A DNA stretch of 64,000 nt from a virus (Duplodnaviria; Caudoviricetes). The notes beneath the pieces are model-generated. The model searched no databases. It was not told the origin of the DNA and was given only the letters and a program-made list of their open reading frames with translations. Location of the stretch: the IMG/VR virus record IMGVR_UViG_3300005512_000003. One strand, given 5' to 3'. This document shows positions 1-64,000 of the stretch, in pieces. How positions within the stretch are numbered: position 1 is the stretch's first letter; each line of letters starts with the position of its first letter. Position numbers and translations under genes: made by a program.

Positions 1-2
1 AA

Positions 3-290
3 CTACAAGAGGAAATCTACAAAAGCATTTTTGCATTTGCTTCGATGTCAAAGACTGAGAAGGTGAATCACATTGATAAACTTCAGGAACTTCTAGAAGT
101 TCAGAAGGTTCTTTACATGCGGTTGAGTCTCTCCGACGATCCAGAGGCAGTAAAGATGAAAGAGCAGATTATGGACTCTGCACTCATGATGGGTCTCCCT
201 AAGGGGACTGATATGAATACCTTATTTGCCAACATGACTAAGATGATTTCTCTTATGAGAGACCAGCTTGACGCCACCGACCTGCCTTGA
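3..290 (+). CDS. Conserved cyanophage protein (DUF1825-like), 5'-truncated by the window edge
   Basis: Frame is open from nt 3 (LQEEIYKSIFAFASMSK...). The YMRLSLSDDPEA motif and the position just upstream of gp32 match this family as I recall it. Confidence 0.7.
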   Translation, partial: LQEEIYKSIFAFASMSKTEKVNHIDKLQELLEVQKVLYMRLSLSDDPEAVKMKEQIMDSALMMGLPKGTDMNTLFANMTKMISLMRDQLDATDLP

Positions 291-296
291 TATGAT
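268..296 (+). promoter_or_regulatory. sigma70-type promoter for gp32
   Basis: TTGACG-N17-TATGAT. Confidence 0.6.
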
Positions 297-341
297 AACG
301 AGGTACACAAAAGCCAAATACGTACAAACACAACGAATCCT

Positions 342-1292
342 ATGTCTTTCGCAAATCTCAAAAAGCAGTCCTCCCTCGGTTCTCTGACCTCTAAACTGGT
401 CAAGGAAGTGGAGAAGATGAACAATATTGGTGGTGGCGGTGATGACCGTCTCTGGAAACCAGAACTGGACAAGACTGGTAATGGTTATGCCGTTATCCGT
501 TTCCTTCCCGCACCTGATGGAGAAGATCTTCCTTGGGCAAAGATCTACACTCATGCTTTTCAAGGTCCTGGTGGTTGGTACATTGAAAACTCTTTGACCA
601 CACTCAACCAGAAGGATCCCGTTTCTGAATACAATCGCGAACTGTGGAACAGTGGTAGCGATAAGGACAAAGAGATTGTCCGCAAGCAGAAGCGTAAACT
701 GTCTTACTACAGCAACATCTATGTTGTTAAGGATCCTACCAATCCTCAAAACGAAGGTAAAGTCTTCCTCTTCAAGTATGGTAAGAAGATCTTTGATAAG
801 GTCATGGCAGCAATGCAACCTGAGTTTGAAGATGAAACTCCCATCAACCCATTTGACTTCTGGGGTGGTGCTAACTTCAAACTGAAGATTCGCAAAGTCG
901 ATGGTTACTGGAACTACGACAAGTCCGAGTTTGATCGTGCTGAGGCACTTCTTGATGATGACGACGCTCTGGAATCCCTCTGGAAGAAAGAGTATTCTCT
1001 GACTGAGATCGTTGCTCCTTCACAGTTCAAAGATTATGATACTCTGAAGAAGCGTCTTGACTCTGTTCTCGGTGCCAAACCTGCTTCTCGTCCTCGTTTC
1101 GATGAGGAGACTGATAATGAAGATACTGATCGCGGGTCATTCGCACCTGACTTCGGTTCTCGCAAGCAAGAGTCTGAACTTCCTCAAGACCTCAAGACTG
1201 AACTGAACAACCTCAGTAGTTCTTCTGCGAGCACTTCTGATGAAGATGAGGATGATGCCCTGTCTTATTTCCAACGTCTTGCCGACTCATGA
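342..1292 (+). CDS. gp32: Single-stranded DNA-binding protein, T4 gp32 family
   Basis: DDRLWKP..DKTGNGYAVIRFLP, GGWYIENSLTT, FKYGKKIFDK, NYDKSEF motifs and acidic C-terminal tail. Confidence 0.97.
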   Translation: MSFANLKKQSSLGSLTSKLVKEVEKMNNIGGGGDDRLWKPELDKTGNGYAVIRFLPAPDGEDLPWAKIYTHAFQGPGGWYIENSLTTLNQKDPVSEYNRELWNSGSDKDKEIVRKQKRKLSYYSNIYVVKDPTNPQNEGKVFLFKYGKKIFDKVMAAMQPEFEDETPINPFDFWGGANFKLKIRKVDGYWNYDKSEFDRAEALLDDDDALESLWKKEYSLTEIVAPSQFKDYDTLKKRLDSVLGAKPASRPRFDEETDNEDTDRGSFAPDFGSRKQESELPQDLKTELNNLSSSSASTSDEDEDDALSYFQRLADS

Positions 1293-1702
1293 AACTCGCA
1301 CTTGCAGCACTTCTTCTTTTGTCCTCTGCTCTGCCTGCAGTAGCAGGTGGTCCTCATTACCGCTCTAGAGGTGGTTGGGCAGAAGAAGAGAAGTGCTACC
1401 GAAAGGAATATCGTGAAGAGTATGTTCCTGGTACTTCAAAATCTCCTGGTTATGTAAAAACATATCGGGAACGAGTTGAAGTTCCTTGTGAGCGTAAACC
1501 TCATACTCATTATGTTCCATCTGCTCCACCAAACGTGGGGAACACCAAAGATGACAACTCTTGTGTTGAGGGTTCTATTATCGGTGGTATTCTTGGTGGT
1601 GCCGCTGGTGGAACTCTAGCCACAAAGAAAAACTGGATCTGGTCAATCCCAGCAGGAGTTGTGAGTGGAGCAATGGTTGGTTGCCAAGTTGATGGTGGTT
1701 GA
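1289..1702 (+). CDS. Secreted/membrane protein with signal peptide and glycine-zipper C-terminus
   Basis: Hydrophobic N-terminus (MKLALAALLLLSSALPAVA) and GSIIGGILGGAAGG...GAMVG. Confidence 0.65.
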   Translation: MKLALAALLLLSSALPAVAGGPHYRSRGGWAEEEKCYRKEYREEYVPGTSKSPGYVKTYRERVEVPCERKPHTHYVPSAPPNVGNTKDDNSCVEGSIIGGILGGAAGGTLATKKNWIWSIPAGVVSGAMVGCQVDGG

Positions 1703-2365
1703 TTAGAAACTGAATATTCTAAGGTTATCTCCTTTCTTCAAGGTTTTACTCACATACTGAGTAGAACCTTTTTTGTATTTGAGGAGTTTTCTCATGTCAT
1801 CAAATACAAGGTTTAAGTATTCAGGTCTTAAGTATCTGATTCTTCTCTTCTCTTCTTGGAGTTTGGTTTCATATTCTTTATTGGTAACTTCATATGTGAA
1901 GTTTGTAGCAGTTCTTGGTTGAGAAACGTCGTAGAAAGATATAGAGTAATCTTGTGGTACACGAAGACCCTCTGGAACTATGATTGCTCCTGCTCCATCT
2001 CTTAACTCATTTGTTTCATAATGATGAACCGCTTCAATTTCTTCATATGATCCATACTTGTCTAAGAGATAGTTCTCAAAAGACTGCTGATTCAATGGCC
2101 ATTCTTCATACACATTGATAATATTATTAGCAAGAAGAACTAACCAACCCAAGTCCTCATCTTCATAGATGTCATATGCAACATCATTAGGTTGTTGATC
2201 GGCAAAAATATTATAGTCAACGAAGTGTGTCAGATCATTGTAAACATCATCACGAAGTTTAACTCGTTTGAATAAGTTTTTAACAGTGATATAATCACCG
2301 ATGTTCTTTGCACCAGCAACTCTGCTGATGTAATCGAAGTTTGGAACGTTAGAAAAGTAAGACAT
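1703..2365 (-). CDS. gp53: Baseplate wedge subunit, gp53-like (LysM-like)
   Basis: MSYFSNVPNFDY, P..VAYDIY...WLVLLANNI.NVYEEWP, HHYET; synteny. Confidence 0.88.
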   Translation of the reverse strand: MSYFSNVPNFDYISRVAGAKNIGDYITVKNLFKRVKLRDDVYNDLTHFVDYNIFADQQPNDVAYDIYEDEDLGWLVLLANNIINVYEEWPLNQQSFENYLLDKYGSYEEIEAVHHYETNELRDGAGAIIVPEGLRVPQDYSISFYDVSQPRTATNFTYEVTNKEYETKLQEEKRRIRYLRPEYLNLVFDDMRKLLKYKKGSTQYVSKTLKKGDNLRIFSF

Positions 2366-2366
2366 A

Positions 2367-3680
2367 TCAGTAACCTATATCGTCGGGTGCTGGTGATGAG
2401 GTGCTTCCTGTTGGGTAACCCTCCGCATATTCTTCAGCGAATACAGGCTCAAGTTCTTGGAAACTCAAATCCATACGGTAAGCAGTCATAGTCTTTTTGC
2501 CATCATTAAAGGTTGAGTACGTTCCGCCAGGAGTGTAATCAACGCTCATTTGAAGGAGAGCACATTCTTTAAATCTGTTGATAGCACCATGCTCTTCACC
2601 ACCTGCTTGCATAAATTTCACTCGGAATATATCAGGTGCTTTTAGAAAGATACCATTACTTCCACTCTTCACTGCCATTGACTGCTTAAGGGCTCTAATG
2701 ATCTTTCTGACATTAGTTGCTTCACCTTCATCACGAGGAGACATAAAGAATGACAGTGAGAAAGGTCTCAGTTCTGGACCCTGAAAGAGCAACTCAAGGT
2801 TTGGGTTGGCGATTGCACCAGTTAATCTGGAGAGTAATCCTTGAGCACCTGATGCTTTCTGGAGTAACTGAGTTATGATTGCTTCTTTGACATCCTGCGC
2901 TGCTAGTGCATCTTTGATTGCCGCTGTAGCTCCAGTAAGATCTCCATCAGATGCTTGATCAGCAGCACCAGCAGCACCAACTTGCAGTGGATTCATCTCT
3001 TGCCCACTCCATTTGACCATATTCTGGTCTTTGATTCCTGCTTGGATTGGTAAGATTATAGTATTACCAATCTCAAAGTTTCTATCACTAAATCCAATGC
3101 TTCCTCCAACATTATTGAATGTCTTCTTTCCATACTTCAAAATAGTAATAGAAATACAATCTTGAGTACCCAGATCTATATCCGCAGGATATCTTAATCC
3201 AGAATAGTTTGCATCTTGGAAGAAATTATCTGCACCACCTTGAATGGTTATATTGCCAATATCCTCAAGACTTGGATTTGTTCCAGGCACTGCTGTAGAT
3301 GGAGTATTTAAGAGTTCTTCTCTTTCACTTTGAGATCCATTATCTTCAACTTGTCCGATTCTTATATCATTTAAATCTTGTACGAGTTGACTAGTTGAGC
3401 TAGAAATCTCGCTTTCTATTTCATCTGCAATTGCTTCTGAATTATCTCCTTGACCAATGCCAGCAGAAATCTCAGGTCTACCAGCCAAGTTGTTTATTGA
3501 ATCATCCTTTGATGGCTTCCATTGATATCCATCTTCTCTATTTGATGTAAATGTAGGACCAAGATCTCCATGTCGCCACCACTCCATATCACCGTTTTCG
3601 GTATTGACAATGACAAATCCATTGACAGTCTTTTTTGGATCACCGAAACTCAGTGGTACGTCTTTTGTAACCTGCGCCAT
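2367..3680 (-). CDS. gp48: Baseplate tail-tube cap, gp48-like
   Basis: NPNLELLFQGPELRPFSLSF.MSPR...E, FKECAL..MSVDYTP, LSFQELEP. Confidence 0.88.
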   Translation of the reverse strand: MAQVTKDVPLSFGDPKKTVNGFVIVNTENGDMEWWRHGDLGPTFTSNREDGYQWKPSKDDSINNLAGRPEISAGIGQGDNSEAIADEIESEISSSTSQLVQDLNDIRIGQVEDNGSQSEREELLNTPSTAVPGTNPSLEDIGNITIQGGADNFFQDANYSGLRYPADIDLGTQDCISITILKYGKKTFNNVGGSIGFSDRNFEIGNTIILPIQAGIKDQNMVKWSGQEMNPLQVGAAGAADQASDGDLTGATAAIKDALAAQDVKEAIITQLLQKASGAQGLLSRLTGAIANPNLELLFQGPELRPFSLSFFMSPRDEGEATNVRKIIRALKQSMAVKSGSNGIFLKAPDIFRVKFMQAGGEEHGAINRFKECALLQMSVDYTPGGTYSTFNDGKKTMTAYRMDLSFQELEPVFAEEYAEGYPTGSTSSPAPDDIGY

Positions 3681-3700
3681 ATCTAGAGCACTTTGTGTAG

Positions 3701-4051
3701 TTATTTAGTGAGCATTTTTTCATAAGAGAGTTCTCTCATATAATCAATCTCTCCATGATAAACTCTGTGCAGTTGACCAACGATCTCTGCCCAAGTATAG
3801 GCTCTAGGTTTTCTCCAGTGATAGTTCATACCACGAAATCCCCATTGGAAGATATCAGTCACTGCGACCAATGGGTATTGATCGTAAGTAATATTTGGAG
3901 TCTTAGGAATATAAATGAAGGTATAATAAAGTCCAGTATCAGGAACAAGTTCTTGTTCCGTGAAAAGTTCTATAATATTTTCCATGATAAAGTCGGCATC
4001 ATTTGAGTTGCCAACTCTTTCTCTAAGTTCAAGTGTTCGGTCTAACGCCAT
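3701..4051 (-). CDS. DNA end-protector-like protein (short gp2-like)
   Basis: GLYYTFIY.PK...YDQYPLV...GFRGMNYH resembles the gp2 core; adjacent to gp4. Confidence 0.55.
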   Translation of the reverse strand: MALDRTLELRERVGNSNDADFIMENIIELFTEQELVPDTGLYYTFIYIPKTPNITYDQYPLVAVTDIFQWGFRGMNYHWRKPRAYTWAEIVGQLHRVYHGEIDYMRELSYEKMLTK

Positions 4052-4494
4052 TGATTGACACCGAGTTCTTTTTCCGTTATGATCTTAAAGTTAATTCTAT
4101 GATCTTTGCAGAACTCAACTGCTGCTTCCCACTTCGCTTGATTTACTGCCCAAGTCTTACTCTCATAGATGAAAGATTTGGTAACTCTCTTACCTTTCTT
4201 GGGTGGTCGAGTCTGCTTATCAGGTTTCACTTCAATCAAGTATGTTTTTGTTTCACCAGTGGTCTCTTTGACTTTGATTAAAAAGTCTGGATAGTAACGG
4301 TGAACTCTATTATCTAATGGAGAAACATAGGGGATAGCAACTTCTTCGCTTGCCCATTGTATAATGTTAGTGTTTAAGTCTGCCCAGTAACAAAATCTTC
4401 TTTCCCAAGAGGACCTACAAACGATATTGTTTGGGTTCCCAACATATTTGTTAGGATAAGAAGGTTTGTATTTGGACTTTATACTTTCTCCCAT
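4042..4494 (-). CDS. gp4: Head completion nuclease gp4 (TnsA-like)
   Basis: KY.GNP..IV.RSSWER, WASEE..IPY, HRYYPDF, IEVKP, NQAKW.AA. Confidence 0.93.
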   Translation of the reverse strand: MGESIKSKYKPSYPNKYVGNPNNIVCRSSWERRFCYWADLNTNIIQWASEEVAIPYVSPLDNRVHRYYPDFLIKVKETTGETKTYLIEVKPDKQTRPPKKGKRVTKSFIYESKTWAVNQAKWEAAVEFCKDHRINFKIITEKELGVNQWR

Positions 4495-4522
4495 TTAGTG
4501 TATACATAATATATAAGTAAAA

Positions 4523-4530
4523 CTATTTAT
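4523..4530 (-). promoter_or_regulatory. T4-type late promoter TATAAATA for gp4/gp2-like
   Basis: Plus strand reads TATTTATA in the divergent gp4/gp54 intergenic region. Confidence 0.65.
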
Positions 4531-4532
4531 AG

Positions 4533-5180
4533 ATGGCAGTCCCAGCGCCAAGAAAACAAAGTATGAGTGCGTTGAAGTCTAAAATACTTCAACCATCTCT
4601 GACATCACATTATGAGGTTTATATACAAGCTCCACCAGAAGTAAACTCCACCCTCTCCCTTACAAATTCTGGTCCAGGACTTGATGTTGGAGGAAATAAA
4701 CGAGAGGATAGACTTACTGTACCTTGTGCTGAAGCATCTCTTCCAGGAACTCGTGTGGCAACGCATGAGTTAAAGGATGATTATACGGGTGTTACACAAA
4801 AACACGCATATAGAAGATTATATGATGACTCAGCGAACTTTACTTTCTATGTGGATGCTGAAGAGTATTATGTAATCCGTTACTTTGAGGGATGGTTAAG
4901 TTGGATTCACCAGGAAAATTTTTCTGGTCCCGACAGACAAGTCTTCGCTCAAAACTTTAATCATAGAATGGCATTCCCCAGAAGTTATTATGCCACTGAA
5001 CTGAGTATCACAAAGTTTGAAAGAGATTATAATATACAAAGTGGCAAACTAGTATATCAGTTTAGGGATGCTTTCCCGATAGGCATCTCTGCAATGCCCA
5101 TGTCATATGACTCTTCGCAGTTAATGAAGTGTACGGTTGAGTTCCAGTTCAGCCGCTACATCGTAGACCGCTCAACGTAG
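4533..5180 (+). CDS. Baseplate tail-tube initiator (gp54/gp19-fold)
   Basis: CAEASLPG..., YQFRDAFPIGI..MP.SYD...KCTVEFQF; synteny. Confidence 0.7.
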   Translation: MAVPAPRKQSMSALKSKILQPSLTSHYEVYIQAPPEVNSTLSLTNSGPGLDVGGNKREDRLTVPCAEASLPGTRVATHELKDDYTGVTQKHAYRRLYDDSANFTFYVDAEEYYVIRYFEGWLSWIHQENFSGPDRQVFAQNFNHRMAFPRSYYATELSITKFERDYNIQSGKLVYQFRDAFPIGISAMPMSYDSSQLMKCTVEFQFSRYIVDRST

Positions 5181-5218
5181 TCTAAATATTCACACTGAAA
5201 TTGTTTTATTAGGATATT

Positions 5219-5935
5219 ATGCCCTTACCAAAGATTTCTACACCAACTTATGAACTTGAGTTGCCATCGACAGGAAAAAATATTAAGTACAGACCTTTCC
5301 TTGTAAGAGAAGAAAAACTCCTTGTCCTTGCAATGGAGTCGGAAGATACTAAACAAATCACTGAAGCAGTCAGAGAAGTTATCAAAAACTGCATTTCAAC
5401 CAGAGGAATCAAAGTAGAAACTCTTCCTACTTTTGATATTGAGTATCTCTTTCTGAACATCAGAGGAAAGTCAGTAGGAGAAGATATTGAGGTCAACCTA
5501 ATCTGCCCAGATGATGGAGTCACTCAGGTTCCAACTACTATTAACATTGATGATATCAAAGTTAGTAAGTCTGATGAACATGAATCTAAGATTGAACTTG
5601 ATAAAAAAGTTTCAATGCAGATGAAGTATCCTTCTCTGGATGAGTTTATCAAGAACAACTTTGATCTCTCTGGTAATACAATGGAGCAATCTTTTGAACT
5701 GATTGCATCTTGTATTGATAGCATTTATGATGATGAGGAAGTTTGGAGTGCAGCAGATTGCACCAAGAAAGAACTTCTTGCATTCTTAGATCAACTCAAC
5801 TCTGCTCAGTTTAAGAAGATTGAGAAGTTCTTTGAGACCATGCCGAAACTGAGTCACGAAGTAACTATCACTAATCCAAAAACAAAGGTAGAAAGCAAGG
5901 TTGTTCTTGAGGGATTATCAAGTTTTTTCGCCTAG
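5219..5935 (+). CDS. gp26: Baseplate hub assembly protein gp26
   Basis: MPLPKI.TPTYELELPS...KYRPFLVREEK, FDIEYLFLNIRGKSVGE, C-terminal LEGLSSFF. Confidence 0.93.
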   Translation: MPLPKISTPTYELELPSTGKNIKYRPFLVREEKLLVLAMESEDTKQITEAVREVIKNCISTRGIKVETLPTFDIEYLFLNIRGKSVGEDIEVNLICPDDGVTQVPTTINIDDIKVSKSDEHESKIELDKKVSMQMKYPSLDEFIKNNFDLSGNTMEQSFELIASCIDSIYDDEEVWSAADCTKKELLAFLDQLNSAQFKKIEKFFETMPKLSHEVTITNPKTKVESKVVLEGLSSFFA

Positions 5936-5937
5936 GC

Positions 5938-6117
5938 ATGTGCCATATGGATCTGGAGAACTACTATCGGACTAACTTTGCCTTGATCCAGTTCCATAAA
6001 TATTCACTGACAGAGATTGAAAATATGATGCCTTGGGAACGTGATGTGTATGTTTCCATGTTGATCGATCATCTAGAAGAGGAAAAACTAAAGGCACAAG
6101 CGGCTAACGGTATCTAA
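5938..6117 (+). CDS. gp51: Baseplate hub assembly catalyst gp51 (not in the ORF track, 59 aa)
   Basis: MCHMDLENYYRTNFALIQFHKYSLTEIENMMPWERDVYVSMLIDHLEEEK; its stop overlaps the next ATG (TAATG). Confidence 0.9.
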   Translation: MCHMDLENYYRTNFALIQFHKYSLTEIENMMPWERDVYVSMLIDHLEEEKLKAQAANGI

Positions 6118-9100
6118 TGGCAAGTAAGGCAGAAAGATTAAGAAAGGCATACGAGTTCAAACTCGGAGCAGATCTTGCTGCTAAGTTAACGGATAGTCAA
6201 CTCAAAATCTTATCTGCATACTACAACTCATTAGATGAGTCAGAACAGAGTGATATTGATAATAAGATCGCAATGGGTATGTCCAACGATCTTACTGACA
6301 TGGCAAGATCCATGGCAGAAGAGAATGAAGAACCTGAAAGACCAGAAGAAAGTCCACCAGAGGGACCACCAGAAGACGAACTAGAACCAGAGGGTCCTTC
6401 TGGTGCGATCACTTTATATGAAGGTGTAAGAGAAACTGATCTTGTTGATGAGGATGTCAGCGAGACGATTCTCCGTGCTTTAGGATTAGAAGAAGTCTTT
6501 GATATTGATTACGGTACATATAGAACTCTCTTAAAAGAGAGAATGATGGCAGATCGCATGGGTCAATCCATGGATTCTGCTGAAGCAGAGGCGATAACAG
6601 AAGAGTTCAAAAGAATTAAAGGGAAGGTAGGTCGCTTCCGTGTTAAGAAGCAAACTGTAGAAACGGGTGGTATCTCTGCTCCAGGTGGTGCAAACAGGGG
6701 AATGAAAAACTTCCTTGCACTAAAAGGTGCTGACACTGAACCAGAAACTCAAGCAGAACCCACTGAGAACTTTACAAAGACTAATAGTATTCTTGATGAG
6801 ATTTTATCTACTATACAGAATCTCTTCAAGTTTGAACAAAGAAGAGATGCAAAAAATCAAAGAGATGCGGATAGAAAAAAGAAACAAGGCAGAGAAGATA
6901 AGTTAGAATCTGGATCGGGTATTGGTAAGGGTCTTGCAAAAGCAGCTTCAGCAATATTGAAACCCATACAGGGTCCACTTGAAGCAATCATAAACTTCTT
7001 GAAGTATACTTTCCTTACTTACATTGTAAAAAATTTATTCAAGTGGTTTGAAAATCCAGATAATCAAAAGAAACTAGAATCTATTGGAAGATTTCTTAAA
7101 GACTGGTGGCCAACATTAGTTGCGGCATATCTTTTATTTGGTAATAGGTTTTCTGGAGCAATACGCTTTCTTGGGAAAATCTTAATTAAAGGAACTGCTA
7201 GACTATTAAAGGTTGCGATTCCAAAGTTACTCAGTCTTATAGGAAGAAATCCGAAAGCAGCGGCTGCAGCAGCATTATTTACTGCTGGTGCAACAGTTCC
7301 GATGCTGTTCCCAGATACGGTTAATGAACAAGAAAGAAAGGTTGAAGAAAAACCTGGATCTAATGAAGATAAGATCAAGCAACTCAAAGACCAGAAAGCA
7401 AACCTCAATCTCCTTCAGAAAATGCAAGGAGTTGGTGCAGAAATTGATGAGCAGATTTTCAAACTTGAGACTGGTGAAACTAAGAGTTATGAGTCTGGTG
7501 GTCAAGTAGAACTACCAAAAGAAGCTTCTCCTGTAGAGGAAAAAAGTGTTGATAAGGGTTTTCTTGGTGGATTGCTTCCATTTTTGGCAATGGGTCCTCT
7601 TGGATTACCGTTGTATGCAGCAACAAAAGGAGTTAACAAAAACGATATTGATAAGAAAATAAAAGATGTTCCTAATGAAGCACTGCTTCCTTTAGGTCCT
7701 CTTGCACTACCCTTATTTGCATATAAAAGTGGTTTAGAAAAGAAAGATAGTATTAGTACTGCATCCAATCAAGATAAGACTTCTCAACCTAAAATTTCTG
7801 GGGGAAATCAATCTAGTATTAGTACTTCATCAAATACATCTAATATTTCATCAGAATCAAATACTTCATTTACTGAAAATATATTATCTACAGTAAATAA
7901 TAATCCATTAATGGCAGCAGCACTTGGCCCTGCTGCTCTTCCATTGATGATGATGGGCAAGATCAATGAAAAAGGAAGTGACCCAGAATCAAAAGAAACT
8001 TCTACTGTCATCAATAATATTGATGGAACAGAACCTTTATCTTGGATGATGAATCCTATCGCGATGGCATCTAGCTTAATGCTTGGAGATACTATATTCA
8101 ATGCCAACAATAAAAAAGATGCCATAAGCACAGCATCAAATCAAGGAAAGAAAGATCCTGCTAGAGACATTACAACTGAAAGTGGAACTGATGTTACAGG
8201 TGCTGGTCCTGATACTCAACTAGTTCCCGCAAGACCTGGTGATATTGTAATGAACAAAGAGACAGTGGATGCCGTTGGACCTGCAGCGTTTGATTCGATT
8301 AGTTCCAACACTGGTGAAACGATAACAGGTGCTGGTCCAGACACTCAAATGATTGCTGCTCGTCCTGGCGAAGTTATTATCAACAGAGAGACTGTCAATC
8401 AAATTGGTGCTGGTTACTTCTTAGGATTGAATAAAAAGTATGGCGGGTCTAATGCCAACAAACCCAAGACCGCAAAGGTTCAGGCAGCGATGGGTGGAGG
8501 ATTTGTTCTTCCTACATTCCAAGGTGGCGGTATGGTTGGTGGACCATCAATGGTAGAAGTTCCCACCTTTGTTGATAAACCAGCATCTGAATATGATGAA
8601 GGTGAAGAGACTCCAAACGTTAGAACACCAAGTCCTGGTGGAGAAGAGGAGAAGAAAGAACAAGAAATAGTATCTGCTGGTGGTGGTGAAGGTGGACCTG
8701 TTGCTCCAGGTTCTACAGCACCTACTGCTGATGGATTGGAAAGTTTAAGTGTTGAACAGTTAAGGCAAAAGTTAGATCCCACTATCACAGGTGCATCCAA
8801 TCCAGCAGTATTCAAAGCAGCAAGGGCAGCAAGAGAAGAAGCAAAAGCGGCAGGTCTGTCAAAAGAAGAGATTGAAAAGAGAGTTTTGATTGCAACCATT
8901 AGAGCAAAAACAAGTCCTCAGATTTCAGGTAATAATAAACCAACTCCTGCAGTTGTGACTTCTTCTAGTTCTTCTAAAGTTGGGGCAACTAGTTCTATGA
9001 TGCCATTAGGAAACTTTAGTTTGAGTGGTAGTAGTGTAGCAGGAAGACCTCCTACTCAAGGTAAACCTCCTGCAGGACCATCAGAGAAGAAAGGTGGATT

Positions 9101-9596
9101 CTTCGGTATGATTAAGAGTGTAGTCAACACAGTAATGCCTCAAGCAGCACCTTTAGTCAATATGATTGGTGGACTCGGAAATACCATCACTAAAGCATTT
9201 GGAGGAGGTGCGGTCAAAGAGAATAGTGGTATGGATATACCTGGTGCAACTGCAGATCGTCAACATATTGATGCTCAACCAGGTGAGTATGTGCTTCCAC
9301 AACAAACTGTTGGGGCACTTGGTGGTCCAAGTGCTATAGATAAAATGGTTGCTAGAACCGATAGCAACTCAACACCAGCAAAACTTGCTCCTGCTTCTAT
9401 GAAGAAACCTGTTCCAGGACCACCAGTCCCAGAAGGAACTGCAAGTATGCAGACCCTCCCAGCAATCACAGGTGGATCTGCTGGTGGTGGAGGAAGACAA
9501 GGAAGTTCAACAGAAAGACAAGTTCCTACTTTCTCTGCCACATCACCTTACACTGGTGATCGCCAGAATAACGCAGACATCTACGGTATCCGATAA
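6117..9596 (+). CDS. Long tail/baseplate hub protein, tape-measure-like (gp29 position)
   Basis: Follows gp26/gp51; helical, amphipathic N-half; three TGAGPDTQ..ARPGE-type repeats. Confidence 0.6.
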   Translation: MASKAERLRKAYEFKLGADLAAKLTDSQLKILSAYYNSLDESEQSDIDNKIAMGMSNDLTDMARSMAEENEEPERPEESPPEGPPEDELEPEGPSGAITLYEGVRETDLVDEDVSETILRALGLEEVFDIDYGTYRTLLKERMMADRMGQSMDSAEAEAITEEFKRIKGKVGRFRVKKQTVETGGISAPGGANRGMKNFLALKGADTEPETQAEPTENFTKTNSILDEILSTIQNLFKFEQRRDAKNQRDADRKKKQGREDKLESGSGIGKGLAKAASAILKPIQGPLEAIINFLKYTFLTYIVKNLFKWFENPDNQKKLESIGRFLKDWWPTLVAAYLLFGNRFSGAIRFLGKILIKGTARLLKVAIPKLLSLIGRNPKAAAAAALFTAGATVPMLFPDTVNEQERKVEEKPGSNEDKIKQLKDQKANLNLLQKMQGVGAEIDEQIFKLETGETKSYESGGQVELPKEASPVEEKSVDKGFLGGLLPFLAMGPLGLPLYAATKGVNKNDIDKKIKDVPNEALLPLGPLALPLFAYKSGLEKKDSISTASNQDKTSQPKISGGNQSSISTSSNTSNISSESNTSFTENILSTVNNNPLMAAALGPAALPLMMMGKINEKGSDPESKETSTVINNIDGTEPLSWMMNPIAMASSLMLGDTIFNANNKKDAISTASNQGKKDPARDITTESGTDVTGAGPDTQLVPARPGDIVMNKETVDAVGPAAFDSISSNTGETITGAGPDTQMIAARPGEVIINRETVNQIGAGYFLGLNKKYGGSNANKPKTAKVQAAMGGGFVLPTFQGGGMVGGPSMVEVPTFVDKPASEYDEGEETPNVRTPSPGGEEEKKEQEIVSAGGGEGGPVAPGSTAPTADGLESLSVEQLRQKLDPTITGASNPAVFKAARAAREEAKAAGLSKEEIEKRVLIATIRAKTSPQISGNNKPTPAVVTSSSSSKVGATSSMMPLGNFSLSGSSVAGRPPTQGKPPAGPSEKKGGFFGMIKSVVNTVMPQAAPLVNMIGGLGNTITKAFGGGAVKENSGMDIPGATADRQHIDAQPGEYVLPQQTVGALGGPSAIDKMVARTDSNSTPAKLAPASMKKPVPGPPVPEGTASMQTLPAITGGSAGGGGRQGSSTERQVPTFSATSPYTGDRQNNADIYGIR

Positions 9597-12500
9597 TGGC
9601 AATAGCAGCATTACTAGGATCTGGAATGAGAGCAGCGGGCGGAGCAATGGTCAAGTCTGGTGCGAAAGGATTGGCCAAAGGAATGATTGGTCGTAGAGGA
9701 AAGAAAGCGCAGCAGCAACAACAAAATGAAGTTCAACAGGTTGATGTCAAGGTAGTTGATAGCAAACCTCAAACTGGAAATCAAATATCCAGTATGAGTT
9801 CATTCCTGAGTCTTCCATCTGCGAAGAAGATAGGATCTAGTGGTGCAAAAGGAATATCTGGCGTTGAAGAAAAACTGAATCTCATCAAAAGTCTCTTTGC
9901 TGAAAGATTTGCTTATGCAAAAAGTAAGTCTCGTCAGGACGATATAGAAAAAGATCGTAAGAGAAAAGAGAAGAGAGAAAAAGAGTTAGAGAAAGAAGAG
10001 AACAAAGCAAAGAAAAAAGTAAAATCAAAGAATGCTCTTCCTAGAGTTGGGTTATTTGATAGCATTAGAAACTTTATTTTCTATACATTTTTAGCATTTT
10101 TAGAAAAGAAATTTAACTTCTCTCAGATGCTGGTAAAGGCATTACCAATCATTCTGAATGTTGGTAAGTTTATTATTGATATCAGTGGTAAGATACTAGA
10201 TGGTCTTGCTACTTTCATAGACTTTGGTTATGGTCTTGTAGATAAGACTAAAGAGTTTGTAAAATTTATTGGTGGTGATTTTGCTTTAAGTGCATTTGAA
10301 AAGGCGCTTGGTGCCATCAACCATGTCATGAATCTGTTATTCATTTATGCAATGGCACAAGGTGCTCTAGGTGGTGGATTTGGTGGAGGAAAGGGAAAGG
10401 GTGGATCTGCTGGAGCAAGACCTGGTACTGGTGGAAGACCAAAAGTTACTACAACTGGTGGTCGTGGTGCTGGAAGACCTGATATTAGAAATCCCCTGAG
10501 GGAACGTCCTAAGGTTACTACAACTGGTGGTGGTACTGCAGGAAGACCAGACATTAGAAATCCTATCAGAAATCGTCCAACAGTAACAACTGGTGCGGGT
10601 AAAGTTGCTGGAGAAGCAACTGAACAGATCACTAAGAAAACTGCAGGAAAAGCAGTTGGAAAGTTTATTCGTCCTTTTGTAAAAAGAATACCTGTATTTG
10701 GTGCTCTAGTTGATTTTGTTATTTCAGTTGCTTTGGGAGAAAGTCTTGGTAGAGCAGCAACAAGAGCAACTGGTGCTGGAATCGGTGGTGCAGCTGGAAC
10801 TGCCATTGCAGGATCACTAGGAACTATTCTTGGATCTGTTGTTCCGATCGTAGGTAACTTTCTTGGTGGCACTGCTGGTGCTATTGCTGGTGGAGCAATA
10901 GGGGGATGGATTGGAGATTGGATTGGGGGATTCTTATATGATAAGATTGCTGGAGTTAAACCAGTTCAAGCAAAATCAAAAGGTGGTGTTGTTCGTAAGT
11001 ATGAAGAAGGTGATTCTACAGCAGTTCAAGCAAAATCAAAAGGTGGTGTTGTTCGTAAGTATGAAGAAGGTGATTCTACAGCAGTTCAAGCAAAATCAAA
11101 AGGTGGAATAGTTCATCGATATGAAGAAGGTGGTTCTGTAGAGGAAGATGTTCAGAAGAAACTCCTGAAGAAAGATGATGTTAGAGTAAAAGAACCCAAG
11201 ATTGACACAGAAAAGGGTCGTGGATTATCTAGGGTAGGTGATTCCGCTGCTTTGAGTTTTGTTGAAAAGTCTGGTAAAGCATTCTCTAAAGTTCCCATCA
11301 TTGGACCAATATTAGCACTTGCTGCTGATAAACTGCTTGGCAATGAGACAGACCCTAATGCATTCCAAGCAATATCAAACTCCTTGACTAACTTCTCTAT
11401 GCTCAGTTCAGATGGAGAAACAAAATCTTCTGGTGATTATGAAAAATTCATTATGAAGTATAACTCTGGTGGAGAAGTAAAGGCATCTGGTCTTGGTCTG
11501 AATGATCCGATGGAAACTTCTAGATCTCTTGGAAGATTCTTGCAGACGAAGTTCAATGCCTTAACTCTTCCAGATGCTCAGAAATCAACAGGTGCTCAAG
11601 GTGAGGGAGAATATGACTCTGCTACTGGTGCCTATATGGGAGGTAGTGGCAAAGCTAGTGGAAGTGATAGAGGAACTGCAACTGGTAGTGGTTCTGGTGG
11701 TATTACTAGCGGCGGTGGTTTTGAAACTAGAGTAGCGAAGTTATTAGAAGACTATGAAGGATTAAGAACTGAAGCATATCCAGATCCAGCCACTAAGGCA
11801 AAACCATATACCATTGGTATTGGTGCTACCAGGTATCCTCCTGGTTTTAGATTAAGTGGTGAAGTAAAACTTGGCGATAGTATTACCAAAGAGGAAGCAT
11901 ATGAAATAAAGGCACATGATATTAAACGACATACAGATATTGCGATCAGTGAAGTTGGTAGTGATGTATGGAGTAAACTTCCAGATAATGTAAAAGCTGC
12001 ATTAGTATCCAAAGCATTTAACTATGGTTCTTTGCAAGAAACTTTAAGTGGTTTGGTTAAGACTGCAGCATCTAGTGGCAACTATCAACCAATAGCAGAT
12101 TATTTTAGAAATACTTTGGCTGCTCACAATGGTGGAATCAACAGTTGGAGAAGAAATGATGAGGCAGGTATCATTGAAGGTGGGATGAGTGCTAGAGCAG
12201 GTATTTCCTTCCCTAAATCTGCAGCAGAAGCTCAAATAGCATACGCACCTGAAAGTGCAAAAATAGGTCCTGGTGCTGATCCAGCAGCAGATGTTCAGAG
12301 AGGTGATCCATCACAAGCAGCTTCCAGACTCTTACAGGACTTCCCACAAATCAAATCAAGAGCAAACTCTCAACAGGTCTATGCTTCTGGTTTAGGATAT
12401 TATCTGAAGAAAAGTGGTGCAGGTGAAGGTGGCAAGGGAGACTTTGGAAATCCTCCTGGTGGTGATATGGAGCATCCAGATCACGGTGGAGTTGTTGCAT

Positions 12501-12961
12501 CACATAGGGGTCAAGGTCACTATAAGGGACAAGCACTTGACCTTGGAGGCAATAGTGCCACCTCTAGTGCATATCGAGATGACCAGAAACAACTCTGGCC
12601 ATTTGTTGTTAGGTTCTTGAAGAAATATGGACTTGATCAGGATCCAACTGTTCCACAAACTCTACATGGTCAGGGAGAAAGTTTCTCTCCTGTTGGTCCT
12701 GGAGGTGGTCCTGATGGTGGGCACAATGATCACCTTCACGTTGAGTTCCAAGGTGGTGGTCTGATTGGTAAGTCAACCAAACAGTATGGTGACATATCCA
12801 CTAAAGCATCCTATGAGAAAACTGGTTCTAAAGTTATGATTCAACCAGTTATCATTGAGAAGCAGGCACCTCAAGATAATTTCATGATGAACCCAATGGA
12901 CAAACTAACTTTTGCTGGTCGTGCAAGGGTAAATAATACAACTGCGTTTAGTAGAGGATAG
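9596..12961 (+). CDS. Tape-measure-like virion protein with a GH24 lysozyme domain and a C-terminal LAS/M15-like metallopeptidase motif
   Basis: EGLRTEAYPD...YTIGIG (E-x8-D lysozyme motif), AALVSKAFNYG, RRNDEA; later HYKGQALD...HNDHLHVEF. Confidence 0.7.
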   Translation: MAIAALLGSGMRAAGGAMVKSGAKGLAKGMIGRRGKKAQQQQQNEVQQVDVKVVDSKPQTGNQISSMSSFLSLPSAKKIGSSGAKGISGVEEKLNLIKSLFAERFAYAKSKSRQDDIEKDRKRKEKREKELEKEENKAKKKVKSKNALPRVGLFDSIRNFIFYTFLAFLEKKFNFSQMLVKALPIILNVGKFIIDISGKILDGLATFIDFGYGLVDKTKEFVKFIGGDFALSAFEKALGAINHVMNLLFIYAMAQGALGGGFGGGKGKGGSAGARPGTGGRPKVTTTGGRGAGRPDIRNPLRERPKVTTTGGGTAGRPDIRNPIRNRPTVTTGAGKVAGEATEQITKKTAGKAVGKFIRPFVKRIPVFGALVDFVISVALGESLGRAATRATGAGIGGAAGTAIAGSLGTILGSVVPIVGNFLGGTAGAIAGGAIGGWIGDWIGGFLYDKIAGVKPVQAKSKGGVVRKYEEGDSTAVQAKSKGGVVRKYEEGDSTAVQAKSKGGIVHRYEEGGSVEEDVQKKLLKKDDVRVKEPKIDTEKGRGLSRVGDSAALSFVEKSGKAFSKVPIIGPILALAADKLLGNETDPNAFQAISNSLTNFSMLSSDGETKSSGDYEKFIMKYNSGGEVKASGLGLNDPMETSRSLGRFLQTKFNALTLPDAQKSTGAQGEGEYDSATGAYMGGSGKASGSDRGTATGSGSGGITSGGGFETRVAKLLEDYEGLRTEAYPDPATKAKPYTIGIGATRYPPGFRLSGEVKLGDSITKEEAYEIKAHDIKRHTDIAISEVGSDVWSKLPDNVKAALVSKAFNYGSLQETLSGLVKTAASSGNYQPIADYFRNTLAAHNGGINSWRRNDEAGIIEGGMSARAGISFPKSAAEAQIAYAPESAKIGPGADPAADVQRGDPSQAASRLLQDFPQIKSRANSQQVYASGLGYYLKKSGAGEGGKGDFGNPPGGDMEHPDHGGVVASHRGQGHYKGQALDLGGNSATSSAYRDDQKQLWPFVVRFLKKYGLDQDPTVPQTLHGQGESFSPVGPGGGPDGGHNDHLHVEFQGGGLIGKSTKQYGDISTKASYEKTGSKVMIQPVIIEKQAPQDNFMMNPMDKLTFAGRARVNNTTAFSRG
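10962..11106 (+). repeat. Perfect 60-bp tandem repeat (about 2.4 copies), in frame
   Basis: CAGTTCAAGCAAAATCAAAAGGTGG... recurs with period 60 and encodes VQAKSKGGVVRKYEEGDSTA. Confidence 0.95.
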
Positions 12962-12963
12962 GG

Positions 12964-14310
12964 ATGGCGCATACTCAGGACAATCTTGGACCTAGTAAAG
13001 CGGGTCAACCTGGTAATATAGAAAAGTTTATTGTCACTTCTGATTATACAGATGACCTGGACATTTCTATGGGTATTGTTGAGTTGCATTATTATGAGTC
13101 AGTGCTAGAAAACACTGTCCGTATCACTGCACAAGTTGTTGACTCAAGTCTTAGAAAGGCATCAACTCAAGGGAAAACTGGTTATGAAGGTTCAACCGAG
13201 AATGACGAAAATAAAGAGGCACCTGGAGACGACGCTACTATAATCTCTGGTGGAGAGAAGGTTGTTGTATCCTTCAGTGACAATCAAGGCGGGAATGTTG
13301 CACTAGAAAATCTTAGAGTTCAAGCAACTAGAAATCAGATTGATAATAGTAAAGCAAGTGTTTATGTTCTTGATGTTTATTCCGATGAAGCACTCCGAAA
13401 TAGTTTTGAGGCAACTCGGTTAGTAAAAAGATATCAGGGAAAGATAAGTGATAGTGTTAGAGAGATATTAGAACAAAATCTTCAAACTAAAAACTTCCTT
13501 GATATTGATCAAACTCTGAATGAACTTACATTCAATGGGGACACTCATAAACCTTTTTATAAAGTAGTAACACTTGCAAAGAAATCAGTCCCTGAAGGAT
13601 CTTCACTTGGAGGAACTGCTGGATACTTTTTCTTTGAAACTGCAGGAGATGGTGAAAAAACTTATAAGTTCAAAGGTGTAGATAACCTTATGAAAGCAGC
13701 ACCAGCTGCTACATTGATAGCAGGAGATACTCCTAAGGCAACGATTAAACAATATGAGTTTATCAGCAATACAAATGTTGATGAGAAGGTTCAAAATGGT
13801 GCATTCACAAGCAGTCAGATGAGAACCATGAATCTTTCTAATGAGGAATATGAATCTGATGATAATAGTAGTGGAAGTGTTGAGTCAGCAAGTGAAATGG
13901 GCGGAACGGAGCATCCAAAGATAGCAAAAGATTTAGATCTTCCAAATCAAGTTACGAGAATAAGTTCAGTCACTCCTGACTATGGTGTTTTGCCAAAGGG
14001 ATATGACATAGAAGAGCAGTTAGAAAGATCAAAGGAAATTGATTTTGATATTACTCAGATTGAGCGTCAGGCAACTCAAAGATATAATCAACTCTTTACA
14101 TATAAACTAAATGTGACTATTTTGGGTAACTTCAATCTCCGTGCTGGTATGACAGTTGAGGTAGATTTTCCTCAAGGAGAATGGAAAACTGATGCTAGTA
14201 ATAGTAATCTAAAGGGTGGAAAATATTTGATCGTTGATCTTTGTCATATGCTGACAACAGAAGTCACGTATACCAAACTGAACCTTGTCAGAGAATCCGT
14301 CTTTAAGTAG
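12964..14310 (+). CDS. Baseplate hub / tail protein (gp27- or GPD-like)
   Basis: LHYYESVL, GYFFFET, FKGVDNL, GNFNLRAGMTV, GGKYLIVDLCH, TKLNLVRES. Confidence 0.7.
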   Translation: MAHTQDNLGPSKAGQPGNIEKFIVTSDYTDDLDISMGIVELHYYESVLENTVRITAQVVDSSLRKASTQGKTGYEGSTENDENKEAPGDDATIISGGEKVVVSFSDNQGGNVALENLRVQATRNQIDNSKASVYVLDVYSDEALRNSFEATRLVKRYQGKISDSVREILEQNLQTKNFLDIDQTLNELTFNGDTHKPFYKVVTLAKKSVPEGSSLGGTAGYFFFETAGDGEKTYKFKGVDNLMKAAPAATLIAGDTPKATIKQYEFISNTNVDEKVQNGAFTSSQMRTMNLSNEEYESDDNSSGSVESASEMGGTEHPKIAKDLDLPNQVTRISSVTPDYGVLPKGYDIEEQLERSKEIDFDITQIERQATQRYNQLFTYKLNVTILGNFNLRAGMTVEVDFPQGEWKTDASNSNLKGGKYLIVDLCHMLTTEVTYTKLNLVRESVFK

Positions 14311-14364
14311 AATAAATATGGTATAGTTGATATACTGCAAATCTAGTAAACTCAATAAACTCAC

Positions 14365-14580
14365 ATGAAAAAATCTATCGAGGATCATATCGCAAAGGAT
14401 AAAGACATCCTTCAAGATCCAACTATTTCCCCACAGCAACGCCGACATATTGAATCGGAACTTCATGATTTAGAGGAATATCACGAAAATCATCCTGAAG
14501 ATCATCATGATCCAACTGCATTTGAAATGTATTGTGATGCAAATCCCGAAGCAGACGAGTGTAGAATCTACGAGGATTGA
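14365..14580 (+). CDS. cp12: CP12 Calvin-cycle inhibitor (auxiliary metabolic gene)
   Basis: C-terminal FEMYCDANPEADECRIYED with the CP12 cysteine pair. Confidence 0.95.
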   Translation: MKKSIEDHIAKDKDILQDPTISPQQRRHIESELHDLEEYHENHPEDHHDPTAFEMYCDANPEADECRIYED

Positions 14581-17222
14581 TGGAAAGTAACTTTAACAGT
14601 GGTGTTTTTGGCGACAAAATGTCGTTTTGGCAAGGCAGGGTTGCCGATGATTCTGCCTGGCAAACTAACACTGTTGATACAAACAGATCCGATCCAGAAA
14701 AACCTGGATGGGGTCAGAGAGTAAAGGTAAGAATATTCGGTAGAGATCCTGCAGACAAAGAGGTTCTGCCTGATCAACATCTTAAGATGGCAACTATCCT
14801 GAACGCTCCTAATGCGGGTAGTGGTGCTGGTGGTGCTGTGATGTCTCACCAGATTAAACAAGGTGATCTTGTCTTTGGTTTTTATACTGATGGAGCAGAG
14901 CAACAGCAACCAGTTATTTTTGGAGTTCTTGCTCATAGTTCTCAGACTCAACTACAAGCTGGAGATCCAGAAGAAGGGTTCACCGCACGGAGTGATTACA
15001 AAGGAGTTGCTGGTGACAAGACGGTTGCTAGAAAAGATCAGGTTAGTGGAACAGGTCAACCAAGAGAACAAAACGATGATCCAAACCAAACGGGAGCATC
15101 AAATGACGATGAGGCTTTAGATAAGGCAAAGAAAACTCCAGTAAAAAGTAAATGTGATAAAGATAATAGTGATACTAAAGTTATCCAAATTATAATGGAT
15201 AACTTGATGTTGATGACATCATATGCAAAAGCGGCACAAAAGAACTCACAAAATAATCAAGGATATTCTTTAGCATCTGCTCCAGATTTTTTAAGTTTTG
15301 AAACTATTAAGTCGGCAAAACTCATTGCTGGTATCATAAAAGATATGTTAGCAAAAGCGAGAGGCACTGCTATCTCGGAGTTGAATGCTCAGCTAGAAAA
15401 AGCAACTCCTATATTATTTCCAAATCAAAGAGAGGATTTAAAAAAAGCAACAGAAAAAGGCACTGATGCTATTGCTTGTGCATTTAATAAGATTATCGCA
15501 GGTCTTTTTGACTTAATACAAGGTCTACTATCAGATCTTGTCAATCAATATGTTATTGCACCCATTTGTGCAGTGGAAGACTTTTTAGCATCTATCATTG
15601 ATAATATTGTTGGACAAATATCCGATGCATTAGAAAGTGTTTTTGATAGTCTTGCAGGTTTATTTGGAGGATTTTCTGCCTTTGGTGGTGCATTAGATGC
15701 TGTCTCTAGTGCTTTTGATATTATTGCAGCGATTGTTCAGTTCTTTACTTGTGATGAAGAAGAAAAATGTCCTGGATATGATGGATGGACTATTGGTTCT
15801 GGAACAGTATCTGGTGGTGGATTCTCTGATGGTCTCGGTAAAAAGTTAAAAGGTATGGTTGGTGAGGGTGGACCTCTTGGAGATTGTCCTGTCCTCCCAA
15901 TTCCATGTGGTCCACCGTCTGTTAGTTTCTCTGGCGGCGGTGGATCTGGTGCTCAAGGTAATGCTGTTGTAAACACAGCTGGCGCAATCTTAGGTATTGA
16001 TATCACAAATCCTGGAAGTGGATATAATAGTCCACCAACTGTTTCTATTAGTGATGGTTGTGGAACTGGCGCAGGAGCTGTTGCAAAGGCAGTTATTGGT
16101 CCTCTTGATGGTCTCATTGATCCAAATGCAGATGGGACTGGTTCTTCAGTCACTGCTGGAGCAGCAGGTTATACTCCACCTCAAGGGGTAACTCAAGTTC
16201 AAATGCAAGACTTTGGATTTAACTATTTGCAAACTCCTAATGGTTCTTTCGGTGGAGCGGGAGTTGAAGTCTTAAATCCAGGAGACGCTATGTATATAAC
16301 ACCACCCATTCCTGGTGGTGGTGGCGGTAGCAATGATGTTCCTGGTGGTGGCACTGGTACTGATGTTCTTGGCGGTGCTGCTGGAGGAGCTGGTACTGGT
16401 GGCAGCGGTGGTTATACTGGACTTGGTGCTGATGGTGGAGGATCTATTGAATATTATGATTCAGGAGAAACATTCCCTGTCCAAGAAGGTGGTCAAATTG
16501 GACTTGGTGTTGGAGTAGAAGGATCAGTATATGATGAAAATGGTGAGTTAGTTCAAACCTTTATTGGAGAAGGTTTCTCAAATCCAGTTGAGGTTGAGTT
16601 CAATCTCGGTGGCGGTCCTGATTATGACCTTTATGAATATACTGGAGAGGGTGAGGCAGGTGATCCGAACGCAGGTAAGTCTCCAAATATAGATTCAAAT
16701 AACTGGATACAGATTTCAGATGATTTTGAAGATTCCAATATACCCAAGTGGAATCCAAAAGTAACTTACTATCCTGGTTCTGTAGTTAAGTATAATGGTA
16801 GTCCATCTACTGGGTACTTTACAGTTCCTGGCGCTTTAGATCCAGAAACAACTACTGTGATTGACTCTTCATCAGAGTTAACAAGTGGTAATAAATATGC
16901 CGTAGTGCTATCTCTGCAGGATGTTCTGATTATTGATCCTGGATATGAATATGATAAGGATGATAATATCTTTATCACTCCAAGTAACGGTGCAAAACTT
17001 TCTGTTGAGTATGACAAGTTTGGAAAGGTCACCAAAGTGAATATTTTGAATCCTGGACTAGGATTTACAGATATACCAGAAATAGGTATAATATCTAATA
17101 CTGGTTATAATGCTAGGTTCCGCCCAGTCTTTTCTATTAGGAGACTTTCTGATGAAGACTTTGAAACTCTTCCAGCAGGAACTGATATTATTAGTGTTGT
17201 AGATTGTGTAGGTAAGTTCTAA
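14577..17222 (+). CDS. gp5: Baseplate hub subunit gp5-like (N-terminal OB fold; no lysozyme domain seen)
   Basis: FWQGRV...RVKVRIFG...GDLVFGFYTDG..QQPVIFG; Gly-rich repeats; ends ISVVDCVGK. Confidence 0.8.
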   Translation: MMESNFNSGVFGDKMSFWQGRVADDSAWQTNTVDTNRSDPEKPGWGQRVKVRIFGRDPADKEVLPDQHLKMATILNAPNAGSGAGGAVMSHQIKQGDLVFGFYTDGAEQQQPVIFGVLAHSSQTQLQAGDPEEGFTARSDYKGVAGDKTVARKDQVSGTGQPREQNDDPNQTGASNDDEALDKAKKTPVKSKCDKDNSDTKVIQIIMDNLMLMTSYAKAAQKNSQNNQGYSLASAPDFLSFETIKSAKLIAGIIKDMLAKARGTAISELNAQLEKATPILFPNQREDLKKATEKGTDAIACAFNKIIAGLFDLIQGLLSDLVNQYVIAPICAVEDFLASIIDNIVGQISDALESVFDSLAGLFGGFSAFGGALDAVSSAFDIIAAIVQFFTCDEEEKCPGYDGWTIGSGTVSGGGFSDGLGKKLKGMVGEGGPLGDCPVLPIPCGPPSVSFSGGGGSGAQGNAVVNTAGAILGIDITNPGSGYNSPPTVSISDGCGTGAGAVAKAVIGPLDGLIDPNADGTGSSVTAGAAGYTPPQGVTQVQMQDFGFNYLQTPNGSFGGAGVEVLNPGDAMYITPPIPGGGGGSNDVPGGGTGTDVLGGAAGGAGTGGSGGYTGLGADGGGSIEYYDSGETFPVQEGGQIGLGVGVEGSVYDENGELVQTFIGEGFSNPVEVEFNLGGGPDYDLYEYTGEGEAGDPNAGKSPNIDSNNWIQISDDFEDSNIPKWNPKVTYYPGSVVKYNGSPSTGYFTVPGALDPETTTVIDSSSELTSGNKYAVVLSLQDVLIIDPGYEYDKDDNIFITPSNGAKLSVEYDKFGKVTKVNILNPGLGFTDIPEIGIISNTGYNARFRPVFSIRRLSDEDFETLPAGTDIISVVDCVGKF

Positions 17223-17866
17223 TGGCAGGCAACGAAGAAAAGAAGTCTTACCAGACTACAGAGTATGGTAATACTCACGGTGGCATTAAGATGGGACACC
17301 TTCATAGTCCCAATGCCAACAAACCAGGATCTGATGTTCAATCAGCATTTATGTTGAGAGGATCTGATCCTTTACATTATATCACTCTGGACAAATCTGG
17401 AAAACGAGAGGGTTGGACAACAGTTCGTGCTCCAGATGTCTTTCAAATAAAATGTGGTGATAAAACTGATGAGGACACTCCTGCTATTATGATTGAAGCA
17501 ATCAATGGAGACATTGTTTTAAAGGCTTCTAATGGTAGTATCAGACTTCAAGGACTTGATGTTGACATTCAAGCAATCGGTGAAGACAACAAAAGAGGTA
17601 ACATAGATCTTAAGGCGAATGAAGCAGTCACTGTTGATTCAAAAATAGTAAATCTTGGTTCAAAAAGAACCACTGCTATGAAAATATTATCCACTGGTAT
17701 TGGAGAAATGACTTTTAAAACATCACTAACAATGTATTCTGGTATTGGAAAGTGTATTAGTTCCTCTGTAGGAGAGGGTGGAAAAGACTCTAAACTTGGA
17801 GGAAAAGATTTCCTTGACAGTGCAGTGAAAGAAGGCACATCATCTATCTTTGGAGGAATATTCTAA
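17222..17866 (+). CDS. Structural protein, gp5 C-terminal beta-helix/spike-like
   Basis: Repeated beta strands (IEAINGDIVLKASNGSIRLQGLDVDIQA); coupled to gp5. Confidence 0.5.
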   Translation: MAGNEEKKSYQTTEYGNTHGGIKMGHLHSPNANKPGSDVQSAFMLRGSDPLHYITLDKSGKREGWTTVRAPDVFQIKCGDKTDEDTPAIMIEAINGDIVLKASNGSIRLQGLDVDIQAIGEDNKRGNIDLKANEAVTVDSKIVNLGSKRTTAMKILSTGIGEMTFKTSLTMYSGIGKCISSSVGEGGKDSKLGGKDFLDSAVKEGTSSIFGGIF

Positions 17867-18654
17867 TGGCAATGGAATTTGACGATCTTGCGGTAGGCAA
17901 GAGACTTTTTGTTGGAGATGGATCACCCGTTGCATTGGGTCTTGGTCCCACAGAAATTCGTGGTTCTGGTTTTGTTGAAGGACCACTAATCGTTGGAGAT
18001 CCAGGTAGGGTTCCTATTCCTGCAGCAAACTTAATGGTTACTCAGTGTGAAAACCCTGACTCACCTACTCCCATCATTCCTGGCGCAATCTGTGGGTTTA
18101 ATCATAGTCCATATTCTATGGTGGTTGATGGAGACGCTGCAATCTTCCAAAACTTGACCTTAAATGGACAAGTAGAAGTGGGAACTCATGTTCTTGCTCA
18201 GGGTGAAGTTATCTCTAGATTTGGTGGAGGATTCCATATCCTCTCTATGAAGAAAAACTTTGATATTCCTCACCCATCAAAAGAAGGATGGCGTTTGAGA
18301 CACACTTGTCCTGAAGGACCATACAATGATGTCTACATTCGTGGAAGAATTTCAGGTAAAAGAGAGATTGAACTCCCAGATTACTGGAAAGACTTTGTAG
18401 ACATTTCTTCTATCACTGTTAACTTAACTCCGATTGGTGCTCATCAACATGTGATCATCAAGAGGATTGATGAGGAGAAAGTTTACTTACAATCACAGGG
18501 TAACATGCCCATTGATTGTTTCTATCACATCTATGCAGAAAGAAAAGATGGTGATAGACTTATCCCAGAGTATCGTGGTGAAACCCCACAAGATTATCCA
18601 GGTGACAACTCACAATATTCAGTTGTTGGTTGGAACTATGACGTTCGTGAATGA
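17866..18654 (+). CDS. Baseplate-associated protein, paralog 1 (FDIPHP/EGP domain)
   Basis: KNFDIPHPSKEGWRLRHTCPEGP...IELPDYW...ITVNLTPIG. Confidence 0.7.
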   Translation: MAMEFDDLAVGKRLFVGDGSPVALGLGPTEIRGSGFVEGPLIVGDPGRVPIPAANLMVTQCENPDSPTPIIPGAICGFNHSPYSMVVDGDAAIFQNLTLNGQVEVGTHVLAQGEVISRFGGGFHILSMKKNFDIPHPSKEGWRLRHTCPEGPYNDVYIRGRISGKREIELPDYWKDFVDISSITVNLTPIGAHQHVIIKRIDEEKVYLQSQGNMPIDCFYHIYAERKDGDRLIPEYRGETPQDYPGDNSQYSVVGWNYDVRE

Positions 18655-18667
18655 GGAGGTAAAGTAA

Positions 18668-19471
18668 GTGCCAGAAGAATCAGCAAAAAAGGGTGCAGAT
18701 AAAGAGTCAGCACCATCAGGATCTGGAAATGGTCCCGAACAGGGATTTGAACCCAGAACTAAAGGCAAAAAAGATTGTGCTGAACCAGTAATCGTAGGTA
18801 AACCCAGCACCCGTTATGATTATGTTCCAAAGCATCACAACGAAGATAATGACTTTGATGCTGATCTCAAAGAACTGCTAGGAGAAGAGTGTGAGCCTTG
18901 GTATTATTATAATATGAAAGTCGGTGATCTCTGGGTAGATCAAAACATTCTTGCCAACGGAAATATTCAAGCTATTGGTAATGTTTCCAGCAATGGTGGC
19001 GTACATGTTCTTGCCGCCAAGAAGAATCTTCCTTTTGATATTGATCATCCAACCAAACCTGGATGGAGATTGCGTCATGTGTGCTTAGAAGGACCAGAGA
19101 TTGGTGTCTATCTGCATGGAAAGAATAAAGGTAAGGTGATTGAACTTCCAGATTACTGGAGAGGTCTTGTCAGGGAAGAAACCATCAGTGTTCACCTGAC
19201 TCCCATTGGTCAACCATATGTTCTTTTCATTGAGAAGATTGAGGACAACAAAGTGTATGTTGAAACTAACTGGGAAACCTCAGGTAGAGACATTGAGTAT
19301 AACTATGTGATTCATGCGTCAAGAGTTGATGATGATTTGATTGTTGAGTATGAAGGAGAGTCTCATCTTGATTATCCTGGTGGTAATGAGGGTTATACCT
19401 TTAACTATGAGCATAACTATGTTGAGAATCTGATTAAAGAAACTATCAGAGAAGAGATGAGAGGTAACTAA
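18668..19471 (+). CDS. Baseplate-associated protein, paralog 2
   Basis: PFDIDHPTKPGWRLRHVCLEGPE...IELPDYW; GAGGAGG RBS before a GTG start. Confidence 0.7.
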   Translation: MPEESAKKGADKESAPSGSGNGPEQGFEPRTKGKKDCAEPVIVGKPSTRYDYVPKHHNEDNDFDADLKELLGEECEPWYYYNMKVGDLWVDQNILANGNIQAIGNVSSNGGVHVLAAKKNLPFDIDHPTKPGWRLRHVCLEGPEIGVYLHGKNKGKVIELPDYWRGLVREETISVHLTPIGQPYVLFIEKIEDNKVYVETNWETSGRDIEYNYVIHASRVDDDLIVEYEGESHLDYPGGNEGYTFNYEHNYVENLIKETIREEMRGN

Positions 19472-20238
19472 TGGCAATCGGAACATTTTTTCACAGCGAA
19501 GCAAACGATGGACCTAATAAATCACAAATAAGTGGTGATGGTCCTGCTACAATCACAGATGCTACTGGTGTTGTTTGTGGTGTTGCAACTCAACGGGGAA
19601 ATGCTCATATTGATGCTTGTGGTAGTTTTAATGGTGATCTCCTTATGGATGGTAACCTTACTGCTGCTAATGCTGGACCCCATAGAATCGCTAACGCACA
19701 GATCCAGACGGTCGCTTCAGTTACTACTATTTCCCCTGTCACTGGAACTTTATCATTCACTGGTAATGTAACTGGAACTGCATCTGGCAATAAAACTCTT
19801 GCATCATTTGATATTCCTCATGTAAAGAAAAAGAATACAAGAATTCGTCACATTGTTGCAGAGGGTCCAGAACCAGGCATTTATATCAGGGGTAAACTTG
19901 AAGGCACTAATATTATTGAGCTTCCAGAATACTGGGATGGTTTAGTTGATCCAGATACGATCACAGTTACCTTGACTCAGATTGGTACGTCTCAAGATCT
20001 TATCATTCAGGAGATTTCAGGTAGTGTGGTGATACTAAAGTCTGGAACTGGCGAAAGAATTCATTGCTTCTATGAAGTATGGGCAGCACGTTGGTTGAAT
20101 CCAATGAACCATGATGAGAAACTTCATGTAGTTTATGATGGAGAGTCACCAGATGATTATCCAGATGGAAACAAAAACTTCCTGATTGGTGGATGGGACT
20201 ATGACAGAAGGAATCCTCAGTGGGAGACACCAGAGTAA
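19471..20238 (+). CDS. Baseplate-associated protein, paralog 3
   Basis: SFDIPH..KNTRIRHIVAEGPE...IELPEYW. Confidence 0.7.
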   Translation: MAIGTFFHSEANDGPNKSQISGDGPATITDATGVVCGVATQRGNAHIDACGSFNGDLLMDGNLTAANAGPHRIANAQIQTVASVTTISPVTGTLSFTGNVTGTASGNKTLASFDIPHVKKKNTRIRHIVAEGPEPGIYIRGKLEGTNIIELPEYWDGLVDPDTITVTLTQIGTSQDLIIQEISGSVVILKSGTGERIHCFYEVWAARWLNPMNHDEKLHVVYDGESPDDYPDGNKNFLIGGWDYDRRNPQWETPE

Positions 20239-20281
20239 CCGTCACAGTCCCCTTGACACGGAATCCTATGTACGTTATTAT
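20237..20281 (+). promoter_or_regulatory. Early promoter with upstream AACCGTCACA motif
   Basis: AACCGTCACA, then TTGACA(20253)-N17-TATTAT(20276). Confidence 0.7.
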
Positions 20282-20304
20282 ACATAGGTAATCACGAAAC
20301 AGAC

Positions 20305-20517
20305 ATGGACTTTGAATACGCAGGACCTGAAGATGAGTACCTGACTCGTTGTGTCATTGACCCTATGCTCCGAAAGGTTTATCTCTACTCTAGTGAGGGA
20401 GATCAAAAGACCGTGGATTGTGAAAGCGTAGACGAGTTTATGATTCTCCTTGAGTTTCTTCGTGATACTCTTGACGAAGAGTGTCTTGCTTACGCAGAAC
20501 CTGTTGTTGCTTCGTGA
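20305..20517 (+). CDS. Hypothetical protein
   Basis: 70-aa ORF downstream of a good promoter. Confidence 0.7.
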   Translation: MDFEYAGPEDEYLTRCVIDPMLRKVYLYSSEGDQKTVDCESVDEFMILLEFLRDTLDEECLAYAEPVVAS

Positions 20518-20524
20518 TTTCTTT

Positions 20525-20596
20525 GCGGGTGTAGTTCAGTGGTAGAACGTCAGCCTTCCAAGCTGAATGTCGTCGGTTCGAGTCCGATCACCCGCT
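20525..20596 (+). tRNA. tRNA-Gly (anticodon TCC)
   Basis: Acceptor GCGGGTG/CACCCGC, D loop AGTGGTA, anticodon arm TCAGC-CTTCCAA-GCTGA, T loop GGTTCGAGTCC. Confidence 0.96.
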
Positions 20597-20721
20597 TCCA
20601 AAAATGACTTTTAGTTTCATTTTTGGGTGGAAAAATTCTCCAGAAATTTTTGACCCTATTACTTTTTTCATGATAGTTCACCCACTGTCACTTTACCAAG
20701 AAATCTTAGAGTGTTACGAGT

Positions 20722-20877
20722 ATGAGACCAGAAACCCGACAATCTATGGAAATGTTGTTCGCGGCGAAATGGAATTTGCCCAAAGCAGCGAGGAACTGCA
20801 ATCTGACGGACAAGGAGATGAAAATCACCTTTAACGAGTATTGTCGTCTTAATCCTCCTACTTGGGAAGGGGAGTGA
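20722..20877 (+). CDS. Small cyanophage hypothetical protein (51 aa, not in the ORF track)
   Basis: MRPETRQSMEMLFAAKWNLPKAARNCNLTDKEMKITFNEYCRLNPPTWEGE; HTH-like spacing. Confidence 0.6.
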   Translation: MRPETRQSMEMLFAAKWNLPKAARNCNLTDKEMKITFNEYCRLNPPTWEGE

Positions 20878-20903
20878 TTTTTTAGCGAGAAATCCCACTT
20901 TAA

Positions 20904-20989
20904 GCGCGAGTGATGGAATTGGTTAGACATCTCAGACTTAAAATCTGATGAGCATTGCGCTCATGCGGGTTCAAATCCCGCCTCGCGTA
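20904..20989 (+). tRNA. tRNA-Leu (anticodon TAA)
   Basis: Acceptor GCGCGAG/CTCGCGT, anticodon arm TCAGA-CTTAAAA-TCTGA, long variable arm, GGTTCAAATCC. Confidence 0.95.
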
Positions 20990-21071
20990 TTCTTAAAACA
21001 GACACATATCGGGGTAAGAATAAAAAATGAAAATAATCGAAGATCAATCATAAATATTCAAAAAACCGAAC

Positions 21072-21353
21072 ATGTCTCATCGAATAACCAGCTCTCCTAG
21101 ATGGTTAAAGGATTATGAAACAGGCGAAACTAGAATGGTCCTTATGTATTTCATTGAAGGATTTTCATTCACATTTGACGACATGAATGAAGATCAAGAA
21201 AATGATCTCTCAAATATTAGCATAGCAAACAATAATAAAACATATACCTATACTGACTTGTATAGGGAATCTGGATATTTGGTGATGGAAGAGGCACATC
21301 CTTGTCTCTTTGAAATGGACATAGAAAACCCTGAAATGTTACCTATTGATTAA
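21072..21353 (+). CDS. Hypothetical protein
   Basis: 93-aa acidic ORF after an ATAAATA late-promoter-like site. Confidence 0.7.
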   Translation: MSHRITSSPRWLKDYETGETRMVLMYFIEGFSFTFDDMNEDQENDLSNISIANNNKTYTYTDLYRESGYLVMEEAHPCLFEMDIENPEMLPID

Positions 21354-21354
21354 T

Positions 21355-21522
21355 ATGAAAATAAATCTCTGGTATTCAAAAGGAATGGGTCAATGGCGTT
21401 GGACCCTTCATGATGAAAAAGACGATCGCAAAATGGAAGCGGGACAGAGACCAGATTTAAGAGAAGCAATGGATGATATTGCTAACACTGTTGAATACCT
21501 TATTACTAAAGAAGATAAATAA
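21355..21522 (+). CDS. Small hypothetical protein (55 aa, not in the ORF track)
   Basis: MKINLWYSKGMGQWRWTLHDEKDDRKMEAGQRPDLREAMDDIANTVEYL...; fills the gap exactly. Confidence 0.7.
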   Translation: MKINLWYSKGMGQWRWTLHDEKDDRKMEAGQRPDLREAMDDIANTVEYLITKEDK

Positions 21523-21550
21523 CTCATAACAGAAATATTGTGCGAATACA

Positions 21551-24500
21551 ATGGGTCTCAGCAGATTAGATAACTTTCTAAAGAACACCAAAGGTGAAAT
21601 TCTTTATGTCGATCCAAATAATCTGGATTCAACAGACAGCGTAGAAAATCAGGGAAACTCTCTTGCTAGACCCTTCAAAACTCTGCAGAGAGCACTGATT
21701 GAAGCTGCAAGATTTTCGTACCAAAAGGGAGTTGACAACGACAGATTTGGAAAGACTACAGTTGTTCTCTATCCTGGTGAACATATTGTAGATAATCGTC
21801 CTGGTTGGATTCCGATTGCTTCAAACAACTATCGTCTTAGAAGTGGTGCTACTTCTGGAAATCTCTCCCCATTTGACAGCACAACTAACTTTGATCTGAG
21901 AGATGATGATAATATTCTCTACAAACTGAACTCCATTTATGGTGGAGTTATTGTACCAAGAGGTACTTCTATTGTTGGTATGGATCTTCGTAAAACAAAG
22001 ATCATTCCAAGATATGTTCCAGACCCAACAAATGCCCAGATTGAAAGATCTGCCATTTTCCGCGTAACTGGTGCGTGTTACTTCTGGCAGTTTTCTATTT
22101 TTGATGGAGACAGTCAAGGGATTGTATTCAAAGATTATACTACTAATAAGTTTGTTCCAAACTTCTCCCACCATAAGTTAACTTGCTTTGAGTATGCTGA
22201 TGGTGTTAATGATGTTGACATTGATGATGATTTTATCTCTGGATCAGACGGAGCGTTTGAAAAGACTGACCTTGAAATGTATTATGAAAAAGTCGGTAAC
22301 GTATATGGTACGCTGAGTGGTCGTGCAATCTTCCCAGAACAGGTTGGCGATCCTCTCGATATTGAAGCAAAGATTGATGAATATCGTATTGTTGGTTCAA
22401 CTGGTGCTTCCGTTGGTATTAGCAGCATCTTCTCTGGAGACAGCACAACCTCCACAACAACTGTTACTGTTGAGTTAGAATCTGCACTGCCTGATATTGA
22501 TACAGATTCCCCTATTCGTGTCAATGGTGTAGCACCTACGGGTTATGATGGAGCACACGTTGTCACGGAAGTTGTATCTGACACAAGAGTTAAGTATCAG
22601 GTTCAAAATGCTCCTGCTAATGCAAAACCAAGTGCAGCAGATGTTGCAGGAGCAACTCTTGCACTTCAAGTAGATACTGTTACCTCCGCATCTCCATATA
22701 TCTTTAATATCTCTCTGAGATCTGTGTTTGGAATGTGCGGTATGCACGCTGATGGCGATAAGGCATCTGGATTTAAATCTATGGTTGTGGCTCAGTTCAC
22801 TGGAATTGGACTGCAAAAAGATAATAATGCTTTCGTAAAATATAACACTGCTACTGGTCTGTGGGAAGATCAGTTTGCTGCGGGTAATGACAATCTTTCT
22901 TCAGATTCGAGAGCAAAATATAAACCAGACTATGAAAACTTCCATATCAAATCAAGCAACTCTGCTGTTCTTCAGTTAGTTTCCATCTTTGCCATTGGTT
23001 ATGCAAAGCACTTCGTTGCTGAATCAGGATCTGACCAAAGTATTACCAACTCAAACTCTAACTTCGGTCAAATTGCACTGAACGCAGTTGGTTTCAAGAA
23101 AGATGCCTTCCCAAGAGATGATGTTGGATACATTTCACATATTATTCCTCCAAGAAGTTTGGAAGGCGGAAATGTAACTATTGAGTTTAACGCTATTGAT
23201 ATTGGTGCTACTACATCTGTAGCAGCGGCAGCAAGTCCTGGAATAGGTACTACAAGCAGACTCTACTTACTCAACCAAACGAATGTTAAAGTTCCTCCAG
23301 TCACTGTATTGGATGGATACAGATTCGGAGCAAAAGGTACTGAATTAATAAAAGCAAATCTTTCAATATCTGGAGTTACTACTGATTATAGTGCTCGTGT
23401 CATAATGGAAGGTACTCAAGGGACTTCATTAGAACTTTCTGGAGAAAAGATTTACAATGTTGAGCAGAGTGCAGTTGGAGTTAACAGTATTACTTCAAGT
23501 ATTTTTACTCTTTCTTCCGATCATAGATTAAGCAATGGAGAAAGTATTCGTATTATCAGTGAGAATGGTCATCTTCCAGATGGTCTGGAACCAAATACGA
23601 TTTACTTTGTAATTACCAAAGAAGGTGATTCTGTCCTGAATACGAAGCAAATCAAGATTGCTCAAAGTAGAAATGATGCGATTAATAATAATCCATTAAC
23701 AATCAACTCAAAGGGTGGAGCTCTTTCCGTTTCAAGTAGAGTTTCTGATAAGAAAGCAGGAGAATCTGGTCACCCAGTTCAGTTTGATACTGCTCAAGGT
23801 CAATGGTATGTTAATGTATCTGCTGCAGCAACTGAAAACTCTTTATATGGAAAGATTGTTGGTGTTGGAACTACAGTTTTAGGAACTGCAACTCCAAGAA
23901 CTTACATTGAGAGACAGAACGATCCAAGACCATTCTCTGATACTGTTTACAGAGCAAGGGTTGTTATTCCTTCAGACTCCTCAACAACTGCAAGACCTCC
24001 CGTTGAAGGTTATATAATGCAGGAGTCAAATGAAGCGATTCCTTCTACAACCACTGAGATTGAAAAGTATTTCAGTGCATCTACTCAAACATTAACAAAT
24101 TCCACTGAACTTAGAAATCCAAGATTTATTGCAGATGCATCTTGGAGCAGCACCGTTGCTACTATCAGAACGGAAATGCCTCATGAGTTAGTTCCTGGAA
24201 ATGAGGTTGAAATCCTTAATGTAGTAAGCACAGCTAATACTACTGGAACTGCTAAACTTGGTTTTAATGGAACATTTACTGTCACAGCAGTTAGAAGCAG
24301 AAAAGAGTTTCAGTTCTCTTTGACAAGCAATCCTGGAACATTCACAGGAGACACTTCTACTAGAACAACAAGTCTTCCTCACTTTAAGAGGAAGAAGTAT
24401 AATAATACATTTGTTGTGTATAGAGTCAACCAGATTCAAGAATATATTTCAAATAAACAAACTGGAATCTATGACTGCCTTGTAATCAGTACAGCCAACA

Positions 24501-26473
24501 AACCAGTAGTTTCTCCTTTTGCATCACAAAGATATTCTCAACCAATCACTAATCTCTATCCACAACTGAATAGAGATAATCCAAGATCTGACGTTCCAGC
24601 GTCGGATTGCCATGCATCTTCTGATATTATCGGAGAAGTTGTTATTAATGACCCAAGAAACTCTGTTACTAAAGAAACTCTTGCATCAGGTCTCTACGAT
24701 TTCGGCGTAGGTATTGGAATCTCTAACGTAGTTTCTAATGCAACAGGAACTGCACATACAATCACCTCTAGAATTGAGCATGGTTTCAACCGCGCAACAA
24801 AACTTTCGATCACATCAGCAGGTTCTAACTACGGAAGTGGTGGATCAGCAAGACTTTATAATGCTAAACTTGAACCAGCTTCAACAAACGCTGGCAAAAA
24901 TGTCACTGCTTTGATTGATGTCAACGCATCTGGAGAAATCACTAATGCCGAGATCATGGATGGTGGTAGTGCATGTTTAGTTGGAGATAGTTTTAACGTT
25001 GTTGGTGTCGCAACCACGTCAGGACACACTGTTGGTGTTGTCAGCGTAACTCAAATTTATAGCAATATTGGTGATGTGATTCGCCTGAACAATATTTCTG
25101 GATCGAAGAACTCTGATTACAATCAACTTTATAGAATCACTGGTATTACTGCTGGAGATCCATACACAGTCGAAGTATCTTCTGCATCTACGATTTCTTC
25201 TCCATTAGTTGGTTCTGCATCTGGTATTGGTATTACTCTTGCAACTCCAGCATTCTACTATGAAGTTGGTCCATCCATTGATGTTCAAACACTTGATTAT
25301 AATCAGGTTACTGGAGTTGGTATCATAACATGTACTAAATCACATGGATTCTTTGTTGACAACAGGATTCAAGTTTGTAATGCTGATCAAGATCTCTTTA
25401 ATGGAGAGTTTGTCATTAAATCTGTAGGGACAACAACATCCTTTACTATTGACATTGGCATTGGATCTATTGCTTATCCAGAAACTGGAACAATAAAGAT
25501 ATTCCCAACTGGATTTGTTTCTCAGGGTGGTGCATCTTCTCAAGATGATCAAAATATTTCTGGAAGAATGGTCACTGCATACGCAGGTATCACCACTACG
25601 CTTAAAGGCATTTCGGGTTCTGGTACGGCACTTCTTACAACAGATGAGATTGAGATTGATACTGATTATCTCGATATTAAGATTGGCGACTACTTACAGA
25701 TTAATGAAGAGATTGTAAGAGTCAAGGAAACCGTAACTAGTGACATCATTAAAGTGTTCCGTGGCGTGATGGGAACTCAGAGACAAGCACATTCTGCTGG
25801 TGCTGTTATCAAAAGAGTTAGACCCAGACAGATTGAACTCAGAAGAAACTCTATTCTTCGTGCATCTGGTCATACATTTGAATATGTTGGTTATGGTCCT
25901 GGTAACTACTCTACAGCACTTCCACAGAGACAAGATAGAATCATCACTCCATCTGAAGAAGTCTTATCTCAAGCACACAAGGAAGACGGCGGAGTTGTTG
26001 TTTACACTGGTATGAACAACGATGGTAGTTTCTACATTGGTAACAAGAAAGTAAGTTCTTCTACTGGTAAAGAATCAACCTTTGATGCTCCAGTCCCAAC
26101 CACTGTTGGTGAGGACTTGGGTCCAAATCTTAACATTGGTTTTGACGTTCTGACTCCAGTTGAAGCAACTATCACGAGAGCAATCCGTGTTGAAGGTGGA
26201 GATGATTCTACAGTATCTTCAAGATTTGATGGTCCTGTTATCTTCAATAATAAGATTACTTCAAACTCTCTTAGAGGTATTGAAGCACAATCAATCTTTA
26301 TTCAAGGTGAAGCAACAGTTTCTAGAAAGCATACTGTTGGCATTTCGACCCCAACCACACCTGGTAACCCTGGTGACATCGTATATAATGCTAACCCAAC
26401 TAATGGAGGTTATACAGGTTGGATCTATACCACAAATAATGAGTGGAAAACGTTTGGAGACATTAGTTCTTGA
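21551..26473 (+). CDS. Large virion structural / proximal tail fibre-baseplate protein
   Basis: MGLSRLDNFLKN..ILYVDP..LDSTD...RPFKTLQRALIEAARFSY; beta-rich; 1640 aa. Confidence 0.8.
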   Translation: MGLSRLDNFLKNTKGEILYVDPNNLDSTDSVENQGNSLARPFKTLQRALIEAARFSYQKGVDNDRFGKTTVVLYPGEHIVDNRPGWIPIASNNYRLRSGATSGNLSPFDSTTNFDLRDDDNILYKLNSIYGGVIVPRGTSIVGMDLRKTKIIPRYVPDPTNAQIERSAIFRVTGACYFWQFSIFDGDSQGIVFKDYTTNKFVPNFSHHKLTCFEYADGVNDVDIDDDFISGSDGAFEKTDLEMYYEKVGNVYGTLSGRAIFPEQVGDPLDIEAKIDEYRIVGSTGASVGISSIFSGDSTTSTTTVTVELESALPDIDTDSPIRVNGVAPTGYDGAHVVTEVVSDTRVKYQVQNAPANAKPSAADVAGATLALQVDTVTSASPYIFNISLRSVFGMCGMHADGDKASGFKSMVVAQFTGIGLQKDNNAFVKYNTATGLWEDQFAAGNDNLSSDSRAKYKPDYENFHIKSSNSAVLQLVSIFAIGYAKHFVAESGSDQSITNSNSNFGQIALNAVGFKKDAFPRDDVGYISHIIPPRSLEGGNVTIEFNAIDIGATTSVAAAASPGIGTTSRLYLLNQTNVKVPPVTVLDGYRFGAKGTELIKANLSISGVTTDYSARVIMEGTQGTSLELSGEKIYNVEQSAVGVNSITSSIFTLSSDHRLSNGESIRIISENGHLPDGLEPNTIYFVITKEGDSVLNTKQIKIAQSRNDAINNNPLTINSKGGALSVSSRVSDKKAGESGHPVQFDTAQGQWYVNVSAAATENSLYGKIVGVGTTVLGTATPRTYIERQNDPRPFSDTVYRARVVIPSDSSTTARPPVEGYIMQESNEAIPSTTTEIEKYFSASTQTLTNSTELRNPRFIADASWSSTVATIRTEMPHELVPGNEVEILNVVSTANTTGTAKLGFNGTFTVTAVRSRKEFQFSLTSNPGTFTGDTSTRTTSLPHFKRKKYNNTFVVYRVNQIQEYISNKQTGIYDCLVISTANKPVVSPFASQRYSQPITNLYPQLNRDNPRSDVPASDCHASSDIIGEVVINDPRNSVTKETLASGLYDFGVGIGISNVVSNATGTAHTITSRIEHGFNRATKLSITSAGSNYGSGGSARLYNAKLEPASTNAGKNVTALIDVNASGEITNAEIMDGGSACLVGDSFNVVGVATTSGHTVGVVSVTQIYSNIGDVIRLNNISGSKNSDYNQLYRITGITAGDPYTVEVSSASTISSPLVGSASGIGITLATPAFYYEVGPSIDVQTLDYNQVTGVGIITCTKSHGFFVDNRIQVCNADQDLFNGEFVIKSVGTTTSFTIDIGIGSIAYPETGTIKIFPTGFVSQGGASSQDDQNISGRMVTAYAGITTTLKGISGSGTALLTTDEIEIDTDYLDIKIGDYLQINEEIVRVKETVTSDIIKVFRGVMGTQRQAHSAGAVIKRVRPRQIELRRNSILRASGHTFEYVGYGPGNYSTALPQRQDRIITPSEEVLSQAHKEDGGVVVYTGMNNDGSFYIGNKKVSSSTGKESTFDAPVPTTVGEDLGPNLNIGFDVLTPVEATITRAIRVEGGDDSTVSSRFDGPVIFNNKITSNSLRGIEAQSIFIQGEATVSRKHTVGISTPTTPGNPGDIVYNANPTNGGYTGWIYTTNNEWKTFGDISS

Positions 26474-26541
26474 CGAACTCTTTAAACTAAATAGATATAA
26501 ATAATCCAGAGCATAAGTTTCCCAAGAAGGTAAAGTAAAAA

Positions 26542-27171
26542 ATGTCAGTATTACAAGTAGATACCATTAGAGATAGAGGTGGTGCAGGCTCACCCACCCT
26601 CGACAAAGGTGTTGTTGTTTCTGGTGCTTCAACTTTAGGTTATGTAAGAGTTTTAGAAGGTGCTCATGGATCTGGTGGTATTATTACTGCTACTTCTGGC
26701 ATTGTTACCTTCTACGGTGACGCTCAGTACATGTCAAATGTAGGTCTTGCTGTTACCTATATTGACAACAATGTTACGATTGCTGGTACAATCACCGTCA
26801 ACGAACTGGTCTTGACTGGTGGTGGCGGAGTTGGTGGTGGCGCTGCGGGTATTGCAGCATCAACATTGAACATCTCTGGTGTCGGTACTATTGGTAACGT
26901 TCAAATCTCTTCAGGTATTGTAACTGCCGCTGCTGGTATTACTACAGTTCAATACTTTGGTGATGGTTCAGGTCTTACAAGACTGATGGCAGAACATCTT
27001 TTGGTTCATCGCAGACCAGCAACTGGTAGATGGTCTTTGGGTCAAAACATCACTCAAATCTCACTTACCAATAATCCAGATACTCAAACTGGAACATTCC
27101 CAGTCACTGCTCGTGCTGGAATCGTAACCGTAGCATACGGAATGGCTGGACAACCACCATTGTCTATCTGA
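26542..27171 (+). CDS. Short tail-fibre-related protein (paralog of 35703..36530)
   Basis: Shares GIVT.YGDAQY..NVGLAVTYIDNNVTI.GTIT and VHRRPA.GRW..GQNIT. Confidence 0.7.
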   Translation: MSVLQVDTIRDRGGAGSPTLDKGVVVSGASTLGYVRVLEGAHGSGGIITATSGIVTFYGDAQYMSNVGLAVTYIDNNVTIAGTITVNELVLTGGGGVGGGAAGIAASTLNISGVGTIGNVQISSGIVTAAAGITTVQYFGDGSGLTRLMAEHLLVHRRPATGRWSLGQNITQISLTNNPDTQTGTFPVTARAGIVTVAYGMAGQPPLSI

Positions 27172-27242
27172 TAACCCTCTTTGCCATAAATATTTTTAAT
27201 AACATACACCTTAAGAGGGGATAGTGAACCTCGGGAGTACAC

Positions 27243-30200
27243 ATGGCTGTCAATAAGAATTTTGTAGTTAAGCATGGTCTTGAAGTCAAACAAGACCTGC
27301 TTTACGCAGACGCCCAACTAGAGAAAGTTGGTATTGGCACGACTCTTGCTTACCACAAACTCCACGTTGCTGGAGATCTTAAGGTTGATGACGACGCACA
27401 AATCGTTGGTGTCACATCCCTAGGCACCAATACAAAGATCATAGATGGCACCCTGGAGGCGGGAAACACTGGGGTTGGCACCTATGGTCAGTTTTTAATT
27501 GCAACTGGCGCTGGTATTGCATGGACAACAGCACCAAAACTAAGAAAGGTAGAGATATTTACTGCTCTTGAAGGGCAGAAACAGTTTAACTTTGCTCATA
27601 CACTTGGTTTCCTTGATGTATTCCTTAATGGCGTCAAGTTATCAACATCAGAATACACAGAGACTGCTGCTTTTGTAACACTCCTCAATGGATGTACAGC
27701 AGGAGATACTGTTGAACTGATTGGTTATTATTTGTTTGATAATATCGGTGCAGCAAACACCACTGGCATTCAGGGTGTCACAGTTCTTGAAGAGAACACG
27801 ATTACTGGTTCTCCTGCTGCTGTCACGTCAATCAACTTTGTCGGTGCTCATGTAACTGCAGCAGGAACAGGTGCTGGTGTTACAGTCACATTCTTAGGTG
27901 CTGGTGTTGGTATCGCATCTTCTGGCACACAGATTGGATATGGTATCACAAACATTAACTTCATTGGTGCAGGTAATACCTTTGAAGTTAATGGACAAAC
28001 TATTGATGTTTCTATCAATAGTGGTAGTAATACTTTCTGGTCAAAAGAACCTGCATATTCTTCAGGTATCGTAACCACAGGTAGAGTTGGTATTGGATCC
28101 ACTCTACCAATCACGGATGAAGGTTTAGATACACGAGGAGTTGTTAAAACAGATTCTCTGTTTGCGACTAAGAAAGTATTAGATAAAGATGTTGAAACCT
28201 ATGATGGTTACAACAGTTTTGCTGCGGCAAATCTTGCTATCGGTGCTGGAAACTCTATCACTGTTGTTGATGGAGCAACTCTCACCGTTCTAGATGTCAT
28301 TGAAACTCCAGTCAATGCAACTCTTGGAGTATTTGATGATGGAGTTAATGTTGGATACGGAATCACCAGACTTAACTTTACTGGTGCAAACAACTCAGTA
28401 TCTCTTGCATCTCCTACTGCAGTAGATATTGATATTGATGCTGGTGTTGGTATTTACTCTGGTGGTCAAGTAATTTCATTTGGTGTCACTGCATTTAACT
28501 TTGTTGGTGCTGCAAACACATTTGCTGTCAATGATGGTGTTCTGAGTGTTTCTATCAACAGTGGATCTGGCGGTAAGTTTGAAGAAAATGCTGTTGGTAT
28601 TCATACTGTAGATAGAGTTGGTATCGGATCTACTCTTCCAGATGCAGGATCTGCTCTTGATGTTGACGGCATCATCAAAACTCATACTTTCTTTGCAAAC
28701 AAAGCAGTCGTTGATCAAGATGTAACCACAATCTCTGGTTACAACATGTTTGGTGCTGGACCAATCACTATTGAATCTGGAAGAGTTATTAACGTAGTGG
28801 ATGATTCCACTATGTCTGTTCTGGACGCATATACTGTTCCAGTTGGAACTCGTTGGTCTTTAAACTCTACAGGTATTCACACTTCACTTAATGTAGGTAT
28901 TGGAACAACTACTGCAGATGGTGCAGCAGATCCTAATAATGAGTTCATATTAAATGCGGGTATTGTAACTGCCAACTATTATTATGGTGATGGTAGATTC
29001 TTGAGAAACGTTGGTGTTGCAGTCTCTGACTCCGCACCATCAAGTCCAGAAAATGGAAATCTCTGGTGGAGTGAGACTCTCGGTAGAGGTTTCATTTATT
29101 ATGATTCCGCAAATGCATGGGTTGACTTTGCACCAGGAACTGGTGGTGGAGGCGGAGGTGCTTCTGTCATTGGTAGCGGAACGCTATTCAGCACCAATCA
29201 GACTCTCACAGGCATCCACACGACCTCTACAGTGGTCGGTTTGGGCACGACTGCCCCAAGGTTCCAACTGGAGGTTGGACCTGTTGGAGCGGCAGGAACC
29301 TCACTCTGGGTCAACGGTAACGCAAGAGTCACTGGAATCTTAACCGTTGGAACTGGATCCATCGTTCTGGATGGAAATAAGAACGAAATCACCATCGGAG
29401 CAGGAGTAACTATTGATGCTGGTGGTACTCGTATCGGTATCCTGACTGCAAATGATGCTCTGAATGTTGGAACCGCAGTCACATTAACCACTGGTGGTGT
29501 TGTTGCTGGTCTCGGTACATTCAGCAACTTCAATGCAACTAACGTCAATGTCACAGGAGCTACAACAACCAGCACGTTAAATGTTGGATCTGGTATCACT
29601 GTAAACTCTGGTGGATTCAACGTAACTGGAGTTGTTACTTCCTCTTATCTGGTTGCAACTAAAGGTATTGTTGCAAACTCTGGTGTCGTTACAGCATATG
29701 CATTTGTTGGTGATGGTTCTGGACTGACCAATATTACTGCTCAGTCAACTGGTATCACGATTAAGAGAGGCGGCGTTAATATTTCAAGTGGTATTGGAAC
29801 CATTGACTTTGGTGGTGGTCTCGTAGTCTCTGATCTTTCTGTTGGTATTGTTACAGTTACAACTGATCAGCAGTGGCAGACAAATACAAGTGGCGTAACA
29901 ACAACTTCTAATGTTGGAGTTGGAACCACAAACGCAACCAACACACTAACAGTTACTGGCAGTGGAACCAAGACAAACCAGTTGAATGTCACTGGTGTTG
30001 CCACGATCTCTCACGCAGTTGTTGGATCTGCTGTTACGATCACATCTGGTGGCATTGTAGCAGGTCTTTCTACAGTCAACCATCTTGATATTACTGGACT
30101 GAATGCAACTGGCATTGTAACTGCAAATCACACTATCGTTGGATCTGCGGTCACGATGACTGCTGGTGGTGTTGTCGCTGGTCTGGGTACATTCAATAAC

Positions 30201-31238
30201 TTCAATGCGACTCACGTAAATGCTGCAGGTGTTGTTACTGCAAACTCCTTTGTTGGTGATGGTTCTGGACTGACTGGTGTTACCGCAGTTGGAACTGGAG
30301 TATCAGTATTTGATAGTGATACCTTGATTGGTGTTGCTTCTGCTTTCAACTTTGGTGCAAACCTTTCAGTCTCGCCAGTTAATGCTGGTATTGTAACTGT
30401 TACTGGTTCTGGAGGAGAGTCTTTCTGGAGCAGTGAGCAGACAAACGCTGGTATTCATACCACATCAGCATTTGTTGGAATCGCAACTACCAACCCAGTA
30501 AATGCTCTCACAGTTGTTGGAGATGCAAATATCACTCGTCATCTCACAGTAACTGGTGTTGTTACAACAGCGTCTGCAACTGTAGGATCTGCTGTTACAG
30601 TCAACTCTGGAGGAATTGTTGCTGGTCTCAGCACGGTTAACTTCATTAATGCGACTCACACCAATATCTCTGGTGTTTCTACAATAAGTCACGCGATTAT
30701 TGGATCTGCGGTCACGATGACCTCTGGAGGTATTGTTGCTGGTCTTGGAACTATTAACTATATCAATGCAACTCATACAAATGTCTCTGGTGTGGTCACA
30801 GCATCATCACTTCAGGTAGGAACTGCAGGAACAGTTATCAATGCTCTTGCAACTGGTAGTGTCGGAGTTGCAACCACAAATCCAGTAAGCACATTCCAAG
30901 TTGAAAGATTTGGAACTCAGACTGGATTCGGAACATTTGCAGCAACTGCAGGTGTTACTACCTTCATTGACTCCTTCACGATCTCTTCTACTGATTTCAG
31001 AACCGCTGAATACACAGTTCACGTAGAGAGTGCTTCAAGCATTCAAGCACAAAAGGTTCTTGTGATGCAGAACGGTTCTACTGCATTCTCACAAGAATGG
31101 GCAGTGATGTCACACCCAGACTTACTTGTTTCTATAGGAGCTACAGTTTCTTCTGGCGCTGTCAGGTTGAATGTCACTCCAGAAACAGGAGTCTCTGGCA
31201 TCATAACCTACAGATTCACCAGAAACGCAATGCTCTGA
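27243..31238 (+). CDS. Long tail fibre / fibre scaffold
   Basis: MAVNKNFVVKHGL start; many VGIG(S/T)T and GIVTA repeats; repeated INFVGAGNTF modules. Confidence 0.8.
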   Translation: MAVNKNFVVKHGLEVKQDLLYADAQLEKVGIGTTLAYHKLHVAGDLKVDDDAQIVGVTSLGTNTKIIDGTLEAGNTGVGTYGQFLIATGAGIAWTTAPKLRKVEIFTALEGQKQFNFAHTLGFLDVFLNGVKLSTSEYTETAAFVTLLNGCTAGDTVELIGYYLFDNIGAANTTGIQGVTVLEENTITGSPAAVTSINFVGAHVTAAGTGAGVTVTFLGAGVGIASSGTQIGYGITNINFIGAGNTFEVNGQTIDVSINSGSNTFWSKEPAYSSGIVTTGRVGIGSTLPITDEGLDTRGVVKTDSLFATKKVLDKDVETYDGYNSFAAANLAIGAGNSITVVDGATLTVLDVIETPVNATLGVFDDGVNVGYGITRLNFTGANNSVSLASPTAVDIDIDAGVGIYSGGQVISFGVTAFNFVGAANTFAVNDGVLSVSINSGSGGKFEENAVGIHTVDRVGIGSTLPDAGSALDVDGIIKTHTFFANKAVVDQDVTTISGYNMFGAGPITIESGRVINVVDDSTMSVLDAYTVPVGTRWSLNSTGIHTSLNVGIGTTTADGAADPNNEFILNAGIVTANYYYGDGRFLRNVGVAVSDSAPSSPENGNLWWSETLGRGFIYYDSANAWVDFAPGTGGGGGGASVIGSGTLFSTNQTLTGIHTTSTVVGLGTTAPRFQLEVGPVGAAGTSLWVNGNARVTGILTVGTGSIVLDGNKNEITIGAGVTIDAGGTRIGILTANDALNVGTAVTLTTGGVVAGLGTFSNFNATNVNVTGATTTSTLNVGSGITVNSGGFNVTGVVTSSYLVATKGIVANSGVVTAYAFVGDGSGLTNITAQSTGITIKRGGVNISSGIGTIDFGGGLVVSDLSVGIVTVTTDQQWQTNTSGVTTTSNVGVGTTNATNTLTVTGSGTKTNQLNVTGVATISHAVVGSAVTITSGGIVAGLSTVNHLDITGLNATGIVTANHTIVGSAVTMTAGGVVAGLGTFNNFNATHVNAAGVVTANSFVGDGSGLTGVTAVGTGVSVFDSDTLIGVASAFNFGANLSVSPVNAGIVTVTGSGGESFWSSEQTNAGIHTTSAFVGIATTNPVNALTVVGDANITRHLTVTGVVTTASATVGSAVTVNSGGIVAGLSTVNFINATHTNISGVSTISHAIIGSAVTMTSGGIVAGLGTINYINATHTNVSGVVTASSLQVGTAGTVINALATGSVGVATTNPVSTFQVERFGTQTGFGTFAATAGVTTFIDSFTISSTDFRTAEYTVHVESASSIQAQKVLVMQNGSTAFSQEWAVMSHPDLLVSIGATVSSGAVRLNVTPETGVSGIITYRFTRNAML

Positions 31239-31239
31239 T

Positions 31240-33165
31240 ATGAAAACCTCTTTCAATCCATTTGAGTCATTACAGGTTCATCCTAGTAGTTTTTCTAGTG
31301 ATGAACCACAGGCATATGAAATCAGTGTACACACTCCTGATGATTGGCAATATGTCCACGACATCTTAATGCAAGATGGTACACTGGAGGACAATATTCC
31401 ATCCAGATCTTGTGATTGTGTCTCTGATATGTGCTGCTCTCCTACAAGGAGTGTTTATCTTTTATCTGATGATGAAGTAGCACAACTTATCAATCACGAG
31501 AAAGTCAACTGGATTAGAAAGTCTCCTCTGTTTAATCAAGATGTAGTTGAGCAGAGAAAGTTAACTCAAGAAGCATTTCCAGATACTTTTACTAACAGAT
31601 ATAAGTTTAACATAGAATCGGTAAGAAATGATAGTGATACCACACTATCATCTGATACCCTTGATTATACTCAGTGGGGTTTGCTTAGAGCAGCACAACC
31701 AGCAAATGCATTTGTTGGTGTTGGAACCACTACGTTATCAACAGATCTTGAGTTTTCTCTGACAGGAAAGCACGTTGATGTTGTTATTATGGATACTGGT
31801 GTTCGTTGGGATCACCCAGAGTTTCTAGGTATTGGTCATACATCAGTTCCAGTTGGAGTTGCTACAACATCAGTAAGTAGAGTTAGAGATATTATTATTC
31901 ACGGAGCATTAGAGTATGGTATTGACTGGGCATCTGAAGGATTGGTTGCTGCTGGAAGTGGAACTTTAGCAGATTATAACGAAGAGGGAGCACTCAACTC
32001 TGCAACTTTTGGTGGTTCATGGCACGGAAGTCATGTTGCTGGAACTGCTGCAGGAAATAACTTTGGTGCTGCATTTGAAGCAAACATCTGGAGTATTGCA
32101 TGTGTTGATAGATCTGACTTGGGATTTGCAGATCCCGCAGATGGATTTGATTACATTAAAGTATGGCACAAAAACAAACCAATCAATCCAGAAACTGGTA
32201 GAAGAAATCCAACAATCGTAAATGGTAGTTGGGGATTTAGAGAATTTGTTCAGTGGAATGGTGCAACTTATGATGCATCCTTCAGAGGAACAACATATAG
32301 TTCAACAGATATAGAAGCAGATAACACATTCTTACCAGCAGTTTTCTGGATGGAAACTAGTGGTAGTTTTTATGAGTTTACATCTAGATTCTCTGCATCT
32401 CAAACAACAACTGATGAGATATTTAATGACCCAGATTGTGCCGATATAACATTTGTTTTTGCTGCTGGTAACTCTGGTAGTGGTAACGGAAAACAAGATA
32501 TACCTGATGGATTAGATTATGATAATGCATTTTCAAATGCTACATTTGCATTTGGAACTGGAGGATTAGCCGATCAGGGAAGAGGAGTAAGTTCTCTGAA
32601 CTATAATAGATCAGGAACTCCTGCGATAACTCATCAAGGTTTACCAGATGCTCCAATCGTAGTTGGTGCAATGGATGCTGATATTGATACAACTGCAGGA
32701 TTTTCTTCAGAAAGAAAAGCAAGTTTCAGTAATAATGGTCCTGCGATTGATGTATGGTCTGCTGGACAAGCGATCTTAAGTCCTTGGTCTTCTGGGAGAA
32801 AAGATCCAAGAAACAATGCATTTTTCAATCAATATTTACAGGGAACCAGTATGGCATCTCCTAATGTCTGTGGAATCCTTGCTCTCTATCTACAAGCATA
32901 TCCAGAAGCAGATAGAACTCAAGTTAGACATTGGTTAGAAACTCGTGGAACTGTTGGAGTTGGAACTTTCTATAGAGACACTTACACTCATGAAACAAAT
33001 GGTCCCTCTGTAGGAGCAGGAACTTCTGTTGATTATTGGAGCAATGGATTTGAACCTCGTGGTGCATCTCATGATGTTCTTTATAATCCCTTTGCAAACA
33101 ATCTCCGACCAAATGTTTCTGGTGATATCAGTATTACTGGAGACATCTCCATCAAACAACTATAA
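31240..33165 (+). CDS. Subtilisin-like serine protease (S8)
   Basis: Catalytic triad motifs VVIMDTG, HGSHVAGTAAG, GTSMASPNV; oxyanion AAGN; N-terminal propeptide-like region. Confidence 0.92.
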   Translation: MKTSFNPFESLQVHPSSFSSDEPQAYEISVHTPDDWQYVHDILMQDGTLEDNIPSRSCDCVSDMCCSPTRSVYLLSDDEVAQLINHEKVNWIRKSPLFNQDVVEQRKLTQEAFPDTFTNRYKFNIESVRNDSDTTLSSDTLDYTQWGLLRAAQPANAFVGVGTTTLSTDLEFSLTGKHVDVVIMDTGVRWDHPEFLGIGHTSVPVGVATTSVSRVRDIIIHGALEYGIDWASEGLVAAGSGTLADYNEEGALNSATFGGSWHGSHVAGTAAGNNFGAAFEANIWSIACVDRSDLGFADPADGFDYIKVWHKNKPINPETGRRNPTIVNGSWGFREFVQWNGATYDASFRGTTYSSTDIEADNTFLPAVFWMETSGSFYEFTSRFSASQTTTDEIFNDPDCADITFVFAAGNSGSGNGKQDIPDGLDYDNAFSNATFAFGTGGLADQGRGVSSLNYNRSGTPAITHQGLPDAPIVVGAMDADIDTTAGFSSERKASFSNNGPAIDVWSAGQAILSPWSSGRKDPRNNAFFNQYLQGTSMASPNVCGILALYLQAYPEADRTQVRHWLETRGTVGVGTFYRDTYTHETNGPSVGAGTSVDYWSNGFEPRGASHDVLYNPFANNLRPNVSGDISITGDISIKQL

Positions 33166-33168
33166 ATA
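33161..33168 (+). promoter_or_regulatory. T4-type late promoter TATAAATA
   Basis: Exact consensus about 15 nt before the 33184 ATG. (A/C)TAAATA variants precede most fibre genes. Confidence 0.75.
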
Positions 33169-33183
33169 CCTCTAAAAAGACCG

Positions 33184-33519
33184 ATGGCAGACAAGAAATT
33201 TGGTGTAAGGCAGATAGATTTAGTTGGTTCTTCTGGAGCAACCAACATTGAGTCCCCCAATACACTTAACTTAAAGTCAACTCAAGTTTCAATCAGCACC
33301 GATATGAGCATCGGTGGTAATGTTGTATCTGATTTGATTGTTGGAGCTGGTTTCTCGGTTGGAATCGGCACCACCATACCAGAGACAAAACTTGATGTCA
33401 ATGGAGGTTTGAAGGCAGGAATCAATACTTCTCATGGTGTAGTATTGACCGCTGCAAATGGAACTCAATATAGATTATTTGTTGAAAATGATGGTTCCTT
33501 GTCCACTGTTGCTATCTAA
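33184..33519 (+). CDS. Small fibre-related protein
   Basis: VGIGTT repeat; C-terminus LTAANGTQYRLFVENDGSLSTVA shared with the 34017 gene. Confidence 0.7.
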   Translation: MADKKFGVRQIDLVGSSGATNIESPNTLNLKSTQVSISTDMSIGGNVVSDLIVGAGFSVGIGTTIPETKLDVNGGLKAGINTSHGVVLTAANGTQYRLFVENDGSLSTVAI

Positions 33520-33547
33520 TAAATACTAAGAGGTTATAGTAAATAAA

Positions 33548-33979
33548 GTGCCAATATCCTTTCCCTCAAACCCTGCGAATGGTCAAAAGTTTACTGACTC
33601 CACATCGGGGAATCAGTATCAGTGGAATGGGCAGGTTTGGATTGGTTTTTCTCCACTGACAATCAGTGGTGATTTTGTTGGAATCGGGAGTACAACTCCT
33701 CAGTTCCCCTTAACAGTTGGATTCAGTACACTTGGAGTAGATGTAAATGCTGGAGCAGCAGCTACATCTCTTTATGTTCAGGGGAGTGTTACAGTAACTG
33801 ATAGATTAGCAGCAGCAAAGGTTGTTGGTGCTACCACATTTGTTGCCATGCCTGCTGGAGACTTAGGCAACTTTAGTGCTGCATCTTCTGATGCTTTTGG
33901 TATTACTCTTGCGGCAAACTACGATTTAAAAGTAGATCCTCCTGGATCATTACGCAATGATGATCTTGGTGCTCTGTGA
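33548..33979 (+). CDS. Small fibre/adaptor protein
   Basis: ISFPSNP.NGQ.F....YQWNGQVW N-terminal module; VGIGST repeat. Confidence 0.7.
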   Translation: MPISFPSNPANGQKFTDSTSGNQYQWNGQVWIGFSPLTISGDFVGIGSTTPQFPLTVGFSTLGVDVNAGAAATSLYVQGSVTVTDRLAAAKVVGATTFVAMPAGDLGNFSAASSDAFGITLAANYDLKVDPPGSLRNDDLGAL

Positions 33980-34016
33980 TTTTGTCCACCCTAAATAACT
34001 AGAAAGATAAAGAAAG

Positions 34017-35675
34017 ATGCCTACCGAAGTACAATTTAGAAGAGGCACTACAGCGCAAAACAACAGCTTTACTGGTGCTGCTGGTGAACTCTCAGTAAAC
34101 ACTGATAATAACTCGCTGAGAATTCACGACGGTTCTACCGCTGGTGGTTTTGAGTTAGCGAAATCAGACCTCTCTAATACAGTTGGTACTGGAGGTACGG
34201 TATTTGCGGCTAACGTTGGTATCGGAACTACCATTGTAATCTCTGGAGATTTCCAACTCAAGAATATTCAATCTCTTGACGCAACAACAACTGCAACGAT
34301 TGAAAGTGCTGTTGCTGCTGCTCCTAATGATTTTACAAGTCTTAGTATCAGCGGAATCGGAACTGTCGTTGGTGAGTTCAACGTAGGAACTGGAGGAACT
34401 GTTCTTACTGGTCTCTCTCAAGCAGGCATCAGTTCTGTTGGTATTGCAAGTGCTATTCCAACTGCAACGTTAGATGTTGTAGGAAACGCAAAAGTATCAC
34501 AAACTGTAACTGCTGTAGGTGGTAATATCACTGGTGTTCTGACTGCAGTTTCTGCTGTCATCACTGATGTTACTGGTGGTCTTAACTGCTCTGGAGTTGT
34601 AACTGCAACCACATTTGATGGAGAGGTTACAGGTGCTGCTGCAACAACTAACTCAACTGGTCTTCATGTAGTTGGTGTTGCGACGGTTCTGAATCTGAAT
34701 GCAACTAACGCAACTGCGGGTGTCATCACTGCAACCACATTTGATGGTGAACTTACAGGGGCTGCTGTTACAACAACTTCTTCTGGTCTTTTCCAGAATA
34801 CAGGAATCGCAACGATTACTCAAGTTTCTGGTAGTCTGAATGGATCTGTCAACTCAGGTCTTACAACTGTAACAGATAAGTTGAGTGTATCTGGAATCAC
34901 TACTCTTAGTGGTCCAACTGCGATTGCTGGAGTTTCTACCTTCCATTCAAACTCAAGACATTTAGATAACGTCAAGGCACTGTTTGGTCTTGGTGGAGAT
35001 TTAGAGATCTATCATGATGGATCTAACTCATTCATCGCTGATGTTGGTGGTGGTAGTCTTCAGTTAAATGCAACTCCCGATATCAGATTCCTGAATAACT
35101 CTACAGGTATTGGTACTATCGGTGCTGGTGGTCTTGATATCGCTGGTGGAATCACCTTAGGTGCTACAGGTATTGCGACTCTTTCTCAAGTTAAGATTGG
35201 TGCCGCAGTAACTGCTGGTGCTTATGGAGTAGATGTTTCTGGTGGAACTCATATCGGTGCGACAGGAATCTCAACATTCAATCAAGTTGCGGTAGGTGCT
35301 GCAGTAACTGTAAATGCATCTGGTGTTAATGTTGTTGGAGTTGTTACTGCTACAACATCTAAGATTGGTGCTGCGGTAACTATTGCATCACAGGGTATCG
35401 ATGTTTCTGGTGGCACTCATATCGGTGTTACTGGCATTGCAACAATTCAACAGACAATCGTTGGTACTGCTCAAACAATCAACGCTGGTGGATTTAACGG
35501 AACCAATGTTAGAGTTGGTGCTGCTCTCACTGTTGTTGGAGTCAGCACATTTAGCGGTCAAGTGAACGTTGGTGTTGACACCAGTGTTGGTGTTATCATG
35601 ACTGCATCAAATGGAACACGCTACAGACTGATTGTTGAGGATGACGGTTCATTGTCAACCGTTGCTCTTTCTTAA
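34017..35675 (+). CDS. Tail fibre with major-tropism-determinant-like N-terminal domain
   Basis: VQFRRGTTAQN.SFTGA.GEL.VNTD...RIHDGST.GG. Confidence 0.8.
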   Translation: MPTEVQFRRGTTAQNNSFTGAAGELSVNTDNNSLRIHDGSTAGGFELAKSDLSNTVGTGGTVFAANVGIGTTIVISGDFQLKNIQSLDATTTATIESAVAAAPNDFTSLSISGIGTVVGEFNVGTGGTVLTGLSQAGISSVGIASAIPTATLDVVGNAKVSQTVTAVGGNITGVLTAVSAVITDVTGGLNCSGVVTATTFDGEVTGAAATTNSTGLHVVGVATVLNLNATNATAGVITATTFDGELTGAAVTTTSSGLFQNTGIATITQVSGSLNGSVNSGLTTVTDKLSVSGITTLSGPTAIAGVSTFHSNSRHLDNVKALFGLGGDLEIYHDGSNSFIADVGGGSLQLNATPDIRFLNNSTGIGTIGAGGLDIAGGITLGATGIATLSQVKIGAAVTAGAYGVDVSGGTHIGATGISTFNQVAVGAAVTVNASGVNVVGVVTATTSKIGAAVTIASQGIDVSGGTHIGVTGIATIQQTIVGTAQTINAGGFNGTNVRVGAALTVVGVSTFSGQVNVGVDTSVGVIMTASNGTRYRLIVEDDGSLSTVALS

Positions 35676-35702
35676 TAATTAGTATAGGAACTTAAATACA
35701 AA

Positions 35703-36530
35703 ATGCCAAATCCCAGAGAGCTATCACAGTTTGGTTCGTTCGTAGAAGTAAATGATACCACAAAAAACATTGGTATCGCTACGACTGGGACCCCCTTTGT
35801 CGGAATAGGAACCCTATCTCCAGAAGAAAAACTACACGTTGTAGGTAATCTAAGAGTTGATGGTGATACAAACTTTGATAGATTAGTTGTTGGAGTTTTA
35901 ACAGCATCCTCTGTAGTCAATCCAAATCTAACTGTAGAAAATCTAACGGTAAGTAGTGCTGCAACATTTTCTAATGCTAATGCAACTCACTTTGTTGTAA
36001 GTGTAGGAGCAACCATAGGTTCTGTTCAAGTTAACTCTGGAATAATAACCTCATCTTCTGGTATTGTAACTTATTATGGTGATGCACAGTATCTCGACAA
36101 TGTTGGTCTTGCCGTTACCTACATTGATAACAATGTAACCATTGGTGGAACGATCACTGCCGACGAGTTAATTTTAACTGGTGGCGGTGGAGTTGGTGGT
36201 GGTGCTGGTATTGCTGCATCAACTCTAAACATCAGTGGTATATCAACTCTAGGTGGAGTTCAAATCTCTTCAGGCATTGTAACCGCAGGTGCTGGAACAA
36301 CCACTGTGGTTTATTATGGAGATGGATATAACCTCACAAATATTCAAGCTTCTGCACTCACAGGATTCCAAGTTGCTGTTCACAGAAGACCTGCATCTGG
36401 ACGTTGGACATTTGGACAAAATATTACAAGAATAACTGTTGCCGCAGATGATACCTTTGAAGTCACTGCACGTTCTGGAATCGTAACAGTATCAATCGGA
36501 GATGCTGCTCTTCCACCTCTGACGGTTTAG
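35703..36530 (+). CDS. Short tail-fibre-related protein (paralog of 26542..27171)
   Basis: Shared C-terminal ~155 aa; different N-terminus (MPNPRELSQF). Confidence 0.7.
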   Translation: MPNPRELSQFGSFVEVNDTTKNIGIATTGTPFVGIGTLSPEEKLHVVGNLRVDGDTNFDRLVVGVLTASSVVNPNLTVENLTVSSAATFSNANATHFVVSVGATIGSVQVNSGIITSSSGIVTYYGDAQYLDNVGLAVTYIDNNVTIGGTITADELILTGGGGVGGGAGIAASTLNISGISTLGGVQISSGIVTAGAGTTTVVYYGDGYNLTNIQASALTGFQVAVHRRPASGRWTFGQNITRITVAADDTFEVTARSGIVTVSIGDAALPPLTV

Positions 36531-36604
36531 TAAGATAAATATCATCATAACAGAGGGATATATATTCCTCTTCCTGACGGTATATACCAGAGGTTCTATA
36601 GTAA

Positions 36605-38149
36605 GTGGCAGATCCTAAAGTTAAACTAAAACGATCAGCCGTAGGCGGTCGTATTCCTAGTCCTGATCAGGTTCCTTTAGGCGAACTTGCTCTTAACACA
36701 TGGGACGGACAACTGTATGCATCCAAGAATGTAGGACTTGGAACTACGGTTGTTGCTATCAACCCCTGGATAGTAGGCACAGGGACAGATACATATAACG
36801 CATATTTCACTGCTGGAAATATTGGTATCGGGTCAACCACCCCAACATCAGCATTACATGTAGTAGGTGATGCTTATGTTTCAGGTATTGTTACTGCTAA
36901 TGCTGGATTTAATCTAGGTATATCTTCTGCTGGATCAGTGATTACCTCTGGTCCGATTAAAACTCTTAACTTTATTGGTGCTGGTAATACATTTTTAGTC
37001 AATGGAACTACTGTAGACATCAGTATTCAAGGTGGCGGTGGAGGAGCAGAAATCGGTGTTCAGGCAAATGATTCTGTCATCGGTTATGCACAAACCACAC
37101 TAAACTTTGTTGGTTCTGGTGTTACTGGAGTTTCTATTGGCACTACAACAACGATTACCATTGAACCTGGTCTTGTAGGTGCTGCAAAGTCTGTTACGTC
37201 ATTCACTGCAACTGCTGGACAAACGGTTTTCAATGTTAACTACAGTCAGGGGCAAGAAAATGTCTTTAGAAATGGTATAAGATTATCAGAAGGTGGTGAT
37301 TATACTGCAACAAACGGATCCACCATTGTTTTATCATCCCCCGCTTCAAGCGGAGACGTTATTGATATTGTTGTTTATCTGAGAGGTTCTGATCCTAATA
37401 GAAACGTAGAAGTTACACTCCTTCCACCATTCAATGGAATCACAACTGCCTTTACAATGTATAAAGGCACAACAAGTTATTTGTTTGATCCGATTGATGA
37501 AAGACAAATCGTTGTATCTCTTGGAGGTGTGATTCAGCAACCTGGAGTCGCATATACGGTAGGTACAGGTTCTTCTATTTTCTTCTCTGCTGCACCAGGT
37601 GCAGGTGTGAGTTGTTTCATTACTGCATTATATTCTAATACCGTAGGTATTCACACTGATGCAACAAAGATTGAAACTCAAGTTTATACCCCAACAGGTG
37701 TTCAAACATCATTTACTCTTACAAGAGGATATGAACAGAACTATCTTGATGTATATGTAAACGGTGCTCGTCTTGTTAATGGTCAAGACTTTACTGCAAC
37801 AGATTCTAGCACATTTGACCTTACTTCTGCAGCAGACTCTGGGGATATAGTAGAAGCAGTTGCATTTAGAACCATCGGCATTACGTCTGCGATCACTGCG
37901 GGCATCTCAAGTAACGTTGATGGAAACTATGTAAATACTACAAGTCTAAAAGTAACTGGGATTGCAACGTTCTCTTCCACAAGTCACTTAGTTCCACCAT
38001 CAGGAACAACGGCACAGAGACCAGCAAGTCCCACAGAAGGATCTATTAGATACAATACAACTTTAAGTGGATTAGAAGTTTACTCTGGAGGAAGTTGGGT
38101 TCAACTCTTCACAGATTATGTACAAACTGGTTCAACTATTTTCGGGTAA
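36605..38149 (+). CDS. Tail fibre / adaptor with T4 distal-fibre-like N-terminus
   Basis: VKLKRSAV.G.IP....LGELALN..DG.LY; repeated F.ATAGQT.F...DVY.NG.RL domains; GTTAQRP..P..G.IRYNTT. Confidence 0.75.
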   Translation: MADPKVKLKRSAVGGRIPSPDQVPLGELALNTWDGQLYASKNVGLGTTVVAINPWIVGTGTDTYNAYFTAGNIGIGSTTPTSALHVVGDAYVSGIVTANAGFNLGISSAGSVITSGPIKTLNFIGAGNTFLVNGTTVDISIQGGGGGAEIGVQANDSVIGYAQTTLNFVGSGVTGVSIGTTTTITIEPGLVGAAKSVTSFTATAGQTVFNVNYSQGQENVFRNGIRLSEGGDYTATNGSTIVLSSPASSGDVIDIVVYLRGSDPNRNVEVTLLPPFNGITTAFTMYKGTTSYLFDPIDERQIVVSLGGVIQQPGVAYTVGTGSSIFFSAAPGAGVSCFITALYSNTVGIHTDATKIETQVYTPTGVQTSFTLTRGYEQNYLDVYVNGARLVNGQDFTATDSSTFDLTSAADSGDIVEAVAFRTIGITSAITAGISSNVDGNYVNTTSLKVTGIATFSSTSHLVPPSGTTAQRPASPTEGSIRYNTTLSGLEVYSGGSWVQLFTDYVQTGSTIFG

Positions 38150-38155
38150 TATAAC

Positions 38156-41100
38156 ATGTCATACTTAGAAAGATCTTTATACCACTCTGGAAACCGAAAG
38201 ACTTGGACTTGGAGTGCTTGGGTTAGAAAAGATAGCGTTGATTCGTCTGTAAGACAAAGACTGTTTGTGTCATCAGATAATGCAGCTAATGCATTTTACT
38301 ATATGATTGAGTTTGATCTCAATAGCACTACTAGAGTACTTGCTGCTACTGAAGGCGGTAGTGCTGATGTTGCGGTAGAAACTGCTAATGAAATGATTGA
38401 TCCCTCAACGTGGTTTCATTTTATGGTTGTTTTTGACTCAACACGAGTAACTTCAACTGAAAGAGTGAGATTGTTTATAAATGGAGCGATTAACGATGAT
38501 ATTGCTTTTACGACTTATCCATCTCAAAACTATTTGAGTGCAGTATCAAAGCAAGGACAGTTTCATTATATTGGTTATGATGGAAGTTCACTTGGTTCAA
38601 CACAAGCTTCTGTTCAGATGACAGATGTTTATCTCGTAGATGGTCAGGCACTTCCACCAGATGTATTCGGATACTATAAAGTTGGAACTGGTAGAGGATA
38701 TGTTTCCGCAGGTTCTTCATTCTCCACTAGACAAATAGACGGGCAATGGTTCCCTAAGTCACCACAGTCAATCAAAAAGGTAGTGAATGCTTATGGTGGA
38801 TTTGGAACAAATGGTTTTTACTTACCACTAAATGATTCAACTTTCGTTGGAGTAGACTTTCATACAACTCCAAACACAATCATCAGAATGGATGAAGATC
38901 TTCAGCAACCAAAACCATCCATTGCATCTACAACAACAGCAGGTCTTGGGTTTACTGATGTCTTAAGGGATGATCCATATGCATCTAATCTCGTTCTTGC
39001 TCTTCCTCTTGTAAGTTCTGGATTATGTACAAATGGAACAAACTCTGGTATTAATACTGGATTTGGTGATTACTCTTCAATTATTAGAGGTTCAGGAACC
39101 CATAAAGTTCCTGTGAGTATTGCTGGTTCAGTGTCTATTGCCTCAAGTGTAGCACAGTATGGTTTCGCTGGATTTTTCAATGGAGTATCTGAAAATAATT
39201 ATATTGAGTATTCTCCTGAAGCAGATTTCAGATTAGGATCTGATGCAACAGAGGATTTTACAGTTGAAATCTGGGCAAACCCAATGAATTCGGTCAACAC
39301 TGGCGGAATAGTTGGAGTTTATAATGTTTCAGATAGTCGTAGAACATGGTTATTGTATAGGGATAATAGTAATTATTGGAGGTTTTTAGCATACTCTGAC
39401 GGGTCAACTAGTCTTGTAAGCTTACAAAGTCAAGTAACTGCAAAAGAAGGACAATGGGCACATCTTGCAGTAGAAAAAAATAAAACAACCTATACATTAT
39501 ATGTTGATGGAAAAGCATCTTCCATTCAAACGGGAATAGGAACAGCGATTTATAATAATACCAGTGATGGATTAAAGGTAGGAAACTATACCTCTTCTAA
39601 TACTAATACTGGTTTCGATGGTTATCTTCAGGATCTTAGAATCTATAAAGGTGTTGCAAAATATAAAGGCAACTTTGATGTCAACTCACATTTTAAATCC
39701 GTATCTTTGGATAGTTGGAGAACAACTGAAGAGAATGTAACCACAAACACCTTTGCAACTCCCAATCCATTGATGATTGGACCAAGAAATAACTCTACAG
39801 AAAGTTCTTTCCAATATAGTGAGGGTAACTTACATCTTCAACCAAATGGAACTGCAGATGATACATCACCAACAATAGGTATTACAACAGGAAAATGGTA
39901 TTATGAAGTTCACTATACCACCGCTGATAGACATGCCGTTGGTTGGACTCACTTAGACAACTATTACAATAATAGATGGACTCCTTCTAACTATGGTATT
40001 GCAAATAAATATGGATACGTCGGAACTACATACGTCAATGTATCTGGTGTTGATAGAGTTGTAAACTTTAGTAGTGATGCAGTTGATGGAAATGACAGTC
40101 AGGGATTTGGTGATGATGATGTTTTAGGATATGCACTAGACTTAGATAACCTTCAAGCAAGATTCTATAAAAATGGCGTAGGCATCGTAACAACTGGCAT
40201 TGCTAACACCAATGGAGTTGGATATGGTTATACAGTTGGTTCTCACAGAGAGTGGGTCGCACTATTTTCAGATGTGTCATCTACCGATCCAGTATATACA
40301 GTTAACATGGGACAAAATCCAACCTTTGGTGGGAGAACAACTGGTTTAGGAACTTATGCAGATGCTAATGGAATTGGTCAGTTTGCATACGAACCACCTG
40401 CAGGGCATTTAGCATTATGCACTCAGAATCTTCCAGAACCAACCATAAAAAATCCAGGAGATTACTTCAAACCGTTATTATACGATGGAAATGGATCATA
40501 TAAATCTGTTGTTGGAGCTGGTTTTACTCCAGATCTAGTTTGGTTTGGATGTAGAGGTACAAATAGATCACACCACGTTTATGATAGTGTTCGTGGCATT
40601 GATCATTCTTTTAGCACTGATGCCGCCAGTTCTGAGGATTATCGAGAGGAACAAGGTCTTGTTTCCTTTGATCCAGATGGATTTACAGTTGGTTCCTTAA
40701 ATGAACTAAACTCAAATGGCAGTGAGTATGCTGCATATTGTTGGCGAGCAGGAGCTGGAGTTACGAATAGCAATAGTGATGGATCAATCACATCTGTGAT
40801 TTCTACAAGTCAAGAAGCAGGTTTTAGTATCGTTACTTATACTGGAACTGGTTCTGCAGCAACAGTGGGTCATGGACTAACTGTAGCTCCAGATTGTATG
40901 ATAGTTAAAAATAGAGATCAGGCTGATAACTGGGCAGTTTATTATGGAGATCCTGATAACTTTGTTCAGTTGGACACTGATGGTGCAGAATCTGGATCAG
41001 GAGATATTTTTGGTGCTTCTTATCCAACTACTTCAGTTTTTAGTGTTGGAACAAATCATAAGTCTAACGCATCATCAGAGCGTTATGTTGCATATTGTTG

Positions 41101-41443
41101 GCACGAAGTTCCAGGATTTAGTAAGTTTGCACGATATTCTGGATCTGGTTTAACTACAGGTTTATTCATACACTGTGGGTTCAAACCAGCATTTGTGATG
41201 TTGAAAGAACTTGATGATGTTGGAGCATGGGTTCTTATGGATAGTGCCAGAGGACCAAGAAACCCAGTGAATCTTTTCTTTGGGATGAACAGTGCTGGAA
41301 AGGATGATACTGGAGCAAAGGTTGATTTTGTTTCTAATGGATTCAATATTAGATTATCCTCTTCAAACTTTAATACTGCAGGAAGTTCTTATTTCTTTAT
41401 GGCATTTGCAGAGACGCCATTTAAGTATGCCAATGCTAAATAA
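38156..41443 (+). CDS. Adhesin/fibre with concanavalin A/LamG-like and SPRY-like domains
   Basis: TWTWSAWVRK, DFTVEIW...WAHLAV...LYVDG...FDGYLQDLRIYKG, TGKWYYEV, GFTPDLVW, GFSIVTYTG. Confidence 0.8.
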   Translation: MSYLERSLYHSGNRKTWTWSAWVRKDSVDSSVRQRLFVSSDNAANAFYYMIEFDLNSTTRVLAATEGGSADVAVETANEMIDPSTWFHFMVVFDSTRVTSTERVRLFINGAINDDIAFTTYPSQNYLSAVSKQGQFHYIGYDGSSLGSTQASVQMTDVYLVDGQALPPDVFGYYKVGTGRGYVSAGSSFSTRQIDGQWFPKSPQSIKKVVNAYGGFGTNGFYLPLNDSTFVGVDFHTTPNTIIRMDEDLQQPKPSIASTTTAGLGFTDVLRDDPYASNLVLALPLVSSGLCTNGTNSGINTGFGDYSSIIRGSGTHKVPVSIAGSVSIASSVAQYGFAGFFNGVSENNYIEYSPEADFRLGSDATEDFTVEIWANPMNSVNTGGIVGVYNVSDSRRTWLLYRDNSNYWRFLAYSDGSTSLVSLQSQVTAKEGQWAHLAVEKNKTTYTLYVDGKASSIQTGIGTAIYNNTSDGLKVGNYTSSNTNTGFDGYLQDLRIYKGVAKYKGNFDVNSHFKSVSLDSWRTTEENVTTNTFATPNPLMIGPRNNSTESSFQYSEGNLHLQPNGTADDTSPTIGITTGKWYYEVHYTTADRHAVGWTHLDNYYNNRWTPSNYGIANKYGYVGTTYVNVSGVDRVVNFSSDAVDGNDSQGFGDDDVLGYALDLDNLQARFYKNGVGIVTTGIANTNGVGYGYTVGSHREWVALFSDVSSTDPVYTVNMGQNPTFGGRTTGLGTYADANGIGQFAYEPPAGHLALCTQNLPEPTIKNPGDYFKPLLYDGNGSYKSVVGAGFTPDLVWFGCRGTNRSHHVYDSVRGIDHSFSTDAASSEDYREEQGLVSFDPDGFTVGSLNELNSNGSEYAAYCWRAGAGVTNSNSDGSITSVISTSQEAGFSIVTYTGTGSAATVGHGLTVAPDCMIVKNRDQADNWAVYYGDPDNFVQLDTDGAESGSGDIFGASYPTTSVFSVGTNHKSNASSERYVAYCWHEVPGFSKFARYSGSGLTTGLFIHCGFKPAFVMLKELDDVGAWVLMDSARGPRNPVNLFFGMNSAGKDDTGAKVDFVSNGFNIRLSSSNFNTAGSSYFFMAFAETPFKYANAK

Positions 41444-41455
41444 CTAAAAAACATT

Positions 41456-41923
41456 ATGATCATAACTTCAAATACTATTACTCATACATATAGTATTCCA
41501 AAACTTTCTTTGGTTGGAGAAGTTGATGGATTTGAAAAAGTTGCATACAAAGCTGAAGTCATTCTGAGTTCTTCTTTTGAATATGATTACACTTTTGCAG
41601 CACCGACTGGCGATGTCATGGCTGGATTGACTACAAACATCAAAGAAAAACGAGTCAAGTCTGTTGATGTTGAGTATACAGTAGATTTACCGACTGTTGG
41701 TATTGCCACAACTTCTTTTACATCATGGGATGATCTTGAAGAAGATCAAGTTATTCAATGGACATTTGATGTAAATCCAGAATTAACTTCTGCAATGAGA
41801 TTAGAGAATGAGAACAAAGCACTTACAGAAAAAGACAAGGTAAATAACCCAAGAAAATATTTTTATGACACCCCTCCAACTCCATGGGGTGTTCGTGCAA
41901 ATCAAGAATCTATAGGAGAATAA
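41456..41923 (+). CDS. Hypothetical protein (possible fibre assembly chaperone)
   Basis: F.SWDDL.EDQVIQW...PW motif common in small proteins next to fibres. Confidence 0.55.
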   Translation: MIITSNTITHTYSIPKLSLVGEVDGFEKVAYKAEVILSSSFEYDYTFAAPTGDVMAGLTTNIKEKRVKSVDVEYTVDLPTVGIATTSFTSWDDLEEDQVIQWTFDVNPELTSAMRLENENKALTEKDKVNNPRKYFYDTPPTPWGVRANQESIGE

Positions 41924-41930
41924 GAGATAA

Positions 41931-42920
41931 ATGACAAAAGCAAGAGATACTGCATCACTGGTTTCATCACAAACAGGAATCGCCGTTACAATCAGTGGCG
42001 ATCCAGTTGTTCTTGGTATTGGCGATACTGAAAGACTTAGAATAAGAGGCACTGGTGATATTGGCATTGGAAAAACTGATCCCCAACAAAAGGTTGATAT
42101 TCTTGGAAACTTGGGAGTTGATGGTGATGTTGGTATCGGAACATCAGCAGTAAAGTCTGGTGCGTTTTCTATCTATAGTAAGAATATTGAACTTGAAGGT
42201 GACACTGCCACTGCTCCAAATTTTAACATTATAAATCATCGTTCGGTAAGCCCCATGGGTATCAATTTTATAAATGATGCTGGTTCTAACCAACTTGGTA
42301 TCAGAGGTGCTGGAACTTCTAGAACAAATCCAGGCGCTGCACTAGGAATGCCACAAATATTTACATATGTTGGATTTGATCTGTATATAGGAGCCGATTC
42401 ATCAGATTCAGTATTCTTCACAACAAATAGAAGTGACAGAATGGAAATCAGATCTGATGGTGGAGTTGTAATGAATAATGTTTATAGTGATGCTATTGCA
42501 AGTGGTAGAGATCTTTATATAAGTTCTGGTGGAAGACTTGGGTATATTTCTTCGATTGGTATTGCAAAAACAAATGTTTCATCTCTAACAAATATTGATT
42601 GGATTGATCAACTTAGAATTGTGAACTTCAACTATAAAAAGTTCACGGAGACTACAACTGGTATTGGATCAACGGAACAAACAGTCATAAATTATCTTGA
42701 TTCTTATCATGAAGAGACTGAATATGGATTGATTGCTGAAGAAGTAGTTGGTATCAATACCGATTTAGTTTTTTATAATGAAAATGCTGAAGGATCTAAA
42801 AGTCTTGCTGGCATTCACTACAAGAAGTTAATACCTATCTTAGTAAAAGGACTTCAAGATGCACGGAGTGAGATAAATATACTGAAGACGCGATTAGATC
42901 AAGCAGGCATTGCAACATAG
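41931..42920 (+). CDS. Tail fibre with C-terminal intramolecular chaperone (peptidase S74-like)
   Basis: MTKARD start; SS..AKTNV...LRIVNFNYK...YGLIAEEV...Y.KLIPILVKGLQ coiled coil. Confidence 0.8.
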   Translation: MTKARDTASLVSSQTGIAVTISGDPVVLGIGDTERLRIRGTGDIGIGKTDPQQKVDILGNLGVDGDVGIGTSAVKSGAFSIYSKNIELEGDTATAPNFNIINHRSVSPMGINFINDAGSNQLGIRGAGTSRTNPGAALGMPQIFTYVGFDLYIGADSSDSVFFTTNRSDRMEIRSDGGVVMNNVYSDAIASGRDLYISSGGRLGYISSIGIAKTNVSSLTNIDWIDQLRIVNFNYKKFTETTTGIGSTEQTVINYLDSYHEETEYGLIAEEVVGINTDLVFYNENAEGSKSLAGIHYKKLIPILVKGLQDARSEINILKTRLDQAGIAT

Positions 42921-42937
42921 AGTCTGCATGTAAATCG

Positions 42938-42959
42938 TATAAATAACTAGAAACAAAGT
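42938..42959 (+). repeat. 22-bp late-promoter repeat, copy 1 (copy 2 at 55911..55932)
   Basis: TATAAATAACTAGAAACAAAGT is identical at both sites, each before a MADRYPL gene. Confidence 0.9.
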
Positions 42960-42970
42960 TAAAGGGAAAA

Positions 42971-44710
42971 ATGGCAGATCGTTATCCGCTTATTGTAGAT
43001 AGTAGCACTAATACAGTTAAAGAACTCCCTTCTGGAGATAAACTGAATCTGGAAGGTGCTGGACTTGCAAACGCTGGTGTTTCTACTTTCACTGGTGATT
43101 TGTTTATTGAGGGCAACCTTCGTGTTGGAACTGGTGCCACTACCTCTTATATTATTAATGGTACGACTGGCATTACCTCCTCTACTGATACTGGTGTAAA
43201 ACTTATTTCAGTTGATACTTCTTATAGTATCACAGGTGCATCTTCTGAAGCAAGAGGTGCAGCACTGAGAGATAGAATCAGAAAACTTTCACAAACAAGA
43301 GTATCTGGTGGTTCAACAAACACTACTGGTATTGTTGTTACTTTAAACTTAGAAGCAGGAGTATATCACTTACCAGAACCAATCGTAATCGACTTTGCTC
43401 CTAACTACACCATCAAGGTTGTTGGTGCAAGTGGTATCGGAACGATTCCAGGTACAGATGGAAGACATTATTATAACCAAGCAGGATTTAAGTCTGGGGA
43501 TACTCCAGGTATCAGTACCGTCAACGCAGGATATGCAGCAACATTCTTTGCAGATTTGACTGCTTCTCCAAACGCATATCCAGATCCAATCCCAGCATCT
43601 GTTGGAACAAGTAATACGATTAGTCGCCCTTATGATAGAGCGATTGTAGAGGGTTATTATCAAACTAAAGTATTTACAGAGTCTAATATTGGTTTCTACT
43701 GCAATAGAAGTAACGTAAGATTCTATAATATTGGATTTATTAATAACCTCAAAGATCCAACTGGTGTTGGCACAACTTTAACAGTTGGCACTACTTACAA
43801 TAATGATGGGTCTCATGCAGTTTGGGGTATTAATGGTGCTGATGTCTATCTCGATAATGTTGGTATTCATGATTTTAATTGGGGATTTAGATTGGATGGA
43901 TCTGCTGGAAGAATGGATCATACTTTCGTTACATCTGCAAGAAATGCCATCCGCATATTAACTGGATCATCTTGTGGTATTGGAAGCACTTCTGGTTCAA
44001 TCAGCGGTTATTACAACTGCGTTGTTGATAACGGTAGTTCACTCAACTTCCAAAGAGATCTAGATGAATTTAGAGGTCATAGATCTTTCTTCACTAATGG
44101 CGTCACTCTTGGCGGAATCTCACTTCTTAATGGATCTTCGATGGGGCAGGTTTCTCAAGCATCTGCTGCTATTTGTATAGGAAATAACGCTGCTGCTGGA
44201 CTCTATCTTAATGATGGAAGCACTGCATCATTATACAATGACTTCTCAACTCATGGTAATGGTAGTGAAGGTATTGTAGCCAATAATGGTTCATCCGTAC
44301 AATACAGAGCATCATCTAATGCTTATAGCGAGTCTCCTCTTAAGATGGGATTCATGTGCATTGACAATGATTCTAGAGGAGTTGCAGCATCATATAACTC
44401 CTCAATGTTCATCTATGGAGGACTTGGAGGTTTCCCATCTGGAAAGATTATTGGAAACGGTGGTTATGGATCTTTGGTTCAAAACCAATCAGAAGCATAT
44501 CTGAGAACTGTTACTCCATATAATAATAATGGTTCAACAGCAGGTGAAGGAACTGCAGTAACTTCTATTCAGATTGCATCTCATTTGATGTCACACACTC
44601 AGATTGTTTCAATCAATGGTGATTATGCTTCTGCAACAGGTTTATCACCAGACTCAGATACTGAAGGGAACCAAAACTCCTTCACTTCTTCCTCAACTAC
44701 TATTACTTGA
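42971..44710 (+). CDS. Tailspike-like protein (right-handed beta-helix) with MADRYPL N-terminal anchor
   Basis: Asn/Gly/Ser-rich parallel-beta repeats; paralog of 51728..53428. Confidence 0.7.
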   Translation: MADRYPLIVDSSTNTVKELPSGDKLNLEGAGLANAGVSTFTGDLFIEGNLRVGTGATTSYIINGTTGITSSTDTGVKLISVDTSYSITGASSEARGAALRDRIRKLSQTRVSGGSTNTTGIVVTLNLEAGVYHLPEPIVIDFAPNYTIKVVGASGIGTIPGTDGRHYYNQAGFKSGDTPGISTVNAGYAATFFADLTASPNAYPDPIPASVGTSNTISRPYDRAIVEGYYQTKVFTESNIGFYCNRSNVRFYNIGFINNLKDPTGVGTTLTVGTTYNNDGSHAVWGINGADVYLDNVGIHDFNWGFRLDGSAGRMDHTFVTSARNAIRILTGSSCGIGSTSGSISGYYNCVVDNGSSLNFQRDLDEFRGHRSFFTNGVTLGGISLLNGSSMGQVSQASAAICIGNNAAAGLYLNDGSTASLYNDFSTHGNGSEGIVANNGSSVQYRASSNAYSESPLKMGFMCIDNDSRGVAASYNSSMFIYGGLGGFPSGKIIGNGGYGSLVQNQSEAYLRTVTPYNNNGSTAGEGTAVTSIQIASHLMSHTQIVSINGDYASATGLSPDSDTEGNQNSFTSSSTTIT

Positions 44711-44967
44711 TAACTATGTACGCCGTTTATTCTTCTGGAAAACCAGTAGCTTCATATAGTGTGTCAGCATGGTTAAATGTTGACACAACTAGATACTTTG
44801 TAGAGGGATTCAAAGTTTATAAACTTCCGAATCAATACAAGGGTTTAATTCTCTTATCACAACCAGGAAAATGGGATATTGATGATGAAGATTGGTTGAT
44901 TCCACCTACAGATGAGATTACTGAAGATCAGATTCTTGCTTTGGATGGTGTAGAAGTTATCTATTGA
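44707..44967 (+). CDS. Hypothetical protein coupled to the tailspike (start may be ATG near 44716)
   Basis: Overlaps the stop of the upstream gene. Confidence 0.6.
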   Translation: MITMYAVYSSGKPVASYSVSAWLNVDTTRYFVEGFKVYKLPNQYKGLILLSQPGKWDIDDEDWLIPPTDEITEDQILALDGVEVIY

Positions 44968-44988
44968 TAATACCTTCATCATATCCTC

Positions 44989-45018
44989 TTGACAATACCC
45001 CTTGATTCTGTGTAAAAT
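44989..45018 (+). promoter_or_regulatory. sigma70-type promoter
   Basis: TTGACA-N18-TAAAAT. Confidence 0.55.
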
Positions 45019-45070
45019 ACCTTTGTTAGGGTTGATGGGGAAGCTTTAAGACTCTAAGGGACACTTGAAT

Positions 45071-45114
45071 AACTGTCACAGGGACCCCGCGGGGTCCCTT
45101 TGTCATGCTATAAT
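45071..45114 (+). promoter_or_regulatory. Early promoter cassette with a 20-bp perfect palindrome
   Basis: AACTGTCACA, AGGGACCCCGCGGGGTCCCT, TGCTATAAT. Confidence 0.75.
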
Positions 45115-45138
45115 ACATTCATGTTCAAAGGCACCTCT

Positions 45139-45198
45139 GTGATTCAACTTCGTCCTCATCAGATAGCAAGGGTTTCTAAAAAACTGCTAGGGGAATGA
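45139..45198 (+). pseudogene. Orphan 5' fragment of the SF2 helicase
   Basis: GTG-IQLRPHQ matches the helicase start (M)LTLRPHQQ at 45901, then runs into unrelated sequence and a stop. Confidence 0.65.
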
Positions 45199-45200
45199 GA

Positions 45201-45263
45201 GATAAATAATAGTGCTTTTATGTGTGGTAACTAAAAGCATAAGGGGCACTTTGCCCCTTTTTT
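45201..45263 (+). ncRNA. Putative two-hairpin antisense RNA element 1
   Basis: GATAAATA, stem TGCTTTTA/TAAAAGCA with an 11-nt loop, terminator-like AAGGGGCA-CTT-TGCCCCTT+T run; complementary to 45289..45306. Confidence 0.6.
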
Positions 45264-45307
45264 ACTGTCTAAGTCTTATAAATATTACTACCACACATAA
45301 AAAGCAG

Positions 45308-45856
45308 ATGGAATACTACACTTACGCATATTTGCGTGAAGATGGAACACCCTATTATATTGGTAAAGGAAAATACCACAAAGGGTATAAGTATCATAGG
45401 ATGTCGCAGAAACACACTTGCGGTGTTCCTCCACAAAATAGAAGAATAGTGCTAAAAGATTATCTATCCTTAGAAGATTCTATAAAACACGAAGAATATA
45501 TGATAGACTTATATGGATTGATATGTGATGGGACGGGGATACTAAGAAACTTTGTAAGAGATAGTCGTGGTGGTAGTAGAAAAGGCAGAAAACTTTCAGA
45601 AGAAACTAAACAAAGAATGTCCCTTGCGATGAAAAAGCGGTGGGAAAAAGGATGCTATGATAATGAAGAATATAGAAACAAAATATCAGAAAGTAATAGG
45701 AATAGTCCAAGAGTTGTGAAACATAGTGAGGAAACAAAGACTAAGATAAGTAAGTCTGCTAAGGGAAGACAACAAAGTGAAGAGACAAGACGAAAAAGGT
45801 CTGAAAGTGTAAAGAGGTCTTGGACGCTTCGCAAAGCGGCACAGACCCTTGACTGA
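45308..45856 (+). CDS. GIY-YIG (Seg-like) homing endonuclease with NUMOD3 repeats
   Basis: YYTYAYLREDGTPYYIGKG...R...E...GILRN; three (H/L/Q)SEET(K/R) repeats; start reassigned to ATG 45308 after TATAAATA. Confidence 0.85.
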   Translation: MEYYTYAYLREDGTPYYIGKGKYHKGYKYHRMSQKHTCGVPPQNRRIVLKDYLSLEDSIKHEEYMIDLYGLICDGTGILRNFVRDSRGGSRKGRKLSEETKQRMSLAMKKRWEKGCYDNEEYRNKISESNRNSPRVVKHSEETKTKISKSAKGRQQSEETRRKRSESVKRSWTLRKAAQTLD

Positions 45857-45877
45857 GTGCCCTGAGGATGCTATAAT
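45834..45877 (+). promoter_or_regulatory. Early promoter cassette for the helicase
   Basis: AAGCGGCACA, TTGACT-N17-TATAAT. Confidence 0.75.
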
Positions 45878-45900
45878 ACTTGTATTGATACGGAGACCTC

Positions 45901-47070
45901 TTGCTTACTCTTCGCCCGCACCAGCAGGACGCTACGGACGCTATGCTGGAGCATAAGAAAGGCACTATTGTTATTCCGACTGGTGGTGGAAAAACAATGT
46001 GTATGATTAAGTATTCGCTTGATTATTTTGACACTTATGACGCTGGCGTTATTGTAGTGGTCGCCCCCCGTCTGTTGCTGGCCGACCAACTCTGTGCTGA
46101 GTTTATGGAGTTTCACACAGATGTTGCGGTATTCCACGCACATAGTGGAGATACCAAGTATTCTAGCAGCACTCGCCCTGCTATTATTCACAACTGGAGT
46201 CAGCAAGCATATCGCAAACAACTTATTTTTACCACCTATCATTCTCTTCCTCGTTTGATGGAAGCAGAACTTGATGTTGATGTAATCCTGTTTGATGAAG
46301 CACATAACTCTGTGCAGAGAAACTTTTTCCCTGCTACGGAACACTTTGCTGCTGATTCTGATCGTTGCTATTTTTTCACTGCAACTCGCCGCACTTCTGC
46401 AACTATCTCCAAGCCTGGGATGAATGATGTTGCCGTTTATGGTGATGTTATTTACCGTGTTCCTGCTCCTAAACTGGTAAATGAGGGATATATCCTTCCT
46501 CCAGTCATTAAAGCGAAAAAGTTTGAGGTTCTTAAGGCAAATGAGATTTCTGCCGACCGTGACTGTAACAATATTATAGAAACTCTACAAGAAAACAGCA
46601 CCAGCAAAGTTCTTGTTTGCGTTAAGAGTGCTCGCCAACTTATCAACTTGATGTCTCAAACTGATTTTGCTACTCAACTGAATGATATGGGGTATTCTTA
46701 TCTTTATATCACCAGCAAGACGGGTGCAATCATTGATGGACAAAAAGTCAATCGTGAGGTTTTCTTTGATACTCTTAATGCTTGGGGCAAAGACCCTTCC
46801 AAGAAGTTTGTTTGTCTCCATCGCTCTATTTTGAGTGAAGGTATTTCTGTTAATGGTCTTGAGTCGGTTATTTTTCTTCGTAATATGGATGTGATTGAGA
46901 TGACCCAAACTATCGGAAGAGTTCTTCGCACCGCTCCTGATAAAACTTATGGTCTTTGTGTGGTGCCAGTGTATTCTCAAGTTGGTATTGCTACGGAGAA
47001 GCGTATGCAGAATGTTGTTGATACTGTTTTCGGTCGTGGTGAGATGCTTGATAGTGTAGTCAAGCGATAG
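45901..47070 (+). CDS. Superfamily II DEAH helicase (ResIII-like)
   Basis: LRPHQ Q-motif, PTGGGKT, DEAH, TAT, LSEGIS, QTIGRVLR. Confidence 0.92.
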   Translation: MLTLRPHQQDATDAMLEHKKGTIVIPTGGGKTMCMIKYSLDYFDTYDAGVIVVVAPRLLLADQLCAEFMEFHTDVAVFHAHSGDTKYSSSTRPAIIHNWSQQAYRKQLIFTTYHSLPRLMEAELDVDVILFDEAHNSVQRNFFPATEHFAADSDRCYFFTATRRTSATISKPGMNDVAVYGDVIYRVPAPKLVNEGYILPPVIKAKKFEVLKANEISADRDCNNIIETLQENSTSKVLVCVKSARQLINLMSQTDFATQLNDMGYSYLYITSKTGAIIDGQKVNREVFFDTLNAWGKDPSKKFVCLHRSILSEGISVNGLESVIFLRNMDVIEMTQTIGRVLRTAPDKTYGLCVVPVYSQVGIATEKRMQNVVDTVFGRGEMLDSVVKR

Positions 47071-47076
47071 ATATAT

Positions 47077-47124
47077 GTGGGCAGCAACAGAAGTCTGGGG
47101 AGATAGATGTTGCGTAAGTCCCAC
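47077..47124 (+). ncRNA. Putative hairpin antisense element 2
   Basis: Stem GTGGG-CA-GCAAC / GTTGC-GTAAGT-CCCAC; the loop carries GAAGTCTGGGGA, the exact complement of 47154..47165. Confidence 0.55.
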
Positions 47125-47166
47125 ACTTATGTTATACTAAATAGTAATAGTCATCCCCAGACTTCA

Positions 47167-47652
47167 ATGAAAGAATACTACACTTACGCATATTTGCGTG
47201 AAGACGGAACTCCCTACTATGTTGGTAAGGGTAAAGAAGATAGAGTATATAAAAAACATCGAGGACACACAGTTCCATCTAAAGATAGGATACTATTTCT
47301 AAAGAAAAATCTTACTGAAGAAGAAGCATATAAGCACGAAGTTTATATGATTGCAATACTTGGTAGGAAAGATATAAAGACTGGTATCTTACACAATAAA
47401 ACTGATGGTGGTTCTGGTGGAGATACTGGGTATCTTGGTTCTGAAGAACATAAAGAACTTATGAGAAAAAGGACAGGTGATAAGAATAGTTTTTACGGTC
47501 GCAAACACACTCCAGAGGCGCTAGAGCGTATCAGTAACGCTCTTAAGGGTAGAACCGCTTGGAACAAGGATAAGTGCCTTCCTGACGCGCAGGTGAGCGC
47601 ACACGCACTCTATATGAGAGAGTGGCGGATGAAGAACCGTCACAGGGGCTAG
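47167..47652 (+). CDS. GIY-YIG (Seg-like) homing endonuclease with NUMOD3
   Basis: YYTYAYLREDGTPYYVGKG..R...EAYKHE...GILHNKTDGG; FYGRKHT.E, KGRTAWNK; start reassigned to ATG 47167. Confidence 0.85.
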   Translation: MKEYYTYAYLREDGTPYYVGKGKEDRVYKKHRGHTVPSKDRILFLKKNLTEEEAYKHEVYMIAILGRKDIKTGILHNKTDGGSGGDTGYLGSEEHKELMRKRTGDKNSFYGRKHTPEALERISNALKGRTAWNKDKCLPDAQVSAHALYMREWRMKNRHRG

Positions 47653-47685
47653 CATCTGCTGTTCCTTTCACTGTATAATACATTC

Positions 47686-47910
47686 ATGACAAAGACACCA
47701 ATGCCTGCCATCAAAGCAAAAACCAAGTTTATTTGCGTTTCTCCCATCTCTCGCAAGGCTAAGAATCGTTTTGCTAATGAGATGTCAAACCTACATAGTT
47801 GCAAGGTAGAACAAGAAACAGAAGATATGTTTTTTCTGTCTTCTATTTCTGGTTGCTACTTTTTCTGGGTGCCTAAAACTGGTAACGAACACTGGAGGAT
47901 CGAAAAATGA
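47686..47910 (+). CDS. Cyanophage early hypothetical protein
   Basis: V.PISRKAKNRFANEM..LHSC.VEQE; follows an early promoter cassette (47635..47679). Confidence 0.75.
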   Translation: MTKTPMPAIKAKTKFICVSPISRKAKNRFANEMSNLHSCKVEQETEDMFFLSSISGCYFFWVPKTGNEHWRIEK

Positions 47911-48104
47911 AGGACCAAAACACAATTGCTGATGGAGAGTCCAAGAAAGACAAATGGAATCGAGGACTTGATATCTTTATTGAGTCCGTCATTGAACCCG
48001 ATCCTGCATTAAGAGCTTGCGCTCACAATCAAAAGTGTTATCATGAACTTATGGATGTGAGGGAAAATGTACTTCAGTATCTCAAAACTCTAAGGTGGAA
48101 CTGA
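47907..48104 (+). CDS. Hypothetical protein
   Basis: ATGA-coupled ORF; LR.CAHNQKCYHELM. Confidence 0.75.
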   Translation: MKDQNTIADGESKKDKWNRGLDIFIESVIEPDPALRACAHNQKCYHELMDVRENVLQYLKTLRWN

Positions 48105-48138
48105 GATAATTAATAAGGAACTATTCACATAACTTGAC

Positions 48139-48303
48139 ATGAATCCCGACGAAATTAGTCTCAGCACTACAAGTAGGCAGTTCACTTATGAAAAGTTGTC
48201 TCGTGAAGTAGAGAACTTGAATCTTGAACAAATCCGAGATATGTGCAAGTGCTACATTAAACTCTACCTGAAACAACAGGAATCAATCATGGGTTCTGTA
48301 TGA
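48139..48303 (+). CDS. nblA: NblA-like phycobilisome degradation protein (54 aa, not in the ORF track)
   Basis: MNPDEISLSTTSRQFTYEKLSREVENLNLEQIRDMCKCYIKLYLKQQ: size and L(S)..QF......V..(M/L)..EQ two-helix pattern of NblA. Confidence 0.5.
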   Translation: MNPDEISLSTTSRQFTYEKLSREVENLNLEQIRDMCKCYIKLYLKQQESIMGSV

Positions 48304-48434
48304 AATCCAACCTCACCCCTGTGTTAATGTTTCTGGGTGTTATCTTTGCCACTCTTTGTGTTATTGTCGCAGGGTATTTTCATGGTAATATGGATGTTAC
48401 CAAAGTCTATCACTCTCTCCACAACTTTACATGA
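48300..48434 (+). CDS. Small membrane protein (44 aa)
   Basis: MKSNLTPVLMFLGVIFATLCVIVAGYFHGNM...; ATGA overlaps on both sides. Confidence 0.65.
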   Translation: MKSNLTPVLMFLGVIFATLCVIVAGYFHGNMDVTKVYHSLHNFT

Positions 48435-48869
48435 ACCTTTCCCTGCAAGAAGTAGATCATATTCTGAAAGCACTTGAAACAATGTCATCCCATGATATTG
48501 CTCGCGCAAGAGAACATGTTGTCAATGGGGTGTCAGATCACCCAGAACTGATTCAAAAACTTAAGGACTATCGTCTTCGCCTGACTTGACATATGTGAAA
48601 GGATGGAAGTGTATCTACCTGTGAGGAAGATTGCCTCACGAATGTAAAAGCAAAAGCAGCACAGATTTTCAAGGTTGTAAGAGATAAGGCAGCTTACGAC
48701 CCTAAATATCAACAGATGAGAAAAACTTGGAGGGCATCCAAATGAGCACCCAACCATATAAACAGTCCGTCAAAACTGACTCAAGAGGTCACAAAGAAAT
48801 TTGGGAATGGCAGGAGACTCCTGAACTCCGAGAGTTCAGGGAAAAACAAGAAGCATTAAACAAAAAGTC

Positions 48870-49196
48870 GTGAGAATCGAAAAGTATTGGGGTTGGTATG
48901 AGATTCTGAATGAGGACCCACATTTAGTCGTAAAGAAGGTATTCCTCAATCCAGACTCCATATCACCCCTACAATATGAAACTCGTGTTACTAAGTACTG
49001 GACTCTGATCGAAGGATCAGGGTCTGTTTGTTTGGGGAAACCTGATAAGTCTACGTGGCAGACTATAGCAGGATCAACGTGGAAAGTTCACGATAAGATG
49101 ATGCATCAAATATCAGCATCCAAAGATGGTTTGTTGTATATTGAGATCATCTGTGGTAATATTGCTGATAACAATACAGTCGTATATGAGGTATAA
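48870..49196 (+). CDS. Cupin, mannose-6-phosphate isomerase type II C-terminal-like
   Basis: EKYWGWYEIL...VKK.FLNP....LQY...YW..IEG.G...H.I...IEI. Confidence 0.7.
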   Translation: MRIEKYWGWYEILNEDPHLVVKKVFLNPDSISPLQYETRVTKYWTLIEGSGSVCLGKPDKSTWQTIAGSTWKVHDKMMHQISASKDGLLYIEIICGNIADNNTVVYEV

Positions 49197-49198
49197 TC

Positions 49199-49387
49199 AT
49201 GGGATATACTGATTGGAATGAGTTTGAAAGATCTCTAATGCACTTTGGTACTCGCATTGATGTGATTATGGCAATGCAAATGGCTGATAAGATTTCTGAA
49301 GAAGAGGCATATCAGCAAGTCAAATCAATGTATAAAGAGTTAAAGAAAGCACACAAAAAGTTTGACAAAGATCAAGACAACAGTTAA
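49199..49387 (+). CDS. Cyanophage hypothetical protein
   Basis: FERSLMHFGTRIDVI.AMQMADKIS.EEAYQQVK. Confidence 0.75.
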   Translation: MGYTDWNEFERSLMHFGTRIDVIMAMQMADKISEEEAYQQVKSMYKELKKAHKKFDKDQDNS

Positions 49388-49414
49388 TATATAAGTGAAG
49401 ATATACCAACATCA

Positions 49415-50068
49415 ATGAAAATCTTTCTTGACACAGCAGATTTTGATGCTATTGCGACACGATATAGTACTGGACTGATTGATGGCGTCACGACAAATCC
49501 AACTCTGATTAAGAAGAGTGGTCGTGATCCTGTAGAAGTTATCAAAGAGATCTCCGAGGCATTCCCTAAAATGGAATCAATCTCTGCAGAGGTTGTTGCT
49601 GATAATGCCGCAGATATGATTGCTCAAGCAAAGGCATTTGAGGATATGGAGAATGTGACTATCAAAGTTCCGTGTACGATTGATGGTCTGCTTGCATGTC
49701 GTGATCTGTCACTGATCTATGATAAGACTGTGAATGTGACACTGATATTCTCTCCTGCTCAAGCGATTCTTGCATCAAAAGCAGGTGCAACTTATGTGTC
49801 TCCTTTTGTAGGTCGTGTGGATGATAACTCCTTCAATGGTGTTGGTCTGGTGAGAGATATTGCACAGATCTATCGTGAGCACATGGTTCGCACTCAAACA
49901 CTGGCTGCATCGATTCGTAGTGTGAATCAAGTTGCTGAGTGTTTTGCTGTGGGTGCAGAAGTTGTAACCATGCCACCAGCAATCTTTGATAAGATGTATC
50001 ATCACATTCTGACTGATAAAGGTCTGGAACTCTTTCAGAAAGACTGGGATGCAGTCACAAAGGGATAA
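49415..50068 (+). CDS. talC: Transaldolase TalC (auxiliary metabolic gene)
   Basis: IFLDTAD, GVTTNPTLI, Schiff-base lysine in TIKVP, NVTLIFS, YVSPFVGR, LAASIR. Confidence 0.97.
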   Translation: MKIFLDTADFDAIATRYSTGLIDGVTTNPTLIKKSGRDPVEVIKEISEAFPKMESISAEVVADNAADMIAQAKAFEDMENVTIKVPCTIDGLLACRDLSLIYDKTVNVTLIFSPAQAILASKAGATYVSPFVGRVDDNSFNGVGLVRDIAQIYREHMVRTQTLAASIRSVNQVAECFAVGAEVVTMPPAIFDKMYHHILTDKGLELFQKDWDAVTKG

Positions 50069-50110
50069 ATAGTCTTACCATAAATCTGTTTCAACTGGAG
50101 GTTGATCCTA

Positions 50111-50386
50111 ATGGCATTCACAGAAAGACACGAACACAAACTAGAAATCATTCCACCATACAATACTATTCAATGTCGTAGAGCAGATATTATTGAAAAA
50201 GATGGTAAAGAAGTTGGTAGAACATATCACCGTCATGTTAGAGTTCCTGGTAGTGATGTCTCAGAAGATTGTGCAGAACTTCAAGCAGTCGCAGCAGCAT
50301 TGTGGACTGAAGAAGTGATTGCAGCATATCAAGCATCTGTTGCAGAACAAAATCCTGCTAGCCCTGTTGGTATTGCATCGACTTAA
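50111..50386 (+). CDS. Small fibre-associated protein
   Basis: IQCRRADIIEKDG.EV.RTYHRHV..PG.DVS...VAAALWT.EVIAAY; late promoter upstream. Confidence 0.65.
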   Translation: MAFTERHEHKLEIIPPYNTIQCRRADIIEKDGKEVGRTYHRHVRVPGSDVSEDCAELQAVAAALWTEEVIAAYQASVAEQNPASPVGIAST

Positions 50387-50420
50387 TAAATAGTCTTACT
50401 GATTCATAGTAAGACTATAA

Positions 50421-51692
50421 ATGGCGCTGACAAAAGTTGATGGTAACCAAATTAAAACGCCGATAGGTATTGGAACTCAGAGTCCATCTACAACAATACA
50501 TTTAGTTGATAGTGTTCCTACCATTAGATTTGAAGATACTGAACAGGGACCAACTGTTTATGGGTCAGTTGGTGGTAATGGTGGAAATGTTATTTTAAAA
50601 GCAGATGAAGAAAATGCATCTGGTTCTACCAGGATTGCATTTGAAATCGATGGAAGTGAAAAACTTCGTGTAGATTCCGATGGTAATGTCGCCATCGGAA
50701 CTGATACAACTACATATGCTTTAGAAGTATATAAACAACAAAATGCAGGAACAACAGTTGAAATAAACAATCAAAATACTCAAGCAAGCGCACATTGCAG
50801 ATTAGGACTGGATGCTGATGTTGCATCACTAAATTTGTATTCTCATGGATCTGGAAGATCTTTAACAAGATATGAAACTGTTTTAAATGAATGGTCTGAG
50901 ATATCAAACACTGCTGGAAATGGTATTGTAATAGGAACACAAAGCCAAGTTCCTATTGTGTTTGGAACTAATGATAACTTGAGAGTTGTTATCAACGGAG
51001 ATAATGGATATGTTGGAGTTGGTACAACAAATGCAGATTCTCCAGTTCACTTAGAAAATACTGGTCCTGCAATAACTTTTGTTGATACAGATGACGCAAC
51101 AAAATCAAGATTAAGATATAATACTCCAAATCTTATCCTTGAAGCAGATATTAATAATGGTGCAGCAGATAGTAGAATATCATTTAGAATTGATGATGCC
51201 ACCACTTCTGGAGAAGTATTTGCAGTTGACTCTGCTGGAGTTTATTTTAATGAGAGCACTAGTGCCTTTCAATCTTATGAAGAAGGTACATGGACTCCAG
51301 TACCCTCTGATGCAAATTCTGGGGGAAACACTGCGTCTGGAACTTTTAATGGTTACTATATCCGAATAGGAGACATGGTATACATTAGTTGTGATCTTAC
51401 TAATATTGATACAACTGGAATGACGGGTGGAAACAACTTTTTTATTCAAGGATTGCCATTTAGTGGTGCAGTATCACAAACTGGAAGTATAAGGCATACT
51501 GGAATGGTTGATGCAACATTTATAACATACACTGGATCTTATCTTGCGGCATCGGCTCAAGATAATACTGATTATATTAGGATATTCGTGCAGGATAATA
51601 CTGGAGGAAACTCTAATGTAATGGATGTCAATGCAATCACTACCAGCGGATCATCAGATATTCGACTTAGTTTGTGGTATCAAACTGATTAG
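50421..51692 (+). CDS. Tail fibre protein
   Basis: MALTKV start; GIGT repeats; C-terminal YEEGTWTP...G.Y.RIG..V...GLPF tip domain. Confidence 0.8.
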   Translation: MALTKVDGNQIKTPIGIGTQSPSTTIHLVDSVPTIRFEDTEQGPTVYGSVGGNGGNVILKADEENASGSTRIAFEIDGSEKLRVDSDGNVAIGTDTTTYALEVYKQQNAGTTVEINNQNTQASAHCRLGLDADVASLNLYSHGSGRSLTRYETVLNEWSEISNTAGNGIVIGTQSQVPIVFGTNDNLRVVINGDNGYVGVGTTNADSPVHLENTGPAITFVDTDDATKSRLRYNTPNLILEADINNGAADSRISFRIDDATTSGEVFAVDSAGVYFNESTSAFQSYEEGTWTPVPSDANSGGNTASGTFNGYYIRIGDMVYISCDLTNIDTTGMTGGNNFFIQGLPFSGAVSQTGSIRHTGMVDATFITYTGSYLAASAQDNTDYIRIFVQDNTGGNSNVMDVNAITTSGSSDIRLSLWYQTD

Positions 51693-51727
51693 ATAAATAA
51701 ATAAAACAAAGACTTAGAAGGAACAAA

Positions 51728-53428
51728 ATGGCTGATCGTTATCCATTAGTAGTTGCATCTGGAGTTCTACAAGAGATTCCAAGTGGTGATAATATAAATC
51801 TGACAGGTGCTGGTCTTACAAACGCTGTTTCTATTGCTACAACAACACTCACTGTTGCTGATGTAGATATCACTCCTATTACTGGTGTTACTACTTATTA
51901 TGTAACTACTGCAGGAAATGATAGAACTGGAGATGGATCTGCCTCAAACCCATGGGCAACTCCACATAAAGCTATCCAAAATTTAAGAAACAGAAAAATA
52001 TCACTTAGCGGTTCATACGGTAAAGTAACTGTCGATGTTGGTGTTGGTACATATAGATTTGGTTTAAATCAAACTGCTGCTGGAACTGACTATGAAAACA
52101 AAACATATCTTTTAAGCGGTGGGTCTGGAACGGGTGCAGTTGTTGCTATTACAACCACTACGAGTGGTGCTGTAGTTCAGGCAAAACTTCTTGATGGGGG
52201 AACAGGATATCTTGCTTCTGACACTTTAGGAATCACAACAACCATTGGTTCTGGTGCTCAGTTTGGTATTTTCCATGTTGGAGACTCTGGAGAAATTTTA
52301 GGGGAACTTAGAGTTGATCACCCAGATGGAGATGCTATTCTTATAACTGGTGGTGCAGTAACTGGAACGAAACCAGGACTACGAGGTAATCATTTCTATA
52401 ATCAATGTGGTGTAGGTATTGGATCTGATCCTGCAGGAACAGGTACATCATTTGAATGGTCAAGTCTTTATGATTCAACATCCCCAGCTGGTGCATATCC
52501 AAATCCAATGGTAGATGGTGTTGGTAACTCTGAAACATCTGAAGTTTATAATAGAGGAATCTTAGAAGCATACTATGGTTCTAGATTATATTTTCACGGA
52601 TGTAATGGATTTGCAAGTAATGGAGTTCCTGCAAAACTAGATAAACTTCTTGCTGTTGGGTTTAGAGCAGATGGAAAGATGTTGAACTCTGCTGGAGCAG
52701 CAACAACTGTTGTTACTGCATATTATGGAGCAGCAAATCGTATTGAATCTGACGCATCTATTGAAGATGATGCAACAGTTGAAGAAAACAATCTTTCATC
52801 AGACTCTTACAGTACTCAAGGATCATTTAACTTTGGTCCTGATATTTCTATTCATGGATTTTATAGATCTGTGATTATGGATGGTGGAATCTTGGATGGA
52901 GCATATACTACATTTACAAACGCTAACTATATTGGTGTAGCAGGTAATGTTGGATCACATATAAAAATTGGTCGTGGGAGAATATTGAACTGTAGATCAA
53001 ACTTGATTAATGCATCTACAGCAAGAGTTTCTGCTCAATCCTGTTTTATAAGCAACTCTGCTGTTAATGGAGTAGCAGGATCTTATAATGGATTTGTAAA
53101 CTTACAATCTACTCTGGAAGAAACACTTGTATCTTATGGTGCTTCAACTGTTATTGCAAACAATAGAAACCATGGAGTTGTTATGAGATATGGTGCAACT
53201 GCAAGAGTTGTTGCAACTTCACTTTCTGATAACATATATGTTTATGGTAATGGAAGTTCTGTGGATCGCGCTCAGTTAGAGGTTGCAAATATGGCATCTA
53301 TTCATGTCACTAATCCCGAAAAAGTCATAGTTGCAACTTCTTCTGGAGCTGGCGCAACTACAAGTCCTGGATATGGTGTCACTGGTAACTTTAACTCTAT
53401 TATTACATCTTATACTGCTGGTGCGTGA
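51728..53428 (+). CDS. Tailspike-like beta-helix protein with MADRYPL anchor
   Basis: YYVTTAGND..GDGS...PWAT..KA; paralog of 42971..44710. Confidence 0.72.
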   Translation: MADRYPLVVASGVLQEIPSGDNINLTGAGLTNAVSIATTTLTVADVDITPITGVTTYYVTTAGNDRTGDGSASNPWATPHKAIQNLRNRKISLSGSYGKVTVDVGVGTYRFGLNQTAAGTDYENKTYLLSGGSGTGAVVAITTTTSGAVVQAKLLDGGTGYLASDTLGITTTIGSGAQFGIFHVGDSGEILGELRVDHPDGDAILITGGAVTGTKPGLRGNHFYNQCGVGIGSDPAGTGTSFEWSSLYDSTSPAGAYPNPMVDGVGNSETSEVYNRGILEAYYGSRLYFHGCNGFASNGVPAKLDKLLAVGFRADGKMLNSAGAATTVVTAYYGAANRIESDASIEDDATVEENNLSSDSYSTQGSFNFGPDISIHGFYRSVIMDGGILDGAYTTFTNANYIGVAGNVGSHIKIGRGRILNCRSNLINASTARVSAQSCFISNSAVNGVAGSYNGFVNLQSTLEETLVSYGASTVIANNRNHGVVMRYGATARVVATSLSDNIYVYGNGSSVDRAQLEVANMASIHVTNPEKVIVATSSGAGATTSPGYGVTGNFNSIITSYTAGA

Positions 53429-53439
53429 TATAAAATCTC

Positions 53440-53468
53440 AAAAGACCCTCTACCGAGGGTCTTTTTTT
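53440..53468 (+). terminator. Rho-independent terminator
   Basis: AAAAGACCCTC-TACC-GAGGGTCTTTTTTT. Confidence 0.85.
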
Positions 53469-53510
53469 ATGCCTAAATACCCATGAATCCTGAATACATG
53501 AATAGGAACA

Positions 53511-53723
53511 ATGACTGAACAACAACAGCATCTTCAACAAGTTCTTGAACAGCAACAACAACTCGCAGCAGAGTTTGAAGAACTTCAAAGACAAATGACT
53601 TCAAAGAGAGAACTTTTTATCAAACTTCAAGGGATTGCAGAGTATCTTCAGCAGACTGGTGTAACTCTTCCTACTGAAGAAGAAGTTGCAACTCCAGAAG
53701 TAGAAGTTCAGACTGCTGAGTGA
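53511..53723 (+). CDS. Small coiled-coil protein
   Basis: Gln/Glu-rich heptads; CTAAATA upstream. Confidence 0.7.
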   Translation: MTEQQQHLQQVLEQQQQLAAEFEELQRQMTSKRELFIKLQGIAEYLQQTGVTLPTEEEVATPEVEVQTAE

Positions 53724-53755
53724 CATAAATTATTAAATAAGACTTGGTAAAATAA

Positions 53756-55900
53756 ATGGCAATCACCAGAGCGACAAACCTTGCAGGATTGGGAACAGTT
53801 TTTGATGCTCTCACTGATGGTGGAGGTTTGTCGATCTCTGGATTGTCAACTTTTTCAGCACCATTTCATGTTGGTTTTGGTGGAACTGTTATAACAACTA
53901 CTGATGCTGGTTTGGTTGGTATTGGAAGCACAATTCCCACGAGACCATTAGATATTCTTAAAGAAGATGAGATACTTTTAAATCTAGCAAGAACAACATC
54001 TTCAAGTGGAGTCCAAGCAAATCTTGAGATTAAAGCTATAACTAGTGCCTCTATTACTGAAAGAACAGAATCTTTTGGTCCTTCTATTATTGGTAGATAT
54101 ACCGACTCTTCTAATACGGGTCGGAATCTTGGATCTATTATCTTTAAAAGAGAGGAAAGTGGAGTTAATGGTGAAATACTTTTAAGAACTTATGCCAATA
54201 CAGCAACAAGTGAAGTAAGTATTGATTCTACAGGAGCAGTTGGAATAGGATCATCTTCAACTGGAGCAAGATTGTTTGCTATAGATGATGGTAGTAGTCC
54301 AATCGCTGCACCAATAGCAAATTTTGAAAGAGTAAACAATCATATTCCTTCTACTAACCTAGATCCTAATCTTTCTACTTTAAGACTTAAAGATCATAGT
54401 GACAATGTGATCATTCATGCAACTAATCAGACTATCAAACCATTATTTACTTTAAATGGTCAGGGACAAGTTGGTGTAGGAACAACTAGCCCATTTAAAG
54501 GTACAATGGCCAATTTAACTGGATTGGATTGTCATGGAGAACTATGGATAGGGGGTGCTCCAGATTTACCATCAGTACCTCAATATTCTACTCTAAGATT
54601 TAGAAACGCTACAGTTGGGCAAGAATATGCAACTATTAGAATAGGTAGTGACGAGAGATTGTATACTGAAGTTTCTGGTCAAGAAAGATTATCAATAGAT
54701 ACAACTGGAAATATAATTGCAAATACTGGAAATGGTAATGTCGGAATCGCAACTACGCTTTCAAAAATATCATCTTTTACAAGACTTAATATAAAAGGTG
54801 GACTTGAAATATCTCAAGATACTTCATCTAGTTTCTTATTGTCAAGAGAAAGTGGCGGACAAATGACATGTGAACATGTATTTGCTTCCAGTTCTAACTC
54901 TCCAAACTATACTTTTGGTCAAAACTTATTATGGACTGGAGAACTAGCAGGAGTAACAGTAAGAGATGGTAACCCTTATTATGAAAACTATGCACCAGTA
55001 TCTGGAAAAAAAGAGTTTGGATTTATATCTGCAGCAACAAAAGATACCTCATTTACTTCAGGTAATCTCATTAAAGTTTTAGTATTAACTGATGATAATA
55101 GAATCGGAGTTAAGCATGATGATCCAAACTCTGCTATTGACTTGGCAGGAACTGATGATGAAATAAGATGGTATAGAGATGACCGAGCTCGGTATGGTGG
55201 CATCAGATATAATGGAAGTAACTTTATTATAAAACAACCATTTGGAGATAACTTACAAGTTACTGACAGTTCAGACTCTATGATTTTTCAGATTAGTAGC
55301 ACTGGTATTATTAACACCTTACCAACTGCAAATGATACAACAGCAAATGCAGCAAATGTTTTTATCAGCTCAGTTAATGGACAATTAAGTAGATCTACAT
55401 CTTCTATTAGATATAAAACTCAAGTTGAAGATTTAGAATCATCAAGATCTGATGCAATATTAGGATTAAGACCTGTTTGGTATCGATCTACGACTTCTAA
55501 TGATAATCAAAACTGGTCTTGGTATGGATTGATTGCAGAGGAGGTTGCAGAAATCGAACCAAGATTAGTATTTTGGGGACATCATGATTCAGACTATGAA
55601 GAGGTTTTAGAACAGACAGTTGATTCTGATGGAGTTCCTCAGTTCAAGGTTGAAAATGTAAAAATTATTGGTATTGGAACAACTGGGGAAACAGTTGTTG
55701 GTATTGGAACAACATTAGTTCCTGTAATGTCAAAAGTTAAAAAAGTTAAGGAAGGTGTGGAAGAAAGTCCTCAAGGTGTTCAATATGATAGATTGACTGT
55801 TTTACTTCTTGATGTCATAAAAAGACAAAAAATAGAACTAGATGATTTAAAATCAAAAGTGCAAGTTATTGCAACCCAAGTTGGTATTGCGTCAACTTAA
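53756..55900 (+). CDS. Tail fibre with C-terminal S74-like intramolecular chaperone
   Basis: RSTSSIRYKT.VEDL...LRPVWY...YGLIAEEVAEIEPRLV...VQYDRL. Confidence 0.82.
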   Translation: MAITRATNLAGLGTVFDALTDGGGLSISGLSTFSAPFHVGFGGTVITTTDAGLVGIGSTIPTRPLDILKEDEILLNLARTTSSSGVQANLEIKAITSASITERTESFGPSIIGRYTDSSNTGRNLGSIIFKREESGVNGEILLRTYANTATSEVSIDSTGAVGIGSSSTGARLFAIDDGSSPIAAPIANFERVNNHIPSTNLDPNLSTLRLKDHSDNVIIHATNQTIKPLFTLNGQGQVGVGTTSPFKGTMANLTGLDCHGELWIGGAPDLPSVPQYSTLRFRNATVGQEYATIRIGSDERLYTEVSGQERLSIDTTGNIIANTGNGNVGIATTLSKISSFTRLNIKGGLEISQDTSSSFLLSRESGGQMTCEHVFASSSNSPNYTFGQNLLWTGELAGVTVRDGNPYYENYAPVSGKKEFGFISAATKDTSFTSGNLIKVLVLTDDNRIGVKHDDPNSAIDLAGTDDEIRWYRDDRARYGGIRYNGSNFIIKQPFGDNLQVTDSSDSMIFQISSTGIINTLPTANDTTANAANVFISSVNGQLSRSTSSIRYKTQVEDLESSRSDAILGLRPVWYRSTTSNDNQNWSWYGLIAEEVAEIEPRLVFWGHHDSDYEEVLEQTVDSDGVPQFKVENVKIIGIGTTGETVVGIGTTLVPVMSKVKKVKEGVEESPQGVQYDRLTVLLLDVIKRQKIELDDLKSKVQVIATQVGIAST

Positions 55901-55943
55901 GATTAAAACTTATAAATAACTAGAAACAAAGTAACAGAGAAAA

Positions 55944-57224
55944 ATGGCGGATCGTTATCCATTAGTTGTAGATTCATCTAACTTTAGAATCGAAGAACTA
56001 CCAGCAGGAGATAGTTTAGATTTTTCTGGTGCATCTATCAAGAGTGCTTCTATCACTGGTCCTTGCACAGTTACAGGATCTACATCAGATTTTGAGTCTC
56101 CTCTTCTTAGAATTACTCAAACTGGTAATGGACATGCTCTTTTAGTTGAGGATGACACGCATCCAGATACAACACCAGGTCTTGTTATTTCTGGTGTTGG
56201 ATCTTGTGGTATCGGAACAACGATTCCTTCTGCTAGATTTGATGTTAGATTGCAATCCAATGCAGGATTTGCATATACCACCAATCCTGTTGGACAAAAT
56301 GTAAATGATAGAATCACTGCTGCTATATTCGGTAATCTTGGTACTTTAGGAAATGATAATAATATAGAAACCCAAATAGGTATAGCTGCTGGTAGAACAG
56401 GTCAGGCAGTATATACTCTTGGCGTTAAAAAGACCGATGGAAATATTGGCAATTTTAACATGAGAAGATCCATTGGAAGTGGATCTACGGATTTCATGAC
56501 TGTTGTTGGAACTGCCACCAGCGCACAAATTGGTATTGGAACCACTCAACCAAAAGGAGTTATTGATATTTTCTGTAATCCAGGTGACACTGCAATCACA
56601 TTAAGTGGTAGTGGACTTGAAAATGATAGATTTGGTCAAATTAAGTTTGACTCACAAGCAATGACTCTTATAGCACCATCTGATGGTGATAACATTCGAC
56701 TCATTGCTCAAAATAATGTAGGTAGAGTCGAACTTTGGACAGCAGAAACACAAGTTTCTGCGGCTGCTTCTGTTAGAGTTGCAATTAGCACTGTAGGTAT
56801 TGTTACTTTCTTCCAAACGTATAACTATACAACTGCTTCTGCAGCAAATATGGTTATTGAGTCAAATGGAGAGATTAAGAGATCTACCTCATCGGCAAGA
56901 TACAAAACAAATATCAATAATGTTACAGATGAAGAATCAAAATCTGTTCTGAGTTTCAGACCAGTAACATATCAATCAAAAGATAATGCTGATGATTTGG
57001 ATGCGACTTGGTTTGGTTTGATTGCAGAAGAGGTTGCAGAAATCGAACCAAGACTTGTTAGTTATGGGTATAGCGAAGATGCTTGGGATCTTATAGACGG
57101 AAGAAAAGTTCTCAAAGAAGGTGCAGAAAAAGTTCCACAGGGTGTAATGTATGATAAGATCGTAGTTCTGTTGATTGATAGAATCAAAAAGTTAGAAGCA
57201 AGATTAGAGTCTGCTGGTCTCTGA
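55944..57224 (+). CDS. Tail fibre with MADRYPL anchor and S74-like chaperone
   Basis: MADRYPLVVDSS; RSTSSARYKTNI...FGLIAEEVAEIEPRLV...VMYDKI. Confidence 0.82.
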   Translation: MADRYPLVVDSSNFRIEELPAGDSLDFSGASIKSASITGPCTVTGSTSDFESPLLRITQTGNGHALLVEDDTHPDTTPGLVISGVGSCGIGTTIPSARFDVRLQSNAGFAYTTNPVGQNVNDRITAAIFGNLGTLGNDNNIETQIGIAAGRTGQAVYTLGVKKTDGNIGNFNMRRSIGSGSTDFMTVVGTATSAQIGIGTTQPKGVIDIFCNPGDTAITLSGSGLENDRFGQIKFDSQAMTLIAPSDGDNIRLIAQNNVGRVELWTAETQVSAAASVRVAISTVGIVTFFQTYNYTTASAANMVIESNGEIKRSTSSARYKTNINNVTDEESKSVLSFRPVTYQSKDNADDLDATWFGLIAEEVAEIEPRLVSYGYSEDAWDLIDGRKVLKEGAEKVPQGVMYDKIVVLLIDRIKKLEARLESAGL

Positions 57225-57238
57225 TCAGACACTCTAAG

Positions 57239-57284
57239 AACTGTCACACTGGGGTCTTCGGACCCCTTTTTCATGCCCTATAAT
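57239..57284 (+). promoter_or_regulatory. Early promoter cassette with an embedded terminator hairpin
   Basis: AACTGTCACA, GGGGTC-TTCG-GACCCC-TTTTT, TATAAT. Confidence 0.78.
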
Positions 57285-57310
57285 ACAGAGGTAATCAAGG
57301 GAAGGACCCC

Positions 57311-57766
57311 GTGACCGTCACTGCAACCCGCCAAGAGTTCAGCGAGTTCTGTGCTCAGCGTGATGCTCAGAACACCATTCAACTGAATGTTGTGAAATAT
57401 TGCTGGATGCTGTGTGATGCTCTGCGTCAGAACTACATTGAGTACAGCATCAAATCTCATGAGCGTTCTATTCTCAATGAGATCAACTCCGATTATCATC
57501 AGGCATGTATTGAAGATCTCAAGAATGGTCATTCCGATTATGACTTTACCTTTGAGTCTGGTCGTAAGTATCACAAGATCATCATGAACGCTAATGGTTC
57601 CCGTTCGGTTCATGCTTTCGTTGACAAGAAGACTGGTTCCGTGTATAAACCAGCCTCATTTAAAACTCCTGCCAAAGGTGTTCGCTTCAACCTCAACATT
57701 ATCAGTGAGCGTGAGTGGTTGTTTGAAAATGCAGACTGGGCAGGTGGATATCTTTACAAGCGTTGA
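57311..57766 (+). CDS. Cyanophage early hypothetical protein
   Basis: GRKYHKI....SVHAFVDKKTG.VYKPAS.K.PAKGVRFNL...ADWAGGYLY. Confidence 0.8.
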   Translation: MTVTATRQEFSEFCAQRDAQNTIQLNVVKYCWMLCDALRQNYIEYSIKSHERSILNEINSDYHQACIEDLKNGHSDYDFTFESGRKYHKIIMNANGSRSVHAFVDKKTGSVYKPASFKTPAKGVRFNLNIISEREWLFENADWAGGYLYKR

Positions 57767-57812
57767 GAGACGCCTCTGAGGCGCTCTCAGGAGCGTCTCT
57801 GACCCTTTCTAT

Positions 57813-58145
57813 GTGATTATGGCAACCTATCGTTTTCGTGTCTGGCAGAGTGGCAGTGCTCCCTATGAGGTCACTGGTAATGGAATGTCATGGGGATATG
57901 CAAGAGAGAATGTTGCTCGTAGAGAAGGAGTGGATGTTTCGGATGTAATGCCCATAAATGGTAATGCTCCGATTGATGATGATTCATCCAGTTCTGGTGG
58001 AAGTAGTGGATTTGATGCTATGGGAAGTATAATGCTGATAGGAGTAATCCTATTGTTTGGATTGATCATCACATACTGGAAATGGATACTGATTGGTGGT
58101 ATAATAGTAGGAATACTTTGGTGGTGGTGTAAGGACGAACTATGA
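57813..58145 (+). CDS. Hypothetical membrane protein
   Basis: Two C-terminal hydrophobic segments. Confidence 0.7.
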   Translation: MIMATYRFRVWQSGSAPYEVTGNGMSWGYARENVARREGVDVSDVMPINGNAPIDDDSSSSGGSSGFDAMGSIMLIGVILLFGLIITYWKWILIGGIIVGILWWWCKDEL

Positions 58146-58621
58146 AAGAGCATCCAAAATATAAAGGTATTTTTGTATGTCCTGATGGTAGGATCTTTAG
58201 TAACAAAAGAGGAAATCTACGACAGTTGAAACCACAAAAAACTGGATCTAATAAGAAATATAATAATGTTTATCTTTCCATATACGTTCAGTCAAGACCA
58301 AATAGAAAGTCTGTAAAAATACATAGATTAGTTGCGGAAACCTATATACCAAATCCAAACAATCTTCCAGTGGTTCATCATATCGATGAAAATAAGTTGA
58401 ATAATGATGTATCAAACTTGGAATGGGTTACACAACAACAAAATTGTGAACATACTAGATGTAAAAATAAATATTCGCTTATTGACACAAAAACTAATCT
58501 AGTGTATGAAATAACTAACATATCAAAGTTTGCTAAGGAAAATAATCTTGATATTTCTTCTTTGACGAAAGTTATAAGGGGGGAAAGAAAAATCTGTAAG
58601 GGGTTTGTATTAAATGTTTAA
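58142..58621 (+). CDS. HNH homing endonuclease (NUMOD4-HNH type)
   Basis: IHRLVAETYIPNPNNLPVVHHIDENKLNNDVSNLEWVTQQQN. Confidence 0.9.
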   Translation: MKEHPKYKGIFVCPDGRIFSNKRGNLRQLKPQKTGSNKKYNNVYLSIYVQSRPNRKSVKIHRLVAETYIPNPNNLPVVHHIDENKLNNDVSNLEWVTQQQNCEHTRCKNKYSLIDTKTNLVYEITNISKFAKENNLDISSLTKVIRGERKICKGFVLNV

Positions 58622-59480
58622 ACCGTTGCCGCTCTTCATCTGGGCAGGTGGTAAAAATAAGATGCTGAAGCACTATCTTCCTCTGATGCCCACAGAGGTT
58701 GATAGTTATTGCGAACCATTCTTTGGCGGTGGTGCAATGTTCATTCATGTTGTCAAGACATACAATCCATCACGATTGGTCATTAATGACATCAACGATG
58801 ATGTGATGAACATTTATCGTTCGATTGCACATGATTATGATGTATTCAAAGAGAGACTGAATGCTCTAGAGGACCATTATATTCCTCTGAAGAAAGAAGA
58901 TCGAAAGAAGTATTACTTTGAAGTGCGTCATGAACATGCATACGATTATGAGAAGTGGTCTAAACCAGTAGAAGCAGCAACTTTATACTTTTTGATGAAG
59001 ACGGGGTTCAACGGTATCTACCAGTTGAATCAAAACACAAATGGTAGGTATGGAACTCCGTCAGGACTTCTGAATCAAAAAGATGTCATTTATGATCGAA
59101 ATGTGTTAGACTGGTGGCATCAAGTTCTGCAGAAAACAGAGATTCTCTCTGGTGACTACAATAATGCAGTTCAAGATATAAAGACCTTTCACTTCTTCGA
59201 TCCACCATATCGTGACAGTTTTGCTGATTATGGAAATGGATTTGGTGATGATCAACTGTTGCGTCTGATTGCAATCTCAGATTTGCGTGAGAATGTATTT
59301 CTGTGCAATCGTGACAGTGGAGATGGATGGTTTGATGATAACAAAGGCGATCTAAATATCGCACGGTTTCCTGTAACTTATACAGCAGGAAGACGAAAGA
59401 AAACCGATGCAGGATTTGTAGCAAAACCAGCAACAGAAGTTCTGCTCTATCGTACACAACAACACAACCACTTTGATTGA
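58614..59480 (+). CDS. dam: DNA adenine methyltransferase (D12/Dam class)
   Basis: WAGGK, YCEPFFGGG, INDIN, GFNG, DPPY. Confidence 0.88.
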   Translation: MFKPLPLFIWAGGKNKMLKHYLPLMPTEVDSYCEPFFGGGAMFIHVVKTYNPSRLVINDINDDVMNIYRSIAHDYDVFKERLNALEDHYIPLKKEDRKKYYFEVRHEHAYDYEKWSKPVEAATLYFLMKTGFNGIYQLNQNTNGRYGTPSGLLNQKDVIYDRNVLDWWHQVLQKTEILSGDYNNAVQDIKTFHFFDPPYRDSFADYGNGFGDDQLLRLIAISDLRENVFLCNRDSGDGWFDDNKGDLNIARFPVTYTAGRRKKTDAGFVAKPATEVLLYRTQQHNHFD

Positions 59481-59907
59481 CATGTTTATTCCTGAAGAAG
59501 AATACCGAGACATCTTGAAAATCATGCCTGTTTTCTGCATGGATTTTCTGATCCGATGCAAAGGAGAGTTTCTATTGATTAAAAGAACTCAAGAACCTGT
59601 AAAAGGTGTCTATTGGGTGATTGGTGGAAGAATGAGGCATCAAGAGACTATGGAAGATCTTGCGATGAGAGTACAAACCAGAGAAGTTGGTCGTTATCTG
59701 GGTCTTGGAAAGACCATTGGGTTTTCTAACTATTTCTTCCCTGAGGTTGAAGGTGCTAGAGCTACTCATACTCCTACATTGCTTCAACTGATTGATGTAA
59801 CGGAAAAATTTGATCCTAAACTTGATGACACCAGTGCAGACTTCATCTGGAGTGATAAACTACCTGAAGAACTGGAGAAGCAGACTCTGTGGTTGTGCCA
59901 GTGGTAA
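59473..59907 (+). CDS. Nudix hydrolase, GDP-mannose mannosyl hydrolase-like
   Basis: IPEEEY..IL..MP..C.D.LI...LLIKR..EPVKG.YW.IGGR...ET....A.R...REVG. Confidence 0.75.
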   Translation: MIDMFIPEEEYRDILKIMPVFCMDFLIRCKGEFLLIKRTQEPVKGVYWVIGGRMRHQETMEDLAMRVQTREVGRYLGLGKTIGFSNYFFPEVEGARATHTPTLLQLIDVTEKFDPKLDDTSADFIWSDKLPEELEKQTLWLCQW

Positions 59908-59938
59908 TATCTAAATAATTTGAAAGAAACATAGACCA

Positions 59939-60142
59939 ATGAAAACCTTTGGGCACTTTCAAGAAGATATCCAACAACGTAGAGCGGCGATTGCTAAACA
60001 AAGAATGAAAGCAAATGCATCGGATACAGCAAACGCTGCTGAAGCAGAACGCCAAAGGGAAACTAATCGCAATGTCAACGCGATGAGTAAAAGAATCAAA
60101 GACCAAGCAAAAGATGAGTTGAAGAAAGAGTTGGGATTTTAG
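59939..60142 (+). CDS. Small late protein, possible internal head protein
   Basis: CTAAATA at ~59911; N-terminus MKTFGHFQE; charged helix. Confidence 0.6.
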   Translation: MKTFGHFQEDIQQRRAAIAKQRMKANASDTANAAEAERQRETNRNVNAMSKRIKDQAKDELKKELGF

Positions 60143-60163
60143 TGATTATTGGGCAGCATAAGT

Positions 60164-60226
60164 GATAAATACTGATGCTTATGTTTGGCGACTAGGCAGA
60201 GAGAGGGGCAGAAATGTCCCTCTCTT
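60164..60226 (+). ncRNA. Putative two-hairpin antisense RNA element 3 (homolog of element 1)
   Basis: GATAAATA, stem TGCTTA/TAGGCA with an 11-nt loop, hairpin AGAGAGGGGCA-GAAA-TGTCCCTCTCT; complementary to 60242..60256. Confidence 0.6.
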
Positions 60227-60257
60227 GTATAAATAACATCAGCCAAACATAAAGCAG

Positions 60258-60653
60258 ATGGAAGATGTATTTGCATCCTTAAGGGATGTTGTAGTTGATG
60301 AGAGCCGTTTTGTGCCAATTGAGGATGGATGGTCAGGTGATTGGATGTATTTTCAACCAGGTCATACGATAAACTTGGGAAGACCAACATCAGAACCACA
60401 AAAACAAAAAGCAAGAGAAAATGCACTCAAACGCAACGTAAATCAAAAGGGTGCTAATAATAGAAACGCAAAGACTTGGCGTGTTGTTTATATTGATGGG
60501 AGAGAGATTATCATAAAATCTATTCACGATTGGGCACAGAGGAATGGATACAGCAAGTCAGGCATTTACAATCTTAAAAACGGTTTATGGAAAAAGTACA
60601 AGGACCTTGTGGCAGTTGAGGAAGTGGCACAGGAGGCACCCACAGCACCCTGA
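60258..60653 (+). CDS. Homing-endonuclease-derived DNA-binding protein (NUMOD3/HTH-like, no visible nuclease domain)
   Basis: GRPTSEPQKQK...KGANN.NAKTW.V...G.EI.IKSI.DWA..NGY; no GIY-YIG or HNH motif. Confidence 0.6.
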   Translation: MEDVFASLRDVVVDESRFVPIEDGWSGDWMYFQPGHTINLGRPTSEPQKQKARENALKRNVNQKGANNRNAKTWRVVYIDGREIIIKSIHDWAQRNGYSKSGIYNLKNGLWKKYKDLVAVEEVAQEAPTAP

Positions 60654-60666
60654 AACCGTGTATATT
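60622..60666 (+). promoter_or_regulatory. Early promoter cassette
   Basis: TGTGGCAGTT-GAGG-AAGTGGCACA imperfect palindrome; TATATT 29 nt downstream. Confidence 0.7.
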
Positions 60667-60694
60667 AAGAGGGTCAAAGAAACACACCACACAA

Positions 60695-61123
60695 ATGGGA
60701 ACAAGGTCAAGAATCGGAATGGAACTTTCTGATGGCAGTATTCTCTCAATCTACTCACACTGGGACGGATATCCCTCTTGGTTGGGTCGGATTCTTGAAA
60801 CGCACTACAATACAAAGGAGAAAGTAGTAGACCTCATTGATGGCGGCGACATCTCTTGCGCTTGGTCAGATACTGACTGGAGTGGTAATGAGTGGAGTGA
60901 CTGCAAGTATAAGGCACTCACTTATGAACAACGCGGTGAAGATTGTCCTCCTCGTCTTGATGATTCTCTCAAGGATTATGCCAACAAAGACGCAGGTGAA
61001 GAGTATCACTATGTGTACCGTAAGGTTGCTGGTGAGTATACTTGGGTCTGCATTGACATGCATAGTTTTGAGGATAAGGATCCCGAGACCGTTAGTATCC
61101 CCAGTGGAGCACTTGCCTGCTGA
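60695..61123 (+). CDS. Phage early hypothetical protein
   Basis: MGTRSRIG...SIY.HWDGYP.WLG..L...LIDGGDIS...EEY.Y. Confidence 0.8.
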   Translation: MGTRSRIGMELSDGSILSIYSHWDGYPSWLGRILETHYNTKEKVVDLIDGGDISCAWSDTDWSGNEWSDCKYKALTYEQRGEDCPPRLDDSLKDYANKDAGEEYHYVYRKVAGEYTWVCIDMHSFEDKDPETVSIPSGALAC

Positions 61124-61198
61124 TGACTACTTTTATTGTCTGGGCATGTATTTGTGCTCTTCTCTTCATTTTTCTCAAAAACATTGCTACTTTCTGAA

Positions 61199-61447
61199 AT
61201 GACTCCTGAATTCTCTGGTGTGTTCCTGACTGTTAAAAATCACGGTGGGATGTATACGGTTTGCACTGAAGGTGAACTGTTTTATGCTCCAATGTATCGT
61301 GATGGAAGTGTAAACCTGGAAGAGTTTGACATTGTTGACTTCTGGGATTCTGAGGTTGATGCTGAAGAACTGGAGGGGATTCAGTCGGCACTGATTGATA
61401 TGATGCAACGTGCTGGTCTTTATTTCAAACAACCCCTGACAGTGTGA
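61199..61447 (+). CDS. Hypothetical protein
   Basis: ATG at 61199 within the 61136..61447 ORF; acidic. Confidence 0.65.
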   Translation: MTPEFSGVFLTVKNHGGMYTVCTEGELFYAPMYRDGSVNLEEFDIVDFWDSEVDAEELEGIQSALIDMMQRAGLYFKQPLTV

Positions 61448-61590
61448 TGATACCATTTACTAAAGAACAACTATTACTCATTGCTGAAGCAGTTGAGGAT
61501 TATGGTGTGTTGGTGGACGAAGACTCTGCTGACGAATGTGGTGAGATTCTTGATACTATTGAAGCATATCTTACAAACTATGAAGATTAG
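61447..61590 (+). CDS. Small acidic protein, paralog A (47 aa)
   Basis: MIPFTKEQLLLIAEAVEDYGVLVDEDSADECGEILDTIEAYL; paralog at 63088. Confidence 0.7.
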   Translation: MIPFTKEQLLLIAEAVEDYGVLVDEDSADECGEILDTIEAYLTNYED

Positions 61591-61738
61591 TGTGATATAA
61601 TGATAGAATCTCTTAACTTTCAGGGCAATGTTACCACCTTCATTGGCTTTGTTGGCGTGGGTGCCACGATTATTACTCTTGTGGTTGCTTTCCGTCGCTT
61701 TTTCCGCTACAGTTACAGCATTGACAGGATAACCAAAG

Positions 61739-61912
61739 ATGAATGAGATTGAAGTAAATCTGACTGCTGGAGAACTGAGGTATCTCATTGACATTATGTG
61801 GGCAACAACCAGACATGAATCTCAAGCATATGCTGTTCGGCATAACGTCAATGATGTAGAACTTGAGAAGAAACTTCAAATATCTCTGGGAATACTGTTG
61901 GCGGATGAATAG
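61739..61912 (+). CDS. Hypothetical protein (57 aa)
   Basis: MNEIEVNLTAGELRYLIDIMW... Confidence 0.55.
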   Translation: MNEIEVNLTAGELRYLIDIMWATTRHESQAYAVRHNVNDVELEKKLQISLGILLADE

Positions 61913-61966
61913 TAAAGAAAAACTCATCTTTATCACTTCTTTTGTTTGGTTTTTACATTGGGGCAC

Positions 61967-62443
61967 ATGTCTGAGTTCTCTCATCATGGATACGGTTATT
62001 CTAAAGAACTCTGTGAGGATGCTACCTCTTGGTTTTTGAGTACCTTTTTTCCGCGACACAAAATTGATCTTGTAATCATTCATCGTGGACTCAGACGTGA
62101 AAAAGTATGGGGATATTGTGACGTGGTTGATGAACGTAAACTGCCACGTCAGTTTATTATAGAGTTGTGTACTTATATGGATGAGGAGTTGTATATAAAA
62201 ACTCTTTTGCATGAACTGACCCATCTGGCACAATGGGTACGTGGTTCGCTGCGAGTTCGTTATGGAAAAATGTGTTATTCTAAAGAACCAGTGGAAAAGT
62301 GGGACTATTGGCATCAACCACATGAGATTGAGGCAAGAGAGGAAGAAGAAAGACTATATGAATGGTATCTGATTGATAAACAAGGTGTACCAGCTGGTAA
62401 GGTGTCCACTGGTCTACCCAACCGCCTCTGCGGTGCTGTATGA
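61967..62443 (+). CDS. Putative zinc metallopeptidase (HExxH)
   Basis: TLLHELTHLAQ...YWHQPHEIEA. Confidence 0.7.
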   Translation: MSEFSHHGYGYSKELCEDATSWFLSTFFPRHKIDLVIIHRGLRREKVWGYCDVVDERKLPRQFIIELCTYMDEELYIKTLLHELTHLAQWVRGSLRVRYGKMCYSKEPVEKWDYWHQPHEIEAREEEERLYEWYLIDKQGVPAGKVSTGLPNRLCGAV

Positions 62444-62470
62444 TTACAAAGTAATCGAGGGGCACCACCC

Positions 62471-62722
62471 ATGACCGTCCAAACCGTGAAGCACTCCTTC
62501 TACAAGATCGAGATCGACACCGTGGACGCTCCCCAGCACCCCATCGTATACTTCCGCAAGTGTGGCAAGTGTGCCACTGCTAAGGGCATGGATCGCCAGC
62601 ACAATCGCATCGTGAACGAGACTGTGGAGGCATGGCGTCAGTTTGAGGGTCAGATCCGTCGCTACACTGTCTCTCGTGTACCAGCTGACGTAGTGGTCGG
62701 TGGTGAGATCCGCAACGCCTGA
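62471..62722 (+). CDS. Early hypothetical protein
   Basis: Follows promoter cassette 62400..62444 and a GAGGGG RBS. Confidence 0.75.
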   Translation: MTVQTVKHSFYKIEIDTVDAPQHPIVYFRKCGKCATAKGMDRQHNRIVNETVEAWRQFEGQIRRYTVSRVPADVVVGGEIRNA

Positions 62723-62756
62723 TCCACCCTATACTAAACACATCAGCAAACGACCC

Positions 62757-62918
62757 ATGACCATCACCGAACGGAACCAACGACTCTACGAACTGCGTCA
62801 CAAGCTGTTAATGAAACGTGCCGAGGTTGAGATGGTTGAGCGTGAAATCTACGCTGTCCGTCAACAATACAAAGATGCACAGATGGGCGACCTTTACACT
62901 GCAATGTTTGGAGAATGA
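62757..62918 (+). CDS. Early hypothetical coiled-coil protein
   Basis: MTITERNQRLYELR...; follows TATACT at 62730. Confidence 0.7.
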   Translation: MTITERNQRLYELRHKLLMKRAEVEMVEREIYAVRQQYKDAQMGDLYTAMFGE

Positions 62919-63088
62919 TGATGATTACCAACAAAGCATACATGATCCGCATCATGAAAAATTGTGAGTATGCAGACACACTCACAAGAGAGGAAAAGTT
63001 TCAAGTATTCTGCAATGTGTGTGACAACATGCTCAAGGAAGGTAGAATGACCAAAGCAACTCACAAGCGTTTCACGGAGATCTGGTAA
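62915..63088 (+). CDS. Hypothetical protein (57 aa)
   Basis: LTREEKFQVFCNVCDNMLKEGRMTK...W; coupled overlaps. Confidence 0.7.
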   Translation: MMMITNKAYMIRIMKNCEYADTLTREEKFQVFCNVCDNMLKEGRMTKATHKRFTEIW

Positions 63089-63228
63089 TGTTTACTGAAC
63101 AACAAATAATGCTGATTGCTGATGCTGTAGAGGATTATGGTGTGCTGGTAGATGAAGAAACCTACGAAAAATGTGATGAGATTCTTGCCATCATCGATGC
63201 TTACATTCTAAACAAAAACAACCAATGA
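63088..63228 (+). CDS. Small acidic protein, paralog B (46 aa)
   Basis: MFTEQQIMLIADAVEDYGVLVDEETYEKCDEILAIIDAYI. Confidence 0.7.
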   Translation: MFTEQQIMLIADAVEDYGVLVDEETYEKCDEILAIIDAYILNKNNQ

Positions 63229-63413
63229 CCATGCAAATTTCTCAAGAACAACACGACCAACTGATCGAACTGATTGAAGACTCCGTTGAGTATTTTTGTG
63301 ATGAGAATATGCTCTCTGGGGAACTTGTTTATACCATCCTGGAGTGCCATGCACGCGCTAAGGTGTATGAGATGCAAGGAATCGTAACAGAGGACTCCTG
63401 GATGGACGCCTGA
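63225..63413 (+). CDS. Hypothetical protein
   Basis: ELIEDSVEYFCDENMLSGEL.Y..LEC. Confidence 0.75.
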   Translation: MTMQISQEQHDQLIELIEDSVEYFCDENMLSGELVYTILECHARAKVYEMQGIVTEDSWMDA

Positions 63414-63485
63414 GGGACTGTCCACTCTGCCCCCGAGTCTGCCCCACTCTGCCCTATACTATAGAAGTCGTCAAGGGAACAGCAC

Positions 63486-63719
63486 ATGCGAATGGTTCAC
63501 ACCGATCCCAAGGTTGAGATGATTGTTGACTTCAACTGGTGTCAGGACAGCGACCGTTTCATTCACAAAACTGTCCGTCTTGGTAGTGTTGAATCGCATT
63601 CTACTATCTCACGTTGGGATTGGGATCGTGAGATGACTCAACGTCTGGCAAGTGGTTGGAAAGTTGAGTTCTGGGATATGATTCAAACTAACCGTAATCC
63701 TATGTCTGGTGCTTGTTGA
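63486..63719 (+). CDS. Early hypothetical protein
   Basis: Follows promoter cassette 63416..63460. Confidence 0.7.
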   Translation: MRMVHTDPKVEMIVDFNWCQDSDRFIHKTVRLGSVESHSTISRWDWDREMTQRLASGWKVEFWDMIQTNRNPMSGAC

Positions 63720-63982
63720 TGTTATCTGAAGTCACAAATGATGATTGGATGAACTTCTGGGAAGGTCCAACTCCTCAAGATTTACCTACGATTCGCAAAC
63801 CACAAATGATTGAAGTTGAACAAGAATACATTGATGGAATGATCAAGCGTCTTGAAGATGCGATTGATGTGTGTTATACTGCACCTGAGAATCAAAAGGA
63901 GCAAGGTTATCCTTATGCCACAGGTTATTCCCGCTCTTGTATGATTGCTATTATGGAAATGCTCCAGGAGTTAAAAAAATGA
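63713..63982 (+). CDS. Hypothetical protein
   Basis: C-terminal GYPYATGYSRS motif; start uncertain. Confidence 0.6.
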   Translation: MLMLSEVTNDDWMNFWEGPTPQDLPTIRKPQMIEVEQEYIDGMIKRLEDAIDVCYTAPENQKEQGYPYATGYSRSCMIAIMEMLQELKK

Positions 63983-64000
63983 CGATTGAAGGACGCCCTT

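Follow-up and report, generated by a model that had tools for sequence, protein, structure and literature searches.

Three elements (E1–E3) in the 64,000-nt stretch of viral DNA analysed here (the window) fall, by sequence, into two conserved families, type A (E1 and E3) and type B (E2). We put at roughly 75% the probability that they are portable translational-mask cassettes, associated with free-standing homing-endonuclease (or derived) genes in T4-like cyanophages.

The three elements and their genes

A sequence check found every feature that an initial annotation had described for the three elements in its place (Table 1). The central claim was that the loop or 5′ arm of each element is antisense to the start of its own gene. 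When the leader of every plus-strand ATG in the window (1432) was compared with the region 28–160 nt upstream, the three longest exact complementarities (14, 12 and 11 nt) were those at the E1–E3 starts, and chance is therefore excluded. Members of both families also precede homing-endonuclease genes in cyanophage contigs and in the isolates S-SRM01 and B3, which bears out the suggested linkage of conserved RNA structures to genes of this type. The genes behind the cassettes include GIY-YIG variants, HNH-like ORFs and a nuclease-less protein, in many different flanks. S-CAM9 and S-SKS1, two phages free of endonucleases, yielded no cassettes, and a near-identity DNA search of the phage collection with the window gave no match.

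Table 1. Positions of the features of the three elements and their genes in the window
Element	Feature	Position	Strand	Basis or remark
E1	Putative upstream late-promoter box P1 (GATAAATA)	45201..45208	+	sequence
E1	Display hairpin	45213..45239	+	5′ arm + loop (45213-45229) = anti-leader
E1	Intrinsic-terminator-like GC hairpin + T run	45241..45263	+	8 pairs, 5 GC
E1	Putative late promoter P2 (TATAAATA)	45277..45284	+	sequence
E1	Leader	45289..45307	+	complementary to 45213-45229, one bulged A
E1	HEG1 (P0001), GIY-YIG-like N-terminus + NUMOD3 repeats	45308..45859	+	Pfam, PHROG
E2	Two-stem scaffold	47077..47124	+	model R2, 102 bits
E2	Outer stem	47077-47081/47120-47124	+	sequence
E2	Inner stem	47084-47088/47109-47113	+	sequence
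E2	Apical-loop anti-leader	47090-47101	+	exact complement of 47154-47165
E2	Invariant GUAAGU internal loop	47114-47119	+	type B alignment
E2	Putative late promoter CTAAATA	47137..47143	+	sequence
E2	Leader segment	47154..47165	+	exact complement of scaffold loop; ends 1 nt before ATG
E2	HEG2 (P0002), GIY-YIG-like + NUMOD3	47167..47655	+	ATG 47167
E3	Putative upstream late-promoter box P1 (GATAAATA)	60164..60171	+	sequence
E3	Display hairpin	60176..60198	+	anti-leader = 5′ arm + loop
E3	GC hairpin, GAAA-type loop, weak free T run	60199..60226	+	fold
E3	Putative late promoter P2 (TATAAATA)	60228..60235	+	sequence
E3	Leader	60242..60257	+	complementary to hairpin arm + loop
E3	Gene 3 (P0003), nuclease-less protein, C-terminal DNA-binding-type module of GIY-YIG enzymes	60258..60656	+	alignment

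The targets in the window are DNA-binding or nuclease proteins of 131–182 aa. The annotation had counted three homing-endonuclease-family genes, which probably holds for genes 1 and 2. Both match NUMOD3 (E 3e-9 to 3e-10; for HEG1, Pfam 3.5e-9) and the PHROG 'homing endonuclease' (E 4e-12 to 7e-13; HEG1 7e-13). An N-terminal YxY...YIGKG motif is visible in them; the Pfam GIY-YIG models remained below cut-off, and the PDB GIY-YIG match had an E of 0.012. The count fails at the third gene, since P0003 has no nuclease domain: neither a catalytic domain nor a Pfam, PHROG or other family match was found. A family alignment joins P0003, over the C-terminal ~95 aa only, to P0041, which has a GIY-YIG-type N-terminus. 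The link of P0003 to endonucleases comes solely from this alignment, and direct BLASTP of P0003 against P0001 and P0002 detected no similarity. As far as its sequence indicates, gene 3 is a nuclease-less derivative and not a nuclease. Weak PDB matches of P0003 to RNase H1 (E about 0.05) were insignificant.

All three elements, and all aligned copies, have a late-promoter motif between the two arms. The window contains 23 ATAAATA sites on its plus strand and one on its minus strand, with ~7 expected per strand, and these sites precede structural genes. From this strand bias we infer that the TATAAATA and CTAAATA sites between the arms act as late promoters.

Conservation of the type A and type B structures

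Type A cassettes follow a fixed order: the P1 box, 4–5 nt, the display hairpin, the GC hairpin, P2, the complementary leader and the ATG. Covariation between loop and leader, proposed at the outset as a check, is strong in both families. On the unfitted type A alignment, RNAalifold selects the long-range helix, with compensatory changes in 9/10 pairs. In the alignment of 54 distinct copies fitted to the model, pairing holds in 96.9% of cells and falls to at most 56% once the partners are slid (score 0.723 versus 0.222). The mean energy of the anti-leader/leader duplex is −21.6 kcal/mol for cognate and −11.3 for non-cognate combinations. Since neither the MAFFT nor the model-fitted alignment brings the 3′ arm of the local display hairpin into common columns, the covariation of this hairpin was measured by a chimera/permutation energy test. 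The cognate hairpins reach −6.25 kcal/mol compared with −3.41 ± 0.31 kcal/mol for permuted ones (0/5000 permutations). The antisense strand is held in a conserved stem-loop of its own, as had been claimed, and the covariation in type A is three-way, involving the arm, its hairpin partner and the leader.

The upstream parts of type A, folded alone, form exactly two hairpins in all 44 distinct cases; the E1 display hairpin by itself folds at −8.3 kcal/mol. The GC hairpin had been called terminator-like, and for the family this is usually right. Its stem covaries in the unfitted alignment, the 8 nt following the GC core include 5 or more T in 45/54 copies, and the E1 hairpin with its T run is scored as a terminator. 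The description does not suit E3, whose free T run is poor, as in the L061 group; the E3 hairpin did not score as a terminator.

In type B the anti-leader occupies the apical loop of the scaffold, and the putative late promoter lies between scaffold and leader as a column block that reads ATAAATA or CTAAATA in all aligned members. For 35 distinct copies in an unfitted MAFFT alignment, the paired share of cells is 89.7% (27–51% with partners slid), compensatory changes occur in 14/22 pairs, and covariation is found in all three helices, with a score of 0.364 versus 0.149 ± 0.011 for shuffled alignments (0/500). The 12–14 bp loop–leader helix is probably incompatible with an intact inner stem. 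The masked fold of E2, like many type B copies, also contains an alternative hairpin formed by the inner-stem 3′ arm plus GUAAGU and the UUUAUG that follows; with an invariant 5′ arm, it offers no covariation to judge it by. Kink-turn and loop-E readings of the GUAAGU loop did not fit the respective consensus. Type B has neither a terminator nor a consistent upstream promoter: inspection by eye found a TAAATA-like box 5–8 nt upstream only in some contexts, mostly the same post-helicase one. Since the box is missing in many contexts and the E2 copy reads TAGATA, we claim no such promoter for type B.

No Rfam family matches the elements. At the gathering threshold, Rfam 15 recovers only two tRNAs in the window, and with relaxed E-values the best sub-threshold matches over the elements reach 16–24 bits against thresholds of 45–102, none pointing to a credible family.

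Proposed translational masking and its alternatives

We propose that, on RNA started upstream of a cassette, the 11–20 nt anti-leader would pair with the whole short leader, which has no Shine–Dalgarno sequence, to within 1–3 nt of the AUG. With the leader paired this far, ribosomes would not load on read-through RNA, for which early sigma-70-like promoters upstream of the elements are a possible source. The putative late promoter lies between the arms, and in type A its predicted start is the first complementary base of the leader. Late mRNA would be translatable because the anti-leader is absent from it. This would be the T4 I-TevI/segB/mobE principle. We infer promoter activity and translation masking, together with a role for the display structure, namely the 5′ hairpin of type A or the apical loop of the two-stem type B scaffold, in holding the anti-leader. 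Such a structure would give the same fold in any genomic context, and a pre-formed loop could quickly capture the emerging leader.

The mask analysis covered structures, covariation, nuclease-gene linkage and predicted energetics. For the window elements, the masked fold is predicted to be better than the open one by 11.5–12.3 kcal/mol, and the leader is predicted to be paired with a probability of 0.85 in read-through RNA and of 0.14–0.34 in late RNA. G-U pairs are tolerated at several helix positions in both types, which argues for an interaction at the RNA rather than the DNA level.

A homing endonuclease must do hardly any harm to its carrier phage. For phages beyond the T-even model, the cassettes suggest a route to this, namely a self-contained, context-independent RNA module of ~100 nt that moves with different nuclease families. 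The 11–20 nt address segment is the only part of the cassette that co-evolves with the leader, and this address-plus-scaffold design could be a natural template for programmable translational masks. In cyanophage DNA that lacks annotation, models R1 and R2 can also serve as markers of late promoters and mobile nuclease insertions.

The cis mask gives the invariant upstream promoter box of type A no role. Moreover, read-through RNA with both arms is perhaps rare in type A, where a mostly canonical terminator separates them, and the strong conservation of pairing is then harder to explain by cis action alone. It is possible, though we consider it doubtful, that in type A, and compatibly with the cis mask, P1 fires late and yields a ~50-nt RNA consisting of the 5′ hairpin and the terminator hairpin. 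This transcript would start at the base of the display hairpin and stop at the terminator. Its loop would pair with the 5′ end of late nuclease mRNA and zip to the AUG, thereby limiting or delaying the nuclease even late. The upstream late-promoter box proposed by the initial annotation is indeed a constant feature, with its TAAATA core in 55/55 copies at a fixed 4–5 nt from the hairpin despite a mean column identity of 58%. A systematic asymmetry separates the two boxes: P2 is the consensus TATAAATA in 50/55 copies, P1 in only 3/55. P1 variants (G/A/C-ATAAATA, CTAAATA) are also found ahead of real late genes in the window. The P1 of E1 does not derive from the host sequence, as it is part of a segment inserted into a duplicated helicase 5′ end, and no P1-like box occurs at the corresponding helicase site of S-SKS1, which is free of endonucleases. 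The consistent two-hairpin fold, the independent covariation of the display hairpin, the covarying terminator stem with its frequent T run, and a loop that complements the 5′ end predicted for the P2 transcript would all suit a discrete RNA. IS10 RNA-OUT/RNA-IN reportedly uses the same geometry of loop against mRNA 5′ end.

Conversely, the P1–hairpin–terminator module never occurs apart from its target. Every match to model R3, which describes it, was the 5′ part of a complete cassette (2/2 in the window, 6/6 in S-SRM01, 2/2 in B3), with no orphan modules in these three sequences. Type B displays its loop in the same way without a consistent promoter or terminator, so that loop display alone is no evidence of a trans-acting RNA. 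The poor free T run of E3 and the L061 group also speaks against a released RNA, and read-through from P1 would just yield another masked mRNA. A literature search for an S-SRM01 transcriptome paper found none. We offer only tentatively the wider scheme in which each type A cassette comprises two genes: a weak late promoter would produce a ~50-nt terminated hairpin RNA that seeds on nuclease mRNA from a strong late promoter 65 bp downstream and acts as a same-strand, antisense-like dose limiter. Type B would then be a promoter-less relative, a two-state RNA switch between the scaffold and the loop–leader helix. Should a small RNA indeed arise from the upstream promoter, regulator and target would form a rare same-strand, tandem pair, and it would be the first small RNA tied to homing-endonuclease control in cyanophages.

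The block formed by the inner-stem 3′ arm, GUAAGU and the outer stem is nearly invariant across the 35 type B copies, whereas neighbouring positions vary. It could be an RNA or DNA site to which the nuclease itself or a phage regulator binds, and I-TevI is a known autorepressor at its late promoter (PMC2988022). We regard this as improbable. Genes behind this block encode proteins that differ in their DNA-binding parts (a P0003-like gene in L053 and diverse GIY-YIG proteins of 40–73% identity), which makes a nuclease-specific operator unlikely, and the stems flanking it covary as RNA helices. Least probable of all is that the inverted repeats and duplicated late-promoter boxes serve cassette recombination or mobility without RNA regulation, like T4-type promoter–stem-loop cassettes: the cassettes are modular (the closest HEG1 homologues, at 72–75% identity, carry a different, simple hairpin leader, L055–L060), their left ends often fall on the preceding gene's stop codon, and a possible type B scaffold relic lies directly upstream of E3, but the tolerance of G-U pairs is strand-specific, the complementarity always runs from the predicted transcript start to the AUG, the terminator T run is on the coding strand only, and covariation is three-way.

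Relation to known systems

T4-type masks with a nested late promoter are described for I-TevI, I-TevII, I-TevIII and segB, for mobE of Aeromonas phage Aeh1, and for T4 e, soc and 49 (PMC2988022). As in these, the upstream arm of the cassettes is predicted to pair with the initiation region on read-through RNA, and a late promoter between the arms would give unmasked late mRNA (PMC2988022); homing endonuclease genes of T4-like phages are targets in both. The cyanophage cassettes differ in having no Shine–Dalgarno sequence, with the whole 17–20 nt leader predicted to be masked, and in holding the upstream arm in a conserved hairpin or scaffold loop of its own. They also form a conserved sequence family common to different nuclease genes, and type A adds the invariant upstream late-promoter box and the terminator.

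Dassa et al. (2009) described 5′-UTR hairpins with an embedded TATAAATA before free-standing endonuclease genes at marine metagenomic 'fractured gene' loci (PMC2677866). Marine phage-like GIY-YIG/Vsr-type genes, TATAAATA within a hairpin and two mutually complementary conserved motifs are common to both. Compared by description, the hairpin is a simple regulatory one, with no scaffold, upstream promoter, terminator or covariation analysis mentioned in the text consulted (PMC2677866). Since the core is the T4 mask (PMC2988022) and marine hairpins with an embedded TATAAATA were already reported in 2009 (PMC2677866), the suggestion that no described family matches holds for the additional features alone. 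The self-folding display hairpin or scaffold, and the upstream promoter and terminator of type A, appear to be undescribed.

Other RNA systems also bear comparison with the cassettes. IS10 RNA-OUT is a stable stem-loop RNA whose loop pairs with the 5′ end of transposase mRNA and covers its start. The likeness lies in a stem-loop's loop facing the mRNA 5′ end of a selfish element's enzyme. RNA-OUT, however, is encoded on the opposite strand and overlaps its target, whereas the antisense segment of the cassettes lies upstream on the same strand and its action in trans is hypothetical. The earlier label "antitoxin-like" found no support. Type I toxin–antitoxin systems (hok/sok, tisB/istR-1) likewise have a small RNA blocking translation of a potentially harmful protein, but the cassettes encode no small hydrophobic membrane toxin, their two parts follow one another on one strand, and a separate RNA gene is absent from type B. 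The antisense RNA CfrI of cyanophage S-PM2 is said to link psbA with the F-CphI endonuclease gene. It is a true antisense transcript of ~225 nt over the coding sequence rather than a leader mask, and shares with the cassettes the association of a non-coding RNA with a cyanophage homing endonuclease gene.

Long-range pairing and covariation

The three leader elements, E1, E2 and E3, read in the window exactly as the initial annotation had described them. For every plus-strand ATG (n = 1432), the 25 nt around the start were compared with the region 28-160 nt upstream for their longest exact complement; the top three complementarities, of 14, 12 and 11 nt, are those of the three elements, and the best unrelated site after them has 11 nt. 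According to RNAfold, the long-range helix between the leader and the upstream segment complementary to it (the anti-leader) is the minimum-free-energy structure of the read-through RNA, with z-scores of -3.3 to -5.8, and the masked state is predicted to be favored by 11.5-12.3 kcal/mol over the alternative of a separately folded upstream part. The predicted pairing probability of the last 15 leader bases is ~0.85 in the read-through RNA versus 0.14-0.34 in RNA from the internal late promoter.

IMG/VR contigs encoding homologues of the three proteins display the same architectures as the window. In type A (E1 and E3), a late-promoter box (P1) stands 4-5 nt before a hairpin that holds the anti-leader in its 5' arm and loop. 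There follow a GC hairpin, in most cases with a T run behind it, a consensus late promoter and, ~5 nt further on, the complementary leader, which precedes the ATG. Type B (E2) is built of two stems, outer and inner, with an invariant internal loop, GUAAGU, and an apical loop of ~20 nt holding the anti-leader, followed by the late promoter and leader.

The anticipated covariation between loop and leader across homologues is strong in both types. In an unfitted MAFFT alignment of 35 distinct type B copies, 89.7% of cells are paired, compared with 27-51% when the partners are slid; 14 of the 22 pairs changed on both sides, and the covariation score is 0.364 versus 0.149 +/- 0.011 for shuffles (0/500). 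Compensatory pairs are present in each of the three helices, namely the outer stem, the inner stem and the loop-leader helix. For type A, RNAalifold chose the long-range helix from an unfitted alignment, and 9 of its 10 pairs are compensatory. Among 54 distinct copies in a model-fitted alignment, which leans to the structure, 96.9% of cells are paired versus at most 56% when slid, and the score is 0.723 versus 0.222. An alignment-free comparison of upstream/leader duplexes gave a mean of -21.6 kcal/mol for cognate and -11.3 kcal/mol for non-cognate partners. The tolerance of G-U pairs in the helices points to selection at the level of RNA rather than DNA.

Selection also acts on the local hairpin of type A, whose cognate halves score -6.25 kcal/mol versus -3.41 +/- 0.31 kcal/mol when permuted (0/5000 permutations). 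When folded alone, the upstream parts form exactly two hairpins in 44/44 distinct cases, and covariation extends to the GC hairpin stem.

Distribution and novelty of the cassettes

Covariance models found two type A copies and one type B copy in the window, six and one in the cyanophage isolate S-SRM01, and two and none in the isolate B3; the type B search gave no copy in the endonuclease-free S-CAM9 and S-SKS1. The copies in the two isolates stand before nuclease-type genes, which in S-SRM01 are diverse GIY-YIG variants and HNH-like ORFs. The elements are unannotated in the GenBank records of S-SRM01 and B3, and go unmentioned in the S-SRM01 paper. They represent a real, conserved, nuclease-linked RNA element.

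The mask known from T4 is the supported core of the mechanism: the read-through RNA would be untranslatable, and the internal late promoter would supply a free leader. Such masking is known for I-TevI, I-TevII, I-TevIII, segB and mobE (PMC2988022), and endonuclease genes from marine metagenomes have been reported to carry hairpins in which TATAAATA is embedded (PMC2677866). The suggestion that no described family matches therefore fails for the core mask. It holds for the conserved display structures, that is, the hairpin or scaffold loop carrying the anti-leader, and for the type A P1-plus-terminator unit; these features distinguish the present cassettes from the T4 mask and appear to be new. 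We propose that a cassette landing in arbitrary contexts needs a self-folding anti-leader, and that the display structure would protect it both from neighbouring sequence and from ribosomes completing the gene before it, and would hold it single-stranded so that the leader is captured quickly.

Gene 1 has its closest homologues in L055-L060, where the leader is of a third form, a simple hairpin of the plain T4 kind; leaders and nuclease genes are thus shuffled as modules. Two contigs carry a second type A cassette downstream of the first, so nuclease cassettes also occur in tandem arrays. In four others (L068, L084, L085 and L089, 5' of the match at 1501) the leader is of a further type, which combines an upstream late-promoter box with a long hairpin of terminator type but has only weak leader complementarity (-7 to -12 kcal/mol); the cassette may have degenerated or may be wired differently. 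Immediately 5' of E3 are a 9-mer and a 5-mer that correspond to the two conserved blocks, 5' and 3', of a type B scaffold lacking its middle part; perhaps a type B cassette once stood here, left this remnant and was replaced by one of type A.

Promoters, terminators and a possible small RNA

The plus strand of the window has 23 copies of the motif ATAAATA and the minus strand one (~7 expected per strand); the copies usually lie 20-40 nt 5' of a start codon, and this bias and position suggest that the motif behaves as the late promoter. Variants with G, A, C or CT are all found before real late genes. The TAAATA core of P1 is kept in 55/55 type A copies; the consensus TATAAATA is present at P1 in 3/55 and at the internal promoter in 50/55. 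At least 5 T within 8 nt past a core of 4-6 GC pairs were found in 45 of 54 distinct copies. The terminator-like character ascribed to the GC hairpins was borne out for E1, which has a canonical terminator, whereas E3 was not scored as one.

Three features make type A read naturally as the gene for a trans-acting small RNA: the invariant upstream box, a predicted P1 transcript starting at the hairpin base, and complementarity of the loop in that hairpin to the late mRNA at its predicted 5' end. However, in the window, S-SRM01 and B3 the P1-hairpin-terminator module is never seen apart from its target, and type B displays its anti-leader in the same way while lacking a consistent promoter or terminator. 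The small RNA is therefore unproven, and we regard it as a tentative, somewhat improbable reading.

The E1 cassette separates an orphan helicase promoter and first codons from the real helicase start, and these two 5' copies have diverged. S-SKS1 has the native TATAAT/TTG helicase arrangement without any P1-type box. Given this arrangement, P1 of E1 cannot be a promoter derived from the host. Within HEG1, at its 3' end, lies a sigma-70-like helicase promoter; T4 seg/mob genes have likewise been described with a promoter embedded in their 3' end. The spacing within an identical TATAAT-ATG block, present twice, suggests leaderless or near-leaderless early mRNAs.

The phage and its genes

The window belongs to a divergent T4-like cyanomyovirus. 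Its UvsW-type helicase has at most 59% identity to Synechococcus phage helicases, and no near-identical DNA was found in the phage collection. Of the three genes assigned to homing-endonuclease families, genes 1 and 2 retain that assignment, with NUMOD3 repeats and a GIY-YIG-like N-terminus. Gene 3 matched no family. P0041, a member of its family alignment, has the C-terminal ~95 residues of gene 3 behind a GIY-YIG-type N-terminus like those of genes 1 and 2, which makes gene 3 a nuclease-less derivative.

Coordinates of features in the window and in homologue contigs
Feature	Coordinates	Details
Gene 1 (HEG1), behind E1	45308	
Gene 2 (HEG2), behind E2	47167	
Gene 3 (P0003), behind E3	60258	
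UvsW-type helicase	45901-47070	
Orphan helicase promoter and first codons	45100-45162	GTG-IQLRPHQ
Real helicase start	45868-45927	TTG-LTLRPHQ
Helicase promoter in HEG1 3' end	45849-45877	sigma-70-like
Identical 15-nt blocks	45109-45123; 47674-47688	TATAAT, then ATG 6 nt on
Type B-like blocks 5' of E3	60150-60163	
Shared block, HEG1 / HEG2	45311-45342 / 47173-47204	32 identical nt
Large late genes starting MADRYPL	42971; 51728; 55944	sites 42938; 51692; 55911
Second type A cassettes	L122:2725-2834; L082:3216-3325	1.3-1.8 kb 3' of the first

Just past their start codons, HEG1 and HEG2 share a block forming a small hairpin (~-8.5 kcal/mol), predicted to remain folded in the late RNA; the proteins diverge further on. 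Three large late genes have a common starting peptide, and in two of them the late promoter and leader are almost identical, suggesting fibre-like paralogues whose distal parts have been swapped.
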